Shown: positions 1 through 64,000 of the stretch, piece by piece
How the letters are laid out: the number at the start of each line of letters is the position of its first letter
Numbering within the stretch: the stretch's first letter is position 1
Assembly: GCA_905178155.1 (NCBI GenBank)
Contig: CAJINV010000015.1
Span: forward strand, 271,309 to 335,308
DNA: 64,000 nt
Origin: Amoebophrya sp. A120
Lineage: Eukaryota > Protista > Dinoflagellata
Direction of reading: 5' to 3'
Notes under the pieces: generated by a model
Seen by the model: only the letters and a program-made list of their open reading frames with translations
Told to the model about the DNA's origin: nothing
Database searches by the model: none
Position numbers and translations under genes: made by a program

Positions 1-269
1 TGCTTTCTGCAACAACACAAGCCCTGATTTTGTTTTCCCGACGGTATGCTAATTTCTCGCCACTCCGGTCCGGGGTGTCCGGCAAGTGGCGAGAAATTGC
101 TGTGCCGTCGGGAAGACACACACCAAAATCCCGAAGCAACGTCATCTGCAGCAAGCAAGCCAAGCCATGACTTTGTTTTCCCGACAGAGCCGCGACGGCA
201 TGGGCAAGCCCAGAGCATGCGGCTTTCGATGGATGCGCGAAACACATTCTTTCGTGTACCTACTCTTGC

Positions 270-1992
270 CTATACATCAAATTGATGTGAAGATATAAAT
301 GCAAGCTGTAGCTTTTTTCTCTGGGATACAGGGCCGCTTAGGTGCTTGGTCGCAGGATCTTTTTCGATCAACAGCTTTTGAACGTTTTCCTTCAACGCAG
401 CAACCAGTTCCTCGTTCGCGAGTAATTGCTTCCGCTCGATTTTCTCCTGCGACGGCATCGTATTCCTAAGTTCCGCCTCTGTCTTCTCGTTGATTTCATA
501 AAGCGCGTCTTTCGAGAAGGCTTTGATAAACACCGGGATGGATTGGAGAAGGAAATTGTACAGCTTCCTGTGCAGCACCTTCGGCAGACCCAGTGTGGAC
601 AAGGTTTGCTCGTCGTTGTCGTTTAAGCTGCCACCCATGATCATGTGCGAGGACGACCACTGGATCGTTGAGAATTTCAGTCGCGTGTTTACGTCCCTCT
701 CCGCCAGCAGAACCGATTCGGCGAGTTGTTCCATGTTGTCGAACAGGTTTCCAAGCGCCAATGTGTCGTCAGCTGTCGTCGTCGGGAGGTGTGCCAGGGT
801 TAGCTCGACGCTGGAAGAAGTTCCGACCAGCCGGTGGTATTCGGATCCCGGACTAGCGATCTTCTTGAACAGAGCGGCAAACTCGGCAATGTCCGTATTT
901 GTGTCAATGGGGATACCTTTGCTTGTTTCGGCAACATTTTCCCCTGGTGACGACAGCGAAACAGTGGCTTGTAACACCCCAGGCTCGACTCCGTGCTCAC
1001 TCAATTCGCTTTCCAGCTTCGTCGTTTTCGCCTCAATCTGATGTTTCTTGGCGACTTTCAGGTTGTTCAAAAAATTCTCTTCCTCCGCCGCGTCTGCTTG
1101 ATCGCGCGAGGAGGGTGAGCCTTTATCCGATGAAGAGGTCAACATCTGCGTAGTCTTTGTAGTCACGAGGTGGACAAAATTCTTGTGCATTTCATCTTGC
1201 AACATTAACAGGAGCGCACGGTTGTAAGACAGTTTTTCTGGTACTGGTGCTTTCATGACCGGTACGGCAAATGCCCGGATGCGCTTGGCAAACGGGTCTT
1301 GCAGTAACTCTACCAACGTGTCGAACGCGGTCTTGATTTCGTTCGTCTGATCGGCATATCGCTCCCGGGATGTTGAGAGCATCATCGATGCCCCGGTAGA
1401 AGTAGTTGAAGAAACCGCTGCCCCTTCGCCGGACTCCTTTCTTTTCATTTTACTCAGATCCACCGTGGGGTAGACCTGCAGAACGGATTGCAGTAGCGCG
1501 ACCACCTGGTTCGTGAACAATTTGTGCAGCCGAAGTTGCAGCTTTTTCACCCAAGTTTCAAGTGGTGTTTCCTCCCCGAGCGTGAGTTTCGTCGAAGCTT
1601 GCTTTGCGAGTTTGTCAACATCGTCTTCGTCCTGCTCATCTCCCGTCGTGTGAGAAGGCGCTTCTTCCAAGTGGTTCGATACGGCAATGTACAGAAACGC
1701 GATGCGCTTTAGCCAATACAACGGAAGCGGAACGAACAGCGGCGTTGTTGCAGCTGTTGTGATCGCCGCTGTTGCAGCTGTATTCCCGGTACTTGTGCTC
1801 TGCGGAATTACAGATGAACGACCCCCACTGGCGCTGCCACCTGATCTAGTCGCGGCTGATGGGTACCCAGCAGAAGAAGTAGAACCTCGTCCAGATGGGC
1901 TCTGTTCCTGTTGCTTCTGTTGCTGCAGTACTGCGGTTCGTGCTTTTTCCCGAGCTGCTTGCGCTTTTTCCCGGTTTGCGTCGGAAATGTAC
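270..1992 (-). CDS. Last visible exon of the giant gene
   Basis: ORF 270..1721 stays open upstream to the element at 1993 (..LEY|ISDANREK..). Confidence 0.85.
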
Positions 1993-4900
1993 TATCCAAG
2001 AAAAAAACTGTGTTAGTGTAAGTCTTTTGGGAAAACAGCATCACAAGTTTGTCTGCCATGGCAGGACAAACTTGTTATGCGCAGATACAAAGGGAAAACA
2101 CATAGGAAGCGAGCCGGTCATGCATGTCGAGCATGACAAGTGTAACTGTTTTGCATCTTCTGCATCACAGATTTACACTTACACAGTTTTTTTCTTGCAT
2201 ATGTACTCCAAAACTGGTAAAACGGTTTCGAACTCCACGTCTTGGCTGACCAGAACGCTCAGGTCGTACAGCCGCTGCAACACAGCATTGATTGTGTTTT
2301 TGCTTTATGAATTGTAAAAATGTCTGGGTCTGGAAGATTGCCAGATTTGTCATGCTAGTCTGGCATGACTCTGAACTCTGTATTGCGTGCCCGCGAAAAG
2401 GGCTTTCTACCTGTCATGCAAAAACGCAGTCTCTCATGCGGATTACGCAACTCTAAACCACGGAAAAACTTGTCATGCTGGACAGCGCATTACAGTGAGC
2501 TCACTCTTCCCTTTCTTGCATCACAAGTTTCCAGACCCAGACATTTTTGCATTTGATATGCTTTTCGGGGAACTAGAGCTCGACTTCTTCGCGATAATCT
2601 CTTCCAACCCGCAATCCGCAAAGAGGATCAAATTCTTATGGGACTTTCAAACGTAACATTCTCAACTGCTACATGCATTTGTCATGCAGAATCACGATCA
2701 TGCTTCTCACGATCAAGCTTCTTCGCATGAAAAGTTTTCGACAAACTAAATAGCATTACAATCTGTGCCAAATGATCTGTAATGCACCACGCGCGAGCAG
2801 GTCCCCCCTTTCACTTTTGCCATTGTTGCATTACAAATTCATGTAACAATTGAGAATGTAACGTTTGAGAACGCCATAATTCTTGATCATTTCCGCCGAC
2901 AAATCCATGGGGCGAGACAGCATGTCGCAGTACGCAATTTGCAACTCCTGCTTGTGCTTCTCGATCCTGTTACGTTCCTCCAAACTCCTCTGCGTTTGTT
3001 CCCCAGCACGTGCTGTTTGTTCAGAACCACTAGTGCTGTTACCCCCTACCATCTGCTGCAAGAAGTCCCCGGCCGGCGTTTGCCCACCGGCAAATTATCA
3101 AATGTAAAAATGTCTGGGTCTGGAAGATTAGAACTTGTCATGCTAAATCTGAAGCAGGGAAAAAACTGTGTTGCATGATTGCCAAAAGTTGTGCACTTTT
3201 GACCTAGTCGGGAGGCAGTTTCTCATGCAGGATAGGCATTAGAAAGGACCCGCAGAACCTGTCATGCTATGTCCTACATACCACACCTCATGGGTCATGG
3301 AAAATATGCATGACAAATCTAGAAATCTTCCAGACCCAGACATTTTTACATTTGGTACAAATAGTCCTCGTGCAACTGCGGACATGGAGTCACCAAGAAG
3401 GCCGAAAAGTGACTCATCCCGGCTTTGATTCTCCACGATCTTCAGTTGGAAGACGTTTTGGGGAAAAATTTTCCGCATGTTCTTCACGATATCAAGTGCA
3501 AATATGTCTCGGTCTGGAAGATGCGCGTGTTTGTCATGCATCTTCTCGTGCTGGACGACCACACTCACAGATGGTCTGGAATGCACACAGACGCATGGTA
3601 AGTTGTGCGTCAAGCGCTACGTAAAAAAATCAAAATAGGAATCCCGAACATGCTAAATCCTAAAACCCTAACTGCGTCGGCCACGGAACTGTGTCGAAGC
3701 GTGCCTTTATTTGGCGTTCATGCAACACAGATTTTTGTGCGATTCAAATTTTGCATGACAAGTTGCATCTTTCCAGAGCCAGACAGATCTGCAAAAATGC
3801 ATAAACAAAGTCCTGATACAATTTCCCGCGTGACCAGATGTCGGACCGCAGCGACAGCTCTTCCATTTGTTGCGTTTTTCCGTTTTCCAGGGGAACCTCG
3901 ACAATCCGCGTCTGCAAGGCGCCGGCGGCTTGCAGAAATTCCACGCCGAAGTTACGGAGGAAGCCGTGCCGGTGGAGATTAATCAGGTAGATGGACATTT
4001 GCGGTTTCGGGATTTGGCCGCCTCTACTCGAAGAAGAAAACATGCCCCCTGCAAATGTTCCGCTGCGCATCTGGTCTTCCCACACTCTTGCACACTCCTC
4101 TGCGACAGCGCTCATGTCCATTTCGTTTTGCAGGGCGGCCCGCCACAGCTGGTTTTTCAAATCCATCGCTTCTTTCAACGCCTTTGCTTGCTCGGGCCCG
4201 CCCGGTTGGTAGAATTTCAAGTCCAACTCCCTGTCAATCACACCGGAGAGCAGTCCTGCCTCGTCAGCGTCGGGCCCGAGTTGCAAAATGGCATACTGCT
4301 TCCGCAAAAGCCTGTCATTTTCAAACTTCTTTTTCTTCTCCGGTTCTGGGCTGAGCAACTCACTGTCCTTATTTTTCACCTTCTCGTCCCATTCTTGCGC
4401 ATATTTGTCGCCCCACTCGATGATCTCGGCGTGCACAATCTCCGCCATAGAGCTCAATTCCACGAGCGACACCTCGGCGTCAGCCGCGAGGGAAATCTTT
4501 TTTGCCGAGGAACTAGCAGTGGACACCGGAAACAGGACCGTGTTGAAGAGCTTCAGTGTCTCTCTGCAGTGCTTGCGCTGCCACGGCTTCTGGTTCTTTT
4601 CCTGCATGATTGTCGCTTCGGCATGATCTTCTTCGACTACACCGTTCGCCTGCACAGTACTAGTCGCTACGGTGGTCGTCTGGTCGCAAAACGCTAGCGA
4701 TTTCAACAGCGCAGACGATAACAGAAGACTTCTCCGCTCCTCATCGCTCGTGGAGGTTGGCAGCGGAAAGCGGGTCACCAAGCGCGTGTCGAGTTGCGAT
4801 GCGCCGATTTCCGGAGAAATAGGTCCTCCACCCCGGGAAGTACTAGACGTAATCGTGGCGTCAAGAACATCTGGCGACGCTTCGAAGCTGCCTGGCCGGG

Positions 4901-7900
4901 TTCCGGTTAAGCGCAGGTTGAGGATGGTCTGCACGCTCCGCCAGAGCTTCTGCACGTACTCGATGGTTTTCGTGGTGGAGTGGTCCTGTTCCAGCCGTCG
5001 GGCGGTCTCGTACATGGAGAGAGTCTCAAGATTACTGATCTTCTCCCGCTTTTCGCGCTCCGCCCGTTGGGTCTCTGTTTCCGGGGGCGGGTCGTCGCCA
5101 CCGCCGCCAGCACCAGTAACAGATCGAATTTGTTTCACGAATGCCGGCTTCGCAGCATCAGCGGCGTCACCAGCTGCTTTCAGCGTTTGAGAACCTAATT
5201 TCTCTCCCATTGTGCGAAAAAGAAAAACCCATCCGGTTGTCGTCTCAGCGGGTTTATTTTTCGCCGCTGAAGCGCTTGGCGTCATGGGCTTGGAAGTACT
5301 TTTTTTTACCGGGGACGCACTCCCTTCATCGGGAACACCATCTTCATCATCATCATCACCAGACCCCGCGTTCATACTCATGTCGGCAAGATCGGCAGCC
5401 TCTTTTCTTCTCGCCATCTCCTGCATCAGGAATTTCTGCTCTTTCCGTCTCTCCTGCTCCCGAAGATGGGACAACACATTGGAGTACTCGCGAATCACTT
5501 CGTTGCCCAGAGGCTCATCCAACACTAGGTCATCGGACGAGGTGACCGCCATGGAGATTTTGGGCACGAAAAACTCCGCCAGCACCTTGCCCCGGAGTCT
5601 TGCATACCGGTCCCAGGATTTCGTGCACTGATTCTGCTGTTGTTGTACCGCAAGCGTCGTTTGCAGCTGCGGTCCCTCGTTTCCTGTTTGCTGCATTTGA
5701 TGTTCTTCTGTCGTCCGACGGCTCATCTGTATCTTTTTCTGCATATTGACCACATGTTCCCCGAACACCTTCCCCAAAAACTCCGACTGCACCGTTCCGG
5801 CCACCGGTGCGATGCTCAGGATCAGCTGCCGCAGTTCCTGGAAAATCTGTCCGGCTTTGTCGCCCTCAATCTTCGAAGCGGCGGCCGAGTTTGCGGCTGT
5901 GGAAGGGGAAACGGTAGCCGCGGACGCTGCGGAGAGACTCGTGGCGGATAGTCCGCCCGTGGTCTGCTCCAACGTGAAAAGTAGGGAGACGATTGACTCG
6001 ACCAGGTGAAACAAGGCCTCCGTAGACCGCACATCCAAGCGCAACAAATCTGCCGCGCCGGCGGTTGAAGCAGAGCCACTGTTTGATGCACCGGGTGCAG
6101 CTCCTCCTCCACTCGGGCTGCTGGGCATCTCTGGGGAAGGAACAGGGGACGTTCCTGCATCGTCTTCGTCGGAATTATCGCCTTGGGTGTCCTCCAGGTC
6201 GTCATCTTCGCCGATTATACGCGGACTGAGGTATCCTGTGTAAAAACGTCCCCACCCCATAGTCAAGATGGGGATTTTGCAACACAAACCTAGGAGTTTT
6301 GGGAGTCACGCATGACAAGTTGCGCTATGCAGTGTAGTGCAGGTTAGCAAGTGCAGCCGCATCACAGATTCACACTCATCTGCTCATCCTGTTCACAGCA
6401 TCACAAATTTCAAAACACGATTGGAAATGGCTTTCTCTCTCATGGGGATGCGCATTACAAGTCTTCCTGTCTTTGCAAATCTGCATTACAACTCTGGTGT
6501 GGGTACGTTTTTACTCAGGATATGAGGGCCGGGATATTCATATTTCCCGTTCGCCCTTGCGGTAATGTCAAAGATCCAGTTGCTTTCGGGCCGCGTCTTT
6601 TCGGACTAATTGCCTCGATGATTCCCTTATCAAATGCAAAAGTGTCTCGGTCTGGAAGATTGCAACTTGTCATGCTCTTTTTGGACTCTACTAAACAAAT
6701 TTGTGTTGCACGACCAGCAAGAGGGGCACAGTTACAGTTTGTGCTACACGGGCAGGGCATTTCTCATGCGGAAGGTGCATCAGGGCGCCCTCTAAAAGTC
6801 TGCGATGCTAGGCCATGCATTACAGGCATCATGGGTCATGAGATATATGCATGACAAGTCTTGCATTCTTCTAGACCCAAACATTTTTGCATTTGATATC
6901 CCTGGTGGGTCATATCCTCGAGACCGTCCATTGAGATTCCCATGGACCTCGGCATTTCTTGAATCGGCGTCATTACATTCGTGCGCGGGATGGGAGTCGC
7001 CGGACCCATAGACGACGCTGCGGCACTGTAAGCAGGGCTTTGTTGTAGTTGTTGTGCCGCCAGTTGACGTTCTCTCACAAGCGCGTGGTCAATAGAATCA
7101 CTCCTGGGCAGAGACCCCGGTTGGTTGATCTGCGATTGCTGGAAAGAGCGCTCGGTTGTAGTTCCACCCGCGGAAATGAACGTTCGCTCAACAGGTTGTA
7201 CTTGTTGCGGAGGTTCTTGTTGTTCCACAGTCCGTTTGCAAATCGTTTCGACCTGGCTGCGCATCATCGGGATGCCGATTTTCAGAATTTGCGCGAATTT
7301 TTCAAACAGGAAATAGGACCCGTGCAAAATGTTCTGCTTCCGTTGCTCGATCATGACGCGCAGCAAATGCAACAACCTGTCCGTGGACTGCAAGTTCCAG
7401 TTGGACAAAGTGTGCGTGTTGTCAAGCCGTGGTAAGGCTTTCAACGTACGGTCGAGAAACGCGTCAATCACATCTATCATGGAATCCGGGATCGAGCGCG
7501 ATTTGTTCTTCAGGTATTGGAAAAAGACCGGCGTGGATTTCTTCTGCGAAATCCTTTCTAATTCAATAGAGGAGATCGGCTCGTGGGTTTTGAGAAACAG
7601 CGCCTTCTGCAACTGGGTTGCTAAAACCACTTCTGGATTATTTTGCGTCTGCTCGTCAATGAATTCTCCCTGGTCGCCGGCGTCGCTCTGTGGCGTAGTG
7701 TCTGTTTCCTCCATGTTTATGCCGCCTGTTGGGGAGTTGGCCGAGTTCACACGTCCCACTCCTCGTTCCGAGGAAGCTGACAGACTCGAGCCAGAACGAA
7801 TGGGGAGGCGGATTCCTGCAGCCCGCTGAGATTGTTCTTCGGATGCACGACGTGTAACACCAGTAGAACCGCCACTGAGCGTACTCTGCACCCGCTGCTC

Positions 7901-10900
7901 CAAGCGTTGCGCTTCCGACGTGTTGTAGTCCGGCGACTGTCCGGCTTGGGAAGATTCCTCTTCTTCGTCCCCCTCGTGGATTGGAAAGGTCCCCTCACGC
8001 ATCAACGCGTCCGCGCCTGCGGATTCCGAAAATCCGCGGGCACGGCGGCCCTGCGGTGAACTGTCGTCGTTGTCGTCATCTGCCGAAACACCGCCTGGAT
8101 TTTGGCCTCCCGCCCCGGCGGAGGAGGAGGAGAAAATCACATCCGTCGCTCTCGCCGCGTGCTCCATCTGTCGCGCGGCCGCCTCGAATTGCAGCAGTCG
8201 AGCTAAATCCATGGAAATTTCCGGTAATTTCACACTCTGGCTGTTCTGCGCCGCGGTAGCAGCTGCTGGGAGCGGGAATGCGGAGGTGGTTGCGGTTGTA
8301 CCAAGTCCGGAACCACCTGCAGCACTGCTTCCCGCATTAGAAGTATTCAACCCGGCAACGGTGAACGCATTGTTGGTCACGTAGGACATCAAAATCTCAA
8401 AAGCCAGTCTCCTTTCCTCCTTTTTCAGCGCGTAAATCTTCGTATCCCGCATGTTCATCATGCCGGATGACGCAGCGCCTCCTCCGGACGAGGAAGACAC
8501 CGAGATCGTGACGGCTGCCCGTTCTAACAAAATGTCCTTTAAAAACGTCAACGCAATCTCCGGGAGAATGAGATTCAATTTTTGAATCTTCGCGATTCGG
8601 TCGTTGAAGAGTTTTTGAGTGGGGGAGGTGGTGGATGAAGAGTGTTTTAATACAGTGTCGCCTTCTGTTTGTTCATCATCCACAACATTATCATCCGACA
8701 CGTGGATTTGCAACAACTTCAGCAACTCCAACTTCACCTGCCCTTTCAGATTCACCAGGTTATTGCCCCCGGAGTCGGAGGATACTAAAACGACCGCGTG
8801 GATGATCTCCTCCCAGAATTCCGTGGTGAACTTCATGAACGGCAACTTCTGCAAGGTTTTCAGGAATGTGGTCAACTTCTCGCTGTTCCAGAGCAATTCT
8901 AACCTGTGGAGGTCATCCGTGTTCTGGTTCATCTTGTTCTTCTTGTTTCTGGCATTACCTGAGCCCCCAGCGGGTCCGAACGAGGAAGTTCCACCCGCAA
9001 TCGCCATGGCGGCTTTCGACATTTTGCTCACGGAAGACGAGAGCTTGCTGTTGCCGGAAGTCCAGCTAGTAGGGTAGGATGGGAACACTTCTTCGCGCAA
9101 GACGTGCCGGATGATCTCGGTGTATTGCGGTAGCGCCTCTTCCAGAGACAGGAGCCACAGCGTCGGCTCGAGATAGGCGGATTGGCTCGCAATCTCCCGG
9201 GTCGTCGGGACCGCAGTGGCTTGCAAGAGATAGTGCCACACGTACTGCCGTTCCCGTCTTTCCCGCTCTTTCATAGCGGCTTCCTCCGCACTGAGTGCTG
9301 CGCCGGCTGCCTGCGAAGATCCTCCTCGGCGAGCGGCTGCAGCGTAGTTATCAGCGTTTGATTGCCTACTATTCCCCTTCTCCTGTCCAAAGTCCAAGGA
9401 ACTCTGGTTGATCAAAGTCCGCTGCAGGTTCGTCCGCATCGCCAAGACCAAAGCGGCGCGGCGCTGCGCAAATTGGTGCAAGGAATCGATGGTGGCGAGC
9501 TGCCCGCCGAAGAAGGTTTTTTCCGCCGGTTTGTTGTTCGCGATCAGCGCCGCGGTTGTCAAATGGTGTCCGACGGGCAGGTTGCTGTAATCCACCTCGT
9601 CGTCCGCTTTGTTTCCGTCGCTTTTCACGATGTCGACGATGTTCATGTCCATCTCAATGACCGCAGCGGACGGGAGTTTCGCAATACCGGCCTCCTGCGT
9701 CCCCGATACCACGGACCGGATCACTTCGGATTTTTCGTAGGATTTCCACTTTGCAATTTCCGCGACTTTGGCGAATTTCTGCAATTTCTTCTGCGCTTCA
9801 ACGAAGATCAACTGCTTCAAAACGAACTGCTGCAACCCCGTGATGATCTGTTTGGACATCTGCAGCGCCTGCTTCTCGATCTCGTTAAATTCGTGTCGCG
9901 CTTCCCGGGTTTTCAGAATCGAGTGCTGGCGGTTCTGCTCCAAGATCGCCAGCAGAGCGTTGTTTGACTCGAAGTATTTCGCTTCGACATCGTCGAGAAA
10001 GACGATGGAGGTGGGAAGAGCTGTACTACCAACTGACGCCTGATGTAGTTGTTGTCCCGCCCCACCAGGGTTCGAACCCGAGGGCCCTTGCTGTTGCTGC
10101 TGACCTGTTGCGCCACCTTGCTGCGCATTACCGCCAATCACGGCCGCCTGTTCCCTCGCAGCCATGTTGTTGGTGCAACAAGCCGCCGTCATGATTGCGC
10201 TTTCCAAGTCTTCCTTATCTTTCGCCACAGCGTCGCGCCAGTTGTTCTCCAGCTCCGCGTTGGGAGAACCGGTAAGAAGCGTGCGGAAAAGCGGAAAGAG
10301 CTCAAAAACCACCGGGTACTCGTCTTCCTGATCAATTTCCTCCTCTGCCCCCTCACCAATATCCTTCGCGTCACCAGCGATTAGACCGGGCGACCTTTCT
10401 GCTTCGCTGGAGGCCGTGGACTTGATGCTGTCTTTTCTGCTGAAGCTCTTAGGAGTGGAGGTGGAGCCGTCTCCAATGCGAGGATCAGACGCAGAAGATC
10501 CGGTTCGCTGTGCCGTCGGGGTTGGTTGGCCCGAGGAGGAAGACGCGCTGCCGATGCTTGGCTGGGCCGTCATTTCCTGTCCTCCGTCTACATCCATGGC
10601 ATCTTCGGGGGCTCCGTCTGCATCGTACTTAATAACTTGCTCCGCCCCAGATTCGCTAATGCTAACTTTCCTCGCAGCTCTAGTTGAAGGTGTTCCCTGG
10701 CGGGGCGAGGCGGCTGGAGCGGCTTCCTCCCCTATGCTGGGTAAAAACGTCCCCGCCCCAGAGTTGTCACGCAAATCTGCATGCCAAAAAAGTTTCTCAT
10801 GCGGAGCCCCATGAGAAGCATTCTCTAGTTGTGTTTTGGAGTTTGTGATGCTAGAATCAGCATGATGTCCTAGATCTGTGACGCTGCTGAGCTAGCGAAA

Positions 10901-13900
10901 CAGGATCACACTATGAGGGCAAACTTGTCATGCGAAATAGCGAAAGCTGGATGATTTGTCTAGCAGATTTCCCATCTTGCCTCTGGTGTGGAGACGATTT
11001 TGCTCAGGATATCCCCAACACGATGGTCAACATCTCCTGCCGTGCTACTGGGCGCACTGGATATCGCAAGAAAAAACTGTTTCACTGTGAACTTGTGATG
11101 CAGAAAATGGAACACAGAACTATTTGTCTTGCTACACCTGCAAGGCATTGGATTTCCAAGCGTGTTTTCCCTTGGGAACCGCGCACGACAGGTTTTCAGT
11201 GTCATGCGTAGCAAACTTGTGATGCAGATCTTGCAAAAACATTACAGTGAAAGTGAAACAGTTTTTTCTCGTGATACTGGACGAAGTTGGCGTATTGCTG
11301 ACCTGTCGCTCCATCTGTGGACCGCCGGGGCGCATGGAAACCGGCTCGCCCGACATGGTCAGAAATTCGGCCGGTAAATCCGGCATCTGCGACGGCTCCT
11401 CCAGCACCATAGGCGCTGGAGCCAGGTCGGCAGGGTCAAGTTCCCGCTCCTTCGGACGGCGCGCAGAAGGTGGTGGCTCCATTTCCACTTCCTCACCTTC
11501 TTCGGAATTACCATCGGCCCCGGCGTCGCGCATTTTCGCGTCTGCGGCGCCGTCAGGAGCCTCCTGGATAACCGGACCGGCGTCAACCTGCATTGGTATA
11601 GCTTTTGCAGCTGCCGGTCCCGCAGAGGCTCGTTCACGCACGGCCGCGGCAGCTGCCATTTCCCCAGCACCGCCGACTGCTTCTGCTGCAAAATTGAACT
11701 GTTGAGATGAGACCGTGCTGTAGGCTGGCCCGTCTTCGGGCACAGCCATGGTCGGTGTCCGTACTTCTGCCGCTTCTGCTTGCTCTTTTTGCGCGGCACC
11801 ACCAGTGTCAGTAGAGGCGCGTTCTGTCGCTTTTGACGTCACTTCAACCTGCTGAAAGAAGCTTCCCGAAGCTTGATATGCGTCTTTCCGTGTACCTTTG
11901 GTGATCAGGGGCAGGCGGTTCAGTTTTGCGTACAAAAACAACCCGAGCCTTTCAAACCCAACTGACCCACCCCCATCCAGCGCTAGCAATTCCAAAAACC
12001 CTTGGAGCATGCTGTTGCGCATCTGCAGATTCTCGTCATCCGACGTGTTTTTGAAGGCAATATTTGTCCAGTAGAACGCGAATTTCGTCCGCAGCGGGTT
12101 CTGCGGCTTACCACTCTCGAAGGCCTCGGCTTTGTCGTTGTTGCTCGGTCGAAAGGAAACGCCATCCAAGAGCATCACTGTGTCCTTACTCGTTTGACCG
12201 GCTGATCCTTGTTTGTTTCCTTGAACAGCACCTCCCGTCGTCTCTTGCTGACCGTAGTTCGCACTACTACCTGCAGTCGCACTGCCCCCACCAGACGACA
12301 CCGTGTGGCCGGCAGTGTTTCTGAAGATCTGGGTCTCCCACTGCCGAAATCTCGCCCAAGCGAGGACATCGTCTAAGGACTCCGGAGTTTTACTAGAGGA
12401 CTTCGGCCCAGACGTTGCTGCACCGGATAATCCACCGTCCGCGCTTTGATGATGTTCTTGCGCGGCTTTCACCGCCTGATCGTGTAACAGCGCTTGCACG
12501 GACCCGAGGAGTGTCATCAAACTGTACACCGCCACATTGGGGATTCTTCCATACGCATTGTCGCTCGTCAATGCGATCGTGGGGTTCTGCGGGAGCATCA
12601 CCGAGCTGCCACTCCGTCTTTCGTCATTGGTCTCTTCATCCACCACATTGGCCCAGTCCTTCGTCGCAATGGCAATTTTCGAAGCGGTGATGCGTTCGAT
12701 CTCGTGTCGCTGCTTCTCCAAGCTGTTGATCTTGTTCGTTTTCCGTTTCAATTCGACGCGTTTTTGCTGCACGTTTTGCTCCAAGGCTGCAACCTTGGTC
12801 TGCAAGGTTTCGTATTCCTGCTTCAAGCGGAGCTCGTCTACGTATTCGGCATTGTGCGCTTGTTCGGCAGGAGCTTGTAGGTTCTCGAGAAAGATTTTTA
12901 CCATCTTCCTTCTCTCTTCCATCTTGTGTCGTTGTTCGGCGTCATGCATGTCTGGGAGGTTCTTCTCGATCTCCCCGATCTCGAACAGAAAATTGTCGCG
13001 CTTTTTATCCATTTCATCCTTCACCTGGAAGTATTCCCCTTCCTTGCTGCGCAGCCGCGGTTTGTGCAGATCTAGTTCCTGTTCGTTCTCCCGTAATTCC
13101 CGCACATTTTGCCGCAAGATCTGCCGCTCTTCAATGGTTTTGTGCAACAAAAGCGAGATCTCCGGGCGGATCAAATCGTAGATGATTCTGCCCGGATTCG
13201 GGAAAACCGACGCGCCGAGGGCGTATTCGGATAACGTCACGACCAGCTCAGTAGAAACGGAATTGGGTAAAACATTCATCGTCCCGGCGGAAGATAATAA
13301 ACCCGCTTGCGGAGCAAGATTTTTCGACGTCCCAGAGACGTCTTTGCCAGCCCATACGTGGAGGGAGAGAATCCTCAGCGCGTTGATGATCAAATTTTTC
13401 GGCCGGGGGAACAGTTCCGCGAGCTCCCCGCGGTTCGAGAGCATGTAGGATTTCTCTTTGAAGGCCTTTGACTGTTTCTCCATCTCGTCCAGCTCCTGCA
13501 GATTCTCGTCAATCATGGCCTCCGCGTTCGCAAACGCTGCGGAGGTTGCTCGCGCCGCATTGTTACTACCTCCCAAATTCGACGCGCTGCTGTTCTGCCT
13601 CTGCAGGCCTCCCGCGCGAGCAAGGTCCTGCTCTTTTTTCCGCTGGTTCCGTTTTTCCTTTTCTTTTTTCTCCTTTTTCATCTGCATCCGCGTCTTCATT
13701 TCCCAGGCGGAAGAATCCGACCACCGCTGGCCAGAGAGTAGAACGTTGTGAAGCAGCTGCAGAATTTGGGGCGAGAGTTTGAACGCAAATTTCGTGAAAG
13801 CGGGAGGAATCTGCGACGAGGAAAGTTTCGATCCCGAGAGATCAAAAGTTTCCGCCTGTTGCGAGTCTATGCTCTGAGAGCGACGCCGGTGTAAGAACTG

Positions 13901-16900
13901 TTGTTCCGACTGCGGGAGAGGTTGCAGAAAATCGTGTTTCACACACCAGTTGTCCATATTCTTATCCACGTCCCCAACATCCACTTCCATCGGATTCGCT
14001 CCCCGCCCCTCCACACTCGCTCTGGCCACCGAACAGTAGTTGTGGAGCTTTCTCCGTGCGATTTCGGTCTGATCTAGCAGTTTCTATCAACTGTAAAAGT
14101 GTCTGGGTCTGGAAGATTGCAACTTCTCATGCTGTTTTTGGACTCTAAAAATATTTGTATTGCATGTTGACCAGCAAGAGGCGTGCAATTTGTGCTACAC
14201 GGATAGGGCATTTCTCATGCGGTAGAGGTATCACAAAGCCCTCTGAAAATCTGTGATGCTACGGCATGTATTACAGACATCACGGCTCATGGAAAATATG
14301 CATGACAAGTCTAGAAATCTTCCAGACCCAGACATTTTTGCGTTTGATAGTTTCCAGTGCGTGTCAACTAACTCTCGGTAGATCTCCACTGTGATCACGG
14401 AAAACGGGTACGCGCGCGGCACCATCATTGCCAGGAACTTCGCACGCCTTCTTTCCGCCGCAGACGCCGGACGGCCGGGGGACGCGCGGCCGTCGTAGCT
14501 GAGGATGTCCCCAGTTGGGACGGATTCCCCCTGCGCATATGAGGACTTCTTCATCTTTGCCTGCTGGTTCCCTCTCGCGCTGCGATCTGGTAAAGACGTG
14601 TTTGTGTTAGCCTGGGAAAGTCTTCGAGCCGCGTCCCGGCTGAAGGTTTGCCCCATCCCTTCGGCGGCTGCGCTTGCGACGTTTTCGAGCGTCGAGGCTG
14701 CTGTGCCACCAAAAGTCTCGTTACCATCCTCGTCCTCGTCGCCAGTGTCCATAGCTGACCTCCCGATCTTCAGCAACCGATCGTCCTGCAGCCGCACCAG
14801 AATGGGCTCAAACAGACGAAGGAGGCCTTCAAACTTCGAGAGCAGGGACTCCCGCGGGAAGTTCTTGTTCACTTGGTCAGCACCAGATAATTGTTGCACT
14901 TTTTCGGGCGGTTTGGGGAAAACGCGTTCCCAGAACTCCGTGTGGCGCTCGGACTCGGACCTTTCCTCCTTTTTGCTGAAATGCTCCAGCACGTCGGTGA
15001 CCTCGGTCTTGGTCTTGTGGTTGCGCAGGTGGTCCCAGAGGAACTTCAGCGACAAGTCGGCGGCGTCGAGCGTCGTCGACATCTTGCCGGAATTCGACTG
15101 CAGCAGCTCCGCGGCAGGTTCGCCTTGTTGCTTCGACGCACCTCCAGACATTACGCTAGCCTGGTCAACACCGGACGAGCTTCTCTTCCTTTCCTCTCCA
15201 GCAGCCGCTGCTGCACTGAGGAACCGGCTCGGCTCCGTCGGGTGCTCCTGGACGGCGAAGAGATTCAGATCGACGTGGTTCTCGGTTTTGAATTTCGCAA
15301 TCACGCGGTCCATCTTGTTGGATAACTCGTCTTTCAACTGCTTCTCCGCCTGGTGCAAAGCCTCTTCCTCCAACAAATCTTCTTGGCTTCTGTCCAAGTT
15401 TGCTGTTGTAGTACCAAAAAAGCCAGCACCTTGAGCGCCGGCCTGAGCAGCAGCAGCTGCTGCTCTGGCGCTTCTTGGTGACATGCGGCGACGCACGCCG
15501 TTTAGTGGACTACTTGCGACGCCAGAGGACTGCTGCTCCACCCCGGGTCCTCGCTTTTCGGCCTGTTGGATTTCTTTTCTCTTGGTCGCCATCTCGGCGT
15601 CTTTCTTGTTGAGCTTTTGCTGCAAAATCTTCTGCATTTCCTGGTTCACGACGCGGCTGTTGGCAATGCGCTGGTCGACCGCGAGCTGCACGAGTTCCGT
15701 GTGCGCGTTCTCGATGAACTGCGAAAACCGCGACCAGATGCTGTCCGGCAGCCCGCGGAGAATATCGTGAACCAATTGGACAAGGAAGAGGATGTTTTTC
15801 TTCATTTCGATGTCCACATTAGGTTTGTCAAGCAGCGTTAGGATAGACAACAAAGCCACCTCCAGCTTCTTTGCAATTTCGTACTTTTGAGTGAACTCAC
15901 GGTCGGCAATTATCGTTTCCACATCTCTCGACATTAGTGTCCCGCCCCGGAGGTCTTGTTCCTGGTGCTCTTCGTCGTCATTTGCCATCCCAGGCACGCC
16001 CGCATTCGAGAACGTGCTAGCCTGCCTCTGAACCCTGGCTCCTCGACCGCGCACGGGCGATTCCCCCCCAGGCCCAGCGGGCCCCGCGGCACCAGCATGA
16101 CCTTGTGAACCTGCGCCAGTCTGTGAAAGGTTCGCAAGCCGGTTCTCCGCTCGATTTTGCAGTTCGACTGCCTTCACGTTTACGTAGTAAGTTTCCAAAT
16201 CCTGTCCCAGGTGGGGCAATAATTCGAATCGTTCCTTGAAGATGTCCTTCTTTGCAGCGCCGTCTGTCGAGGACACCGCACCGTCAGTGCTGTCCGTTGC
16301 CTCTGAGGAAGAGCTTAAGAACTCTCTCGAGATCATCAAAAAGGAATTCCAAACGGCGTTCCAGTACTGGTTTCGAATCTCCAGATCCGGCTCTAGCGCC
16401 ACGGCGGAGAGCAATCGCGGCCAAATGTCGCTCCACGGGTCCTCGGGAATGACCCCACCGATGTTTCGCACGCCATCTCGACCCCTGTTCACTCTCGCAG
16501 GGTCGTGCTCCTCGCCCCAAAAGAAGATCCTGCAGTGCACCGGCCGCTTCGCTTCCTTCCAGATTTTCTCCGCGATCATCCTTCGGCGGCGCAAATTGTC
16601 GAGCGGTTTCAACTGAGAAGGCTGCAACTGGAAGAAGTTTCGCTTGTTTCGCACCATTTCCTTCAGGTTCTCCGGCCTTCGCACGTCCAACGAGCTTTTC
16701 ACCTCGGTCTGCACCGTTTTCACCGAGTCGATGAAGGTTTCCTTCATTTGTCGGAGATCAATCGCGGAGATCTTTTCGATCATGTTGTCCACCCGGTTGC
16801 CGTATGCAGTGGAAATGTGTTCTTTCCGGGTCTGGAATATATATGGAACTTGTAGTGTTGATGCTTGTCTGCCACAACTCTGCGGGTGAATCTGTGTAAT

Positions 16901-19900
16901 ACATGCTCTGTTGACTAGGAATAAAGCGCTGCTTCGGCTTCCTCCTTTCTTACGCAAAGGTGCAGTTTGTAAAATGCGAATTCATCGTCCGGGGGGCGAC
17001 AGCAACACGTTCTAGAAACTTGTCATGCTTCTTTGCTGCACTAGAAATGTTCAAGTCCATTCCGTACCTGCAGCATCACAAGTTCTTTGTTCCAGACGCA
17101 GACGAAATCCAAAATGTTCATTTGATATGGTGACGTTGTCGTAGATCTTTTTCAGCAGTTCGAATTCCCGCTTTTCCTCCCGCAGCGGCTCCAGCTCCTT
17201 ATCCCCCGGAGTAAGGCCCCGCAGCTTCTCGTCGAGCTCCCGCTTTTCCGCAGCCAAGGCATTCTTGATGTCCGTTGTACACGCTTTCCAGAAGGACCGC
17301 AGGTGCTCGAACCGCTGCCGCGCGTCGCGCTGCTCCTGCAGCTTCACGAGCTTCAGCTCCGAGCGGAGCCACATGATGTCCTCCACCTCGTAGCCGGCAA
17401 ACTCAAACTGCGTATTTTGCGCCGCTTTTGCTCCAATGCTTGTGAGCCTGTTGTCCACCAGAGTGGTGGAGGTTTCGCGGTTGTTGAAGTTGCCGTAATT
17501 TTCGTCCACGAGTTCCAACTCGTCAATCTGCTCCTTTTGTATCCTGTGTAAAAACGTCCCCACCTCAGCGCTGTCATGCAAATCTGCATGCCAAAGCCAA
17601 AAAGAAAAAAGTTTCTCATGCGGAGCCCCATGAGAAGCATCTCCTAGTCGTGTTTTGGAAATTGTGATGCTATGACCAGCATAATATGCTAGGTCTGTGA
17701 TGCTTCTGAACTACCTAAACAGGATTGCACTACGAGGACAAAGAACTTGTCATGCGAAGCAACCAAAGCTGGCTAATTTGTCTAGTAGCTTTCCCATCTT
17801 GACTCTGGTGTGGGGACGTTTTTACTCAAGATATTTTGGGCGGCATCTTCTTTTTTGATGATGTACGGATCCGGGAAGCGGTGCGCGGGGCTGCCGGGCG
17901 ACCGGTCCTTCAGCCGGTCCTTGCCGAAGTCCTTCAGAGACTCGTCGCCGCGAGCTTTGTATCAAATGCAAAAATGTCTGGGTCTGGAAACTTGTGATGC
18001 AAGAAAGGGAAGAGTGAGCTCACTGCAATGCGCTGTCCAGCATGACAAGTTTTTCCGTGGTTCAGAGTTGCGTAATCCGCATGAGAGACTGCGTTTTTGC
18101 ATGGCAGAAAGAAAGCCCTTTTCGCGGGCACGCAATACAGAGTTCAGAGTCATGCCAGACTAGCATGACAAATCTGGCAATCTTCCAGACCCAGACATTT
18201 TTTCAGTCCATACTTTGGCGCGCGGCCGCTCCATCCACACATACATGCGGTCGTCAAATTGTTTCTCCTTCTCCCCGATGTCCTGCGCCTCCGCTATGGA
18301 GCTCTCAAACGTTACATTCTCAACTGTTACATGATTTGTCATGCAAAATGCACATCAGGATCCATACGATGAAGCTACTTCGCATGACAAATTTTTGAAG
18401 GGCTAAACAGCACTAAAATCCGTGCCAAATTTGTAATGCGAGAGGCGCAAGCTCCCTTCTTTTGCTTTTCCCATTCTTGCATCACAAATTCATGTAACAG
18501 TTGAGAATGTAACGTTTGAGAACGCCATATCCGCGCGCCACCAAGCCTCGTCGCGCCGCATCTCCTCTTGCTCGCGCGCGAGGTGGGACGCATTCGCTGT
18601 ACTGGCACCACCTTCCCCGTTGCTGCCTCCGCGAGAAGATATCCTGCTGAGTAAAAACATACCCACACCAGAGTCAGGATGGGGATTTTGCAACACAAGC
18701 CTAGGAGTTTTGTGAGTCACGCATGACAAGTTGCAGTCCGTAGTGTAGTGCAGGTTCGCAAGGCCAGCTGCGTCAGAAATCCATCTGCTCATCCTGTTCA
18801 CAGCATCACAAATTCCAAAACACGACTGGAAATGGCTCTCATGGGGATGCGCATTACAAGTCTTCCTGTCTTTGCAAATCTGCATTACAACTCTGGTGTG
18901 GGTACGTTTTTACTCAGGATAGAAGACGGCTGGTCCTCTTCGCCCTCATACTCTTCGTCCTCGGCGTACAGCAGGGTGCGCTGCTTGTCGACCAACACCT
19001 CCAAAATTTGGATGGCGTTCAACCGCTATCAAAAGGAAAAGCCCCCCCTCCCCATATCAAAACGGAATTTCTGATGCTGTATTTGTGTACACAGATCAGC
19101 TTTGTATTGCAGAGAGGCACTGCGGCCAGATCCCCAGCTAGGTAGGGGCGTCTTGGTTTGGTAAGTTGCTCAGCATGGTAAACGGCTCCCCTTTAGGCCC
19201 AAGAGCATGACAAATCGCTTCCATAACAGGGCGGAACCTTCTGCCTTTGCCTTCTTGCAAGACAGATGTGATTTGTGACCTCAAATCAGCAAGACAAATT
19301 TTCGGAAACAAACATACCTTTTCAATATAGGGAGGGGGAGTTTTTCCTCTCAATAACCGCATCTGCCACATGCGCTTACGGTGAAACCGGTGCAGCGCCT
19401 TTTTCTGCATCTTGAGCAAATTCTGGAGCTCCGCGGCTTCCTTGACCGCGGCCTCCTGCTGTTTCTGCAGTGCTGCCTCCGCGTGTTGATTGCCGCTGTC
19501 CCCCTCGGCTGCTGCACCTTGTCCTGTCTGTCGCACTTCGAACGTGGTGAGCTCTTTCAACAGGTGCTGCCGCCTCTCTTTTGCTCTTTTCCAAAAGCTC
19601 AGGTTGTGCGCCTTTGCCGACGTGTTGACCTCTGCTGCGATTCTCTTTTTCTCTCTCTGGACGAGGTGGACGGCTGGTTCTACTTGCATTCTACTTCTTA
19701 GCTCGCTAATCGCTGCTTCTAGCCGCTGAGCAATTTCGGCATCCACCTGCGCCTTTGTGACAAACCCATGCGTCCGGGGCTTGGGATGCGTACTTGGAGG
19801 GCTCTGTCTTTGTTCCTGCCTGAGATTTTCGAAACTGAGAGGCTGATAAGGTTCCCTCGGCCATGTGCCATCAAGCTCTTGGCTCTGAAGAAACGCCGCC

Positions 19901-22900
19901 CAGTTCGAATCGGCTAAGTGCTTGCTCTTCGACGCCCCTCCCGGCTTGGTTTTTGCTGGCACTGCTGCTGCTCCTGCTGCAGTACTAGCACCTCCCTCGC
20001 CTCCCAGCTTCGCAATCTCTCGCAGATACTTCCGTTTTTTATCCAAGAAAAAAACATTGTAGGTGTAACTTTTTTGGAGGAACAGCAATACAAATTTGTC
20101 TGGCATGACAGCAAAAACCTGTCATGCGCAGATAGTACGTGAAAACGCCCTTTAATCGACCCTGCGACGCATGCCAAGCATGACATACGCAATCATCTTG
20201 CATGTTGCGCATCACAAATTTACACTAACAACGTTTTTTTCTTGGATATTTTTCCGCCACGGAATAGTATTTGACGTACCGACGCGCGTAGGCGTCCTTC
20301 TTATACAAATATTCTTTGATCTCCTCGTTTGTTCCTTCGGCCATAACTGGCTTGCCGCGCAGTTCCAGTTCCTTTGCGAAGTTTTCGCTCTGCATCTTGA
20401 CCGAGAAAGCTTCCCAGGCCTGTGCGTGTTGTAGCAGCTCCGCCTGGAGTGCGTGTTGGAAGGTCCCGCGAAACGTCGCCTCGCGCGTAGTTCGACTTCG
20501 ACTCATTCTACCTGGCTGCCTGCCTGCGTCGGGCTTTTGGTAGTCGTTGCTCTGTCTCCAGGCCTGCACCGAAAAATCGTTCGAGGCAAAGTGCGAGTAG
20601 GGTGTTTTCTCGTCTTTGAGCTGGAGCGGAAACTGCCCCACGTTCGCGCGCCTTCTCCCGTTCTTTCTCCCTCCTGAAGTGTTAGTGTACAGCTCCGGAT
20701 TATCGATGATGCTATTGTCAAGAAACTCCGCCAGGTGCGGGAAGTACGAATGCAGCGTGACGAAAGTGTTGCTGCCAACAGCTTGCGAAAATTTGTTTTC
20801 GTACTCCAGGCGAAACAGCTTCTTCTTTAGCAGCGCGCACTCATCCTTAATGTCTTCACGTACATGCTCCTCATCTTTTCGCACTTGCGCTACTCCATCT
20901 GCTCCCTCTTTTGGCGTTGGTCTGTACGGACGATTCCCGAACACCGAAGGCGGATACAACTCTTTATCGTGTAGATCTGGCGGACAGATTTCCGCCAGAA
21001 ATGTCTCGACCTTTTGCGACACATGGATGCGCCTTCCGATTTTTTCCCCCCGCCAGCTTCTTTCGCCAGTGTCTTCCATTTCGCCCGTGAAATCCTTGTC
21101 CATCCGCTGCTTGTTTGACAACTGCATCACGGAAAAACCGAGCTTGTCCAGCAGTAAATACGGTGCGGAATCTAAAGGCACGTCAATCTTCCGCTCGAGC
21201 TCTGCGTTTGCGCGCTTCTGTCCTCCGTGCTCAACTGCACCACCCATATTCTTAAATTCGTCGCGCAGTTCGAAGTCGGCCGGGGAGGGAACGCTCTGCG
21301 CGAAGATGGCCTGCGACGGGGTGATTGGGGCCGAGAGCCCGTGGTAGGAGATGGCACGGTACCGACCGTCGCGGCCCTCGCCTTCGTCCATGCCCGAGAA
21401 CACCTCGCCGTGAAAGGGTTTGCGGGAGGAAACACTTTGCGTCCAGTCCGTCGCGCTGTTGTAACCGCCACGGTACACGCCCGCGGAGCTGGAGACCTGG
21501 CCGCGCTTTTGGTGCAGCTGACCCGTCTATCAAATGTAAAAATGTCTGGGTCTGGAAGATTGCGAGATTTGTGATGCAGTTTTATCCAAGATCCATCAAG
21601 TCTGGAATGCAGCGGCTAGCATCACAGGATCTGCAGCCCCTTGGTGATGCCTGTTCTGCATGAGAAATGCCCTCTCAGCATGGACAGAATAAATGGGCAC
21701 CTTTTGCAAGTCACACATCACAGATTTTTGTACGATCCGCAACATGCATCACAAGTTCGCATCCTTCCAGACCCAGACATTTTTGCACTTGATACCGTCG
21801 GCGGCAGCTGGAAGAGCTCTGCTTGGCGCTCCTCCGCGAACAAAGAGCTGGACAGCGGCGACCAGTTGTCAACGTAGGCGTACTTGTCGTGGTCGGCCTT
21901 GGCTATCCCAGTTCGGCCCTGATATTTCTCCGTCTTCAGTGGCCAGGGCCCGGTCGGCCGCGGGATTTCGAATTCGTGGTGGTGCAGGAGAACTGGACTG
22001 GTGCCATCAACGTCACTAAATCGGCCCAACTTAAACTTGTTTTTCAGCTCCTCATCCGCGCTCGGGGGATTTTTTCCCGCTTTCGGTATCAAGTGTAAAA
22101 ATGTCTGGGTCTGGAAGGATGTAACTTGTGATGCGCATTTCAGAACACACAAAAATCTCTGATGCATAGGCAACAAGGCTGCTCACTTTCTGTCACCAAA
22201 ATGGGGGATTTGTCATGCGGATTCGGCATTGCGGAGGGTTCTCGAAACCTGTGATGCTAGAGCTTCCATGCCAGACCTTCTGTGTCATGCAGAAACAGCA
22301 TGACTCTTCCAGACCCAGACATTTTTACAGTTGATATTCGGGTTGTCCGGCTTATTTTCTACCAGTTTTCCCTCGTAAGCGCTCGCGTCCGGCTATCCTG
22401 AGTAAAAACGTACCCACACCAGAGTTGTAATGCAAATCTGCATGCTGAAAATGTTTCTCATGCGGAGCCCCATGAGAAGCATTTTCTAGTCGTGTTTTGC
22501 AATTTGTCATGCTCCAATCAGCATGGTATGCTAGATCTGTGATGCTGCTGAGCTAGCTCAAACAGCACTACACTACGAATCCAAATTTGTCATGCAAAAC
22601 AGCCAAAACTTGTGGATTTGTCTAGCCGATTCCCCATCTTGATTCTGGTGTGGGTACGTTTTTACTCAGGATACCGGCAGCGTCAGGTTCAGGATGATGT
22701 CCTTGTCTTTCGTGTACCGCACGGGCCCATTGCCGAAGTAGTCTACGTTGATGTGCTGAAACAAAGTGACATACCCGCCCTTCTTCGCCTCGGGTCTTTG
22801 CTGCTCTGCTCCTTCGGCAGTCGGCGCAGGAGCCGGAGATGCACCACTAGCGGCGGAGGTTCTTTCCCCGCCCGCCGCGGGTCCTCCTGTGGGAGGTGTA

Positions 22901-25900
22901 GCCGAGGAGGTGGACCTCCCACGGGGGGCACCAGCGGAACCACTACCCTCTTCTTGATTCGTCCAGGTGCTGGCGGGGGCAAGGAGGTTGCGATGGAAAA
23001 TTTCTTTCATGACGAACTGAAACGCGGCCTGGCGATTTCGCGCGGGCTTGGTGGACGGCGGGTGCAAGTGCAGGTTCGCCTTCCAGCGGTCCGTAAAACC
23101 ACGCAGGTCCAGAATCGGGGTCACTTGGTGGAGGTCCATTTCCAGTCGCAGCTTCGGCACATTTGCGTCCAAGGCTTCGCCGGTCGTAACTGAAGCAGAT
23201 ATCCTCTCCAGGTCGCTCTCCGAGAGCGAGGCCATCGTCCATTTCTGCGGAATCTTATCCTGCTCATGCTCCTATCATCTGCAAAAGTATCGCACTCCTA
23301 CTAACACTATATTAAATTGCACTCATCATGCATGACAGGTCTATCTTTCTGTAGGTCAATCACGGCTCCATTTTCTTTCTAAAATTGGGGTTGGTTCTAT
23401 GTCTTAGTGTCAGAGACGGAAGAACGGGACGCTAACAACGCTTTCAAAAAAAAATTGTGATGCGATCATCAATTCAACAGTATACTAGTACGATGCTTTT
23501 TTACAATTCATAGGTCCACGTGCTGCCGACCGTAGATCCTATCAGTTCTGCGTTGGTTGTTCCACCGGTCAAACAGGTAACTAAACTTCCCGCTCTGCTC
23601 ATCGAGGTCAGCTGGCTTTGCGAAGATTTTGTAGGTCTGGATGTCCAGCAAGTTCGATTTCAAATCGTACCCGAACGTGTCGCGCCGAACCGTCTCGAAG
23701 GTGCTTGGGGTGAGTATCATTGGTTCCGTGCCAGGTTTCAAAACCCGAGGCGTCTTCCGGTCCGCCTGATATCCGTACGTGAGGTCGACGGCGTCGTCAG
23801 CAATTTTGTCCAGGTAGGCTTCCGCCCGCTTTTCCAGGTCAGGAAGGTCTTTTTGGTTCTTCAATTGCTCTTCGAGCAGGTTCTCCACCAATTGTTCCTC
23901 CGTGAGGGCATCGCGTTTGTTTCTCAGGGTCACCATCTCGTCCGAGAAGTCTTTCTTGCGCAGGTGGACGAAGGCTTCTTTGTTTTTGTCCTTTTCCTGA
24001 TCGGCCTTCGACCACTGAAAGTCCATTTCCGCGGCAAATTCGCAGTTTTTCGTGATTATATGCGTAATTTTGTCCACGTCCCCCAACAGGACGGATGGCA
24101 GCGTGGAGAAGAACAGGGTCGCCACGTATTCCCGCATGGCCGCGTTAGAAAGCAGGGTCGCGAGGTGTTTTTCCTTGTCCTTCTTCGCTTTTTCCTTCGC
24201 GTCTGCGAGGTTCTCGGCCCGGTTGTACACGACGGCACCCGTGCGGCCGATGCGCTTCACGTCGTAGCCAGCCCAGACCTGGTGTCCGGAATGCGTTTCA
24301 AACGCCCACTTTTTCTTGGCAAGTTCCTGCATTTTCTCATCCATTTTCTTCTGAGCATTCGCTTTCTCCTCCCTGGACTTGGCGTTCTTGACAGCTAGCT
24401 TGAGCCTCTCGCGCGTGCCCTCCTCTTCGGCCGTTTCGTCCACCGCCAGCCGGTTCTCGAAGTCCAGAATCTGCTCCCGGACCATGCCTATCAAATGTAA
24501 AAGTGTCTGGGTCTGGAACTTTGCTAGACTTGTCATGCAGGTTTTCCATGACCCATATGATCTGTAATGGAGTGCCTAACATGACAGATTCCGTGAGATC
24601 ACTATCATGCTTATCCTGCATGATAGACTGACTGCCTCTCACCTTGATCTGTAGTGGACAGCATTTGGTAATCATGCAACACAGATTTTTGCATGATTCT
24701 GATTCAGCATGACAAGTTGCAACCTTCCAGACCCAGACATTTTTGCAATCCATAGTGCCCGAGGCCATGGCGTTCTCCAGGGTAATATACGCATAGGTCT
24801 TGCCGTCCCTGGGGTCGTACTTGATCTTCAGATTCGGAATCTTGGTCAACAGGTATTCCGCACTGAATTTGCCCGCCAGGTGATCCTCCTCCCACTTGAC
24901 CTTATCGACCGGCTTCGGCTCTGCGGAGCGCGTGAATATCCGGGGCACCGAGGGCAGCGAAATCCTGGGTACGGAAGGCATGGACGGCACCCACCCGCGC
25001 CAGCCGCTCTGCGGTTGTGGGTTTGCGGAAGCCGGCTGCGCCTCCACCGCGGCCGGTCTGGTTTCCCGGGTCGGGGCGGGCGCAGCAGGTGCTTGTTTTG
25101 GCTCCGGGGGGTTTTGCGCAAAATGGATGGTCTCCTCGATGATCTTCATTGCCTTCTCGACCTCGATGCGGTAAGCCCCACTTCTGCTGGTCGCGGTCGC
25201 ATCGGCATCGCCCAGCATGTTTTCGTGTTGCAAAGGAAACGCGACTTTGAGCACGTCCTCTTCGAATCGCTTCATGATCAAGTGCATCTGCTGGTAGAGC
25301 AGGGAATTCGTCACCTTCATTCGGAACTTTGGCGGCGCGTTCAGGTTCGTTTTCACATAGTTTTCCTGACCCCTCGCGGCCGCGGGTCCTCGCGAAGATG
25401 CCGCTTGGCCGTGTCTTAGGAACACTTCCTCCTCCTCCTCTTCCATTTCGACTTTCCTCCGCTTTTCTCGTGCGGCGGCCGCCGTTGCCTCGTGGTCGAT
25501 TGACCCATCGTAAACGGATCTAACTGGCGGTTCCCTAACGTTCCGTGCCGAGCCGGGAATCTCCTCCTTGTCGATGCGCGGCGCGAAGAGCATCTTCGCC
25601 ACGCCCTTGTCGCGGGAGAGTAACAGCCGCTGCACGCACTGCTGCTGCACCTCTTTCTTCAAATCGTTCAGCGACTTGCCTTCCCGCTCCCGTAGTTCGG
25701 CGAGCTTCTCCTTCTCGGTCTTTTCCGTGCGCTGTAAGTGTTTCGTCTCCACCTTAGCCTGCAGTTCGAGGATGGAGTCGAACGACTGGTCGACCACGGG
25801 ATCGAAGGTCAAAAGCGTCATCATCTTTTCCACTAACAGCTCCTTGGTGCGGATGTTTGTCAGCGCGTTCTTCGGCTTGAGAAACAGCTCGCGCTCAAAG

Positions 25901-28900
25901 TGGTTGCCCCAAAACCGGCGAAACTCGGTTTCGCCAGACACGCGGCCCGCGTCATACTCCGCCGAGGCCGTCTCCACGCCGCCCCAGCGGTGCCGCAGGT
26001 CGACGAACTGGGCCTTCACCGCGCCGTAGGCTCGTCGCATGCCCGCCCAGTTCTGAAACGAGGCTTGTTTCCGGGTGTCCCAGACCGTACTGAGCAAAGT
26101 GGTCACCCCGCCCAACAAGCGCTGAAACAGTCCCTGGGTGCCGTGCGCCAACCGGGTCACCTGCTCGGCCCAGGTCGTCGTTTTGCGCTCGTTGTAGGCG
26201 GCCTCGGACACCTTCAAATGCTCCGCCCGCTTGCGCAGCACGGGGCCGCGGGCGCGGGTCATCTTCCACCACCGCCAGGTGTCCGCCACCGGGAGCCCCA
26301 GGTCGAAGCTGTCCTTATTCTTGTTAAAGCTCATTTGCCAGTCCTTCACATGCGCGGAGTCGAAGGTGTGTGCGAACTGGCCGTGCTTGGCCACCATTTT
26401 TTGGAAGCTGTGCCGCATGGCCTCTTCCGAAAAGGGGCCCCAGTTTTGCCGCATATCCTGCGTGAAGTCGTTGCGGGTATTATGAAAATGAAAAATGCCC
26501 CCACCCTAGAGCTTGGCTGCATTTGTATTGCAAACCTTTCCAATCGAAACATTCCCCGTCATGCATATATCAGCATCACAAAATAATTTCCATGCTGAAT
26601 AGCTCAAATTTGTATTGCCAAGAGCCCAGAACAAGCCAGGTCTCTTATGCAAAAGATACCTTGCGAGTCTAGATTCTGCATCAGAAACACTCGTAGTCCG
26701 TTCATGCAAGACAGAAAGTTTTCATTTGGAAACTTTGCATCAGAAACTTTTACAAATTCTGGGGTCGGGGCATTTTTCATTGTAATAGGTATCCTCCTTC
26801 ACGACCGCGGACATCGACCGCCCACCGAACATATCAAATGTAAAAATGTCTGGGTCTGGAAACTTGTAATGCTAAAAATGGATGATAGACGCACTGCAAT
26901 ACGCAGCTATGCATGACAAATTTTTGGGCTGCCATGTCTTACGTATTCCGCATGGCAAACTGCGTCTTTGCATGACAGGTAAGAAGGCTTTTTCGTGCCT
27001 ATGCATCACAGATTTCCGAGTCATGCCAGACAAGCATGACAAACTTGCATTCTTCCAGACCCAGACATTTTTACATTTCATAGAACACCTCGTAGGCGCC
27101 GCCGCCGTCCGTGCCGTGGCCCATGCGCAGGGTCATGTACTTGCTGTACCGCAGCCACCGCCACATGATCAACACCTGCTTCTTTGCGGAGGAAACCGAC
27201 CCACTATGCAAAAAGTTGAAATCGCCCTCCCGGTCAAATTGGTCCAAAAATTGTTCCTGGGAATCCCGTATCCTGTGCAAAAGTATCGTACTCGTTTCGT
27301 AGTAATTGCAGTTATGCATGACAAATATCTTTCCTATAGGTAAAACAGCATATACAAATTTCATTTGTAGTGCTGAGCTAATTTGTATATATGCAATTTA
27401 TACTAGAACGATGCTCTTGCATTTCATATCCCGCTTGCTTCTAGCCGCCGCGTTCTCCCGGGCGATTTGGGCCTCCTGCTGTCCCGGATTTGGTGTCGCA
27501 CTACCAGTCGCCGCAGCTTCTCCACCGGCACCGGAAGTAGATTGTGAGGACTGCCCGGGCGGTGATGCGACCGCCGGCGCACCACCCGTCTGAAGCTGCT
27601 CTCCTCCTACTTCCATGTCCGTATCATCCCATAGAAGTTCGTCAGCAAGTGTGGACTCGCGCACGATCCCTGCCGACCGCGCGTACGTTTTCTGTAACGC
27701 CTGCGTGCGGTCGGTGTTTTTGGCGATTGCGTTGCTTTGGACAACCGCACCGGTTTTCAACTGTTGATTCTCCAGGCGCAGCTCCGCCAGGTCAACTTTG
27801 TGGCTTTGCACGAGCTTCTCGCCACGCTTCGATTCCAACTCCCGGTCCCACTGCATCGCCTTGTTCGAAATCAGTTTCAACTCCGCAGCCTCGAAGGTGC
27901 GGTGGTCCGGGCCTCCGGTGAGCGACTCGTCCGCCAGGGCCTCGCTCGGGTCGTCCTCCCCCGTGGTCAGCGTGTCCCGGCTGTATTCCATGAACACCGG
28001 TTTCGGCGAGTAGTTGGCGGGCCGCCCCGTGACAATGTATTTGAGAACCTCCAAAGTCTCGAAGTCGAAGGCGAAATGCTCAAATTGTTGCTCCAGCACG
28101 TTCTCGCCCAGGTCGAGCTGCGGGCTCTTCTTGGTGAACACGTTGTCTTCCGAGCTGGTTCCGGGCTTCAGGTCCAGCTGTAAATTCGGCACTAAATTGT
28201 CCGCGCGGATGGCGCCGTTGTGATCCAGGATCCCGGTTTTTTGACGGGCCATTTCCTTCGCCTTCGCGTCCTTATTTCCGTCGAGGCCCCGATCCGCCGT
28301 GGGGTACATCAGGTGGAATCCCTGCCGGTAGAGTCCGGAATGTTTCCCATCGATCACCCGCACCGGGGGCGCAACCTTCGGGTTGCTGGGGTCGCTCCAG
28401 ACGGGCACGTCCTTGTGGACTGCGTCCGTCACGTAGTCCGCAATCGTTTTCACGTCGGCTTGCTGGTCCACCGTCGCTTGGAACAGGGCCTCCAGCTGTT
28501 TCTGATTCGCCTCGTTGGTCTATCATGCGTAAAAACAGCCACACCCCAGACCAGAGTTGTAGTGCAAATCTGCATGCTGAAAATTTTTCTCATGCGGAGA
28601 CCCATGAGAAGCAGTTTCCATTGGCGTTGTGCGATCTCTGATGCTCGCATACGCATGGCATGCTAGATCTGTGATGCTGACTCACTAGCTAAACGCGACT
28701 GGTACATTGCGAGCCAAAATTTGTCATGCGCAACAGCCAAAGCAGGCTGATTTGTGTAGCAGATTCGCCACCTTGACTCTGGTGTGGGGACGTTTTTGCT
28801 CACCATATGGTCATGCCCCCACCGTTGTCGGTATCGCTGTAGTCCGGGTTGTTGTTGATGAAGCTCGCGGTGCCCTTCCCGGACAGGTAGCCCTTCGTTT

Positions 28901-31900
28901 GGTCCAAGGTAGAACTGTCGACAGAAAGCATCTGGGGATCCAGGTCCGATTGCGACCCAGCCGGCGCCATTCCTGGTTGAGAGGAGCCGAAGGACGGAAT
29001 CCCGGTTGTTCCCTGGGAGTGCGCCGAGGTGATCGACGTGAGCCGATCTAACGTTGGGGCAGACAGGACGCCTCCAGCGGAGGTGTCTTTCGTGTTGCCA
29101 GTGGTGACCTTGACACCTAGCGCCAAATGGTCGTACATTTCCAGCCAATTGCGCATCCGTCCGCGCCCGAACTCGTCGAAATACTTCTCTTCCTGCATCA
29201 CAGTCGTCAACCGATCGCAGTTGTACGGAAACAGGTCTTTGTCCCTGTCGGTTCGCTTGTCATTTTGCTTCTTGATGCTCTCGTTTTGTTTATCCTTATC
29301 ATCCTTCTCCGGTGCACGACAATCCCGCACGCTCGTGTCCGCGTGGAAGTGTCGATTGCGCCGCGCGTTGTAGAACTGGCCGGACTGGGAAAAGAGCAAC
29401 TCCACCAGCTTGCGCTTCAACGGCCGGGGCAGGTTCATGCGGTTTTCCCGCGTGCGGTCCTCCAGCTTCACATTCTTCTTGTGCTTCGGGATGGCCAGCG
29501 ACCGCGAGTGCCGGTCCAGCCGGACGCTGACCTGGTCCACGGTCAGCTGCTGCACACGGTAGGTCTCATCCCCCTCCTTCTTCCGCGACCAACCGAGTCG
29601 CTGCCAGTAGCTGCCCTTCATGCCCGACGCGTTTTCCAGCATTTTCTTCGACGTGTGGTCCGTGAGCAGGTGGTCGTAGACCTTGTGCAAATCCGTCAGG
29701 AACCGCTTCCTTTCGAACGCCTTCGCCCAGGAAATGCGCTCTTTCGTTACCGCATACTCCTGGACCCACCGGTTTTCCGTGTGCGCGCTCGGGATCCCGG
29801 CGGTTTGCAGCGCCTTGACCAGCTCGTCTTGCGTAGAAAGCCGCTCGAGGTACTTGAAATCCGACCAGGGTCGGAAGTACTCTTTGCTCTGAATGCCATA
29901 CTTCTTCATCTCGTCTTCGTTCTCGCTATCATCAAACTCGTCGGCGTTTTTCGCCTCCGCGCCGAAGGCCTCGGGGTCCTGCTCCAATTGCACTTCCAGC
30001 GATTTTATCCTATGCAAAAGTATCGCACTCGTACTAATTGCAAATATGCATGACAAATCTTCTTCCTAAGGTAAAACAGCATTTACAAATTCTACTTCTC
30101 TTCTTGCCAAAATTTGTAATGCAATTTATACTAGAAGTACGATACTTTTGCAATGCATAGATTTCCCGACCGCCATGGTGCTGGATTGCATCGCCTGGTT
30201 CAATATGGACTGCAAAAGTGTGTGGGTCTGGAAGAGTGCAGGATTTTGTCATGCATACTTTGCATGCCCCATGAGGTCTGTGATGCATGCCCTAGCATCA
30301 GAGATTTTGCGAGGGCTTTCTGATGCTCATACCGCATGAGAAAGGCCCTCTCCGTCTCCGCGTAGCACAAATTACACTTCTACTTTTGCTGTTCATGCAA
30401 TACAGATTTCATGTAGAGTCCAAAGGTAGCATCACAAGTTGCATCCTTCCAGACCCAGACATTTTTGCATTTGATATTCAAATCGAGCGAGGAGTCGGTT
30501 TCGGTTTGTTCCATCTGCTGGTCCAGTTCCATCTCCATATTCAGGGATTGTTCCTGCTCCTGTATGGAGAGAAAAAAGTTTGTCACAGTCACTAACTTGG
30601 GGGTTTTGCATGACAAATCTTTTAGCATCATAGCTTTTCCTTGTATTGCAGAAACACTAAAGGGAAATCCCGTATGCTGTTTGGCTGTGATGCATGTTTA
30701 CGCATGAGAGGCATTCTTTGTATTGCAAAAATGCCCATGAGTGATCGTGACGATCTTTTTTCTTTTGATATCCTGTTCCTGTTCCATCTCCTGCTCGTAT
30801 TCCAGGGACATCTGTACGTTCGCGGCCGCTATCAAATGCAAATATGTCTGGGTCCTCTGGGAACTTGTGATGCTAAAATGTAGATGATGGAAACAGTTCC
30901 GAATGCAACCTAGCATGACAACTTTCCGGAACGCGGCTTTCTCATAGGCAATCCGCATGAGAAACGGCGTGGCTGCATGTCCAAAAGAGGCTGCGACTTT
31001 TGTTGGTTTTATGCAATACAGATCTTCTAGGTATGGACAACTAGCATTACAAGTTCGAACCTTCCAGACGTATTTGCAATCCATAGCCGCGGAGCCGAAC
31101 CCAGGGTCGTCCGCGTTTTCCATTTCGGAAAATCTCTGACTCGAGGAAATCTTAAAGGGGTTGTAGATATGGTCATCGTCGTCTTGATTTTTGTTCTCGT
31201 AGAAGCTCAAATCTTCATCCTCTTCCAAATCATCGATTGCCGGTGCGTCGGAATCCGGTTCCCGTGTCGATTCCGACGAACTGCCCGTGAACCCAGAAAT
31301 GGCGGCATCGTAAGGAAAAATGCCCCCTCCCCATATTGAAAGCGTATCCGTCTGAAAATTTGTGATGCGCATTTGTTACCTCAAATCCTGTCTGTTTTGC
31401 AAGAAGGCAAGTCCAGATAGCGCCCCGCATTTTGCAGGCGGTTTGTGATGCTGTTGGGCTTAGAGCATACACGTTTGCCATGCTAGGCGCGTACGTCAAA
31501 ACCTCGCGACTGAGGCTTGGCAAATGCCTGCAGTCCTCTACTGCAAGACAAATCTGATTTGTGTACGGAAATCCAGCATCAGAAACTTCGTTTCGATATG
31601 GGGAGGGGGGATTTTTCCCTTTGATAAGCGGATCCAGAATCCCACTCAGCTTCTTCGTCGGAATTAGCGCTAGCGCCGGAACCCAGATTCAGCAAAGACC
31701 CGCCGAGGGAAGCGGACGCAGCAGATTTCGGGCGGTTGGAAACCATAATTGTGTCCATTACGGCCGGTATCTTTTTCACAACATGTTCAGAAAAGGAACT
31801 GCTGTACGAATGGAGCTGTTTTTTCAGAAACTCCCTCAACTCTTCCAGCGTATGCTCGTCGAAAGCCAAGGATCCACCCAGTCGCGGGTAGTTCGGAGAC

Positions 31901-34900
31901 GAAATGACCCCGCCCACGGCGAGGATTTTCGATTGATGCTGGGCGTAGAATAAGCTGTTCAGCACGTTCGGCAGTAAGAGCATCGAGTGCGAGGACATGT
32001 CCAAGTTTTGACTCATTATCACCCTCGGCTCAAAGACCGCGGATAGATCGGTGAAAGCGGACAATCTGGTGCCGAGGTAGGTTTGCGACGGAGCGAGGTA
32101 GTCCAGAAGCGTGCGGGGAGATGAGCTCGTACCGGCACGAGATCTACTACTTCGTTGGAGCAGGAGGTCGCCAGAATTGGGCGACACAGGTTCTTCACCC
32201 TCTTGATCCACTGGCATATTATCGTCTGTGGTTCCAGATCCAGATGCGGCCGCTTCAGAGATCGAAGCCGGCTTTGTCAGCGGGAACAGCCCAGTACCGT
32301 CGTAGTATCGGCTCTCGGAAGTCTCATCAATGATCGCAGCAGCGGCATCGATGTTTTCCTGCTCCTCATCTTCACGAGGACCGGTGTTGTAGTAGAAACG
32401 ACCGTTTTGAAGATGATCCAAAGAACCGCCTGTACTACTGCCTCCTAGGTTCATCTCATCCTGCTCGGAGGTTCTCGGCGGCGCAAGCAACGCTGCTTGC
32501 GCTGGTTGGGGGGACACGGCGAGAAACGCGACCCACCAATCACGAACAGCAGTCTTTTGCTGATAGTTACCAGCACAAGCGTCGCTCTGATAGTAGAATT
32601 CGTTGTCGTTGAAAAAGTTCCAGAACGGCAGCAGGTCACGCAACAGGTGTCGCACCCGAAATTCCCCCTCTCGATGCTTCGCGAGAAACTCCGGCAGCAT
32701 GGACGCGGTTAGGAATCGCTCCTTTTTCTGCTCTTCGATCGCAAGCTGCTCCGCAGAATTGCTACTCTTCCGCTTCTGCTGCTCCGAGCCTTCTTCCGCT
32801 TGCTGGTCTACTTGATCTTGATCTTCATTTTCCATAACGTCGACTTTCAAAAACACATACTCCCGATCCAATGGTGGATCCAGCGGTGATTTCGCCGTGA
32901 GCACGGTTTTCAGCTGCACACTGTTCTTCACAACCTGCTCTAGCTGTTCGAAAATCGAGAACAGAGGATCTTTCATCCGCGCGGCTTTCTCTGCGCCATC
33001 GGTTCCTGGTTCTGCCGGTTTGATCATCGTGCGCTCCGCAAACCCAGTCGCAAAAACGGATTTCAAAGTGGAGAACGGATTCGCACGAGAAGTAGCTCCG
33101 GCTGTCTCTTCGTCCACTTGCATCTTTTGCTCTTCTGCTTCTGCTTCAGAAGCCCCTCCCGCGGGAGTGGTAATTGTATTCAAACTCATGCTGCTATCCA
33201 TGACAAACTGCGACAAGTGCAACCCCATCTCGACCACCGCAAACGACGTGGCCCAGGTGTGGTTTTCTGTTGCAGATTCCCCAACCGCGTAGGTGTTGAA
33301 GATCTTCAAACCCTTCCTAGCCAGCGCCTTACGATTTCGGTTCGTGAAGAACAAATCGATGTCGTTGCCCTTTTGCTTCGAGGCGAAGTTCTGCTCCTGC
33401 GAAGAGGAGCCGGAATTGTACATGGCATTATTTTTCACCAAGGTAAAAAATTCCTCAACCAAGCTCCCGCGGTTCACTCTCTCTTGAGGAGAGACCACAA
33501 GACCTGTCGTGCCAGGTTCTTGCGACGTGACTTCTCCACCACTATCGCTGCTCTCCTGATCCAATTGTAGCAATTGCGCCCACCGCCGGTTTCTTCGCAC
33601 CATCAAAATGTCCGCGATTTTGCTTGCCCGATCCTCGGCCGCGAGCGCCAGGATGGAATTCTGCATAGAATCCAAAATCATCGTCTTCCGCTTGTACGCG
33701 CCTTTTGTGAAATCATCTTTGAAAAACGGGAGAATGTCCTCATCGTCAAACCGCCAATAGTCGTCGTCTTCTTGTTCGGTCTGTCCCTCTTCGGACGTGG
33801 TGACAGTTTCATCTTTTTTGTCGAGTTGCGTCAAGGCGAAAAATTTCGACCTTTTCACTTTTTTTGCAGAAGGAGAACCACTAGCGCCGGAGGTCCGCGT
33901 GGTTGTTCCGACAGTGAACCTGTCATCAACTTGACCTTGTGGTTCCTGTCGTGCGGTTGTTTGCTGTTGTATCGTAAGTAAAAATCCCCCCTCCCCATAT
34001 CGAGACGAAGTTTCTGATGCTGGATTTCCGTACACAAATGCCCGCTGTCTTACAGTAAAGCATCGCAGCCAGATCCTCAGCCTAAGTAGGGGCGTTTGGG
34101 TCTAGTTGTTTAGCATTGCAAACAGCTCTCCCCTAGGCCCAACAGCATGCCAAACCGTTTCCATAATGGCGCGGAAGCCTCTGTACTTATCTCCTTGCAA
34201 GACAAACGTGATTTGTGGTCCGAAATCAGCAACACAGATTTTCGGAATCATACCGTTTCGATATGGAGGGTAGGGGAGAATTGTCCTTTTGATATGTTGG
34301 CCCTCCTCTTCATCCGAACTACTCACCGCGTAGTTTCTCGGCGAGTCTAACACCGGAACTTCTGTTGCAGATGAACCTGATCCACTTGCTCCGGTGACTT
34401 GTTTATCGTGCAGTTTCTGCAGCCCTTCCAATTCTCGGTCCAGCCCCTGCTGCGCGTTTAACAAGTCCGTTTGGAAATCTTCTTGCAGCATCTCCGACAA
34501 ACTCTTCCTATCCGTCGAATACAACCGCATAAAGGAATCCACCGACTTCTGCACCTTCTGGTAGAACGCTTGCGACGTCGCGTCATCGTCTTTCGTGTTG
34601 AATTTTTTCAACTTTTTCTTCAAGTTTTCGAGAATGTCGTTCACCGTCGTCTGCCGTTCCTGCACCTGTGCCCGCTTGTGTTCGGAGATATGTAGTCTCC
34701 AGCTTTTGTCACTATTTGATTCCGCGGGGTCGTAATCGTAGCCAAACTGTGGCTTGGCATTGTTCCACGTCGGGAGCTATCAACTGTAAAAATGTCTGGG
34801 TCTGGAAGCTTGTGATGCAAATCTACGAATTGTGGGCGCACTATAATACACAGCCCAGCATGACAAGTTTTTGCGCTGCTGTGTCTTTCGTTTTTCGCGT

Positions 34901-37900
34901 GACAAACAGCGTCTTTGCATGACAGGTAAGAGGCCCTTTTCCTGCTCATGCATCACAGATTTAAGACTCATGCCAGACAAGCATGACAAATCTGCATTCT
35001 TCCAGACCCAGACATATTTGCATTCGATAGGAGCCAATCTTGAATCGATTCTTTGAATCCGTAAGCTACGGAGTTGCCTTATGCATTGCAAAAGTATCGC
35101 ACTCGTATAAATGCATCACAAATTTCCTCAGCATGAGAAATAAAATTTGTAATGCGGATTGACCTTAAGAAAAGGATTTCTAATGCATGATTGCAATACG
35201 AGTACGTTACTTTTGCAATCCATATAGCTTGGTGTTCCGGATTATCCGCGTTCATCTGATGCTCCCTGCTGGCGGCGGACTCCAAAAGTTTCGCGAGTTT
35301 CTGCTGAAAGAGATCGGATTTGATCAAGGTCTCCTTCATCTTTTGAATCTCCTCTTTTTCCTCAAAATACTGATCAGCGAGGGTTTCAAACGTCGACAGC
35401 CACTGCTGCTTTGCCTTCGGAGACGTCGGCGAGCGGGCAAAAACTTCCGCATATTCGTGGTAAAGCTGCTCGTTGGACCGGTTGCTCACAAAGGAGCCCA
35501 TAATTGACTGCTGTTGCTGGTGGTCTTGCTGTGAAGATCGCTGCGGCGATGCTTTACTTTCCTTGGCCTTCTGCTGTTCCTGTGCGGAAGTGAAATAGCC
35601 GAAAATATCCAAAGGCGTGGTGATGGAGTGCAGCTCCGTCTGCATCACGAACAAGGATCGCTCGTCTTCCTGCGTGTGGATAGATTTCAAGGTGGCGCTG
35701 CGCTGAGGATCTTCTTGTCCAGATCCCTTGTTCACTAAATTCAGAACCGCCTCATTCTCCTCTTTCAGCAATTTCGTTGTGATTTCCGTCTGCCACCGCG
35801 CGTAAGCCTCGTCGACGAATTTGCCGCTGTGCAGATCTGGTTCGGCCTCCTCAAAATCGGTGTACACGAGCGGGTAGTGCTTGTCGCGGTGGGTGTTTGT
35901 CTCCACATCGGCTTTGAGCTTTTGCCACTGCTCCTGCTGGAGCTTCTTCCCCTGGTCGTTGACTTTCTGGTGGAAATAGACGTGGAGTAGCTGCGTGATC
36001 GCTTGCTGGAGGGTATTACAATGAAAAATGCCCCCTCCCCATATCAAAGCGGAAATCTGTGATGCAGATTTGTGGTCACAAATCAGCTTTGTGATGCTAG
36101 GAGGCAAAAGATGCGGACTGTAGTGCTGTCTAGTAGGGAAAGCCTTGCAGCTCCAGGATGACAGGAGGCAACTGAAAATGGAAAACAGCATGACAGATTG
36201 CCTGCAATTTAGGCCGCAGCTTCGTCTCTTGGCCTTCTAGCAATACAAGTTGGTTTGTGTACTCAAATACAGCATCACAAATTCACGCATCTTTCGTTTC
36301 CGATATGGGGTGGGGGCTTTTTTCACTTTGATACAGGGTCAACGCTTGATCGTCGTGGTCCCCGTTCGAATGATGCCCTGCCGCCATGTCGCGTGGTGGT
36401 CTTTTGCCGTTCGCGCTATTATAGTGCAAAGAACTCGTCCGGGGTAAGTCGTAGTGCTCCGCAACATAAGCCTTGATCGTGATCCGCTTGGCCCCAAATC
36501 GGTACAGAGACCGGGACTTGTCTTTCTGTATTTGTTTCCATATTTTCTGGTCCTCGTTGTCGTTTCTTGTTGTAGAAGTCCCACCTCCTGCCTTGGCGAT
36601 CAGCTCCAGTTCCTTCTTCCTCTCAATGAACCGTTCCAACCGCTTCGCCAACCACTTCGTGCGCATCAGCACTTCCCCCGCAAGGGGGGTTGTGGACTGT
36701 TGTTGACGCAATGAGGACGGTCTTGAAGAGGGAGATGCTTGTTCCTCGCGACCCTCATCCACGCCGAAGGCCTCTTGGTACGCCTTGCGCAGGGCTTCCA
36801 GTCGGTCCCGGTACCGCTCCATTTCTTGCAAGGAAAGAACTTCGGAATTTCTGTTCTTGGCGTTTTCGTATGGATTGCAAAAATGTGTGGGTAGGGAAAC
36901 TTGTGATGCAAAAAAGGGAATAGTGAACTCACTATGATTCGCTGCCAAGCATCAGTTTTTTTCATGGTTCTGAGTTGCGTATTCCGCATGACAAACTGCT
37001 TTTTGCATGACAGGGAGGAGGAGCTCTTCGCGGCCATGCAACACAGAGTTCAGAGTCATGCCAGACTAGCATGACAAATCTCGCAATCTCCTAGACCCAG
37101 ACATTTTTGCAGTTGATATTTCGCGCTCGAAATTCAGCATCATGGCCGGATTCAGCATGCGGTTCAGATTATGCACTGCAAAAGTATCGCACTCGTATAA
37201 ATGCATTACAAATTTCCTCAGAATGAGAAATGAAATTTGTGATGCGGATTTGACTTAACAAAAAGATTTGTAATGCATGATTGCATTACGAATACGATAC
37301 TTTTGCACAGGATACAGATCCAGCAAATCGGCCAAGTTGTCTAACCTTGTTAAATATTCCTTCACGGGCGGCAGCACCCCACTCGCCACAGCTTGCGCCA
37401 TCGCGTTCTGTTGCCGGCTCCGAGGACTTGCTCTAGGGCTTGTCACTCCATTCTCCTCAAGAACGCGCTGGTGTTCTTGATCCGCAGCGTCATCGGAGGC
37501 ACCACCAGCAGTACTACTTCCTCCATAATTGTCATTGTCAAAGGCCAGCATTTCTGCTTCGCGCAAGATCCTTTCCGGGGTTCGCTTTTGCAGGTGAAAG
37601 TTTTCCTTGTAGTTTTCCGGATACTCGTTTGCCATCGGGTCGATGTCTTCTCGTTCGGAAAGGAAAATCAAATTCCGCTCGTACTTGTAATCGTCGTGCG
37701 AAATGCGCAACTGAGTCGGATCCTGACCACGAAGCGACCGCCGGGAGGACGTTTCTCGAAACAATCGAGGCTGGGAAGTAGCACCACTACCGCCCTGCTC
37801 GTCTGCGGTGGATCCCGCTTGTGGTCCACCTTGATGTAGTTGCCATTTCTCTTCCAGTTTCACCTGCGTTGTGCGCATGTGTTGCAGCATTTTCTCATAA

Positions 37901-40900
37901 TCGTTCTTCACTTGGTCATAGTCGTCCCTTAACGGTAATTGATGCACGGCAAGGAGGTTCTCGTCGTTCTCATCCCCGAGGTTATCTTTCGTTACTTCCA
38001 GCCCGAGTAGCGACCAGGAGTCAATCTTTTCTGTTTTGTACGCACCAGGATACTGGTCGTGGTTTTTCCGATGCATGATAGGAATCAGGTACAATTCCGT
38101 AGCATGTTGCTTCATTTTCAACATCTGGGGGGCAGCACTACTACCACCTGATAGTACAGGTTCGCTGTGCAGCTGTTGTTCCTGCTGACCAAGAACGGCA
38201 GCTCCTGCTGCCCCTTCCTGTGCATTCGCGTTCAGAATCTCGTTGGCTAGACTCTCCATCAACGGCGACAGAGAATCCTTCGAGGCACTGTGGGTCCGTT
38301 GCCTGTTATCAAATGCAAAAATGTCTGGGTCTGGAAAGTTGTGATGCAAGAAGTGGATGATAGCCGGACTGCAATACGCAGCCCAGCATGACAAATTTTT
38401 GAGCTGCTATGTGTTGCGTATTCCGCATGAGAAACTGCGTTTTTGCATGACAGATAGGCGAGGCTTTTCGTGCCCATGCATCACAGATTCTAGAGTCATA
38501 TGACATGCATGACAAATGTAAGAATCTCCCAGACCCAGACATTTTTGCATTTGATACCTGTGGTTCTTGTGCGAGTCGGCATAAACGACAGGACTCATCT
38601 ATGACGCTCTCAAGCGTTACACTCTCAACTGTTACATGGATTTGCAATGCAAGAACAGCAACAGTGAAAGTGGCAAGATTGCAGCTTGTGCATTACAAAT
38701 TTGGGACGGATTATCATGCTGTTTATTAGCCCTTAGAAAATTTGGCATGCTGAGCATCTTGATCAAGTGGAGGCTGATGACAATTTTGCACGACAAATCC
38801 GTGTAACAGTTGAGAATGTAACATTTGAGAGCGCCATATCATCCACTTTGTGATACGGGGGAGGATATTAGTATTGCTGCTGCTTCCTGCCCCTGCGGCA
38901 GCATCTCCTGTCGCTGCACTTGCTCCAGGATCCGCAAGCAATTTGTTCTCCACCATCAGCTTTTCAATCTGTTCATTGATCTCCATTTTCGCTTTAGAGA
39001 GCTCCTTTTTCGATTCCTCAAGTGCCTTTTGGACAACGGGCGAGGTGTGGTGGAGCTCAGCTTTCTTCCCGGTAAACGTTTCGGAAAACATTGCGAACAA
39101 ATTATCCAATTCCCGCATTTCATCTTCATCGTCGTCATCGTCTTCGGATTCGGAATTATTGGCCGCTTGAGATGAACCATTGTTCTCGCCTCCGTCCTGT
39201 TGACCATGTTTAGGCGAGGGGTCAGTGTTTTCGCCACTGTGGCTCCCGCCGTCCATGGCATCGTCGCCATTGGTACCTTCCGAACCACTTTTCATCATAT
39301 CGGGTTTGTAGATTTTTGCGGCAAGTTTCAGGAGATTTTTCTTCCAGGATTCGCGCTCCAAATTCGCAGTGACATCGTGCAACACGAACTTGTTGAAGAA
39401 CACCTCATTGAAATCGTGCGGACGCATCTTCAGTTGGAGTTGCTCCATTTTACTGTTTCTGCCATGATAGCTGTTATACCTGGCTGAAGAGGTTGTAGTA
39501 CTTCCCGCTAGGTAGTCGAACGATGCCTCCGACGAAGCAGCGCTGTTGTCGTCGTTACCAGAAGATTTATCATCTTCCGGCAACAACTTCAGCATCTTCG
39601 TTTGCGCTTTGATGAAGTCCGAGTCGCGCTGCATCATCGTTTTTGCAGAAACAACTGCACCACCTCCAGACGCGGCAGTTCCCGCAGCTCCTTGCTGCAC
39701 GTAGTTCACCGCCCGTTCGAGCAAAAACGTCAAAGACTGGACCAACTCAGAGCGTAGAATGGAGTGCTGGCGTCCGAGTAGCAGCAAGTCCGCCTGAATG
39801 TTCTTCGTCTTCAGTTGTTTCTCGGTTAGTTTCGCGCCGTTCTGCTCGGTGGTCGAAGCCATTTGGATGTTCTGGGTGGGCTCGTCAAAATTCTGGCCGT
39901 CCATCATGCTGTCGAGCTGCAACTCAGCATTCAATTCCTGCTCATCGAGGATAGATTCGAAATCACCACCGTCAGAGTCTTGGTCTGATTCCTCGAAGTT
40001 GTCACCTTGGTGGTCTGCTGTTGGGTAGTAGCCGGAGCCATCACCTGGTTGCGCGGTTTGGCCTTGGTTCATATCTGCTTCAGGAGCCCCCGTTACAACT
40101 TGTTGCACTTGATCCCCGGGACCAGCACCAGTGGTTGCCGCTACAGCTGCACCGTCAGCAGCGGCTTCCGACGCAGCATCGTCACTGTCTTCCATTTCAA
40201 CATCTTCTGGCTCAGCTGCGGGAGGGGCAGGAGGTTCTTCCAAAACAATTTCGCCTAACCCCGTTTCTAACGCTTTCAGTTCCGTCTTTTTCGTGGCCAA
40301 ATAGGCAGGGTTGCGATTCTCAACTGACTGCTTCACGCCCGTTGGTCTTGGTAGTATTCTAGCAGCCAGGTCAACATCTTCCGCCACCTCTGAAATGTCA
40401 AGCTGCTCCTTCCACGCCGTCTTTACGAAGTCCTGGATAACACTGGTCTCGGCACTGAAGAGTTTATCGACGAGTTTTTGCACCTTATACAGGGCCCACC
40501 AGAGTGCTTTCTCTGGTTTCGGCATCTCTTCGTAAGGTTTGTAGGTTTCGTCCTTCTCGTTCATGTAAGCTGGTATACCGCTTTCGTCCATGAGTTCACT
40601 GTCGTCCACCCAACCCCACCACTTCTTGTACGCTACAACCGCGGCTTTGACAGCCTCCAGGAGTTCCCCGCGCAACTGGGTAAGTTCCTCGAAACGTTGG
40701 ACAGCAGCCGCGTGTTCGGCAGCAGCAGCGGCAGCAGCAGCAGCGCGTTCAGCAGCAGCAGCAGCTTTAGCTGCTTTTGCAGCTTCTGCAGCCGCAACCT
40801 CTTCGGCAGAAGGACCAACTGTAGACGCCGCGTGGTCCTGCCCGTCTTTAGCAGGAGGACCTGCAACTACTTCATCGACCCTTTGCACAAATTTCATCGG

Positions 40901-43900
40901 ATTCTTTCTCTGTTCCACTTCTCTTTTTATCAGCACCTCCAAAAGTTCCATCTCGTGCCGCGGCACCCACGGAATGAACTCCGAATCGGGACCGTGGACT
41001 TTGGTTAACAGAAGCAGTAGATCCTGGATCGTCACACCGACAAAAGACGATGCTTCTGCATTTGCACTACCGGTACTAGACCCGCCTACTTGTCCTGCTC
41101 CTGCTGGTGCACCAGAAGTAGAACCACTACTAGCAAAGAACCCGGGATTCATGAAGAGCATGTTGTGCAAAATTTCCAACACCTTCCTCAATGTCCGCGC
41201 CAGAGCAGTCTGCACCCGCAGCGCGTCAAACCGCTTTCGTGCGGGTAAAGAGCTGATAAAGCCGGTGCACGGACTGCCGAATTCCCCGTAGAGTTGCAAG
41301 TTCGATTTGTACAAGTCGTTTAACTGTTGACTCGTCTGCTGCGCACTATCAAATGGGTTGTTCTTGTTTTGCGCATTATTATTCGTCCCCGTGTTCATCC
41401 CACGAATCTTTTCCAAGTCGTCTGCGTTACCGCACAAGCCGAGCCCAGCGAGCTCTTCATTCGAATCATTGAGGTCCATCATGGCCTGACCGAGATGCTC
41501 AAACTTTACCGCGTCATCTAACGGCAGCGGCATGTCCTGCACGACGGTCATTTGCTTCAGATTGTCGTAATAGACCGGGACAATGGCCGACCTCACCTCC
41601 TTTTTCAGCACCTTGTTCGCCTCCGCCTGCAGTTGCTTGGTCAGCTCGGATTCCGATCGCTGTTGCTGCGTTTGCTCGGCCCGCATCGATTCGGATTCCA
41701 AAAAGTCCAATTGGTCCTCAATTTTTGTCTTCCGCAATTGCTCCTGCATGGGGCTCAGATTTGCCGGGCGGAAGTTCATGTTGCTCTCACTCGCCGTAGC
41801 GGCGTCCGTGTTAGGAGCATCTGGATTTAGTCGACTCTGCTGATTTGATATGGTGGCGTCAACGACGCTTTTTTCAAGTATGCTGAAAATTTTGATATGC
41901 ATTTTTTTTCGCATGACGATTGGGGTTCCGAGCACTTGGGCGACACTCGAAGACATCGCGCCCCGTTCCCACAGGGCCTGTGTCTATCAGCTTGGAGGCT
42001 GGCCACGTCAAGCTCCTCCGGGACCCACTTCATGGAGGGCCCGCCGCGTGGCATTCGCTGTTGGCGAGGCGCCACGGCGTCCCGAAGTGCAGCAAGGGGC
42101 GCGCCCCTATGTGTTGGTAATGCGCATGCCCCGCCGCGCGGGCACACTTCGAGCAAATAGAGGCCTTGCACAGGTTGGGCAAACCTCGACGATGCCGCGC
42201 AACATTGGGCCGCGTTTTTGGTTTCCCATCGATTCGGCGCGCCCGCGTCCGTGGCGAAGCTTAGCTGGGTTTGCCGGGCCGGCCCCCCACGCAACCAGGA
42301 GGGGGCCCGCCGCCTCTTGGCAAAATCCACAGCGAGCCCGCCGAAGCCTTTGCCGGGGTATGCCCCCGCGGCCGCGCAAGCCTGCCGGGCCCCGCGCGAC
42401 CTGCCAGGCGACTGCGGGCCAGTAAATGCACTACCAGGAAAGCGTCGGCGGCAAGCCCCGGGGGGCGCCTCCGGAAGGGGTGAAAAGATGCCCCCCAAAA
42501 AAACGCGAAACCCCAGCGAATGATGCCCCTCAAAGAGGCCCCCAAACGTCCCGGAGCAATTGCCCGACGCCGGGCAGAGAATTCTCCGGAAATTGCGCCG
42601 AAGGACCTCTGCCTGTGCTTGGAATGCCTCGGAAATAAAAGTTGGCCCGAGCGCCGCCGCCAGGGATTTTGCTTCGCGATAGGCGCCACTGGCGCCTGTC
42701 AAGGGGGCGCGCACAGATTAGCGAGAGCAAAATGTTGGTGGTGTAGGGTCCGCGCGCTTTGGCGGGCCAGGGTTTCCGGCCGTGTCCGGAAAAGCTGGCC
42801 CCCGTCCGGCTTTTTCTTTCAAGGTGCATTTTTTGGCATTACTTTCGCCCACTGCGCCCAATGTCTTCGCCGCTGGTATGTCGGCAAGGGTTTCCATAAA
42901 CAGAGGAGAGACGGGGGGCCAACGAGGAAGCCGTGGGCGGATGTCGGGAGGCGCCCTCCCTCCCCGAAATGATCTCAGACAATGCGCGCGGGCCAACACG
43001 GCGGGCCTGTTCATGGGCGTCTAGCTTGGCTCCCCCCTCATTGGGCCTGCGCAATCAAGTGCGCGGCCCGCTTCTGCAGTTTCATTGCCCGAATGCGCAC
43101 GGGCGGAAGGGCGGCGCATTTGCAAAAAATACGCATACAAAAATTCTCAGCATACTTGAAAAAAGCGTCGTTGACCGGGCCATATTTGAAGATGCTCCGG
43201 GAGAAGTTGTACTTCCACCCCCGGCTCCACTGCCTGATTTGCTGTCGATTTCCACAAGTTTCGCTTCATTGTCGAAAGCGTGGCTCGTAGTCACCACCGC
43301 TAACCGCGCGACTAGATCTTCCGCCAACAATAACAGCTGCTTCAGAAAGCGGTCACGTAAAGGCTTTTCGACATTGGGATCGGCGGTGAAGCCAAAGAAC
43401 GCAGAGTTCGCATCGGCGTTTCCAGATAATTCTCCTTGTCTGCGACTCATTTCGTCTAGCACGCCTGAGGAGAGAGTCTGGTGGTCCGGCAAACCTGTGT
43501 CCGAATTCTGGTGGGTTAACATCGTTGGAGATCCCTGAAGATTAGAAGCATGACTGCCGCCCCCTCCGCGGCTGCTCATTCCCATCGGCGTCGAGATCTC
43601 CGTCGGGGCTTGGGAGGCCGTCTCCCACAAGTCAAACTCGTCATCGTCCGTCTCACTTCCACCGCTCCCGAAGTCTCCGCCACCACTTATGGAGTTCTCG
43701 AATGTTATACAGTCTCAACTGTTACATGATTTGTCATGCGAAATTGTCAGCAATATCTACAGGATCAAGCTGCTTCGCATGACAAGTTCTCGACTCGCTT
43801 CTAGATAGCAGAAGAATCTGCGCAAAATAACCTGTAATGCAAAGGGCGCAATCTTCGCCCTTTCAATTTTGCCACTTTTGCATTACAAGTTCATGTAACA

Positions 43901-46900
43901 GTTGAGAATGTAAAACATCTGAGAACTCCATACCACTTCCCGCGACGCGTTCCGCCCACTCGAACAGGTCTTCCGCAATGTCGTATTCTGAGTAAAAACA
44001 TCCCCAACCCCAGAGTTGTCATGCAAATCTGCATGCCAAAAAAGTTTCTCATGCGAAGCCCCATGAGAAGCTTTTATTTCTATTCGTGTTTTGGGATTTG
44101 TGATGCTAGAAATAGCATGACATGATGGATCTGTGATGCTGCTGGACTAGCTAAACAAGATCACACTACGAGGACGAACTTGTCATGCGAAACAACCAAA
44201 GTTTGCTGATTTGTCTAGCAGATTTCCCATCTTGACTCTGGTATGGGGACGTTTTTACACAGGATATGTCGGGGGTGATAGGGGTCGGGATTGATGTGCT
44301 CATTTGTTCCTTCTGCTTCGCAACATTTCTCACCGCTGATAAGTCCAAGTTTTCCTTCTGAATTATGTGGTATTGCTCCGGAAATCCGGTCCAGGACTGC
44401 AAAAAGCGGTTCAAATACCCACAGGTAGATTTGATCACGCCATTTGATCTAGCGTCTTGTTTGATCGAGTTGAAAGCATTCGCGAACGCAGTTTGCTTCA
44501 CAGCTGCCAGAGCGCCGGGGATTGCAGCAGCTCCGTGGCCACCGAGCATGACGTTGATTGCTTGTCGCTCCGACCGTGTTCCTTGCAGCTGGTGCAGCGG
44601 TCCTGGGGGAGTAACTACCCTTGAAGAGGTGGCTCCACCGCTAGTTGTACCGCCTTGGCCTTCCGCAATGCGCATGACAATATCGCCTCCGCCACCTCCA
44701 TGTTGGCCTTCGGACATCAAACCGTACGGATTGTTGCCGGCTGTGAAATCTGCCCCACCCGGCGTCTGTGTCGGGGTTTCTACCTGCTGGAGCCGCTGTC
44801 CCGGGGAACCTCCAAGGTCCAGCGTCGCGCGCCGGTTCATTCTGGGACGAACGGCACCTCCTACAGCCGGAGTCCTACCACGGGCTGTTGCAGGAGGGGA
44901 ACTGGTCGAACCACCTGGAACTCCTGTCGTCAACTTTGTCGCCAAATTGATCATTTTTGCCCGGAATTGCCGACTGGGAAAGAACCGCACCCGGCGGTTT
45001 TCCTTTTGCCACTGACTCGTCTGCTGGGCAGCTCCTGCGCCCATTGCGGTGTTCATTCCAGAGGAGGCATATGGCGTTCTCAAATGTTACATTCTCAATT
45101 GTTACATGATTTGTCATGCAAAAAGAGCACCAACGTCCACACGGTGAAGTTACTTCGCATAACAAATTTTGCAAGGGCTAAACAGCACAGGAATCTGTGC
45201 CGAATTATTTGTAATGCAAGAGTTGTAAGCTCCGGCCTCTCCCTGTCGCCATTCTCGCATCACAAATTCATGTAACAGTTCAGAATGTAACGATTGAGAA
45301 CTCCATAAGGCGGAGCCCGAGCTTTTGATCTGAAAATCCTGCACGACAGAAACCATGCGCGCCACCATGCTGGCACTCATGTTGCTACTCGTTCTGGAAG
45401 AGGAGGAGCTTGTTCCACTGGCAGCTCCACTTTCTTGCATATCGCGGCTTTGGATCTGCAACAGGTCCGCAGGCCCGGCTCTTTCCAGTTCTTCGGACCA
45501 GGTGAGGCGGGGGCTACTGGACTGCTTCGTTTTTCTTTCGGTAGCAGCACTACTTCCAGATTTGTCCGTTTCTTGACCCGACCCAGCAGCGACATCGGTG
45601 CCCGTCAAAATCAAGTTTTTCTGCTCGTCTGAAATGTTCGGATCGATGACCGCCCGCATCTTCGCGTGCAGAGTCCAGAACTGGAGCTGGAGGGGATAAT
45701 TCTTTTGTACCGCTTCTCTCTGTTGCTGTTTCTCCGCCTGGGACTTCTTTTTCTGCCAACCTCCCGGCGCGTTTTTCTCGGCGATCTTTTCGTTTGCCTC
45801 CCGCCACACATCGTATGTTCGATCCTCTTTTCGGTTCTTGCTGTTCATCAAGTATTTCATCAAGAACTCCAACGTTTTCTCCCACTGCGGATTTTTTGCC
45901 CGCTGCGTAACACCTGGAATACCTTCACTAACAGCCGCATTCGAGCTTGTAGTTGCACCAGCATTTATTCCGCCAGTCAGCGACAGTTTCTCTTCATTTT
46001 CGCGCATTTTCTCCGCCTCGCTCTCGAGAGCAAAAGCCGGACCGAGGATCAGATCCACAATGGCATTCCGCATGGGGCTATGAACTGCAAAAGTACCGTA
46101 CTAGTATGAATTGCACTACAAATTTCCTTAGCATGAAAAAAGAAATTTGTAATGCTGATTTGCCGTTAAGAGAGATATTTGTCATGCATGGCTGCAATTG
46201 CTACGAGTACGATACTTTTGCATTTGATATGGGCCGCGCTCCGTGTCCACGTATGGATCAAAGAACGCCTCTATGTATCAAATGTAAAAGTGTCTGGGTC
46301 TGGAAGAATGCAACTTGTGATGCTGAATTTGGATTCCAAAAAAATCTGTATTGCATGAGCAGCAAAGGGAGTGCAATTTTTGCTACGCGGAGAGGGCATT
46401 TGTCATGCGGAATAGGCATCAGGAAGCCATCACAAAATCTGTGATGCTAGGGCATGCATCACAGACATCAGGAGTCATGCAAAATGTGCATGACAAACCT
46501 GGCAATCTTCCAGACCCAGACATTTTTACATTTGATACTATGTAGGCCGCAGCGATAGGGTGTTGACCAGCGAACTTGAATTCAGCACCGCTAGTACCTG
46601 CTTCAGGGTCCTTCAGCGCCCAAGCTTGGAACAGAGGAAGCAGTTGCCCAAGCACGATGTCCGAGGGGAGAATCGATGAACTCGATTTCTGTTGACCAGG
46701 TGTTGACAGCTGCGACGTTCTTTGCGCGGAACCAGAGTTGGACGGGGATAAACCCGACACCAGTAAGGATAAGCAGCGGATGTACAAGGCCTGGTAGAAT
46801 TTGATTTGGTCCCGCGCGATAACAGGCTCTTCGCCAGCCTGCGCAGTATCAAATCGGACCACGTCCTGGTTATTCAGGAGCGGGCGAACCTGGAGGTCTT

Positions 46901-49900
46901 TGCCGTCTCGCTGGGCGAAAGCCAACTTCCACAAACTCCTAACTGCCTGTTCCAGCACGTCCCGCTTCTGGCTGTGGTTCATCGCATCAGATTCTGATGC
47001 TTGACTATACCCACTACGACCGAACCCCCCCTGCTGCGATTGCTCCGTCGAACCGGCTCCGCCGGACTGATCGAACAAAAATGTCGCCTCGCGCTGCTCG
47101 GTAGAAGAAGATGCGCCTAAGGGGCTGATGATCACACCTTTCACGCGATTCCGATCGAGGAACACGTCAGAGGTCTGCATGTCCGCCGGAGATAAAGACT
47201 CGTACGCTTGCTGTCTCGAAACCGGGGTCTGAAAGGCGCTCTGCGGCTCAGCGTCGCGAAACGTGATGAAGTCAGTGTTCTTCGTGGAAATGCCGAAAAC
47301 GCTGTTGTAGGTGTTGGAAAGGTAGTAGAAGGTAGACGGTGGTTTGCTCAAATTGCGGTAGTCGTCAAGGGTGGCAATCTTATTCATTCCTCTGTTGAAG
47401 TAGACCTTGCCGCCTTCGCCCCTATGATTCATCGGGCCGCTGGTTGTAATTATTCCGTTCATCTCGTCGCTGTTGCTTTGGCGCATCATTTCCGCGAAAA
47501 GGAAATCTAGGTAGTTGGAATGCTGCGACACGAAATGCGTCATGCTTCGCAGGGCTTCCCCCGTGTTACCACTCACAGTATGAAATGCAGAAGTGTCTGG
47601 GTCTGGAAGAATGCAAGATTTGTGCTGCAGGTTTTCCATGACCCATGAGGTCTGGAATGCGAGACCCAGCATGACAGAATCTTTGAGGTCTCTATCATGC
47701 CTTTCCTGCCTGAGAAACTGCCTCTCAACTTGGTCAAAAGCGGACAGCTTTTGGCACTCACGCAACACAGATTTTTGCACCATTTAGATTTAGCATGACA
47801 AGTTCTGATCTTCCAGACCCAGACATTTTTGCAGTTGATACACAGTGCCCCCGGATTGCAGTTCCCTCACCTCGTCTAAATTCGCCTTCTGCGCTTGAAA
47901 CGGCAGCACGTAGTGCGCGAACTGTGCGAGCGCCAGCTCGTGGAGCTTTGAGATCTTCAGATTGGAGTGCAACAGCGTTTATCAACTACAAATATGTCTG
48001 GGCCTGGAAGAGTGCAAGTTTGTCATGCTTGTCTGGCATGACTCGACAATCTGTGTTGCATAGGCACGCAAAGGCCCTCTTACCTGTCATGCAAAAGCGC
48101 AGCTTGCCATGCGGAATACGTAAGACATGGCAGCCAAAAAATTTGTCATGCATAGCTGCGTATTGCAGTGTGTCTGTCATTCACTTTTGGCATTACAAGT
48201 TTCCAGACCCAGACATTTTTGCAATCCATAGCGTGCCGACTTGGAAAAGGATCTCCGCATGGAGATCCAAGACCTCGTTGGACTGGTTGACGTAGTCTTT
48301 ATCGCATTTAAAAACGACCCCTAGCCATAGTTGCAATGCAAATCTGCATGCTAAAAATGTTCCTCATGCGGAGCACCATGCGAAGCAGTTTCTAGTCGTG
48401 TTTTGAAACTTGTCATGCTCCAATCCACATGATGAACTAGATCTGTGACGCTGCTGAGCTAGCTCAAACAGCACTATCTACACTACGAGTCCAATTTTGT
48501 CATGCAAAACAGCCAAAGCTTGTGGATTTGTCTAGCCGACTCCACATCTTGACTATGGGGTGGGGATGTTTTTACATAGGATAGTCTTCAAAAGTAAGTT
48601 TGGCCGCGGCCGCGCTGGTGGTCGTGCTGTCGCCAGTTGTTGCACAAGGACCGCTATGCTGTGCAAAAGTATCGGACTCGTATAAATGCAACAGCAAGTC
48701 TTGCAAACATTACAAATATTTTTCTTAAGGCAAAACCGCATTACAAATTTTAGTTCTCATGCTGGGAAAATTTGTAATGCATTTAGACGAGTACGATACT
48801 TTTGGTTTTGCAATTCATATCCTCCACCTGTCGTCGTGGCTGCTGGTCGTACAGGTGTGCTAGAACTGCAACCACCTCCACCGCTCAACATCTCCGCGTT
48901 TCTCATGTTTTGCAAATTTTGTTTCGCGCGGAAGCGTTTACCAGCCCGTCGGAAGTACAGGGATTCCTTGCCTGAATCCTCATATGCACTGCAACAGTAT
49001 CGTACTCGTAGTATTGCAATACAAATTAGCTCAGCATGAGAGAGGAAATTTGTCATGCTGATTTAGCTTGAAAAAGAAACTTGTAATGCATACGTGCAAT
49101 TTTTCCAATTCGCACGAGTACGATACTTTTGCAGTTCATACCTCATCATCAGTGTCCACTTCTCGAACTTGGACGCCTCGCATTAGCACATCTTCATCCT
49201 CCTGTTCATGATCTCCATCTAAAGGTACTAGCATGGTCTCTTTAACCTTCTTGAAGCCCACTTTCCTGAGCCCGATCTTTTTCTCCAGCTTCGTTTTTTT
49301 GCTGTCGACCGAGGCTGCGGGACCGGAAGCCGCTTCGTCTAGAGTTCTACTCTGCTTCGTTTCGAGCAGGTTGGTCCCGTAGACGACTTTTTCCCTCACC
49401 AGGTCGGCCTTCTCCTTTTCCGCGTTTAAGAAGAAGCTGGCGCGTTCCGGCTCCGTCTCCATCAGGACTTCCCCTTTACTGTCGAAGAACAGTGCCGTGC
49501 GGACGAAGTTCGACTTCGAGGTGTCGTGCGCTGCTTCGCTAAAGATGGCTAGCTGATAGCTGATTTCCGTACTCCCTTCCGCCCTGTTGGTACCTGATCC
49601 ATGATGTGATTGGGGTAGAATTTGCTATATCGTGGTGGCGCGAACACAAACGTCTTCCCAAATCCCCAGAGCGCTGGAGCCCCTCGACGGCTGCCAGCTT
49701 GACTTCGTATGTTCTCGAAAGGTCACACCCTTCACAGTGGTGGAACTACGGCTCTGTATAAGTAAAAGCGTATCTGCGCTGCTTCGCAGCGTCTTACGTA
49801 CTACTAGATACAGCAGCGAGGCGTACAGCAGGGACCGCACCGCGACGTCCGCGCCACAGAGGTGGCTGCGGGCGTCGCACTTGTCCGCCCACAGACGTGG

Positions 49901-52900
49901 ATCGAACCGCGCTCCAGCACTGCAACGAGAGGTCGCAGCGCCGGGTGCAACAGAGGCTGCAACAAGTCGGGGATCGCGTGGCCCAAACCTCCATCCGAAG
50001 TCGCCGCCCTGTGGCCCCTTGTCCGCCACGCGTATCCCGCCGGCTTTGTCGCGTCTACAGGGTGGCCCGCCGGCTGTCCTGTCTCGTCGTGTTGCGCCGC
50101 ACCTCCACCGAGGACAGAGATCGGAGCCCGATGTCCATGTCGTATGCACCTAGGCCGCGCAGTTCCTAACTAATCCACGCGCCACAGAGGTGGCTGCAAC
50201 TATGCTCGGCTGGTGTGGCGTCAAATCGTTATCGTTCTCATCAATTTGGATGCAAGTGGTTCTTCTAAGTGTGTAACGAAAGGAGTTGCTCGGTGGCAGC
50301 GTGCGTCAGCATAAGCAGATCAAAACATGCAAAGCGCACCCCGTTCACAGCCTCACATCCTAGATCCTTACTAGCCCGCCGGAGTGCGCACAGAGGTGCG
50401 TCATCCAGTGAGGGTTCCGGCTGAACCAGCGGCACAGGCGGTGCCTGCCGGTATGGGACGGCAACACGGAATGGCGTGCCTCGTTAAACTTTCTTTCAGA
50501 TTTGGGTCGTGCGACCCGCGCTCCGGTCGCCCAGGACGTGCCTGCATTAGCGACCAGCGTCATCAGCTTCGCCATATCGGTACGTGACTTTAACGTGCGC
50601 GCGCGTGGCAGTCGCGGGAGGTTAGGACCCTCCCCGCCTGCTCTCGCCGACCGTCCGCTTGGGCATCGGTCACGGGCAAATTCTGATGGTTGTCGGAATT
50701 CTTTGTACAAAAATGGGACCACAGAGGTGGTTAGCCCATTCCGGCCCTCACGAGGTTCGCGCTGGTGCTGCGCGACCTAGTCCTATTTGTGATGCCTAGA
50801 ATGCGATGTCTGCATTGCGTTGCTTAGATTGAGAATGAACTAGGTACCTTGTGGGCGGCAGGAGCGCACGGCGCACGAAAGCCGGTACAAATCGGCCTGA
50901 AACTGCCGCAAGCTGCGGCGGATCTTCCGCCGAAGCCGCTGCCGCATGCGAATCACCGGCTTCTGGTTGGGAAGGATGGCGACTGACTTTTGGTCCGCTT
51001 GGAGGACTATCCTGTGCAAACATGTCTGGGTCTGGAAGAGTGCAAGATTTGTGATGCATCTCGCGGGCCATACTCACGGTCTGTAATGCACGCAGAAGCA
51101 TCACAGATTTTTTGAGACCTTCCTCATACCTAGTCCGCATGAGAAATTCGGCCTTTACTTGTTAGCGAGAATTGGGTAACTGTTGGCGTTCATGCGACAC
51201 AGATTTTTTTGTAAAGCAGATTTCGCATGACAGGCTTCATTCTTCCAGACCCAGACATATTTGCAATGCATAACGACCTGGGAACTCGAAGAAGAAGAGC
51301 TGCCGCTGCCAGAGTTGTTCTTGTCATGATCCGTTGTCGTTGATGCAGCAGAGTTCTTGTTTTGTACAATGTTCTCTTTGCGCAGTTCCTGCATGGGGAG
51401 AAACAAATTGTGAAACGCGTCGGAGTTCCAGTTCTTGTGTTCCGCATACAGCAATTGCGAATAGGGCGCAAATGCGTGCACGCCCGCGACGAGCTTGTAC
51501 AGTGCGAAAGCCACACGGCGCTTCACCCACAGCGTCCGAAACAGTGGGTATTTCTTCAAATCAACCTCTCGAGGCACGTCGTAGTCTTCCCCCACAGACT
51601 GCAAGAGCTGCAGGGATAAATCGGCACTGATTCCCGTCTCGTGCGCAATCTTCGCTGGGAGGAACAGGGCATTGAAGAAGTTGTTTTGGGTCGTCGTCGA
51701 AGTACCACTCTGGTGCCCGGGAACAGCGAGCAGTGCGTTCATACGCTTGAGTACCTCGATGATGAAAAGTCGGTAGATATCGTTTGTAAAAACGTCCCCA
51801 TCTCCCCAGAGTTGTCATGCAAATCTGCATGCGGAAAATTTTTCTCATGCGAAGACCCATGAGAAGCAGTTCCTAGTCGTGTTTTGAAATTTGCAATGCT
51901 CCGATCACCATGATATGCTAGATTTGCAATGCGGTCGTACTACTAGCGAAACAGGACTACGACACTACGTCCCCAAACTTGTCATGCGCAAAAGCCAAAG
52001 CTGGTTGATTTGTGTAGCGCATTTGCCATCTTGACTCGTCTGGGGTGGGGACGTTTTTGCTCACCATAGTAGACCTTTTCCGTCGAGGCTTTTTCTTTGG
52101 CGGATATTACAGACGAACTCCCGGAGTTGGCGGATGACGTTCGCCTATCCTGTGCAAAACAAGTATCGCACTCGTAGCAATTGCAGCCAGGCATATACAA
52201 ATCTTTTTCTCGAGGTAAATCCGCATTACAAATTCTATTTCTCATGCTGAGAAAACTTGTCATGCGTTTATACGAGTGCGATACTTTTGCAGTTCATATC
52301 GGCTGGCGCTTGCCGAAGGGGAGTCGACATCCATTGCCGAGGATCCGTCGGCGGGAGCATTGGTGCCCGGTAGCTGTCTTAAGCTTTCGTCGAGCACTTT
52401 CAGGCCTTTCATAAATTTGTCCAAAAATGCACCTTCGGAGAGTCTCTCGACCATAGTCTCGGCGCTGATTCCTCTCGGCCAATTAAAGCCTTCCGCAGCT
52501 GCCTGACCTAGCCCAGGAAAAGTCTCCTCGTGTGGACACGTTTTTAGCAGTCTGTCGATGGCACCATAGGCAGCCTGCAGATCCTCCGCAACCTGCTGCA
52601 CGACTGCACGGTGGGCCGATATCAAGAGGAATCCCGCCTCCCCATATCAAAACGAAACTTCTGATGCTGGATTTGGATACACAAATTGTGTTGCAGTAGA
52701 GGAATGCACGCGGATCCTGAGCCTAGGTGGGGGTCTTCTGGTGTAGGCGCCTAGCTGCATGGTAGACAGCTACCCTGTAGGCTTGCAGCATTACAAATCG
52801 CCCGCATAACGTGGCGGACAGCCTGAGCGTGCCTTCTTGCAAGACAGTGACAGACCCGATTTGTGGTCACAAATCTGCATCACAAATTTTCAAAAGGATG

Positions 52901-55900
52901 CGTTTCCGATATGGGGAGGGGGGGTCTTTCCTTTCGATAGCCGATGGTGATGGGAGACGTCTTTCTCCCAGCTTCAAAGCCCGACCGAGCGTGTCAGTGA
53001 CCTCGGTTATCAACCACCGCTGCTCATCGGTCAGCCTGCTAGAAATATGGATTGCAAATGTGTCTGGGTCTGGAAGGATGCAAGATTTGTCATGCACATT
53101 TTCCATGCCTCCTGACGTCCGTGATGCATGTTGCCCTAGCATCACAGATTTTGTGACCTATGCTGCATGAGAAATGCCGTCTTGCCGTGGCAAAAACTGG
53201 ACCTCTTTTGCTGTTCATGCAATACAGATTTTCGTAGTATCCAAATGCAGCATGACAAGTTACATCCTTCCAGACCCAGACATATTTGCATTTGGTAGGC
53301 GCTTGCCGAATGGGAATCCACGTGGTCCATATCCACGGCGGATAAATTATATCCTGTGCAAAAGTATCGCACTCATATTGCAATCATGCATATACAAATC
53401 TTCACTTCTTTTTAAGGTAGATCTGCATTACAAATTTTGTTTCTCATGCTGAGGAAATTTGTAATGCATTTATACGAGTACGATACTTTTGCAGTTCATA
53501 AGTTCATGCCCTGTGCGTGTGCCAGCTGTCTTAGGCTTAGCTCAAGCTCTTTCCATTGTGCCATCATGAGGCCAAATTGGCGTCGAGTCATGAAGGGATT
53601 GGTAATCCCTTCACCACTATTGGTGAGTTCCTCGGCCATCATCCCGGTGCTGATTCGTGACTGCCAACTAAAGACTTTCGCAGCTTCCTGACCTAGACCA
53701 GGAAAAGTCTCTTCGTGTGCCCCCGCACACGTTTTTAGCAGCTGGTCTATCGTAAGAAAAAATCCCCCCTCCCCACATCGAAAAGGAACGCCTCAGTGAA
53801 TTTGTGATGGTGATTTGTGACCACAAATGAATCGCGTTTGTCTTGCAAGAAAGCAATGGCATGGACTCCGCCCCATTATGCAGGCGTTTTTCCTACAGCA
53901 CAAACGTTCCTCATGCTAAGTGCCTAGGCCAAACCTTCTGTGCATTGGGATCGTATGGGCCTGCAGTCCTATACTGCAAGACAAATCTGATTTGTGTACG
54001 CACATCCAGCATCAGAAATTTCGTTTTGATGTGGTGAGGGGGGATTTTTCATTTTGATATTGTCGATGGCGTCACTTGCAGCCGCAAGATCCTCCGCAAC
54101 CTCTTTCGCGATCGGCATGCGGACCGATGGTCCGGAAGTACGGCCTGAAAAACGGAGCAAGACTTCAAGTCTTTCTCCTAATTTCAAAGCCCGACCAAGC
54201 TTGTTAATCGCCACGGTTAGGAACCACCGCTGCTCAATGGTCAACCGCCGCTTCTCATTAGCTTCTAGCTCTGGCTCGTAGAATATGGGCGCAATTTTTT
54301 CCACCATATTCCGATTGTCAACGAAGAGGCGAAACATGTGTGTCAGCAGCAACTCCGCCGCACTGGGCGCCTCGGTTTCCTTCAAAACGCGAACGCTACC
54401 CGCGCTATTACTACCCCCGCCGTGAAGTACTAGACCTGGTCCTCCGGCGCCGTTGTCATTAACAAGGTGAAAAAGCAAATCTTCCGCGAGAATTTCTGAC
54501 AGAGCCTTCTCCACCAGTCGCTCTATCAAATGTAAAAATGTCCGGGTCTCCTGGAAAATTCTGAGATTTGTCATGCATGTTTTGCATGACCCAGGATGTC
54601 TGTAATGCACGACCGCGCATCACAGATTTTGGGCTGGCTTCCTGATGCCTACTCCGCATGACAAACGCCCTCCCCGCGTAAGTAGCACGGACTAGACTCC
54701 TCTTGCTGGTCATGCAATACAGATTTTTCTAGAGTCCAAAGTTAGCATCACAAGTTCCAATCTTCCAGACCCAGACATTTTTACCTTTGATACGCTCCCC
54801 GTGGTCCCCACTATCCATGTCCACGATGGTACCCATCCGCGCACCCTCAATCTTGCCTGCTAACGCCGTGGTGGTGATTTTGATCATGGGTGTATCCTGA
54901 GTAAAAACGTACCCACACCAGAGTCAGGATGAGGATTTTGCAACACAAACCTAGGAGTTTTGTGAGTCACGCATGACAAGTTGCACTCTGCAGCGTAGTG
55001 CAGGTTAGTAAGGGCAGCCGCGTCACAGATTCATCTGCTCATCCTGTTCACAGCATCACAAATTCCAAAACACGATTGGAAATGGCTCTCATGCGGATGC
55101 GCATTGCAAGTCTTCCTGTCTTTGCAAATCTGCATTACAACTCTGGCGTGGGTACGTTTTTACTCAGGATAGGGTGAAGATTCTTCAGCCGCGTCTCCCC
55201 GTTCGGCCTTTAGCTTTTCAACGTGCATTGTGTCCATGGCACCGGAAACCACCTCTTCCCGGTAGGATTTCTCCTGCAACAATACCAACAGTAGGTGCGG
55301 CACCGCGTGGAGCGCGCCGTCGACAGACTGGTCGGCCTGTTGCATTTTCTCGACAACATTCTGCTCCAGCCTACTCAGCCCGGAGATGTCTTCCTCCATG
55401 GCACCGGGAAGAGCTTGAGCGACCTTTTTCTGTGCGGTCTCGCAATTATCTCCGCTGAGAAGGTTGAGGCCTGCAGGTAGATTTCTCGGCAGCTCGGGGT
55501 AGAAGAAGCTTTCCCGTAGCTTGAAGTTGTCGAGAGCGTGCCAACCCCGCACGAACCAAGTTGCGACGCGAATCAGCTTCTTCATCTTCTCAAAGGAGAA
55601 CTGGATCAGGTATTGCTGGTCCGGAACGTTGTTCATAGTGGCAGAGGCATAGCCACGAGATGAGCCACTACTACTTCTCACAATGCGCTCGAACGCCACC
55701 AACTCCTTTGTATCTGCGTCGTAAACTTGCAGCACCGTGTGTGGCAGCTCGTCGATGTCTAAGAACCTCTGCTGTGCCGCGGCAGCACCTACACCACCCG
55801 GTTGTTGAGGTGCCGATCCTCCGCCGCCCCCGCGAGCACCGTCAAAAGGAGTGGAGATTTCGGCGGAGCTGGTGGGCTCTGGCTGCTCCGGCTGCTCATC

Positions 55901-58900
55901 CTCCGAGTCCTCAGATGGAGAGTCCTCATCTTCTGAGTCGCTGGGCTCCGACGAGGAGTCGGTGCTCCCCGGTGATTTTTTCTTCTGCTTCTGTTTGTCT
56001 TTCTTCCCACCGACCGCCTTTTTACCGGCACTGGAGGCTTGTCCCCTCGTGCTGTCGCTTCCAGCTCCTGCGGGTGTTTGTGGAGATGAACGCGGGTCCA
56101 TGTCCACATCCGCGTTTATCTCTCCTGAAACAGCTGCGGTCTGCCCGTCTTGTTGATGGTCCTGCATAATATGATCGCCTCCACCCAGTGCTGCACCACC
56201 CCCGAGGTGGAAGGCAGAAGTGCCTCCACTACCACCCTGCAGCGCCGCGGAGATGCCGATCTGCACGAGGTCTAGAGAAGAGCTGCTCTTCCGTTCCGTC
56301 TGCTGCAGAATCAGCTCACCGAGCAATCGTGTCAAGCTAGTTCTGCTCTTTTTGCCGCGGTCCTGCTTTGGCGCCTCAAACTCCTCTTTCAGCACGGAAA
56401 TCTTGGTGTTGTCCATGCTGGTAATGCCACCTGCGATGTGATCATTTGTAAAAACGTCCCCAGCCCAGAGTCAAGATGGAGATTTTGCAACACAAACCTT
56501 GAAGCTTTGGGAGCCACGCATGACAAGTTGCAGACTGTAGTGTAATACAGTTTAGCAATGGAAGATGAAGCCGCATAGAAAAGCCATCTCCTTATACTGT
56601 TTACAGCATTACAAGTTCCAAAACACAATGGGAAATGCCTCTCATGGGTATGCGCATTACAAATGCTCTTGTGCTTGGAGATGTGCATGACAACTCTGGG
56701 GTGTTTTATGTACTGGAAAAGACCAAATATAATGACAACTCTGGGGTGGGGATGTTTTTGCACCGGATAGATGAGATCCAAGAACGAGTCCGTCAAGTAG
56801 CTCACGACCGCCTGATTGCACCCGGAGGTTGTAGAGGGGGAAGAGCCACCAGATTGAGCGCCGGCAAATGACGGGTCTGCCAGGTAGGTTTGCAAAGCGG
56901 AAACCAGGCTCATATGCGACGACGCATGTTGAAAGTTATTCCCATCGCTCACGCGCGGAATCTCGAAGGTTCCGTCTTCGTTATCGCACGAAAAAAACAG
57001 GTTTAGTGTAACTTTCTATGGAGGAATAGCATCACAAGTTTTCTCTGCATGACACAGAAAACCTGTCATGCGTAGCTAGTACGTGAAAACACGCGCGAAA
57101 AGAGCCTCTGATGCATGTCCAGCGTGACAGCTGATATTGTCTTGCGTCGTCTGCAATACAAAGTTCGACTTACACAGTTTTTTTCCTGCGATATTCGTTC
57201 CTCGGCGTGTCGTACAACTCATTTTCGCCGTATCAAATGTAAAAATGTCTGGGTCTGGAAGAATCCGAACTTGTGATGCTAAATTTGGACTCTAAAAATA
57301 TCTGTATTGCATGACCAGCAAGAGGAGCCACATTTGTGCTACGCGAGGAGGGCATTTGTCATGCGGAAATGGCATCAGGAAGCCTTCCAAAAATCTGTGA
57401 TGCTGGGTCATGCATTACAAGCATCATGGGTCATGCCAGACAAGCATGACAAGCCTTGCATTCTTCCAGACCCAGACACTTTTGCAATGCATACGCCGTC
57501 GGACTCGCCACCGTCGTTATCTGACTCGTTTTTCTCTTCCTCTGCTACCATCTTTTGCACGGATTTCGCTACAGCTTCTTTTCTGCTCTCTTTCTGCTCG
57601 GCGTCGTCGGCGGCCGTGTTGCCAGTCGCATCGGCGGTAGTGGCGAGATGGTCGCCAGCGGTACCCGACTGCCCTCCCATCTGCATCGCCGAATGTCCGT
57701 GGCCCTCTTCATCGTCTTCATTTTCGCTATTGTCGCCATTCTCAGTCATATTCTCGTCATTATCGCTGTCCCCAGGCGGAGTTTCATCCGCTGCTCCTTC
57801 ACTACTCCTAGAAGGGGCATGATTACTGCCTTGGCGCTGATCGGAAGACAGCCCTGTAGCCGTAGCGCCGTCCTCCTCTGTGTCACCGAACATTGAACTG
57901 GGGTCCCGCACTCTTGGTTCCACATCCGGCGCGGGTTGTACTTTCACCGGCGGGATAAACTCTTTGTACTTGTTATCCGAAGGAAAAATCCCCCCTCCCC
58001 ATATCAAGAAGGTGCTTCTCAGAAAATTTGTGTTGCTGATTTGTGACCACAAATCCTTGTGTCTTGCAAGAAGGCAACTCTACAGTCTCCGCCGCACTAT
58101 GCGGCCAATTTGTGACGTTACTTGAGCAACAGCATAGACATTTGTGATGCTAAGCGTCCACGTCAGAAGCTCTGTACTCAGGCACGGCGTATGCCTGCAG
58201 TCCTCTACTGCAGGACAGCTCTGATTTGTGTACACAAATCCAGCTTCAGAAACTCCGTTTTGATATGGGGAGGGGGGATTTTTCCTTTCGATACTTGTAG
58301 ATTTTCCGGGCCCCCGTCTGCGCTCCGCCAGTAAGAAAGGGGAAGGAGTGCGTGCTCATCAAGCCCGTGTTTGAACTACTTCCGCTCGCGTGGTCTTTCT
58401 GCTCGGGCGCCGGTTCGGCCGTGACTTTTTTGGTGCCAATGACTTGGTCGTACAGGCGGAGTTGCAAAATCGCGCGCTGCCGCAACGTGAACATCACCGA
58501 GTTCAAAGTTTCTTTCAAACCCCCAGTAGAACCAGAGTTACCTCCACTACCCGAGGGCGACCCCGTAGCGTCGAACGTGACCGGGGTTTGCGCCTGCAGC
58601 CACTGGGCGTGTAAGAAAACGGACTTCGCGATCTGCTTCTGCAGAGCCTCGTGCTCCAGCTTTTGTTGGTGAGCAAAGGCCGGCGAAATCATGAACCCAA
58701 GGTTCTTTTGATCATCCTCGTGCCGGACTCTGCTTTGACGTAGTTGCATTTGTCCACGCTTCAACATCCAAGAACTACTAGAAACCGCTGCAGATGCTGA
58801 CCGTCTTGCCAACCAGCTGGTAATCACCGGCGTGTTTGAAGCTAGGAAGACGTGCGCCAATTCCGCAACTTCCTCGTTCTGCAATAATGAAGACACTTCC

Positions 58901-61900
58901 ACGGTGGCTCTACTTCCCGCCGTGGTTGCACCAGAAAAGGCGACGTCTACTTGGTCGGTCGCGTGCGCGACGTGGCGCTGCAGAATGTAGAACGCATCCG
59001 TGACACGGGACTCCTCGGGGGCAACGCGGAAGAAGGAGGAAGCAAAGGCATCCATGCTTTCGGTGTTCCGGATATCAAAGGGAAAAATCCCCCCACCCCA
59101 TATCGACATGGAAATCTGTGACGCGGGATCTGTGTACACAAATCGGCTCTGTCTTGCAGTAGAGACCTGCAGACAGATACGAAGCGGGATTAAGGGTGTT
59201 TTGGTGTAGGCCCCTAGCAAGGTAGAGACATTCTCTGTAGGCCGGACAGCATGACAAATTGCCTGCAGAACGCGGCGGGGTTTTTTTAAGTATTTGTCTT
59301 CTTGCAATACAGAGACGATTTGTGACCTCAAATCAGCATCACAAATTTTGAGAAGCATCCCGTTCTGGTTTGGGGAGGGGGAATTCTTCCTCACAATACC
59401 GGAAGTGACGCGTGAACTCGAGCTGCATCGCCGCGAAAACCTCTTTATCCTCTGCAAAAGTATCGCACTCGTATGAGTGGCAGTGTTCGTTCGTTCGTTG
59501 TGGATCGGCTCTGCCGACCGGGTAACCCAACGCCTTGCATACAAATGACCGACTTAGGCGAACCCCGTTGCGGGACGTTGTATGACAGATCTATCATCTT
59601 ACCTCAGTCAGCATTACAAATTCTATTTTTCCTTTTGCAAAAATTTGTCATGCTCTTTGGGACTAGTACGATACTTTTGATGCACTGCATATTCTTCTCG
59701 CTCCCTGGTCAAATCTTTGGCAATGAAAAAGTTCACCTTCGGTTCGAAAATGCTCGTCGCACTGCCCTGGTGCAGCTGTGTACTGATTTGCTCGCGCTGC
59801 AGCGCGGCCGTGGAAGGACTTGCGGTTCCTCTGGCTTGCTGTTGTTGTTCAGCATCGCGCTCAACATCGGTGCTGGAGCCTCCGGAGGTTGACGTTCGTC
59901 CCATCCACCAGCTTCGTCCTGCGCTCGAGGCACCAGCCTGCCCAGGACTACCTGCTGACCCCCCACTCCTATCAAATGCAAATATGTCTCGGTCTGGAAG
60001 CTAGCTCAAGCTTGTGATGCTGTTTGGCGAATCATGTGAGCGCCTTCATTGACAGCTAAGCGTGACAAGTTTTGGAGTTGCTATAGTGTTGCCTATCTGC
60101 CTGACAAACTGCGTTTCTGCATGATAGAGAAACTACTTGGCTTTTCGGCGGCGTGCATGACAGATCGTTGAGAGCCATGCTAGCCGTGCATGACAAATCC
60201 TGCATTCTTACTTCCAGACCCAGATCGATATTTGCAAACCATAACTTCCGCCCCCTCCCGACTGCTTTTGCGGCCCCTTTCCGTTCTCGGCAAAAACCTG
60301 GTCGCGGAGGTTTCGCACAACAACGTCAAAGTCCTGGGCTTTCAGCAGCGATTTAAACACCGCACTGCGGGCATTGGTGAAGGTGTGAAAGATTTTCAGC
60401 GCCAAAAGCTCGTTGGAAAGTTTCGCTTCAATCAAGTCGCTTGTCTTATCAAATGTAAAAATGTCTGGGTCTGGAAGATTGCAACTTGTCATGCTAAATC
60501 TGCAGCATGCAAAAATCTGTGCTGCATGATTACCAAAAGTCGTCTAGTTTGACCAAGTCGGGAGGTAGTTTCTCATGCAGGATAGGCATTAGAAAGGTCG
60601 CGCAGAATCTGTCATGCTAGGTCCTGCATTCCAGACCTCATGGGTCATGGAAAAGCAGCATGACAAATCGCGCATTCTTCCAGACCAAGACATTTTTACA
60701 TTTGATATGTCTTCCAGTGGTACAAAACTTCCGGCCGGACCGTAGTGGCGATGATGCTGTCGGGATTGTTGTTCAAGAAAATCTCATCGAAAATGCCCTT
60801 CATTTCCTGTTATCAAATGTAAAAATGTCTGGGTCTGGAAACTTGTGATGCTGGTTGGCGTCTCATGATGAGGTTACAAATGCTGGCTCAGCATGACAAG
60901 TTTCTGAGCTCCTAGGTGTTGCCTATTCTGCATGACAAACTGCCCTTCTGCATCACAGAAAAACGGAGCTCTTGGGTAACGTGCATGACAGATTTAAGAG
61001 TCATGCCAGACAATCATGACAAACATGAATTCTTCCAGACCCAGACATTTTTACAGTTGATACCTGTTGGCGCTCGATTCTTTCCCGCATGTTCGAAGAT
61101 GAGGTCGTCGGCAAAAACGCCTGCGCANCTTCCAGACCCAGACATTTTTACAGTTGATACCTGTTGGCGCTCGATTCTTTCCCGCATGTTCGAAGATGAG
61201 GTCGTCGGCAAAAACGCCTGCGCAGAGGACGAAAACGGGGAACTGCTCGGAAGTAGGGGATTCAAGCGGCGAAGTGTGTCCAGGGGGATGAGGAAATACC
61301 GTTGCAGCAAACTGTTCCGCGCGATGGTCGAGACGATTTCCGGTCGGTACTGCACGCGTAGCAGTTTTGGCTTCGGATTATACATGTTGATGTGCTGCGA
61401 GTTTGCACTTGTGCTTGTCCCAAGCGACGCATTCAGCATATCCCGATGCTTTACGATTTGCGCAAACTCTTTCTGCTTTTTGCGCAGCAGTTGGTGCATG
61501 TTGTAGTGGAAAACTTTCGCTTTCGGGATCTTCTTCGCCGATGTCCTGTCGCGAGACGGCAGGCCTTGTTGTCCTCCATCAGGAGCTCTATTCCTGCTAG
61601 TACCCCCAGCTCTCGTCGCCGTGCCAGCTGCAACACCGTCTGCTTGGTCGGCCGAGTCGGAAGACTTTCCCAGCACAATGTGCGAGAGCAAGTTGGGCAG
61701 TACGGCATTGGGGTTCAACATGGAGGAATGGCCGCTAGTAGAGGTGGCAGCTCCACTGTGCTGCTGCAAAGAATATTCTTCAATGACGCGGCGGTCACCC
61801 TCACCCATCTCGAGATTCAGACGCAGCATCTCGGTGAATTTGCCCAGCAAGTCTTGCAGGACCGGCAAGCCGGGCTGCTGGTCCTCTCGTGCAAGAAAAG

Positions 61901-63742
61901 TAGACTGCTTCGTCCTTTTCTGGCAGGAGTAAGCATCTGTGCACGATGCAGCTCCTGTTCCAGCGTTGAGGAAGAAGGCGTGCAACTGGGCTTTCTTCCT
62001 CTCGAAAATCAGTTTTTGCACCGCAAACTTCTTCACCGCGCGTTGCATACGGCCACGGACAATCGGCAGCATCTCGTGCGCCACTCTGTTCGACTTCTTG
62101 TCGTCTGCTGTTGGGTCATACCACGGTGATTCAGCTCGCACGTTCCAGTCCCTTAGCAAGGCTATGGGAGTGTCGAGTTTTTCCGCCCAAGCCGCTTTAT
62201 TTTTGATCGTCTTTTGCATTGTCTCCTGTTTTTCCATCACGTCCACTGCGACCTTAAACAAGGTCCTCCCGAGCGCCCGCAGCTCGTCCTCGGAACACCA
62301 GCGTCCTAACGCCGCTACTTCGCCGGGGGACAGGCGCACGGCCTCAGTCTGAGTTTCCAGAAATTCTCCGAGACGCTTCAGCTCTTCAGCCTTCACCTTT
62401 TCGGACTGTTCTCCAAATTGCAGCGAGTTAATAGCGGGCTTCTCAGCACGATCTCCAAGGAGGGCCCGGATGTCGAGAAGCATCGCCAGGCGTTCTCCGA
62501 CTCGTTTCAGGGGTGAGGATTCCGGGGCGAAAGCTGCTTCTGACTCGGGAGTGAGCGCGTCCGCGACCCGATAGCGCTGGAGCCAGTGGGCACCGGTAGA
62601 GGAAACGAACGGGATGTACTTATTGTTCCTGGCTTCCCAGTGAAGGACCTCATTGTTTGTTGGGTCGTTTTCTCTGATGGGCCCGAAAAGGTCATCAAAC
62701 ACACCGAAAATTATGGATGCGTCAGGTTTGAAATGGTCAAAGTTGAAATGGTTTGTCATGCATAAAACGGATACCAGTTAGACCTACAGTTTGTAGTCGG
62801 CGCATGACAAATTTTCCCGGTCCTGGAAGCGAGTCTGTCATGCGGTTTAGGGCAAAAGAGCTGCCTTCTGTCATGCTAGTCAGCAGTCCAACTCCTGACC
62901 CTTATCAGGACTACAATCTGCCTTCCGTGCGTCCTCTGCAATAGAGTCACTTTTTGAATCGCATTTTATGCATGACAAACCATTTCAACTTTGTCGATTT
63001 CAACTCTGACACAACCATAAAAATCTCTCTGAGATTCTCGACCCGACTCTCGGAAATCGCCTTCTGGAGGGCCGTATCAAATGCAAAAGTGTCTGGGTCT
63101 GGAAGATAATTACCAGGTTTGTCATGCATATTTTGGATGACCCATGATGTCTGTGATGCACGCTCTAGCATCACAGATTTTTAGAGGACTTTGCGATGCC
63201 TCTGCCGCAAGAGAAATGCCCTCTCCGCGTAGCACGAACTGGAGTTCTCTTGCTGGTCACTCATGCAATACAAATTTTTTCAGAATCCAGAGACAGCATT
63301 ACAAGTTTAGAACCTTCCAGACCCAGACATTTTTGCATTTCATAGGCCCAACCCAGACTCTGTGCGGCATGCCCGACATCCACATCTTCCTCGGAGGTCG
63401 ACGAAGTTTTTCGCAGCCTGGAAGTCGATCCTCTCTGCTATGGCGTTCTCAACTGTTACACTCTCAACTGTTGCATGGACTTGTGATGCAAGAATGGGAA
63501 AAGTGAAAGGGGGGGCATTACGCGTCTTGCATGACAGATTTGGCAAAGATTATCATCCTGTTTCGTTTGGCCCTTCCAGGATTTGTCACGCAGAACAGCT
63601 TGATCGTGTAGACTAGATGATCATGGTGCTTTTGCATGAGAAATCATGTAACAGTTGAGAATGTAACATTTGAGAACGCCATATCTGTCGAGTCGGCGAG
63701 GCTGCGTCCTCTTCCACATCCAGGAAAACATCTGCGCCAGCA
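270..63742 (-). CDS. Giant 5'-partial multi-exon gene, ~14,190 codons after splicing; unknown function (helical/coiled-coil blocks alternating with S/G/A/Q/E/D-rich low-complexity linkers)
   Basis: All long ORFs are on the minus strand and run into TIR elements. The frame stays continuous and stop-free when each element+5 bp, the GT-AG intron 49594-50847 and the 97-nt N-gap duplication are removed. First in-frame stop is TAG at 270-272 (3' end uncertain). Confidence 0.85.
1993..2201. mobile_element. Introner/non-canonical intron, family D
   Basis: TIR tatccaagaaaaaaactg / cagtttttttcttgcata; DR tgtac. Confidence 0.9.
2306..2558. mobile_element. Introner, family A
   Basis: TIR core aaaaatgtctgggtctggaa; DR tgctt. 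Confidence 0.9.
2637..2878. mobile_element. Introner, family C
   Basis: TIR tatgg..tcaaacgt.acattctcaa; DR attct. Confidence 0.9.
3096..3357. mobile_element. Introner, family A
   Basis: A-type TIR (right end ggta); DR caaat. Confidence 0.9.
3490..3803. mobile_element. Introner, family A (degenerate)
   Basis: Decayed A-type TIR; DR cacga/aacaa; frame restored. Confidence 0.8.
3804..6231 (-). CDS. Large internal exon of the giant gene
   Basis: Core of ORF 3744..6287, bounded by TIR elements. Confidence 0.9.
6232..6522. mobile_element. Introner, family B
   Basis: TIR tatcctg.gtaaaaacgt.cccac.cca; DR tgagg. Confidence 0.9.
6628..6898. mobile_element. Introner, family A
   Basis: A-type TIR; DR tccct. 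Confidence 0.9.
6899..10732 (-). CDS. Large internal exon of the giant gene
   Basis: Core of ORF 6836..10774. Confidence 0.9.
10733..11011. mobile_element. Introner, family B
   Basis: B-type TIR; DR tcccc. Confidence 0.9.
11062..11276. mobile_element. Introner, family D
   Basis: D-type TIR; DR ctgga. Confidence 0.9.
11277..14084 (-). CDS. Large internal exon (contains a predicted coiled coil)
   Basis: ORF 11132..14029 extends open to 14084. Confidence 0.9.
14085..14349. mobile_element. Introner, family A
   Basis: A-type TIR; DR gtttc. Confidence 0.9.
14350..16802 (-). CDS. Large internal exon of the giant gene
   Basis: Core of ORF 14231..16957. Confidence 0.9.
16803..17127. mobile_element. 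Introner, family A (strongly degenerate)
   Basis: Remnant gggtctggaa / ttccagacgcagac; DR tgccg/tggtg; frame restored. Confidence 0.7.
17540..17833. mobile_element. Introner, family B
   Basis: B-type TIR; DR ttttg. Confidence 0.9.
17960..18212. mobile_element. Introner, family A (inverted near-copy of 2306-2558)
   Basis: A-type TIR; DR ctttg. Confidence 0.9.
18295..18529. mobile_element. Introner, family C
   Basis: C-type TIR; DR tccgc. Confidence 0.9.
18640..18921. mobile_element. Introner, family B
   Basis: B-type TIR; DR gaaga. Confidence 0.9.
19027..19355. mobile_element. Introner, family E
   Basis: TIR tat..ggaaaa.cccccctccccatat; DR accgc. Confidence 0.9.
20040..20248. mobile_element. 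Introner, family D
   Basis: D-type TIR; DR ttttt. Confidence 0.9.
20249..21527 (-). CDS. Internal exon
   Basis: ORF 20225..21478 extends open to 21527. Confidence 0.85.
21528..21794. mobile_element. Introner, family A
   Basis: A-type TIR; DR ccgtc. Confidence 0.9.
22087..22336. mobile_element. Introner, family A
   Basis: A-type TIR; DR ttcgg. Confidence 0.9.
22394..22673. mobile_element. Introner, family B
   Basis: B-type TIR; DR ccggc. Confidence 0.9.
23273..23512. mobile_element. Introner, family F (long, divergent interior)
   Basis: TIR tat..tgcaaaagtatcgcact; DR gctcc/ggtcc. Confidence 0.8.
24489..24754. mobile_element. Introner, family A
   Basis: A-type TIR; DR atgcc/gtgcc. Confidence 0.9.
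24755..26480 (-). CDS. Internal exon
   Basis: ORF 24337..26454 extends open to 26480. Confidence 0.85.
26481..26787. mobile_element. Introner, family E-like
   Basis: TIR tatgaaaatgaaaaatgcccc / ggggcatttttcattgtaata; DR ggtat. Confidence 0.85.
26832..27082. mobile_element. Introner, family A
   Basis: A-type TIR; DR gaaca. Confidence 0.9.
27269..27428. mobile_element. Introner, family F
   Basis: F-type TIR; DR tcccg. Confidence 0.9.
27429..28520 (-). CDS. Internal exon
   Basis: ORF 27398..28471 extends open to 28520. Confidence 0.85.
28521..28807. mobile_element. Introner, family B
   Basis: B-type TIR; DR tggtc. Confidence 0.9.
28808..30005 (-). CDS. Internal exon
   Basis: Core of ORF 28800..30056. 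Confidence 0.85.
30006..30159. mobile_element. Introner, family F
   Basis: F-type TIR; DR gattt. Confidence 0.9.
30204..30476. mobile_element. Introner, family A
   Basis: A-type TIR; DR ttcaa. Confidence 0.9.
30563..30770. mobile_element. Introner, family D-like
   Basis: TIR tatggagagaaaaaag / cttttttcttttgata; DR tcctg. Confidence 0.85.
30830..31085. mobile_element. Introner, family A
   Basis: A-type TIR; DR gccgc. Confidence 0.9.
31306..31626. mobile_element. Introner, family E
   Basis: E-type TIR (left end cat); DR ggcgg/agcgg. Confidence 0.9.
31627..33969 (-). CDS. Large internal exon
   Basis: Core of ORF 31579..34035. Confidence 0.9.
33970..34294. mobile_element. Introner, family E
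   Basis: E-type TIR; DR tgttg. Confidence 0.9.
34778..35029. mobile_element. Introner, family A
   Basis: A-type TIR; DR ggagc. Confidence 0.9.
35080..35224. mobile_element. Introner, family F
   Basis: F-type TIR; DR tgcct/tagct. Confidence 0.85.
36014..36333. mobile_element. Introner, family E
   Basis: E-type TIR; DR gaggg/caggg. Confidence 0.9.
36869..37118. mobile_element. Introner, family A
   Basis: A-type TIR; DR tttcg. Confidence 0.9.
37170..37314. mobile_element. Introner, family F
   Basis: F-type TIR; DR cagat. Confidence 0.9.
38307..38556. mobile_element. Introner, family A
   Basis: A-type TIR; DR cctgt. Confidence 0.9.
38600..38838. mobile_element. Introner, family C
   Basis: C-type TIR; DR tcatc. 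Confidence 0.9.
38839..41848 (-). CDS. Large internal exon
   Basis: Core of ORF 38726..41956. Confidence 0.9.
41849..43184. mobile_element. Large 1336-bp TIR element/intron, family G
   Basis: ~60-bp TIR tatgg..gtcaacgacgcttttttcaagtatgctga.aatttt; perfect DR tttga; GC-rich interior; frame restored on removal. Confidence 0.9.
43688..43932. mobile_element. Introner, family C
   Basis: C-type TIR; DR ccact. Confidence 0.9.
43984..44266. mobile_element. Introner, family B
   Basis: B-type TIR; DR tgtcg. Confidence 0.9.
45070..45307. mobile_element. Introner, family C
   Basis: C-type TIR; DR aggca/aggcg. Confidence 0.9.
46079..46229. mobile_element. Introner, family F
   Basis: F-type TIR; DR ggggc/tgggc. 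Confidence 0.9.
46276..46537. mobile_element. Introner, family A
   Basis: A-type TIR; DR ctatg. Confidence 0.9.
46538..47578 (-). CDS. Internal exon
   Basis: Core of ORF 46419..47783. Confidence 0.85.
47579..47840. mobile_element. Introner, family A
   Basis: A-type TIR; DR cacag. Confidence 0.9.
47980..48230. mobile_element. Introner, family A (inverted near-copy of 26832-27082)
   Basis: A-type TIR; DR gcgtt/gcgtg. Confidence 0.9.
48300..48583. mobile_element. Introner, family B
   Basis: B-type TIR; DR gtctt. Confidence 0.9.
48655..48819. mobile_element. Introner, family F
   Basis: F-type TIR; DR accgc/tcctc. Confidence 0.85.
48983..49140. mobile_element. Introner, family F
   Basis: F-type TIR; DR cctca. 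Confidence 0.9.
49594..50847 (-). other. Canonical GT-AG intron (1254 nt) flanked by 7-bp direct repeat AGGTACC
   Basis: Sense strand CAAG|GTACCT...GATCAG|GTACC; length is a multiple of 3; joins ..SCRPQ-GT-NRAEG.. in frame and removes stops at 50840 and 49625. Confidence 0.75.
51008..51272. mobile_element. Introner, family A (left tip resembles F/B)
   Basis: tatcctgtgcaaacatgtctgggtctggaag; DR aggac/acgac. Confidence 0.9.
51778..52068. mobile_element. Introner, family B
   Basis: B-type TIR; DR gtaga. Confidence 0.9.
52146..52298. mobile_element. Introner, family F
   Basis: F-type TIR; DR tcgcc/tcggc. Confidence 0.9.
52620..52939. mobile_element. Introner, family E
   Basis: E-type TIR; DR gccga. 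Confidence 0.9.
53046..53297. mobile_element. Introner, family A (DR lost)
   Basis: A-type TIR; flanks agaaa/ggcgc; removal of element+5 still restores frame. Confidence 0.85.
53350..53500. mobile_element. Introner, family F
   Basis: F-type TIR; DR aatta/agttc. Confidence 0.85.
53748..54059. mobile_element. Introner, family E
   Basis: E-type TIR; DR tggtc/ttgtc. Confidence 0.9.
54524..54792. mobile_element. Introner, family A
   Basis: A-type TIR; DR cgctc. Confidence 0.9.
54893..55171. mobile_element. Introner, family B (near-copy of 18640-18921)
   Basis: B-type TIR; DR gggtg. Confidence 0.9.
55172..56439 (-). CDS. Internal exon
   Basis: ORF 55160..56416 extends open to 56439. Confidence 0.85.
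56440..56769. mobile_element. Introner, family B (left end gat; duplicated subterminal segment)
   Basis: B-type TIR; DR gatgt/gatga; atgacaactctggggtg occurs twice near the right end. Confidence 0.85.
56982..57193. mobile_element. Introner, family D
   Basis: D-type TIR; DR ttcgt. Confidence 0.9.
57231..57493. mobile_element. Introner, family A
   Basis: A-type TIR; DR cgccg. Confidence 0.9.
57974..58293. mobile_element. Introner, family E
   Basis: E-type TIR; DR cttgt. Confidence 0.9.
59073..59398. mobile_element. Introner, family E
   Basis: E-type TIR; DR ccgga. Confidence 0.9.
59446..59691. mobile_element. Introner, family F with extra internal sequence
   Basis: F-type TIR; DR ctctt/ttctt; ~90 bp longer than typical F. 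Confidence 0.85.
59970..60243. mobile_element. Introner, family A
   Basis: A-type TIR; DR actcc/acttc. Confidence 0.85.
60447..60707. mobile_element. Introner, family A
   Basis: A-type TIR; DR tgtct. Confidence 0.9.
60811..61062. mobile_element. Introner, family A
   Basis: A-type TIR; DR cctgt; right end is repeated after the N gap (ending 61159). Confidence 0.9.
61032..61224. repeat. Exact 96-bp tandem duplication around a single N (probable scaffolding artefact)
   Basis: 61032-61127 = 61129-61224, N at 61128; removing 97 nt restores the frame. Confidence 0.9.
61160..62711 (-). CDS. Internal exon
   Basis: Core of ORF 61014..62759. Confidence 0.85.
62712..63019. mobile_element. Introner, family H (single copy here)
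   Basis: ~55-bp TIR tatgg.tg.gtcag..ttgaaat...caaagttgaaatggtttgtcatgcataaaa; DR aaaat. Confidence 0.85.
63075..63344. mobile_element. Introner, family A
   Basis: A-type TIR; DR ggccg/ggccc. Confidence 0.9.
63439..63683. mobile_element. Introner, family C
   Basis: C-type TIR; DR tctgc/tctgt. Confidence 0.9.
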
Positions 63743-64000
63743 TATCAAAATGAAAAATCCCTCCTTCCCATATCAAAACGGAAATCTGTGATGCGGGATT
63801 TGTGTACACAAATCGCATTTGTCCTGCAGGGAAGCACTGCGCGCAGATGGCAAGCCCAAGAGGGGGCCTTTTGGTGTAGGGGCCCAGCATGGCAGACGTC
63901 TGCCCTGTAGGCCTTGAAGCATTACAAACCGCCTGCATAATATCGCGGCGGACTCTCTGGATTTGCCTTCTGGCAAGACGGACAGGATTTGTGGTCACAA
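63743..64000. mobile_element. Introner, family E (truncated by window end)
   Basis: Left TIR tatcaaaatgaaaaatccctccttcccatatc and E-type interior. Confidence 0.85.

Follow-up and report, generated by a model that had tools for sequence, protein, structure and literature searches.

A Stop-Free Frame of 14,183 Codons Interrupted by 71 Introner Elements in the Parasite Amoebophrya sp. A120

Introner elements and non-canonical introns are an established feature of Amoebophrya genes (Farhat et al., 2021; PMC7789003). In the sections of that paper available here, they are enriched in genes without known function, bear the arm motif TAT-N7-AAA in strain A120, and coexist with GT-AG introns, which account for ~30% genome-wide. 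Its table gives 44,016 and 79,744 nt as the longest exons in the genus; with exons on this scale (44 and 80 kb), very long genes are not unheard of in this lineage, and giant genes may already be present in public annotations. The introner-rich A120 genes in the available passages of a later study (PNAS, 2025; PMC12130899) combine several element families per gene, tens of introns, and both TIR and non-TIR sources. Beyond the genus, the available text on PKZILLA-1 and PKZILLA-2 (4.7 and 3.2 MDa; 10.1101/2024.01.29.577497) describes megadalton proteins whose genes escape routine annotation.

Here, we analyze a 64,000-nt stretch of the A120 genome (contig CAJINV010000015.1, positions 271,309 to 335,308; hereafter, the window), the minus strand of which carries one continuous reading frame hidden by elements, a DNA-level observation that is confirmed below. 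Like the introners in the available sections of PMC7789003, these elements possess inverted repeats, TAT-N7-AAA, short border repeats, a size of ~250 nt, a GC content below that of exons, and no fixed splice dinucleotides. The published border repeats are 3-5 nt long and varied in position, whereas those in the window are uniformly 5 nt and lie directly outside the arms. In contrast to the ~30% genome-wide share, the window gene has no ordinary, non-repeat GT-AG intron; it gathers 71 introners in one frame and does not feature in those sections. Its intron density is 1.7/kb compared with 1.42/kb, and the GC content of the window is ~52% compared with 51.2% in A120 (PMC7789003). The combination of element families and sources matches that of the introner-rich genes in PMC12130899, the available passages of which contain no gene of 14,183-codon length and give no product. 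The elements also resemble MITE-like non-autonomous TIR transposons, being short, non-coding, and high in copy number, with TIRs and a target duplication; they would differ in acting as introns. The elements are as follows.

1993..63683, minus strand: 71 complete TIR introners with TAT...ATA ends, a 5-nt target copy after each (TIR scan and eye)
63439-63683, 63075-63344, 62712-63019, 60811-61159, 60447-60707, 59970-60243, 59446-59691, 59073-59398, 57974-58293, 57231-57493, minus strand: elements, automatic scan
56982-57193, 54893-55171, 54524-54792, 53748-54059, 52620-52939, 52146-52298, 51778-52068, 51008-51272, 48983-49140, 48300-48583, minus strand: elements, automatic scan
47980-48230, 47579-47840, 46276-46537, 46079-46229, 45070-45307, 43984-44266, 43688-43932, 41849-43184, 38600-38838, 38307-38556, minus strand: elements, automatic scan
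37170-37314, 36869-37118, 36014-36333, 34778-35029, 33970-34294, 30830-31085, 30563-30770, 30204-30476, 30006-30159, 28521-28807, minus strand: elements, automatic scan
27269-27428, 26832-27082, 26481-26787, 24489-24754, 22394-22673, 22087-22336, 21528-21794, 20040-20248, 19027-19355, 18640-18921, minus strand: elements, automatic scan
18295-18529, 17960-18212, 17540-17833, 14085-14349, 11062-11276, 10733-11011, 6628-6898, 6232-6522, 3096-3357, 2637-2878, 2306-2558, 1993-2201, minus strand: elements, automatic scan
56440-56769, 53350-53500, 53046-53297, 48655-48819, 35080-35224, 31306-31626, 23273-23512, 16803-17127, 3490-3803, minus strand: elements placed by eye
41849..43184, minus strand: long TIR element of 1,336 nt, 62-nt arms 85% complementary, perfect 5-nt repeat

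Seventy of the elements measure 145-349 nt and one 1,336 nt, for a total of 19,305 nt at 44% GC, compared with 55% in the frame. Their direct repeats are perfect in 50 cases and carry one mismatch in 15, two in 5, and four in 1. The repeat ends at 5 nt, with the next bases matching in just 18/71 and 14/71 elements, and the target sites show no strong base preference. A rough regular-expression sorting of the arms yields six families of 26, 12, 11, 9, 6, and 4 elements, plus 3 others; TAT-N7-AAA is present in 55/71 of the 5′ arms and 57/71 of the 3′ arms. A 9-nt subterminal motif common to the elements occurs in 251 copies within them (13 per kb) and in 5 copies within the frame (0.1 per kb). 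Depth in the DNA run X1 reaches the thousands over elements compared with ~28 in exons, and an Rfam search returned no matches.

Several individual elements and their distribution merit separate mention. The core of the long element (41849-43184) has a GC content of 65% with nested short inverted repeats; another copy occurs in run X7, where 41849-42306 is matched with 3 differences, and the element may derive from an autonomous parent by deletion. The flanks of element 53046-53297, which sits at the junction of an internal duplication, agree at 1/5 bases, yet excision with 5 nt keeps the frame. Insertions are clustered, with 28/71 internal exons of 110 nt or less against 12.3 expected, a number reached in none of 20,000 simulations, while no internal exon is shorter than 32 nt (P ~0.03). 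This pattern suggests local hopping or favoured insertion beside an existing element, with a minimum exon size.

Reconstruction of the frame followed a single rule, applied to the window alone: excise every TIR element together with 5 nt, and also one GT-AG intron, making 72 excisions.

63735..270, minus strand: spliced reading frame, 73 exons of 32-3,829 nt each
50847..49594, minus strand: GT-AG intron of 1,254 nt, both ends inside the 7-nt repeat AGGTACC

The spliced frame ends at the terminator TAG 272-270 and encodes 14,183 aa with no in-frame stop, a mass of 1.565 MDa, and a pI of 5.65. The original prediction had posited a stop-free minus-strand frame of ~42,560 nt, visible in the ORF track only as fragments of up to 1312 aa; exact reconstruction bears out both, giving 42,552 nt counted from 63735 or 42,559 nt counted from 63742, with a longest plain ORF of 1312 aa. 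The remaining two frames of the spliced sequence contain 527 and 478 stops, and removal of 0, 1, 3, 4, 6, 7, 9, or 10 nt with each element leaves 278-400 stops in every frame. Removal of 2 or 8 nt also keeps the frame, so this comparison sets the excised length modulo 3 only, the value of 5 coming from the direct repeat. All six cut registers inside the 5-nt repeat yield no stops. Stop-codon reassignment, reported for Amoebophrya ex Karlodinium in the portion of PMC12005148 available here, is not needed, as the standard code gives no in-frame stop.

Elements were detected by an automatic scan for inverted arms abutting a 5-nt direct repeat (one mismatch allowed), which produced 63 rows representing 62 elements and 1 assembly duplicate. 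Thereafter, nine inter-element segments had no open frame, and a tenth, the last, was closed only by the stop at 272. Eight of the nine were resolved by nine extra elements with the same arms and more decayed repeats, placed by eye at TAT/ATA-like ends after the stops had been noticed, and one by the GT-AG intron, which was chosen because its excision restores the frame.

Statistical support for the frame comes from phase, codon usage, and decay. Phase is kept at 26/26 automatically detected junctions whose two flanking exons each have one open frame (chance 4e-13); over all joins, hand-placed ones included, the corresponding chance is 4e-26. A three-periodic Markov codon model with leave-one-exon-out training prefers the modelled frame in 73/73 exons, with margins under 2 bits in five of them (0.9 bits in exon 51002-50848 and 0.3-1.6 bits in four other short exons). 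Copies of the direct repeat mismatch at 29/355 bases (8%), and element arms show a mean mismatch of 19% over their first 14 nt. At 4% neutral divergence ~68 stops would be expected, against a count of zero stops and frameshifts in 42.5 kb. As the frame has stayed intact while repeats and arms decayed, it still matters, and we infer that it is under purifying selection and hence that its product is made. Furthermore, target duplication implies an uninterrupted sequence before insertion, and the existence of the long frame at that time does not depend on present-day splicing of the elements. Eight exon-bearing pieces shown from X1 are covered at 17-28x with no differences, which makes a sequencing artefact untenable within 44100-64000.

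In line with the original prediction that GT-AG gene finders would split the frame into dozens of false genes, the gene is invisible to such programs, as only 4/71 elements present GT/GC-AG ends in at least one of the six cut registers and 67/71 do not. When the cut is placed one base upstream, T occupies position +2 in 71/71 elements, a possible handle for the spliceosome. The proposed history is as follows. Non-autonomous DNA transposons would have inserted into a pre-existing long ORF with almost no introns, 5 nt of target being duplicated at each insertion; in the pre-mRNA, pairing of their inverted repeats would direct the excision of the element and one repeat copy, with the donor +2 U coming from the first T of the 5′ arm if the cut falls one base upstream; and selection would keep the frame, so that the product is made. 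Retention of an element would break the frame in 70/71 cases, and a half-yield of full-length mRNA would thus need ~99% success per intron. Element 30830-31085 is the sole one whose retention keeps the frame stop-free, and it may represent an alternative insert of 87 codons.

The RNA runs barely cover the gene, and among the matches listed for positions 41,000-64,000 there is no RNA junction of any of its TIR elements; for 24000-33900 no RNA dataset is listed. Partial matches number 215, 4, and 550 in the raw-read runs X4, X5, and X6; almost all of them fall on elements at less than 99% identity, and exon depth over 41000-60900 is zero. Reads reaching 99% identity number 2, 0, and 0, so the strain (or stage) may be absent from these runs. 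X8 includes a single exon piece with an exact match, the 151 nt at 49424-49574. Hundreds of reads in X4 and X6 come from other element copies joined to unlike sequence; with X4 and X6 taken as RNA runs, some copies elsewhere are transcribed and retained in RNA.

The ends of the frame and one assembly feature near the 5′ side are given below.

63743..64000, minus strand: partial TIR element, 3′ arm ending at 63743, repeat copy at 63742-63738
311..328, minus strand: candidate introner 5′ arm, 13.7 bits, the frame's best match to the short-family arm (true arms 14.0-23.5 bits)
61032..61226, no strand assigned: 97-nt tandem duplicate, two copies parted by a single N at 61129

The partial element at 63743 keeps the frame open at the window edge, as predicted, and the gene runs on past it, its 5′ end lying off-window. 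At the other end, the coding score falls from position 328 on, and no partner arm or subterminal motif was found in the last 328 nt of the window; there is about an even chance that the gene continues past TAG 272 through a further element starting at 328. Positions 13-185, which do not look coding, contain an inverted repeat of 34 nt (31-64/85-118) and a direct repeat of 30 nt; this tail lies either after the stop or inside such a further element. The 97-nt duplicate is likely a scaffolding overlap artefact, and the model counts it as part of element 61159-60811. An alternative start for that element at 61062, in the second duplicate copy, was rejected in favour of 61159 as it breaks phase.

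The predicted protein is rich in Ala, Ser, Leu, and Glu and contains 35 Cys. It comprises 40 ordered blocks of 80-600 aa, with 26% of residues in low-hydrophobicity windows.

52323..54247, minus strand: internal duplication, aa 1823-1972 vs 1983-2112, 47% identical, the sole duplication
16372..31120, minus strand: central block, ~aa 6,530-9,700, with higher synonymous GC3, more Trp, and near-neutral pI

The two duplication copies carry different introners, and insertion therefore came after duplication. In the central block, GC3 at 4-fold sites is 0.75 compared with 0.57-0.61 elsewhere; its left edge, at aa 6,527, is sharp and adjoins a run rich in D/E and E/Q, and the amino-acid-normalised GC3 step there holds in ordered regions (+0.12 vs 0.00-0.03). 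The block may reflect either stronger selection or a fused gene, and the change in codon usage at aa 6,527 may be the trace of genes that were once separate. Across the 14,183 aa, no 19-aa window exceeds a hydropathy of 1.5, and a motif scan found no Walker A/P-loop, no 2A (NPGP), no MIDAS, and no HECT-end motif. Two single-sequence AlphaFold models were poor (pTM 0.19 and 0.38), and Foldseek with the better one returned nothing at E <= 0.001, a poor model that yields no interpretable fold result. The protein is likely soluble and, going by these poor models and composition, predicted to be mostly helical.

Homology searches agree with the prediction that no domain would be recognised, as nothing reached threshold in Pfam, NCBIfam, PHROGs, or PDB. 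For 58 exon pieces (13,925 aa), Pfam gave no match at its curated cut-off, the best E being 0.0035, and sub-threshold matches, mostly coiled-coil, were rejected; NCBIfam (29 pieces) and PHROGs (21 pieces) likewise had no threshold match, and PDB none for 4 exons. Exon pieces were searched one by one, and domains cut by introns lose score under this scheme. Larger sequence collections were queried with 6/58 exon pieces. With exon 24757-26475 (573 aa) as the query, phmmer found no match among 1.84 billion protein representatives. Word-seeded searches with three exons found none among proteins of 1004-2865, 2234-5000, and 283-902 aa, ranges of at most 5,000 aa in which a 14,000-aa record could not appear. 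Of the pattern matches in metagenome contigs, 0/114 and 0/160 were confirmed, and 0/7 in viral contigs. Literature searches listed no paper on this gene.

Known classes of giant protein provide further points of comparison. Titin is larger and built of repeated known domains. Giant P-loop proteins such as dynein, midasin, RNF213, and DUF3638 carry a Walker A motif with an AAA or helicase domain; within the window there is no Walker A and no Pfam match. A run rich in E/Q near aa 6,550 had prompted a DUF3638-like reading, which the lack of a Pfam match and of a P-loop led us to abandon. Helical solenoids of the HECT/UBR4/PIKK type end in a C-terminal catalytic domain, none of which is found up to TAG 272, where the frame may continue via a possible intron at 328. 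Membrane channel giants such as RyR and Piezo are marked by transmembrane helices, and the hydropathy profile of the product contains none. The domains of giant PKS/NRPS proteins of the PKZILLA type (KS/ACP/KR or NRPS) have no Pfam or NCBIfam match here. The PKZILLAs are larger and composed of repeated known domains (10.1101/2024.01.29.577497, in the text available), whereas the window protein, at least 1.57 MDa, is non-repetitive but for one duplication and has no detected domain.

The GT-AG join at 50847-49594 is the weakest of the model and the sole non-TIR join. The intron, which has no inverted repeats, is the core of a repeated element of ~1.3 kb at ~50879-49581 that would leave ~45 nt (15 codons) in the message. 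This element lacks inverted repeats or an evident target duplication, contains four copies of a 12-nt motif, and is repeated in the genome, with a 97% copy in X7 and raised depth in X1; as a side observation, it can be read as a second, non-TIR introner type. In X8 and X9, contigs continue from the donor side at 50843 directly to the bases after the acceptor (14/15 nt and 8 nt match). The X9 contig departs from the window sequence at 50879 on one side and after 49581 on the other, and is thus another copy of the ~1.3-kb element; the X8 contig may come from the window locus or from another copy, and as X8 and X9 being RNA is a guess, the junction could be DNA.

Taken together, the locus is probably a single Amoebophrya-type gene of at least 14,183 codons, from which 71 TIR elements and one GT-AG intron are likely spliced to produce a giant, soluble, predicted mostly helical scaffold protein. 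Its product would consist of ordered 80-600 aa blocks joined by S/G/A/T-rich linkers, with no membrane helix and no enzyme domain detected; its role as a structural or interaction scaffold is a tentative assignment that falls somewhat short of an even chance. The weak join leaves slim odds for a pair of co-oriented genes, the first at least 2,363 aa long and terminating at TAG 50842 and the second, after a 1.25-kb spacer, of ~11,777 aa, itself still giant, trans-spliced at AG 49594. Such an arrangement would explain why this join alone lacks inverted repeats and why exon 51002-50848 has nearly no frame preference, and it would fit the first Met, 43 aa past the acceptor, as well as the co-oriented gene blocks with trans-splicing in the genus (PMC7789003, sections available). 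It fits poorly with a GT-AG pair that preserves the frame from within one 7-nt repeat, with a stretch that is repeated in the genome and joined identically in the X8/X9 contigs, and with a coding signal that returns directly after 49593, ahead of the Met. Slightly less improbable is one frame with several products, either a protease-cut polyprotein or separate mRNAs arising from trans-splicing or polyadenylation within the gene, with the central block as a fused or captured gene. The sharp GC3 step and long flexible linkers would suit this reading, but no 2A motif, protease domain, or array of tandem units accompanies the one duplication, and no stop ends an upstream product. A spliced-leader-like motif is not above chance (3 matches on the plus strand vs 2.9 expected), and this lack of a leader relic argues against several mRNAs, a check that the original prediction had called for. 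Its alternative of a lineage-specific protein above 1.5 MDa or a polyprotein has therefore fared unevenly: the mass and the lack of any relative found agree with the former, and the polyprotein is disfavoured.

An unlikely candidate, though the least so among the alternatives to the single-gene reading, is a far-diverged, low-complexity-inflated member of a known giant helical family (HECT/UBR4-type ligase, PIKK, midasin, or DUF3638 type) with its signature domain off-window. The off-window 5′ end and perhaps 3′ end leave room for such a domain, the share of low-hydrophobicity residues would account for the inflation, and fast protein divergence is reported for the genus in the available sections of PMC7789003. 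Against this stand the lack of matches in all four domain and structure collections, for pieces searched singly, and of the Walker A, MIDAS, and HECT-end motifs. A dead gene full of unspliced transposons is very improbable. The missing exon reads in X4-X6 and the 67/71 elements lacking GT/GC-AG ends would agree with it, but it is at odds with a frame of 42.5 kb that remained intact as its repeats and arms decayed, and elements of this kind are RNA-validated as introns in the genus (PMC7789003, sections available). Extending the preferred single-gene reading, a bolder one is conceivable but doubtful: a protein exceeding 14,000 residues, without domains and open at one end, perhaps at the other too, from one transcript, made through more than 70 hairpin-guided non-canonical splicings at ~99% each, that represents a new syndinian class of megadalton orphans with a central block of ~3,000 residues captured from another gene.

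Introners being already known, the locus is an extreme case of a known mechanism, with no relative of its product found. It offers a sharp test of how introners are spliced, in that the 21 imperfect repeats would let junction reads fix the cut register per base. The rule of excising an element with one 5-nt repeat is in turn a DNA-only route to annotating such genomes, in which length-capped databases and GT-AG predictors miss this type of gene. If expressed as one mRNA, it would encode one of the longest non-repetitive proteins without a known domain, in a parasite that keeps algal blooms in check.

Follow-up and report, generated by a model that had tools for sequence, protein, structure and literature searches.

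In the marine parasite Amoebophrya sp. A120, non-canonical introns are about 240 nt long, form repeated families, fold into hairpins and are enriched in poorly conserved genes, according to the available text of Farhat et al. 2021 (PMC7789003). The introner families described there carry inverted repeats composed of TAT, seven less conserved bases and then at least three A, and direct repeats (DRs) of 3–5 nt, with a 5-bp example in the legend of Fig. S19. According to the literature, RNA-seq supports 66,565 introns in A120, of which more than 60% are non-canonical, and the spliceosome keeps nearly all of its proteins together with U2, U4, U5 and U6, U1 snRNA having gone undetected. Among 21 of the 58 A120 rows of Dataset S2 in Gozashti et al. 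2025 (PMC12130899), most families are classed as terminal-inverted-repeat (TIR) DNA elements of unknown family, and the same paper describes A120 genes with tens of introns each. Amoebophrya has been proposed to use a modified spliceosome, and one has been reported in Fritillaria.

Removal of DNA transposons from mRNA, as we propose here, is known from C. elegans and human cells as SOS splicing (Zhao et al. 2025, PMC12779559), which is triggered by paired inverted termini, rarely uses GU-AG and apparently proceeds without the spliceosome; the available text of that paper makes no mention of Amoebophrya by name. SOS splicing is, however, an imprecise back-up that leaves indels, whereas the locus studied here needs in-frame removal at 50 sites of one gene. 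The nonconventional introns of euglenids, as described in the available parts of PMC12501133 and PMC11282704, resemble our elements in their paired ends, DR-slidable borders and MITE-like origin, and in a cut whose distance from a paired motif is set, as would also be the case here. Euglenid introns have CAG…CTG ends, spacers of 3 and 5 nt and a purine in the acceptor exon, and their excised RNA has been reported as circular; here, in contrast, the ends are TAT…ATA, the spacers sum to 5 and no exon base preference is evident. The spliceosomal introners of Micromonas and Aureococcus are likewise MITE-like TIR elements with target-site duplications (TSDs) and mass intron creation, but they carry or co-opt GT/GC and AG (PMC11282704 and PMC7789003, as available), whereas a GT-AG reading exists for only 3/71 elements here.

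TAT…ATA elements in a 64-kb window of A120

Elements were detected in the window, by which we mean the whole 64-kb stretch of DNA analysed, through a de novo scan for TAT…ATA with a 5-bp DR, a second scan with a library of element ends and a third for an internal motif. Taken together, these gave the 72 elements counted in an earlier sequence-only reading, of which 71 are complete and one (63743..64000) is truncated by the window end, with one end seen. Under a strict filter, the window yielded 48 pairs, whereas none of 20 mononucleotide shuffles gave any. The elements are small non-coding TIR elements that have TAT…ATA termini and duplicate 5 bp of target sequence. As a general pattern, these hallmarks hold as that reading had described them, but not without exception: TAT…ATA is exact in 67/71 complete elements, and the DR is perfect in 50/71, with one mismatch in 15, two in five and four in one.

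Perfect DRs flank the F1 elements at 2306..2558, 3096..3357, 6628..6898, 14085..14349, 17960..18212, 21528..21794, 22087..22336, 26832..27082, 30204..30476, 34778..35029, 36869..37118, 38307..38556, 46276..46537, 47579..47840, 54524..54792, 57231..57493, 60447..60707 and 60811..61062; the F2 elements at 6232..6522, 10733..11011, 17540..17833, 18640..18921, 22394..22673, 28521..28807, 43984..44266, 48300..48583, 51778..52068 and 54893..55171; the F3 elements at 27269..27428, 30006..30159, 37170..37314 and 48983..49140; the F4 elements at 19027..19355, 33970..34294, 52620..52939, 57974..58293 and 59073..59398; the F5 elements at 2637..2878, 18295..18529, 38600..38838 and 43688..43932; and the F6 elements at 1993..2201, 11062..11276, 20040..20248 and 56982..57193. 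They also flank the unclustered elements at 26481..26787, 30563..30770, 30830..31085 and 62712..63019 and a long unclustered element of 1,336 bp (41849..43184), whose three overlapping frames gave no Pfam match. Single mismatches, numbered along the sense strand, fall at position 1 in 47980..48230 and 63075..63344 (F1), 56440..56769 (F2), and 45070..45307 and 63439..63683 (F5); at position 2 in 59970..60243 (F1) and 52146..52298 (F3); at position 4 in 51008..51272 (F1), 53748..54059 (F4) and the unclustered 23273..23512; and at position 5 in 24489..24754 (F1), 46079..46229 (F3), 31306..31626 (F4) and the unclustered 36014..36333 and 59446..59691. Two mismatches mark the unclustered 3490..3803 (positions 2 and 5) and 16803..17127 (2 and 3) and the F3 elements 35080..35224 (3 and 4), 48655..48819 (2 and 5) and 53350..53500 (1 and 4), while 53046..53297 (F1) has no recognisable DR (1/5 matches). 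The inexact ends are a sense 5′ TAC in 3096 and 53046, a sense 3′ ATG in 31306 and a sense 3′ ATC in 56440. Sliding within the DR permits a GT-AG reading in exactly the three elements named earlier (38307, 48983 and 60811), to which 24489 has to be added as readable by GC-AG.

Both orientations occur in all six families (9:15, 4:7, 5:4, 4:3, 4:2 and 3:1), and insertion phases are distributed 20/26/25, with no evident phase bias. No base bias was evident at any DR or flank position, in agreement with the earlier description of the DR sequence as unconstrained. TAT/ATA is constrained after insertion: of 426 sites, 4 had changed, where DR decay would predict 15–30 (P≤7e-4), and private changes amount to 1.1% at positions 1–3 versus 5.9% in the element interior. 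Nested elements numbered 0 within the window, against about 12 expected, and no transposase was found in the window.

Reading frames support precise removal of each element with five nucleotides

All 71 complete elements lie inside two minus-strand host frames (50 + 21), which bears out their earlier placement in coding sequence, and their lengths modulo 3 (20/28/23) do occupy all three phases. Removing each element plus 5 nt yields ORFs of 11,831, 1,813 and 620 codons. Host frame A (270..49624, minus strand) comprises 11,831 codons from stop to stop after removal of 50 elements with 5 nt each; its first Met, at 49462, gives a protein of 11,777 aa, and no further intron is required. Host frame B (50840..63741, minus strand; 21 elements) reaches 2,366 codons and is open at the window end; its 620- and 1,813-codon parts fuse only once a 97-bp duplication around a single N (61128) is collapsed. 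A 96-bp identical repeat flanking this N (61032..61224) is probably an assembly-gap overlap, and because of it a spurious additional element end appears at 61159.

The element+5 rule fits 71/71 complete junctions, including the six elements with at most 3/5 repeat matches, 53046 among them. When element+k was removed instead, with k=0, 1, 3, 4, 6 or 7, the longest ORF was at most 1,353 codons; with k=2 or k=8 the phase is preserved, yet the ORFs are broken or shortened. The rule thus holds modulo 3, and 5 is favoured over 2 and 8. Retention of a single element breaks the frame in 70/71 cases, the sole exception being 30830. Frame restoration as such is as claimed, but the chance of 1/3 per junction attached to it was overstated, since a short exon can be open in more than one frame. 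Over all possible frame assignments, ORFs stay open in 331,776 of 3^50 and in 144 of 3^18, or ~1e-25 jointly; the final three complete junctions carry no information, as 27/27 of their assignments stay open.

Of the mismatches between DR copies (n=25), the predicted frame makes 14 synonymous and 11 non-synonymous, as opposed to 4:21 and 3:22 in the two wrong frames, and 17/25 fall at third codon positions (P=0.0006). The synonymous excess and third-position bias indicate that coding selection acts on the junctions in vivo. No homologues of the proteins of frames A and B were found when searched for. The reading frames support what had been proposed, a precise, non-GT-AG removal of the element together with one 5-bp copy.

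The elements and the published introner class

The match between the window elements and the A120 end motif in PMC7789003 upholds the earlier link to Amoebophrya introners, and set against the available text of that paper the elements show no difference of kind. They almost certainly belong to this published class, which is already known because its end motif, TAT and 5-bp repeats are in print. The same text calls the intron border 'unknown' and the splice sites variable, whereas here a single element+5 rule fits every complete junction. Orientation symmetry, the TAT/ATA constraint, the lack of nesting and the synonymous DR mismatches are additions to that text.

End recognition and candidate mechanisms of removal

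Our best reading, held tentatively at somewhat below even confidence, is an end-guided, spliceosome-independent cut-and-ligate splicing that resembles SOS splicing and Euglena introns but is precise. The literature, together with our own reasoning, makes it very likely that the elements are removed at the RNA level, and recognition of their ends is probably symmetric; given introner class, RNA-level removal and symmetric recognition, non-spliceosomal chemistry has about an even chance. By folding into a stem, the paired ends would bring the exon ends close to each other, cuts would be set by distance from the invariant TAT/ATA stem base with flanking nucleotides totalling five, and an RTCB-type enzyme may perform the ligation. 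A fixed cut position within the repeat is simplest, though the cut may slide in register. In animals, pairing of inverted terminal repeats triggers RTCB-dependent splicing, and in Euglena cuts occur at a fixed distance from a paired motif (both from the literature).

Logos of the two element ends are mirror images, and the termini are paired in the predicted fold of 62/70 sense strands, stem positions 4–7 being paired in only 34–47 of 71. Antisense strands fold back equally well (66/70), so folding does not speak for a role of the RNA. In either orientation, the TIR supplies a U-tract 11–15 nt from the 3′ end. Sense strands show no excess of G·U over A·C stem mismatches (69:71), nor do private changes (32:26, P=0.51), both comparisons having low power; this counts against our best reading because selection on an RNA helix predicts such an excess. 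We also count against it the imprecision of SOS splicing, the nearly complete A120 spliceosome and the position of the U-tract near the 3′ end. X5 and X6 yielded no RNA read across a junction, the exons lying outside their coverage.

The main rival to spliceosome-independent splicing, and one we consider rather unlikely, is RNA-level removal by a modified, U1-less spliceosome reading symmetric TIR signals (TAT and the U-tract). Its appeal lies in the near-full spliceosome inventory of A120, where U1 snRNA was not found and 35% of introns are canonical, in a review that casts Amoebophrya as a case of spliceosome adaptation, in the conserved U-tract, which relative to the sense 3′ end lies at −11 to −15, and in the precision of removal, which suits spliceosomal chemistry. 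Both splice sites would, however, fall at DR and flank positions that show no evident base bias; orientation bias is absent, tract conservation is the same at both ends, and a shared internal motif that might pass for a branch site lies near the sense 3′ end in 30 cases versus 39 near the sense 5′ end. A further alternative is splicing of the ordinary kind at GT/GC-AG sites close by, with exon bases trimmed or added; use of nearby GT-AG sites had been named at the outset as one competing outcome, and some in-frame GT…AG pair does lie within 20 nt of the ends in 57/71 elements. The antisense control nevertheless gives 53/71, the strands are alike at every window size (sense versus antisense, 6 versus 4 within 5 nt and 22 versus 18 within 10 nt), and only 3/71 fit within the repeat, leaving this alternative very improbable. 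Least credible is the absence of any cellular removal, with dead genes and published junctions produced by reverse-transcriptase slippage. Such slippage at hairpins flanked by short direct repeats gives an identical deletion ('falsitrons', PMC8240250), whose anatomy the elements match, and the lack of host-protein homologues found would fit; a cDNA-based check by RNA-seq or long reads is confounded because this artefact mimics the deletion. Against it, 11,831 + 2,366 stop-free codons span insertions old enough for divergence, and these long frames, together with the surplus of synonymous changes at the junctions, imply that selection still acts on the protein as joined.

Two alternatives place the event at the DNA template, and the symmetric signal, absent G·U bias and absent nesting would suit either. 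Excision resembling that of IESs, in which a domesticated transposase removes the element and one repeat from transcribed DNA copies, had been left as an option by the sequence-only reading and is further favoured by invariant termini, as expected of recognition of double-stranded DNA ends. We now regard it as improbable: in DNA contigs (X1 records 1–8, depth 35–48) exons continue at single-copy depth into the flanking elements with zero differing letters, although X1 is possibly the source sample, repeats saturate its joint table and rare variants are lost from contigs. The IES excision rule leaves TA, which corresponds to the frame-breaking k=1 class, and we know of no germline/soma nuclear dimorphism in dinoflagellates. 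Co-transcriptional skipping, in which the polymerase jumps between repeat copies while a TIR-binding protein or cruciform holds the DNA ends together, so that the element never enters the transcript, would draw on a hint of coding constraint on both repeat copies: the N/S rate ratio is 0.24–0.30, where a fixed cut predicts at least 0.5 (P=0.05–0.14), but the 95% interval of 0.10–0.71 includes the fixed-cut range. The six frame-keeping elements with at most 3/5 repeat matches speak against skipping, as does an RNA library that contains an element end with the flank of another locus; to our knowledge, skipping of this sort has no precedent, and we judge it distinctly improbable.

Whichever route removes them, the elements would have been inserted by a DDE transposase that acts in trans and makes cuts staggered by 5 bp. 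In the available text of PMC10045372, the termini of IS3EU/GingerRoot (TA..TA) and IS481EU (TNT..AYA) resemble those of our elements, making both candidate mobilisers; their integrase-like DDE transposases fit the integrase-like A120 family 38 (PMC12130899, as available). IS3EU/GingerRoot usually has a TSD of 6 bp and IS481EU one of about 4, 15 or 25 bp (PMC10045372), compared with 5 bp here.

Terminal signature and the element+5 rule

We searched the window de novo for TAT…ATA ends bordered by a 5-bp direct repeat (DR), and 49 of the 58 candidate pairs obtained were kept as seeds. An end-library scan contributed 22 further elements and an internal-motif scan one more (16803–17127), so that the three scans together reached the 72 terminal inverted repeat (TIR) elements counted in the sequence-only reading, 71 of them complete. 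Under a strict filter, 48 pairs were detected in the window versus none in 20 shuffles. The elements span 19,466 bp in total, range from 145 to 1,336 bp (median 262), and have a GC content of 0.447 compared with 0.553 in the remaining window. The DR was perfect at 5 bp in 50/71 elements, with a mean identity of 0.92, and each of the lengths 3, 4, 6, 7 and 8 was perfect in at most one of the 71. The GC-rich 1,336-bp element at 41849–43184 carries long TIRs and a perfect DR and fits the +5 rule described below; Pfam searches of three frames overlapping it returned no protein family or transposase match.

Exact TAT…ATA termini were present in 67/71 elements. On the sense strand, that of the host frame, the 5′ end read T in 71, A in 71 and T in 69, and the three 3′ positions were conserved in 69, 71 and 71. 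Information content ranged from 0.14 to 1.20 at end positions 4–10, and A occupied positions 11–14 in 59–67 of the 71. The logos of the two ends were mirror images, and the six families that hold 61/71 elements were all found in both orientations. A small set of five-base words at positions 4–8 turns up repeatedly at the ends of different families, and the same word stands at both ends of one element in only 10/71, a pattern that suggests end swapping or conversion. A motif, GCAT[GCT]ACA[AG][AG]T, had 153 occurrences within elements and a single one elsewhere; it was present in 68/72 elements across families, mostly facing inward near both ends, where a transposase or an excision factor may bind it. 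A branch-point role for this motif was unsupported, as it showed no 3′ bias.

Removal of each element together with 5 nt (k = 5, k being the nucleotides removed beyond the element) yielded minus-strand open reading frames (ORFs) of 11,831 codons (49624→270, 50 elements; frame A), 1,813 codons and 620 codons. Collapsing a 97-bp duplication at a single N merged the latter two into 2,366 codons with 21 elements (frame B, 50840..63741, minus strand). At 61032–61224, a 96-bp identical repeat flanks the single N; it is a probable scaffold or assembly-gap overlap, by which frame B would be falsely split. The proposal that excision of element+5 restores the frame was borne out, with one phase class fitting 71/71 elements, and the frames needed no canonical intron at any point. 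Offsets in the other two phases gave a longest ORF of 1,353 codons. A stop arose in frame A at its last junction when k was 2, and both frames became shorter when k was 8. The frame assignments that keep the ORFs open number 331,776 of 3^50 and 144 of 3^18, or about 1e-25 jointly, with the last three complete junctions carrying no frame information. Retention of a single element disrupted the frame in 70/71 cases. The phenomenon is real and well above chance. Insertions that resist removal are eliminated by selection, and the frames therefore display the rule followed by the survivors, not how often an insertion is tolerated. Six elements matched at no more than three of five DR positions and still kept the frame, as would be expected if the cut were measured by a ruler and did not require homology. 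A GC-AG reading of the element starting at 53046 would remove 11 nt beyond element+5 and was out of phase given its neighbours.

Constraint on the ends and spacing of insertions

TAT/ATA had changed at 4/426 sites, where 15–30 changes were expected from DR decay (P ≤ 7e-4). Private changes amounted to 1.1% at positions 1–3, 8.0% at 4–10, 2.2% at 11–15, 3.9% at 16–30 and 5.9% in the element interior. The 72 elements suffice to complete the frames, so this constancy is unlikely to stem from degenerate copies that escaped the scans. Its persistence after insertion suggests that the terminal triplets probably serve removal, and not transposition alone.

No internal element ends were found inside elements, where uniform insertion predicts approximately 12 nested copies; none of 10,000 simulations of uniform insertion was free of nesting. 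The insertions were also clustered, with 30/70 exons of 130 nt or less (14 expected) and a floor of 37 nt for the shortest exon. Targeting to chromatin linkers is known for other introners; the clustering and the floor could reflect such targeting or a lower limit on the exon length that removal requires.

Coding selection at mismatched repeats

We computed the DR mismatch statistics without the element at 53046, giving 25/350 instead of 29/355 mismatched positions. In the predicted frame, 14/25 mismatches were synonymous, compared with 4 in one wrong frame and 3 in the other; third codon positions took 17/25 (P = 0.0006). The ratio of nonsynonymous to synonymous rates (N/S) at these mismatches was 0.24–0.30 (95% interval 0.10–0.71). 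A fixed cut that leaves one DR copy free of selection predicts an N/S of at least 0.5, and as the departure from this prediction reached only P = 0.05–0.14, the reading that both DR copies reach mRNA is only a hint.

Relationship to published introners

The elements belong to a class that is already known, the published Amoebophrya introners. In the parts of Farhat et al. 2021 (PMC7789003) drawn on here, the A120 introner families begin with TAT, followed by seven bases that vary and then a run of three or more A; direct repeats of 3–5 nt, non-GT-AG borders and a length of approximately 240 nt complete the description, and the same parts count 66,565 RNA-seq-supported A120 introns, more than 60% of them non-canonical. 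The window elements show every sequence feature of these introners that we tested, namely TAT, the A-run, the DR, the hairpin, the families, the non-GT-AG borders and the approximate length. As excerpted, Gozashti et al. 2025 (PMC12130899) assigns most A120 families, among 21 of 58 rows, to TIR DNA of unknown family and describes tens of introners per gene, and an account of another Amoebophrya genome, seen in extract, gives mostly GT-AG introns (PMC12005148). Compared with IS3EU/GingerRoot transposons, which in the source sections used have TA..TA termini, a target-site duplication usually of 6 bp and a DDE transposase (PMC10045372), the window elements match in their termini, whereas a 6-bp repeat was perfect in 0/71.

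Relative to the text drawn on in PMC7789003, which leaves the introner border position undefined, our analysis adds a sharper rule, symmetric and end-guided, that removes the element and one 5-bp copy, as well as 21 junctions with mismatched DRs that are diagnostic of the cut position to the base. Figures S19–S25 of that paper may, judging by their legends, already show some of these patterns. A literature search outside which most subscription journals lay found no paper that settles the Amoebophrya mechanism or connects it with SOS splicing.

Mode of removal

We compared four of ten available sequencing runs with the window over 43300–60700. None of the ten was recorded as containing RNA from 50800–60400, which is uninformative as to expression. 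Two of the four (X1 and X3) behaved as DNA, and among the X1 contigs eight with a depth of 35–48 were identical to the window and spanned exons into the adjacent element ends. Bulk DNA elimination is thereby disfavoured, in a run that may represent the source sample and in contigs from which rare forms are lost; repeat contigs saturated the joint table of these runs, which therefore gives no exclusion of empty-site joints. Ciliate TA-IESs leave one TA after excision and are missing from bulk somatic DNA. That rule corresponds here to k = 1, at which the longest ORF was 1,353 codons, so it does not hold. The window elements are present in bulk DNA contigs from a single sample that may be the source, in which rare forms would be invisible. 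We regard DNA excision as very improbable. Polymerase skipping, by which the elements would be bypassed rather than removed, is slightly less probable still. Reverse transcriptase can jump across hairpins that have short flanking repeats, according to the portion of PMC8240250 consulted, and cDNA by itself is therefore weak evidence for such elements. The synonymous DR mismatches are genomic evidence and thus free of this weakness; judged by them, removal takes place in the cell. Of the two RNA runs, X5 yielded 215 reads and X6 yielded 4, every one of them on element sequence, with exons lacking coverage, so RNA-level removal rests on Farhat et al. (PMC7789003) and inference. Approximately 200 X5 reads from another locus carried the last 85 nt of an element resembling family F1 (47756–47840), with foreign sequence attached at either side; these represent either a divergent copy or an abundant RNA in which an element end was retained or truncated.

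Precise, end-guided cutting and ligation at the RNA level is the explanation to which we give most weight, while holding it tentatively; removal by a modified spliceosome is its nearest competitor and is, in our judgement, unlikely. Sliding within the DR produced GT-AG in 3/71 elements, exactly the few that the sequence-only reading had allowed, and one further element could be read as GC-AG; Micromonas and Aureococcus introners, by comparison, carry or co-opt GT/GC and AG. Close to the element ends, in-frame GT…AG pairs were equally frequent on the antisense strand, with no sense enrichment; no base was evidently preferred at DR or flank positions, and the insertions were spread evenly over the three phases. 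The elements are read through a symmetric signal, whatever the reader. U1 snRNA is undetected in A120 in the sections of PMC7789003 at hand. Regarding a paired RNA helix, the MFE fold brought the termini into pairing for 62/70 sense strands versus 66/70 antisense strands, and no sense-strand excess of G·U over A·C was found in the stems (69:71, or 32:26 among private changes); the absent excess and equal antisense folding count against an RNA-helix model.

Two other systems offer functional parallels. SOS splicing is triggered by the pairing of inverted terminal repeats in RNA, depends on RTCB, also needs AKAP17A and CAAP1, and is imprecise, according to the passages used of PMC12779559. Pairing is possible for the termini of the window elements, but a sense G·U excess is absent. 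SOS splicing leaves indels, partly out of frame, whereas the window elements fall into one phase class in 71/71; we infer that a gene with 50 elements would tolerate little imprecision. For Euglena nonconventional introns, the cited parts of PMC12501133 and PMC11282704 describe cuts whose spacing from a paired CAG/CTG motif is fixed, a purine at the acceptor exon and excision as full-length circles; the terminal logos and flank composition of the window elements showed neither this motif nor a purine preference. The window elements work like SOS splicing and Euglena introns, yet belong to neither class. Somewhat more tentatively than RNA-level cutting and ligation in general, we consider it possible that an SOS-like, spliceosome-independent reaction became precise and routine, splicing out any TAT…ATA hairpin and exactly one copy of the target site, whichever way the hairpin faces and whatever the target sequence, the cut perhaps sliding in register within the DR. 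If so, a DNA transposon could insert anywhere in coding sequence free of cost, 50 times in one gene of 11,800 residues. Non-spliceosomal chemistry would constitute precise, sequence-independent splicing that links animal SOS splicing with euglenid nonconventional introns, and might provide a tool for scarless removal of inserts at the RNA level.

Host proteins and intergenic sequence

Frame A (270–49624, minus strand) encodes a predicted protein of 11,777 aa in which BLAST detected no internal repeats. Pfam searches of 17 and 13 translated host segments gave three sub-threshold matches only, and the ESM Atlas yielded no match for the segments tried. A homologous-protein search limited to longer proteins, and hence weak as evidence, found no host homologue, nor did a comparison of one 420-aa exon with 1.84 billion representatives, and the host proteins searched pointed to no taxon. 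The sole metagenome locus recovered (L001) was a chance match with one short peptide word in common and no element, and reads as a putative bacterial acyl-CoA dehydrogenase-like region. Gene finders that assume GT-AG would break giant genes, frame A included, into many fragments. Downstream of the frame A stop, 31–200 contains short repeats, some inverted and some direct, that have no relation to the TAT elements. The intergenic interval 49625–50839 has no TAT element and contains a recurring short word; it is multi-copy in the DNA contigs, at a depth of 410–470 versus approximately 50 on exons, and is a repeat of another kind than the TAT elements.

Follow-up and report, generated by a model that had tools for sequence, protein, structure and literature searches.

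Since 2021 it has been an open question how Amoebophrya removes most of its introns, which lack GT-AG ends, in a genome where no U1 snRNA has been detected. The window analysed here (the whole 64,000-nt stretch of Amoebophrya sp. A120 DNA) contains 71 inserts that carry inverted ends (TAT...ATA) and are flanked by a target duplication of 5 bp, and it narrows the rules that removal would have to follow: either orientation, nearly any target, the element plus 5 nt taken out, and a fixed terminal TAT/ATA. An earlier note on this DNA had argued, from four pairs of oppositely inserted copies (eight of the 71), that excision is independent of orientation and that recognition relies on the symmetric terminal stem rather than on strand-specific splice signals. 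What, then, is read at the ends of an intron that can face either way?

The elements have already been published as Amoebophrya A120 introners (Farhat 2021, PMC7789003). According to text sections of that paper, A120 inverted repeats begin with TAT, 7 nt and AAA, direct repeats (3–5 nt) occur at the junctions, the non-canonical introns are backed by RNA-seq junction reads, U1 snRNA was not detected, general transposase mobilisation is excluded, and only introns of 40–1000 bp were analysed; element orientation is not discussed in these sections, where hits for 'orientation' concern gene order. A literature search, with the Farhat figures, the Gozashti 2022/2025 supplements and the journal Roy 2023 outside it, returned no earlier statement on Amoebophrya element orientation. 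Consistent with the published account, the window elements have TAT + 7 nt + AAA ends, a short direct repeat at the junction, a length of about 240 nt and the capacity to form hairpins, fall into many families, share no common splice dinucleotide (non-GT-AG) and lie in co-oriented genes. In contrast to that account, the duplication seen here is strictly 5 bp long and has matching empty sites, and one element measures 1,336 bp.

Opposite-facing copies along one coding strand

Alignment bore out the opposite placement: in each of the four pairs one copy is the reverse complement of the other, both interrupt the same coding strand, and coordinates and lengths are exactly as first given (Table 1). 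More specifically, 8/253 positions are mismatched between 2306-2558 and the reverse complement of 17960-18212, 26/251 between 26832-27082 and that of 47980-48230, and 49/262 between 3096-3357 and that of 47579-47840. Global identity in reverse versus forward alignment is 96.8% versus 60.0% for 2306/17960, 89.6% versus 58.1% for 26832/47980, 81.3% versus 56.7% for 3096/47579 and 69.7% versus 57.2% for 6232-6522/10733-11011. With the terminal repeats excluded, the interiors still match in reverse (97.2% versus 50.0%, 91.4% versus 49.2%, 79.6% versus 46.4% and 65.6% versus 50.7%, in the same order), indicating that the likeness is not caused by the inverted ends. The description 'near-identical' fits 2306/17960 and none of the other pairs, and the family B pair 6232/10733 spans two subfamilies. 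Every long open frame in the window is on the minus strand, and the paired elements are therefore opposite relative to ORF-inferred transcription; a plus-strand gene as the cause of the opposite orientation was rejected on the same grounds.

Six of six families were found both ways in the window and 152 metagenome loci, as were all eight clusters with at least five copies (best opposite pairs up to 96.8% identity), and orientation assignment in family A gave 0 inconsistent among 114 edges. Family A is skewed 55:30 (pooled window and loci; p=0.009), which does not bear out equal excision efficiency by orientation. Fixation of the family B subfamilies to a single orientation holds in the window and is ruled out by opposite copies in the loci.

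Table 1. Elements, families and host genes, in window positions (strand, or direction of family members)
Feature	Position	Strand or direction	Details
Family A introner	2306..2558	+	253 bp; perfect 5-bp direct repeat; orientation reference for family A
Family A introner	17960..18212	-	matches 2306-2558 in reverse complement at 96.8%; 5-bp repeat perfect; lacks an in-frame GT-AG choice near its ends
Family A introner	26832..27082	-	251 bp; perfect 5-bp repeat
Family A introner	47980..48230	+	89.6% reverse complement of 26832-27082; repeat 4/5; no GT-AG option
Family A introner	3096..3357	+	262 bp; no GT-AG option
Family A introner	47579..47840	-	81.3% reverse complement of 3096-3357
Family B introner	6232..6522	+	subfamily with 18640, 54893, 56440; single direction in window; 1 opposite copy in locus L055
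Family B introner	10733..11011	-	other subfamily, with 17540, 22394, 28521, 43984, 48300, 51778; single direction in window; 4 opposite copies in loci
Family A	2306..63344	both	250-314 bp; as 2306: 2306, 3096, 6628, 14085, 22087, 46276, 47980, 57231, 60447; opposite to 2306: 3490, 17960, 21528, 24489, 26832, 30204, 34778, 36869, 38307, 47579, 51008, 53046, 54524, 59970, 60811, 63075; no assigned orientation: 30830
Family C	2637..63683	both	235-245 bp; one way: 2637, 18295, 43688, 45070; opposite: 38600, 63439
Family D	1993..57193	both	209-215 bp; one way: 1993, 20040, 56982; opposite: 11062
Element 30563	30563		separate cluster, not family D
Family E	23273..59691	both	145-165 bp; one way: 27269, 30006, 48655, 52146, 53350; opposite: 35080, 37170, 46079, 48983; longer members, no assigned orientation: 23273, 59446
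Family F	19027..59398	both	307-329 bp; one way: 19027, 33970, 52620, 59073; opposite: 31306, 53748, 57974; no assigned orientation: 26481, 36014
Further introner family	62712..63019		308 bp; five relatives in metagenome loci
Long element	41849..43184		1,336 bp; TAT...ATA inverted ends; perfect 5-bp repeat; frame kept on removing element+5 nt
Degenerate element	16838..17127		length removed must be divisible by 3 (288 nt taken); limits uncertain
Internal exon duplication	52437..54246		two reciprocal empty sites, for elements 52620 and 53748
Host gene 1	272..49624	-	11,845 codons stop-free once 50 elements removed
Host gene 2	50842..63738	-	1,786 + 580 stop-free codons flanking assembly gap (N at 61128); 17 + 3 elements

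Identity of the inserts and the reading frame

The 5-bp repeat is perfect in 50/70 window elements and matched at 4/5 in a further 15/70, with no perfect repeats at 6–8 nt, and it is perfect in 269/350 elements of the metagenome loci; the target sequence is nearly arbitrary. Each TAT letter is present at 68–70 of 70 ends and A occupies positions 11–14 in 59–66 of 70, counts to be read with the fact that the element finder itself required most of the TAT + 7 nt + AAA letters. The two empty sites align without gaps only at element+5 (score 143 versus 127 and 129). Terminal inverted repeats (TIRs), a fixed-length duplication, empty sites and insertion in either orientation are the features of MITEs (non-autonomous TIR DNA transposons). 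The inserts share them and are likely transposons of this kind, and that they belong to the Amoebophrya A120 introner type appears close to certain. Six ORFs of the 1,336-bp element gave no Pfam match above cut-off.

Removal of each element with one 5-nt repeat copy restores the frame in silico, as had been claimed of all of them. The exception is 16838-17127, for which element+5 disrupts the frame; a manual removal length of 288 nt was given to it in the 70-element ORF reconstruction. One removal length modulo 3 suits 69/70 elements, and retention would break the frame for 69/70. In the metagenome loci, phase is kept by removing element+5 in 74/76 of the elements that have coding signal to their left and right, and 300-nt open flanks were recovered for 84/225 elements at element+5 versus 24 and 17 at +1 and +2. 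The intact reading frame suggests that removal is mostly precise. The two parts of host gene 2 beside the gap are probably one gene. For host gene 1, no homologue turned up when two exons were used as queries, and six exons compared against Pfam gave no family above cut-off.

The near-identical opposite copies 2306 and 17960 lie in one transcript and so provide a built-in control, and in 20 elements with unequal repeat copies (3490, 35080, 53046 and 53350 among them) reads would show the cut position; stop codons and codon scores in these 20 did not discriminate the cut register.

Signals and pairing at the element ends

GT-AG occurs at 3/70 window junctions versus 2.6 expected by chance. In any register, GC-AG was found in 1, AT-AC in 6 and GA-AG in 2 of 70, and any of the four including GT-AG in 12/70; the window elements do not show the ends of U2/U12 introns (GT/GC-AG or AT-AC). 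Over their outermost 16 nt, the 5' and 3' ends of 196 elements are alike (16 tests, lowest p 0.041), and a preference of 5' ends for TATG, 30 versus 21 in the window, was rejected at 70 versus 72 pooled. Scans of the last 12 nt found the CURAY branch motif in 0/196 elements and a yUnAy-like motif in 82/196 3' ends, equally on both strands. The earlier reasoning is upheld insofar as no strand-specific conventional signal was found, with GT-AG at chance in the window, 5' and 3' ends alike and CURAY absent from the last 12 nt. Its second half, that the stem rather than the sequence is what is read, is not established, because inverted repeats show one and the same linear motif at either end whichever way the element faces, so that a stem being recognised and symmetric linear signals being read predict the same indifference to orientation; spliceosomal introners, too, insert both ways.

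The stem is predicted to fold in 67/68 elements on each strand (mean -98.1 versus -98.8 kcal/mol), and by predicted fold the inverted repeats are able to pair in exonic RNA as SOS substrates do. Mismatches between TIRs on the RNA strand comprise 111 G-U versus 126 A-C among 120/144 elements (24 were left out for TIR indels), so there is no G-U excess and no RNA-strand sign of selection on pairing. TIR positions 4–7 are complementary in only 34–46 of 70 elements, which suggests a loose stem end (predicted pairing probability 0.5–0.8). The terminal TAT deviates at 4/336 window sites versus 95/1632 at TIR positions 15–30, and at 4/372 versus 70/1860 at partner ends in the loci; in window family A alone the difference (2/141 versus 14/705) is not significant. 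TAT conservation is favoured by the element finder and could also serve the transposase. A bulge-helix-bulge of the tRNA-intron type is not indicated (exon-exon duplex energy -5.79 versus shuffled -5.73 +/- 0.17), and Rfam including group I/II gave 0 matches at gathering score in the 64,000 bases.

Routes of removal

For an open frame the inserts must come out, likely from the RNA and with their mirror-image ends as the guide. More specifically, precise excision of element+5 nt from pre-mRNA, guided by hairpin ends in a Euglena- or SOS-like manner, seems to us about an even prospect. We posit that a transposase acting in trans would insert elements near-randomly in target and direction, that the ~30-bp inverted repeat would fold back and juxtapose both repeat copies whichever the direction, and that the machinery would recognise these paired ends together with the terminal TAT/ATA in place of GT-AG. 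A fixed ruler from the stem end may then place both cuts before the exons are ligated, comparable to euglenid nonconventional introns or to a precise form of SOS splicing.

In SOS splicing, an inverted-repeat transposon leaves the mRNA near its repeat ends, rarely at GU-AG, in a reaction triggered by pairing, imprecise and often out of frame, and dependent on AKAP17A, CAAP1 and RTCB (Zhao et al. 2025, PMC12779559, which mentions neither Amoebophrya nor introners). The window elements differ in sharing one removal length, as described above, and the precision needed by 50 elements in one ORF counts against an SOS-like route. Euglena nonconventional introns need pairing plus a motif, as parts of PMC12501133 state, and resemble the window elements in paired ends with a short motif, slidable direct repeats and a likely MITE origin (parts of PMC12501133; review PMC11282704). 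The euglenid code described there is instead offset and CAG/CTG based (3 nt before CDG, 5–6 nt after CHG, a purine next), whereas the window has TAT/ATA, a 5-bp duplication and long repeats.

A bolder version, which we advance tentatively, is spliceosome-independent, base-precise splicing by a perfected SOS-type endonuclease and ligase acting on a hairpin closed by UAU/AUA. Such a system would take out the hairpin together with a single copy of the target duplication, whichever way the element faces and with hardly any demand on the surrounding sequence, and would thereby have made harmless introns of tens of thousands of DNA transposons. If true, such a structure-guided precise route would join the spliceosome and error-prone SOS splicing as a third way of splicing nuclear mRNA, and it might be portable as a sequence-independent intron.

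A possible alternative, also short of probable, is a U1-less modified spliceosome that relies on linear signals, present in the inverted repeat whichever way it faces. The donor N|UAU(G/C) would begin with the final base of the repeat copy upstream, the branch A would be the one within the terminal GATA/CATA, and the 3' site would be measured 4 nt on, with AG dispensable. Nearly all element ends read TAT then C or G, which resembles donor positions +2 to +5, and GT-AG falls in the register starting one base before TAT in 3/3 window and 5/9 loci cases. The loci add GT-AG at 9/74 versus 2.9 expected (p=0.003; 11/127 in a larger set), a phase bias of 66/35/26, a weak AG|G excess in this register with AG at repeat positions 3–4 (17 versus 9.1, p=0.014), and G at repeat position 5 (49 versus 38). 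These excesses are no longer significant when phase-matched (p=0.08–0.13; for AG|G, 11.1 expected, p=0.08), and the window shows no AG|G excess and no preference for G or AG (5 versus 5.2; 16 versus 20.4). The branch-motif counts given above also argue against such a spliceosome, and its linear signals would sit inside a duplex.

In favour of a U1-less spliceosome, text sections of PMC7789003 report that A120 retains U2, U4, U5, U6 and all but 6/89 spliceosomal proteins. In Polarella and Aureococcus, spliceosomal introners give rise to introns whichever way they insert, according to parts of 10.1101/2020.10.14.339549, and those of Aureococcus, Micromonas and Polarella with TIRs are likewise MITE-like, with target duplication and insertion in either orientation with a one-way bias (Huff 2016 as reviewed in PMC10228655; Roy preprint 10.1101/2020.10.14.339549). 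These introners, however, draw their G(T/C/A) and AG either from element sequence or from the target duplication, while only 12/70 window elements fit GT-AG, GC-AG, GA-AG or AT-AC.

It is very unlikely that ordinary U2 splicing uses cryptic GT and AG sites within the inverted repeats, so that short in-frame pieces of them would persist in the mRNA. GTCT in family A ends yields an in-frame GT at the 5' and AG at the 3' end, and 43/69 elements have some stop-free GT-AG option; yet a search reaching 40 nt into the element and 10 nt beyond its ends left 26/69 lacking any GT-AG that is in frame and free of stops, 14 have none even allowing GC or GA donors, and the best shared register fits just 8/24 family A copies. 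RNA-seq splice sites also lie 1–5 nt from the inverted repeats, according to supplement legend S23 of Farhat 2021 (PMC7789003).

Removal at the DNA level in expressing cells, as with ciliate internal eliminated sequences, is similarly improbable. TA-bounded ends, direct repeats and orientation symmetry suit a DNA-level enzyme, but contigs of DNA runs X1 and X2 cross two whole elements unchanged and enter others, and an element skipped from exon to exon was seen in none among 15 of 524 joints, in contigs that lose rare variants.

The least credible explanation, that elements stay in the mRNA while ribosomes hop between matched repeats and the published junction reads are reverse-transcriptase skips, draws on the one whole codon that any 5-nt repeat contains and on window repeat mismatches that favour third codon positions (17/116 versus 6/224) and avoid positions 1–2 of the whole codon (1/136 versus 5/88), but the loci do not replicate this (ratio 1.9–2.3; inside 9/250 versus outside 4/150) and fifty hops of 150–1,340 nt in one ORF would be needed, for which we know of no precedent. 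Coding constraint on both repeat copies, as a sliding register or hopping would impose, was unsupported (ratio 5.5 in the window and 1.9–2.3 across the loci; p=0.054 or 0.11 for the pooled data versus the fixed-register limit).

A pattern scan of viral contigs returned 0 elements, and RNA runs X4–X6 and contigs X7 gave matches to element ends only, apparently from other strains. Runs X1–X3 behave like same-strain DNA, although further element copies dominate their joints, and the elements are present in bulk DNA.

Insertion families and orientation

The window holds 71 elements in coding exons, 66 recovered by a script (one corrected at the assembly gap) and five added by hand. All but a few start with TAT, end with ATA and carry an inverted repeat of ~30 bp and a 5-bp flanking direct repeat, which is perfect in 50 of 70 elements; a perfect repeat of 6, 7 or 8 nt occurs in none (one degenerate element excluded from both counts). 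A non-autonomous DNA transposon leaves a fixed-length duplication and empty sites, and inserts in both orientations. The anatomy of the elements matches that of the published A120 introners: Farhat et al. 2021 (PMC7789003) describe inverted repeats of TAT, 7 nt and AAA together with short direct repeats, and cite three or more short RNA-seq reads in support. U1 snRNA went undetected in that study, which leaves the mechanism open. Elsewhere, A120 introners are assigned to several transposon classes (Gozashti 2025; PMC12130899), and GT-AG introns are reported in other Amoebophrya strains (PMC12005148). The elements are already known, as is two-way insertion for other introners; no statement on introner orientation in Amoebophrya was found in the texts searched (running text, as distinct from figures and datasets). 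Added here are constraints on, and a ready-made test for, the open splicing question.

Six families comprise 62 elements, with nine left unassigned and no inconsistent orientation edges. The inverted pairs named in the earlier note have exact coordinates, and their reverse-complement identities compare with 57–60% in forward alignment, or 46–51% for interiors. Every long open frame between elements in the window lies on the minus strand, and the two members of each pair therefore point in opposite ways with respect to the inferred transcription.

Orientation of element families and coordinates of features in the window
Feature	Coordinates	Orientation split	Reverse-complement mismatches	Global identity, reverse (%)	Identity minus terminal 38 nt, reverse (%)
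Family A		9/16
Family B		4/7
Family C		4/2
Family D		3/1
Family E		5/4
Family F		4/3
Family A pair	2306-2558, 17960-18212		8/253	96.8	97.2
Family A pair	26832-27082, 47980-48230		26/251	89.6	91.4
Family A pair	3096-3357, 47579-47840		49/262	81.3	79.6
Family B pair	6232, 10733 (starts)			69.7	65.6
Host gene 1 (-)	272-49624
Degenerate element	16838-17127
Alternative GT-AG intron (-)	16832-17134
Long element	41849-43184
Internal exon duplication	52437-54246
Family A element with unlike flanks	53046-53297
Repeat around N 61128	61040-61226

A pattern scan yielded at least 152 metagenome loci (411,734 bases) containing 350 distinct elements; the repeat is perfect in 269 of these, and 66 of the 71 window elements have a match there at 73–97.5%. 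A phase caller that made no error in its 65 calls on the window assigned a strand to 127 loci elements. When pooled with the window, all eight clusters of at least five copies contain both orientations, and nearest neighbours are opposite as frequently as alike. Two-way insertion within families, as first proposed, is upheld, although not without bias: family A shows a 55:30 imbalance (p=0.009; 55:27, p=0.003, under an alternative clustering), in the same direction in window and loci, the loci having been picked by a family A pattern that over-represents young copies. Insertion phase in the loci is 66/35/26 (n=127, by two callers); one phase holds 66/127 there versus 23/69 in the unbiased window (p=0.016).

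Reading frame and empty sites

Removal of each element plus one copy of its 5-nt repeat (element+5) leaves 11,845 (50 elements), 1,786 (17) and 580 (3) stop-free codons, a test that constrains removal length modulo 3 only. All three modulo-3 classes are present among the lengths removed, and 69 of 70 elements would cause a frameshift or stop if retained. Among 270 loci elements with 150-nt flanks, coding signal was found on both sides in 76, of which 74 are in phase at element+5. The claim that every removal restores the frame needs one exception, the degenerate element, where element+5 breaks the frame and the removal length was fixed by hand. By eye, a 303-nt GT-AG intron around this element also keeps the frame, a possible conversion to a canonical intron.

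The internal exon duplication provides two empty sites whose alignment is gap-free at element+5 but needs gaps at +2 or +8, which identifies the 5 bp as the target duplication; empty sites are silent on what splicing removes. Within this duplication, the flanks of one family A element agree at 1/5 positions, and its frame is nevertheless intact at element+5. This element may be a recombinant, and would tell whether the flanking repeat is required.

Splice signals and terminal pairing

Conventional signals are scarce in the window, where the earlier note's inference that strand-specific splice signals are not relied on holds up. GT-AG occurs at 3/70 junctions against 2.6 expected across all six registers within the repeat, and any of four known dinucleotide pairs fits only 12/70; with sites up to 40 nt inside the ends allowed, the best single GT-AG register covers at most 8/24 family A copies. 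Base composition does not differ between 5' and 3' ends across 16 positions (196 elements). In the loci, GT-AG reaches 9/74 against 2.9 expected (p=0.003, with window exons as background).

Recognition by the symmetric stem, proposed from the two orientations, is harder to establish. The predicted stem folds in 67/68 elements on each strand, and families diverge past position 14 while each remains self-complementary; however, orientation cannot separate a stem from a symmetric linear signal, because an inverted repeat presents identical letters at both ends either way. Published accounts of Euglena introns, where pairing and a motif are required (PMC12501133), and of SOS splicing, which pairing sets off even where the repeats are scrambled (PMC12779559), are counted here for the stem; those of Polarella and Aureococcus introners describe ordinary splice sites, yet introns created either way, with bias (10.1101/2020.10.14.339549; Huff 2016, via the review PMC10228655). 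Against recognition by the stem alone, inverted-repeat positions 4–7 are complementary in just 34–46 of 70 elements, and TAT is conserved above positions 15–30 in two of three comparisons, with ascertainment favouring TAT. On the RNA strand, G-U pairs are no commoner than A-C (111 vs 126), a comparison with little power if mismatches are tolerated in long stems. A bulge-helix-bulge route is excluded because exon-exon pairing is at chance level.

On the likeliest account, the element would be inserted by a transposase supplied in trans, at nearly any 5-mer and in either direction. In the pre-mRNA, the ends are predicted to pair, drawing the repeat copies together, and machinery recognising the stem end and UAU/AUA would cut at matching positions and ligate the exons; we hold excision so keyed to be roughly an even call. 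The main rival, a U1-less spliceosome that takes the symmetric ends as linear signals, is possible if rather doubtful: the phase bias of the loci and their weak AG/G enrichment (slash, junction), in the register that would read N/UAU(G/C), speak for it, but both are absent from the window. Cryptic GT-AG splicing is very improbable, a stop-free option being absent from 26/69 elements (17960, 47980, 3096 and 6232 included) even with sites up to 40 nt inside allowed. We give scarcely any credence to removal at the DNA level, as an exon-to-exon skip appears in none of the 15 joints listed of 524, or to ribosome hopping between repeats, for which a suggestive third-position pattern failed to replicate. 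Three runs from one sample behave as same-strain DNA, with elements joined to their own exons, and RNA runs compared with the window match at element ends only.

Further features of elements and exons

The long element, GC-rich and 1,336 bp, has inverted ends of ~60 bp and a perfect 5-bp repeat, and behaves like the short elements; it is possibly a decayed autonomous element, and no Pfam match was found in six of the 22 listed ORFs overlapping it. The motif TG(T/C)(A/C/G)ATGC occurs 226 times inside elements versus 8 outside, its core GT(A/C/G)ATGC evenly between strands (117 vs 112), and is a candidate site for a transposase or RNA-binding protein. End types at positions 4–10, such as TATCAAATG, TATGGATTG and TATCCTGTG, are common to several families and sometimes depart from interior orientation (26832 vs 47980), hinting at exchange of terminal bases.

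Host gene 1 is an 11,845-codon orphan ORF, for which protein searches with two exons found no homologues. Elements cluster: 28 of 68 exons (window 272-63738) measure 30–105 nt where uniform placement predicts 8, and none falls below 30 nt, where 3.3 would be expected; exon lengths in the loci peak at 30–69 nt (75/224). Targeting of sites beside resident elements, or a lower limit on exon size, may account for this. The ~100 bp repeated on both sides of the N at 61128 is likely an assembly-gap artefact.

Follow-up and report, generated by a model that had tools for sequence, protein, structure and literature searches.

A short internal motif shared by the small introner-like families of Amoebophrya sp. 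A120 as a putative binding site for one protein

The small transposon-like elements in a stretch of DNA from Amoebophrya sp. A120 fall into families with different inner TIR cores, and all of these carry one short motif, TTGT(C/G/A)ATGC or its complement. The motif is probably a double-stranded DNA binding site for one protein that all of the small families need for copying. This reading starts from five observations: enrichment of the motif, its pattern of conservation, the spacing of its sites, their strand symmetry and the spectrum of variant alleles. The stretch analysed, here called the window, comprises 64,000 nucleotides.

Exons in the window have a GC content of about 55%, and 72 elements interrupt them: 71 small ones (145-330 bp, 43% GC, 18,111 bp in total) and one of 1336 bp; the last small element (63743-64000) is truncated at the window edge. 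Placement relied on an automatic finder for 58 elements and was done by hand for 14, among them those at 3490 and 53046, each of which has one poorly placed end. The termini are TAT...ATA, the finder having demanded TA[TC] at the ends, and the target duplications are 5 bp long, with 23 mismatches in 345 positions across 69 window elements. Over 13 families the end profile consists of TAT, C or G, six variable bases and an A-run at positions 11-15 (0.71-0.90). Copies within the window families are up to 97% identical. A further candidate at 1357-1681, whose TIRs match at 11 of 24 positions, was discarded as a chance match. Family letters are labels by TIR core and may differ from those of the original prediction.

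A giant gene interrupted by small transposon-like inserts is predicted on the minus strand (Table 1). Splicing of the elements is predicted from a reading frame that is restored in silico; controls in which 0, 3, 4 or 6 extra bases are removed leave at most 1,350 codons, and removal of 2 extra bases also keeps the frame. Public runs X11, X12, X5 and X7 on 14000-31200, and X5, X7, X9 and X8 on 44300-64000, contain no element-spanning joint among the matches listed, and these cover mostly element DNA and the exons barely. Pfam gives no match for a 1085-codon exon frame (one exon scanned), and Rfam gives none for the whole window. The minus-strand frame reaches 11,502 codons once the predicted GT-AG intron is removed as well, and moving the two poorly placed element ends slightly gives 12,915 codons (to 61147) or about 12,220 (from 273). 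Nearly all of 273-63741 on the minus strand may be one gene of more than 14,000 codons. The frame is broken at 61063-61164, where a single N (61128) accompanies a duplicated stretch (an element end plus 66 exon bases), probably an assembly join. Elsewhere an exon segment is present as a tandem duplicate (52381-52610 and 53560-53750, on to about 54230) with different element insertions in each copy, a possible internal empty-site comparison.

Table 1. Features of the window. F denotes TTGT..TGC on the plus strand and R its complement; single-letter sites with small numbers are element positions.
Feature	Position	Strand	Remarks
Small non-autonomous TIR elements, motif-bearing	span 1993..64000	.	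71; TAT...ATA ends, 5-bp target duplication
Host reading frame (predicted)	3417..49624	-	11,115 codons after in-silico removal of 45 elements (6232 to 49140), element + 5 bp each
Family A, subfamily 1 example	2306..2558	+	2347 F, 2378 F, 2411 F, 2431 F, 2470 F, 2518 R; family A has 27 copies in window
Family A, subfamily 2 example	46276..46537	+	F40 F71 F125 F164 R181 R213
Family B example	22394..22673	+	five sites, single orientation: 22425, 22455, 22504, 22537, 22587; 11 copies, 7 one way and 4 the other relative to gene
Family C example	11062..11276	+	F32 F63 R122 F156; one end inward, other outward; 5 copies by TIR label
Family D example	18295..18529	+	F42 R88 F137 R185; convergent pairs 46-49 bp; 6 copies
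Family E example	37170..37314	+	R34 F68 F99; terminal sites outward; 11 copies by TIR label
Family F example	59073..59398	+	F44 F77 R177 R264; 10 copies by TIR label; consensus has three tandem pairs at 32-33 bp
Family H, one copy in window	62712..63019	+	F42 R91 F124 F157 R259; 12 further copies in related loci
Degraded element	16803..17127	.	TIRs broken, duplication 3/5; two perfect sites kept, 17020 F and 17073 R
1336-bp GC-rich element	41849..43184	.	TAT...ATA ends, 5-bp duplication, without motif
Sole strict motif in predicted coding sequence	44672..44680	-	
Predicted GT-AG intron, 1254 bp	49594..50847	-	GGTACC repeat on flanks; one strict motif at 50787

Strict matches to the motif number 154 in the window (73 TTGT[CGA]ATGC and 81 GCAT[GCT]ACAA), and 152 of these lie inside the small elements. 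The two in the other 44,553 bp are found in predicted coding sequence and in the GT-AG intron (Table 1). One hundred Markov simulations of element DNA yield means of 1.5, 1.9, 6.1 and 26.6 matches for orders 1-4, with a maximum of 45. The original prediction of a motif enriched above background and rare in exons is thus borne out. Of the two places where it had been called almost absent, the 1336-bp element has no matrix site at all (best score 5.4 bits) and the GT-AG intron has one strict match. Variants with T at position 5 occur only twice in the window. Single-mismatch counts define a wider motif, RRAN-YTSTVWTGC-W, in which position 1 is T or C (152/52), position 3 is G or C (152/33), position 6 is A or T (152/25) and position 5 is any base except T; positions 2, 7, 8 and 9 are almost fixed, and an A lies directly upstream. 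By matrix scan the elements contain 334 sites (17.2 per kb) and the DNA outside them 13 (0.29 per kb); every one of the 71 small elements has at least one. The claim that each copy carries several sites holds, for strict sites, in 54 of the 71 small elements, which have at least two, and fails for the 15 with one and the two with none (33970, 53748). Two example sites, 2470 and 2518, were placed correctly, and the first lies at 2347, one base off the claimed 2348. Sites had further been said to point inward just inside both TIRs. Across 11 family consensuses this describes 15 of 22 ends, and the inward terminal sites mostly start 32-33 or 40-43 bp from the end, one turn apart; it does not describe family E or family 10, where terminal sites point outward at both ends, nor B and C, where they do so at one end.

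The same families are found outside the window. A scan of metagenome contigs with the family-A TIR gave 148 loci (0.5 Mb after merging), all on contigs of one assembly series. They contain these families at up to 97.5% identity and add 338 elements; family sizes in this set are biased, because the loci were picked for the presence of family A. Element-like DNA of these loci (117,797 bp) holds 953 strict sites, compared with 61 in the remaining 382,123 bp, and in two loci (L025 and L022) several strict sites outside called elements fall in degraded elements. The family-A TIR pattern has no match in viral contigs.

Conservation of the motif exceeds that of its surroundings. Across 13 families with 372 copies in all, the base of the family majority is present in 14,738 of 15,865 cells (0.929) at core positions, compared with 31,391 of 41,562 (0.755) for the interior and 0.901 for the TIRs. 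Individual positions differ widely: 0.972, 0.987 and 0.949 at positions 2, 8 and 9, and 1,430/1,980 (0.722) at position 5. Window copies alone give 0.916 over all nine positions versus 0.768 for the interior. Substitutions are also biased, with 511 changes among A, C and G at position 5 versus 29 listed to T, and 191 G/C swaps at position 3 versus 34 transitions. Since the core is conserved over the interior and position 5 is free while shunning T, ancestry alone is insufficient as an explanation, and the constraint has the pattern of a protein-binding site. Simple common ancestry with no such excess would have refuted the original prediction, and the core and position-5 values go against it.

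A neutral relic of an ancestry common to the families would account for their common ends and for layouts that recur under different TIRs (L048 6021-6173 has the layout of E, and L018 505-1608 an F-like one), as well as for the slight likeness between families of the spacers of 32-bp pairs (0.33 vs 0.25 shuffled). The position-specific excess of conservation and the biased substitutions refute it as the sole explanation, and interiors of different families are 0.32-0.58 identical, near the shuffled level of 0.46 +/- 0.08, yet the sites persist; a purely neutral origin is therefore hardly credible. The motif families nevertheless probably share ancestry, and ancestry still accounts for the origin of the sites.

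The arrangement of the sites points to duplex DNA. Phasing was assessed on 11 family consensuses, leaving out families 1 and 8, which are sister families to 0 and 5. Nine of the 11 consensuses contain same-orientation pairs at 30-33 bp, 14 pairs in all (2.2 expected), and opposite-orientation pairs at 15-17 or 46-50 bp number 16 (4.9 expected). The signed cosine at a period of 10.5 bp is 0.536 over 82 pairs, a value that none of 4000 permutations reaches, and is about zero at 10.0 and 11.0; it remains 0.475 for pairs 56-110 bp apart, and the 10.5-bp phasing survives a scan over periods. Treating the 16- and 32-bp modules as rigid units leaves 33 pairs between modules, for which the value is 0.376 (p = 0.0016). 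The families are not independent, which counts against these statistics; restricting the test to a single family from each likely lineage gives p values of 0.004-0.06. Phasing is weak in families B (0.12) and H (0.08). No phasing was detected in held-out single-copy elements (0.07, p = 0.24, n = 20 elements) or in a further held-out set (0.03, p = 0.43, n = 7 elements); many held-out elements carry indels, which would blur phase, although this is an excuse and not a test.

Helical periodicity over 100 bp, together with element lengths of 145-330 bp, would also suit sites that fix the place of a nucleosome, or of some other general chromatin protein, and so favour insertion, survival or copying. 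Nucleosomal DNA has a period nearer 10.2, and the peak here is at 10.5 bp. The avoidance of T at position 5 and the near-invariance of positions 2, 8 and 9 are constraints on particular bases, which further indicate sequence read-out, and a chromatin role of this kind is improbable.

Several side observations concern the structure of individual families. The family B interior contains a conserved short palindrome, TTCTCATG-n8-CATGAGAA, that links a motif site to a weak opposite site (e.g., at 22455-22480). In family 0 (A2), taking loci and window together, 13 copies are shortened between terminal site and element end by a deletion of 9-11 bases, roughly a helical turn, and the two A subfamilies differ by the same amount in this distance (33 vs 42). 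Copies of families 0-5 in window and loci show more insertions of 3 and 6 bases (303 and 105) than of 2 and 4 (82 and 65); only 44 of the 303 3-base insertions scored as tandem duplications in a crude test. At positions 17-30 of the TIR arms in families 0-7, left and right match at 4,039 of 4,774 positions where 3,866 would be expected if they were independent, a weak hint of arm pairing or homogenisation.

Strict sites show no strand bias in the window (73 vs 81, p = 0.57), where all coding is on the minus strand. Strong sites occur in both orientations in 56 of 70 elements and in a single orientation in the other 14 (8 one way, 6 the other). Family B, whose strong sites all have one direction, is inserted both ways relative to the gene. 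These counts bear on an RNA signal for a splicing or excision protein acting in pre-mRNA, a reading that agrees with the restriction of the motif to predicted introns and that could draw on the elements with sites in both orientations. The absence of strand bias and the 14 single-orientation elements speak against it, a 10.5-bp phase is unexpected for single-stranded RNA, and the 1336-bp element, which has no motif, is also removed in silico with restoration of the frame; an RNA signal is thus a poor prospect. The original prediction had proposed a shared site for one trans-acting factor, either a transposase or an excision protein. Its core agrees with the enrichment and the excess conservation, and of its two branches a double-stranded DNA factor of transposition is favoured over an RNA excision protein, by the phasing, the lack of strand bias and the mutated sites, described below, that survive without spreading.

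Sites in opposite orientation might instead base-pair with one another, either in RNA or in single-stranded DNA, and so assist in folding the ends together. In minimum-energy folds motif bases are indeed paired more often (2,011/2,620) than other interior bases (6,462/10,763). Only about half of the paired motif bases, however, have another motif as partner, family B is without a strong opposite site, and position 5 shows no covariation between convergent sites (339 observed vs 337.6 expected in 1,204 comparisons). Convergent sites are therefore not conserved stems, though folding programs often pair them, and this already disfavoured mechanism is very improbable.

The spectrum of variant alleles in six families with at least 20 copies bears on when selection acts. 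At positions 2, 8 and 9, 50 of 63 variant alleles are confined to a single copy, compared with 366 of 1,339 in the interior (p ~1e-16), and singletons make up 1.14% of cells both at these positions and in the interior, where they are undercounted through repeated hits. Damaged sites thus exist and almost never found subfamilies, as expected if the motif is needed for copying and not for splicing. In diverged copies motif and TIR decay in parallel (0.094 and 0.101 at an interior divergence of 0.35-0.45), an estimate that rests on profile alignment of degraded copies and is disturbed by indels and partial matches. The ratio of motif to interior differences at positions 2, 8 and 9 shows no significant excess in close over distant pairs (0.28 vs 0.21, p = 0.14); for positions 4 and 7 and for the TIR it is significantly higher in close pairs. 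A few degraded copies keep perfect sites (16803-17127 in the window and L025 7470-7838). Divergence of the target duplications (23/345) exceeds the prediction from the private rate of the motif, and given this and the undercounted singletons some constraint after insertion is possible. Mismatch in the target duplications did not work as an age clock.

These data also weigh on a second way of linking the motif to splicing, in which a host protein, bound to the motif on DNA, would tag the element for excision from the nascent transcript, and introns lacking GT-AG signals would be defined by the DNA template. Such a mark would explain removal in both orientations together with DNA-type phasing, as well as the perfect sites kept in some degraded intronic copies, and U1 was not detected in Amoebophrya according to PMC7789003. 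On the other side stand the removal of the site-less 1336-bp element with restoration of the frame, the occurrence of private mutations at the invariant positions as often as singletons in the background, and the parallel decay of TIR and motif. A mark of this kind is unlikely.

The two long interruptions of the window differ from the small elements. Near both ends of the 1336-bp element lie related words ending in ATGC, at about 27-35 and 44-52 from the end, which are perhaps a variant site for a diverged factor; its 296-codon frame has no match in Pfam. Only one other motif-less element exceeds 400 bp (866 bp, L022), and the pair fits the idea that the motif is dispensable for long elements. 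L018 505-1608 is a counter-case, being long and yet retaining the array at one end. L071 7014-7985 and L025 6304-6760 are long elements that resemble it: all three have the shared TIRs and unbroken 5-bp duplications and hold both a motif array and captured cargo DNA. In the L018 and L071 elements, frame lengths and sequences show cargo-like DNA without a long frame. The longest frames of eight elements longer than 400 bp span 85-289 codons, and the one scanned has no match in Pfam (about 0.56 Mb covered). Neither the window nor the 0.5 Mb of related loci yielded a transposase or an autonomous element. The predicted GT-AG intron has, besides its 6-bp flanking repeat, internal repeats (cacagaggtgg), and looks like another kind of introner that reuses its own splice sites. 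At 50843 a contig from run X7 carries 13 loose letters that agree with the exon on the other side of this intron; run X9 has the same 13 letters followed by different ones, so a paralogue is possible there.

A mechanism can be proposed on this basis, in which binding, bending, a role in transposition and the identity of the protein are what we infer. The protein would be supplied in trans, and several copies of it would bind along one helix face of a 110-330-bp element, with spacings of three turns for tandem pairs of sites and of 1.5 or 4.5 turns for opposite pairs. DNA is stiff over about 150 bp, and the bound protein would bend or scaffold an element too short for looping unaided. Bending or scaffolding would help to pair the two TAT ends for a transposase, likewise supplied in trans, which would cleave and then insert the element with a 5-bp stagger, leaving the 5-bp duplication. 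A copy whose sites are damaged would persist as an intron but no longer spread. The protein may be the transposase itself or its partner, at somewhat less than even chances; a host DNA-bending cofactor is a less probable candidate. The inner TIR cores are family-specific, and a single transposase is not an obvious explanation for them. It is also conceivable, though doubtful, that one protein has two roles, scaffolding the ends for transposition and marking the element on the template for excision from nascent RNA; the phased array would then serve thousands of introners in either orientation, with splice-site signals unneeded.

The elements correspond in anatomy to the introners described for strain A120. 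The latter are about 240 nt long, occur in many families and by the tens per gene, and have non-canonical boundaries (PMC7789003; PMC12130899). Their inverted repeats consist of TAT, seven variable bases and a run of at least three A, with direct repeats of 3-5 bp (PMC7789003). The TAT, the A-run, the 5-bp duplications and the families within coding sequence all recur in the window. Published accounts, in the portions available, describe terminal repeats only, with no internal motif, spacing rule or selection pattern (PMC7789003; PMC12130899), and PMC11282704 mentions TIRs and duplications only; the literature searched shows neither an internal motif nor phasing for these introners, though figures S19-S25 of PMC7789003 may show the motif. 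The 1,954 introner families of A120 looked unrelated and no transposase was found, and that source argues against general transposase-mediated mobilisation in A120 and states introner movement and splicing as open (PMC7789003). Most of 19 of the 58 A120 entries are classed as TIR DNA elements of unknown superfamily, one family having integrase-like frames (PMC12130899).

In form the small elements are MITEs, or non-autonomous TIR DNA transposons: they are short, have TIRs and a target duplication, are without coding capacity and occur in many copies. Subterminal motifs of the Emigrant MITE are bound cooperatively by Lemi1 proteins (PMC1636448), internal sites are described for the P element (PMC7776569), and subterminal repeats of hAT elements are summarised in PMC6188088. 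As in those systems, several short conserved sites are repeated inside the element near the TIRs; they would likewise be needed together with the TIRs, in non-autonomous elements served in trans. The differences are that here one motif is common to families with differing inner TIRs and runs through the whole element, that it follows a 10.5-bp phase with opposite orientations in antiphase, and that no cognate protein is known. Helically phased 9-bp motifs have been proposed to nucleate end pairing at the left end of IS1535 (PMC6188088), and there too the motifs begin tens of bp from the end. Members of the IS607 family, to which IS1535 belongs, use a serine recombinase and lack the TIRs and target duplications present here, and their motifs recur directly at intervals of about one turn, compared with three turns here, or 1.5 and 4.5 in opposite orientation; the resemblance is one of working only. 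Ends of the form TA..TA (TAYGG..CCRTA in rust fungi) are characteristic of IS3EU, whose duplications are usually 6 bp (PMC10045372; PMC12730594). The small elements share the TA..TA termini of IS3EU/GingerRoot, and families D, G and H begin with TATGG; membership fails because the duplications are 5 bp and not 6. Ginger-type ends are TGT..ACA, as opposed to TAT..ATA here. Duplications of 4-5 bp are reported for Ginger2 (PMC10045372; PMC12730594).

Since copying appears to be what the motif is for, the elements must depend for their splicing on the ends and the 5-bp repeats. Should the double role be true after all, the definition of introns from DNA by one protein would be a new way of marking introns. 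A single conserved and phased motif suggests that one mobilising system, not many, lies behind the small families; it would provide an exact bait for the missing protein and a tag for old introners that have passed beyond family likeness.
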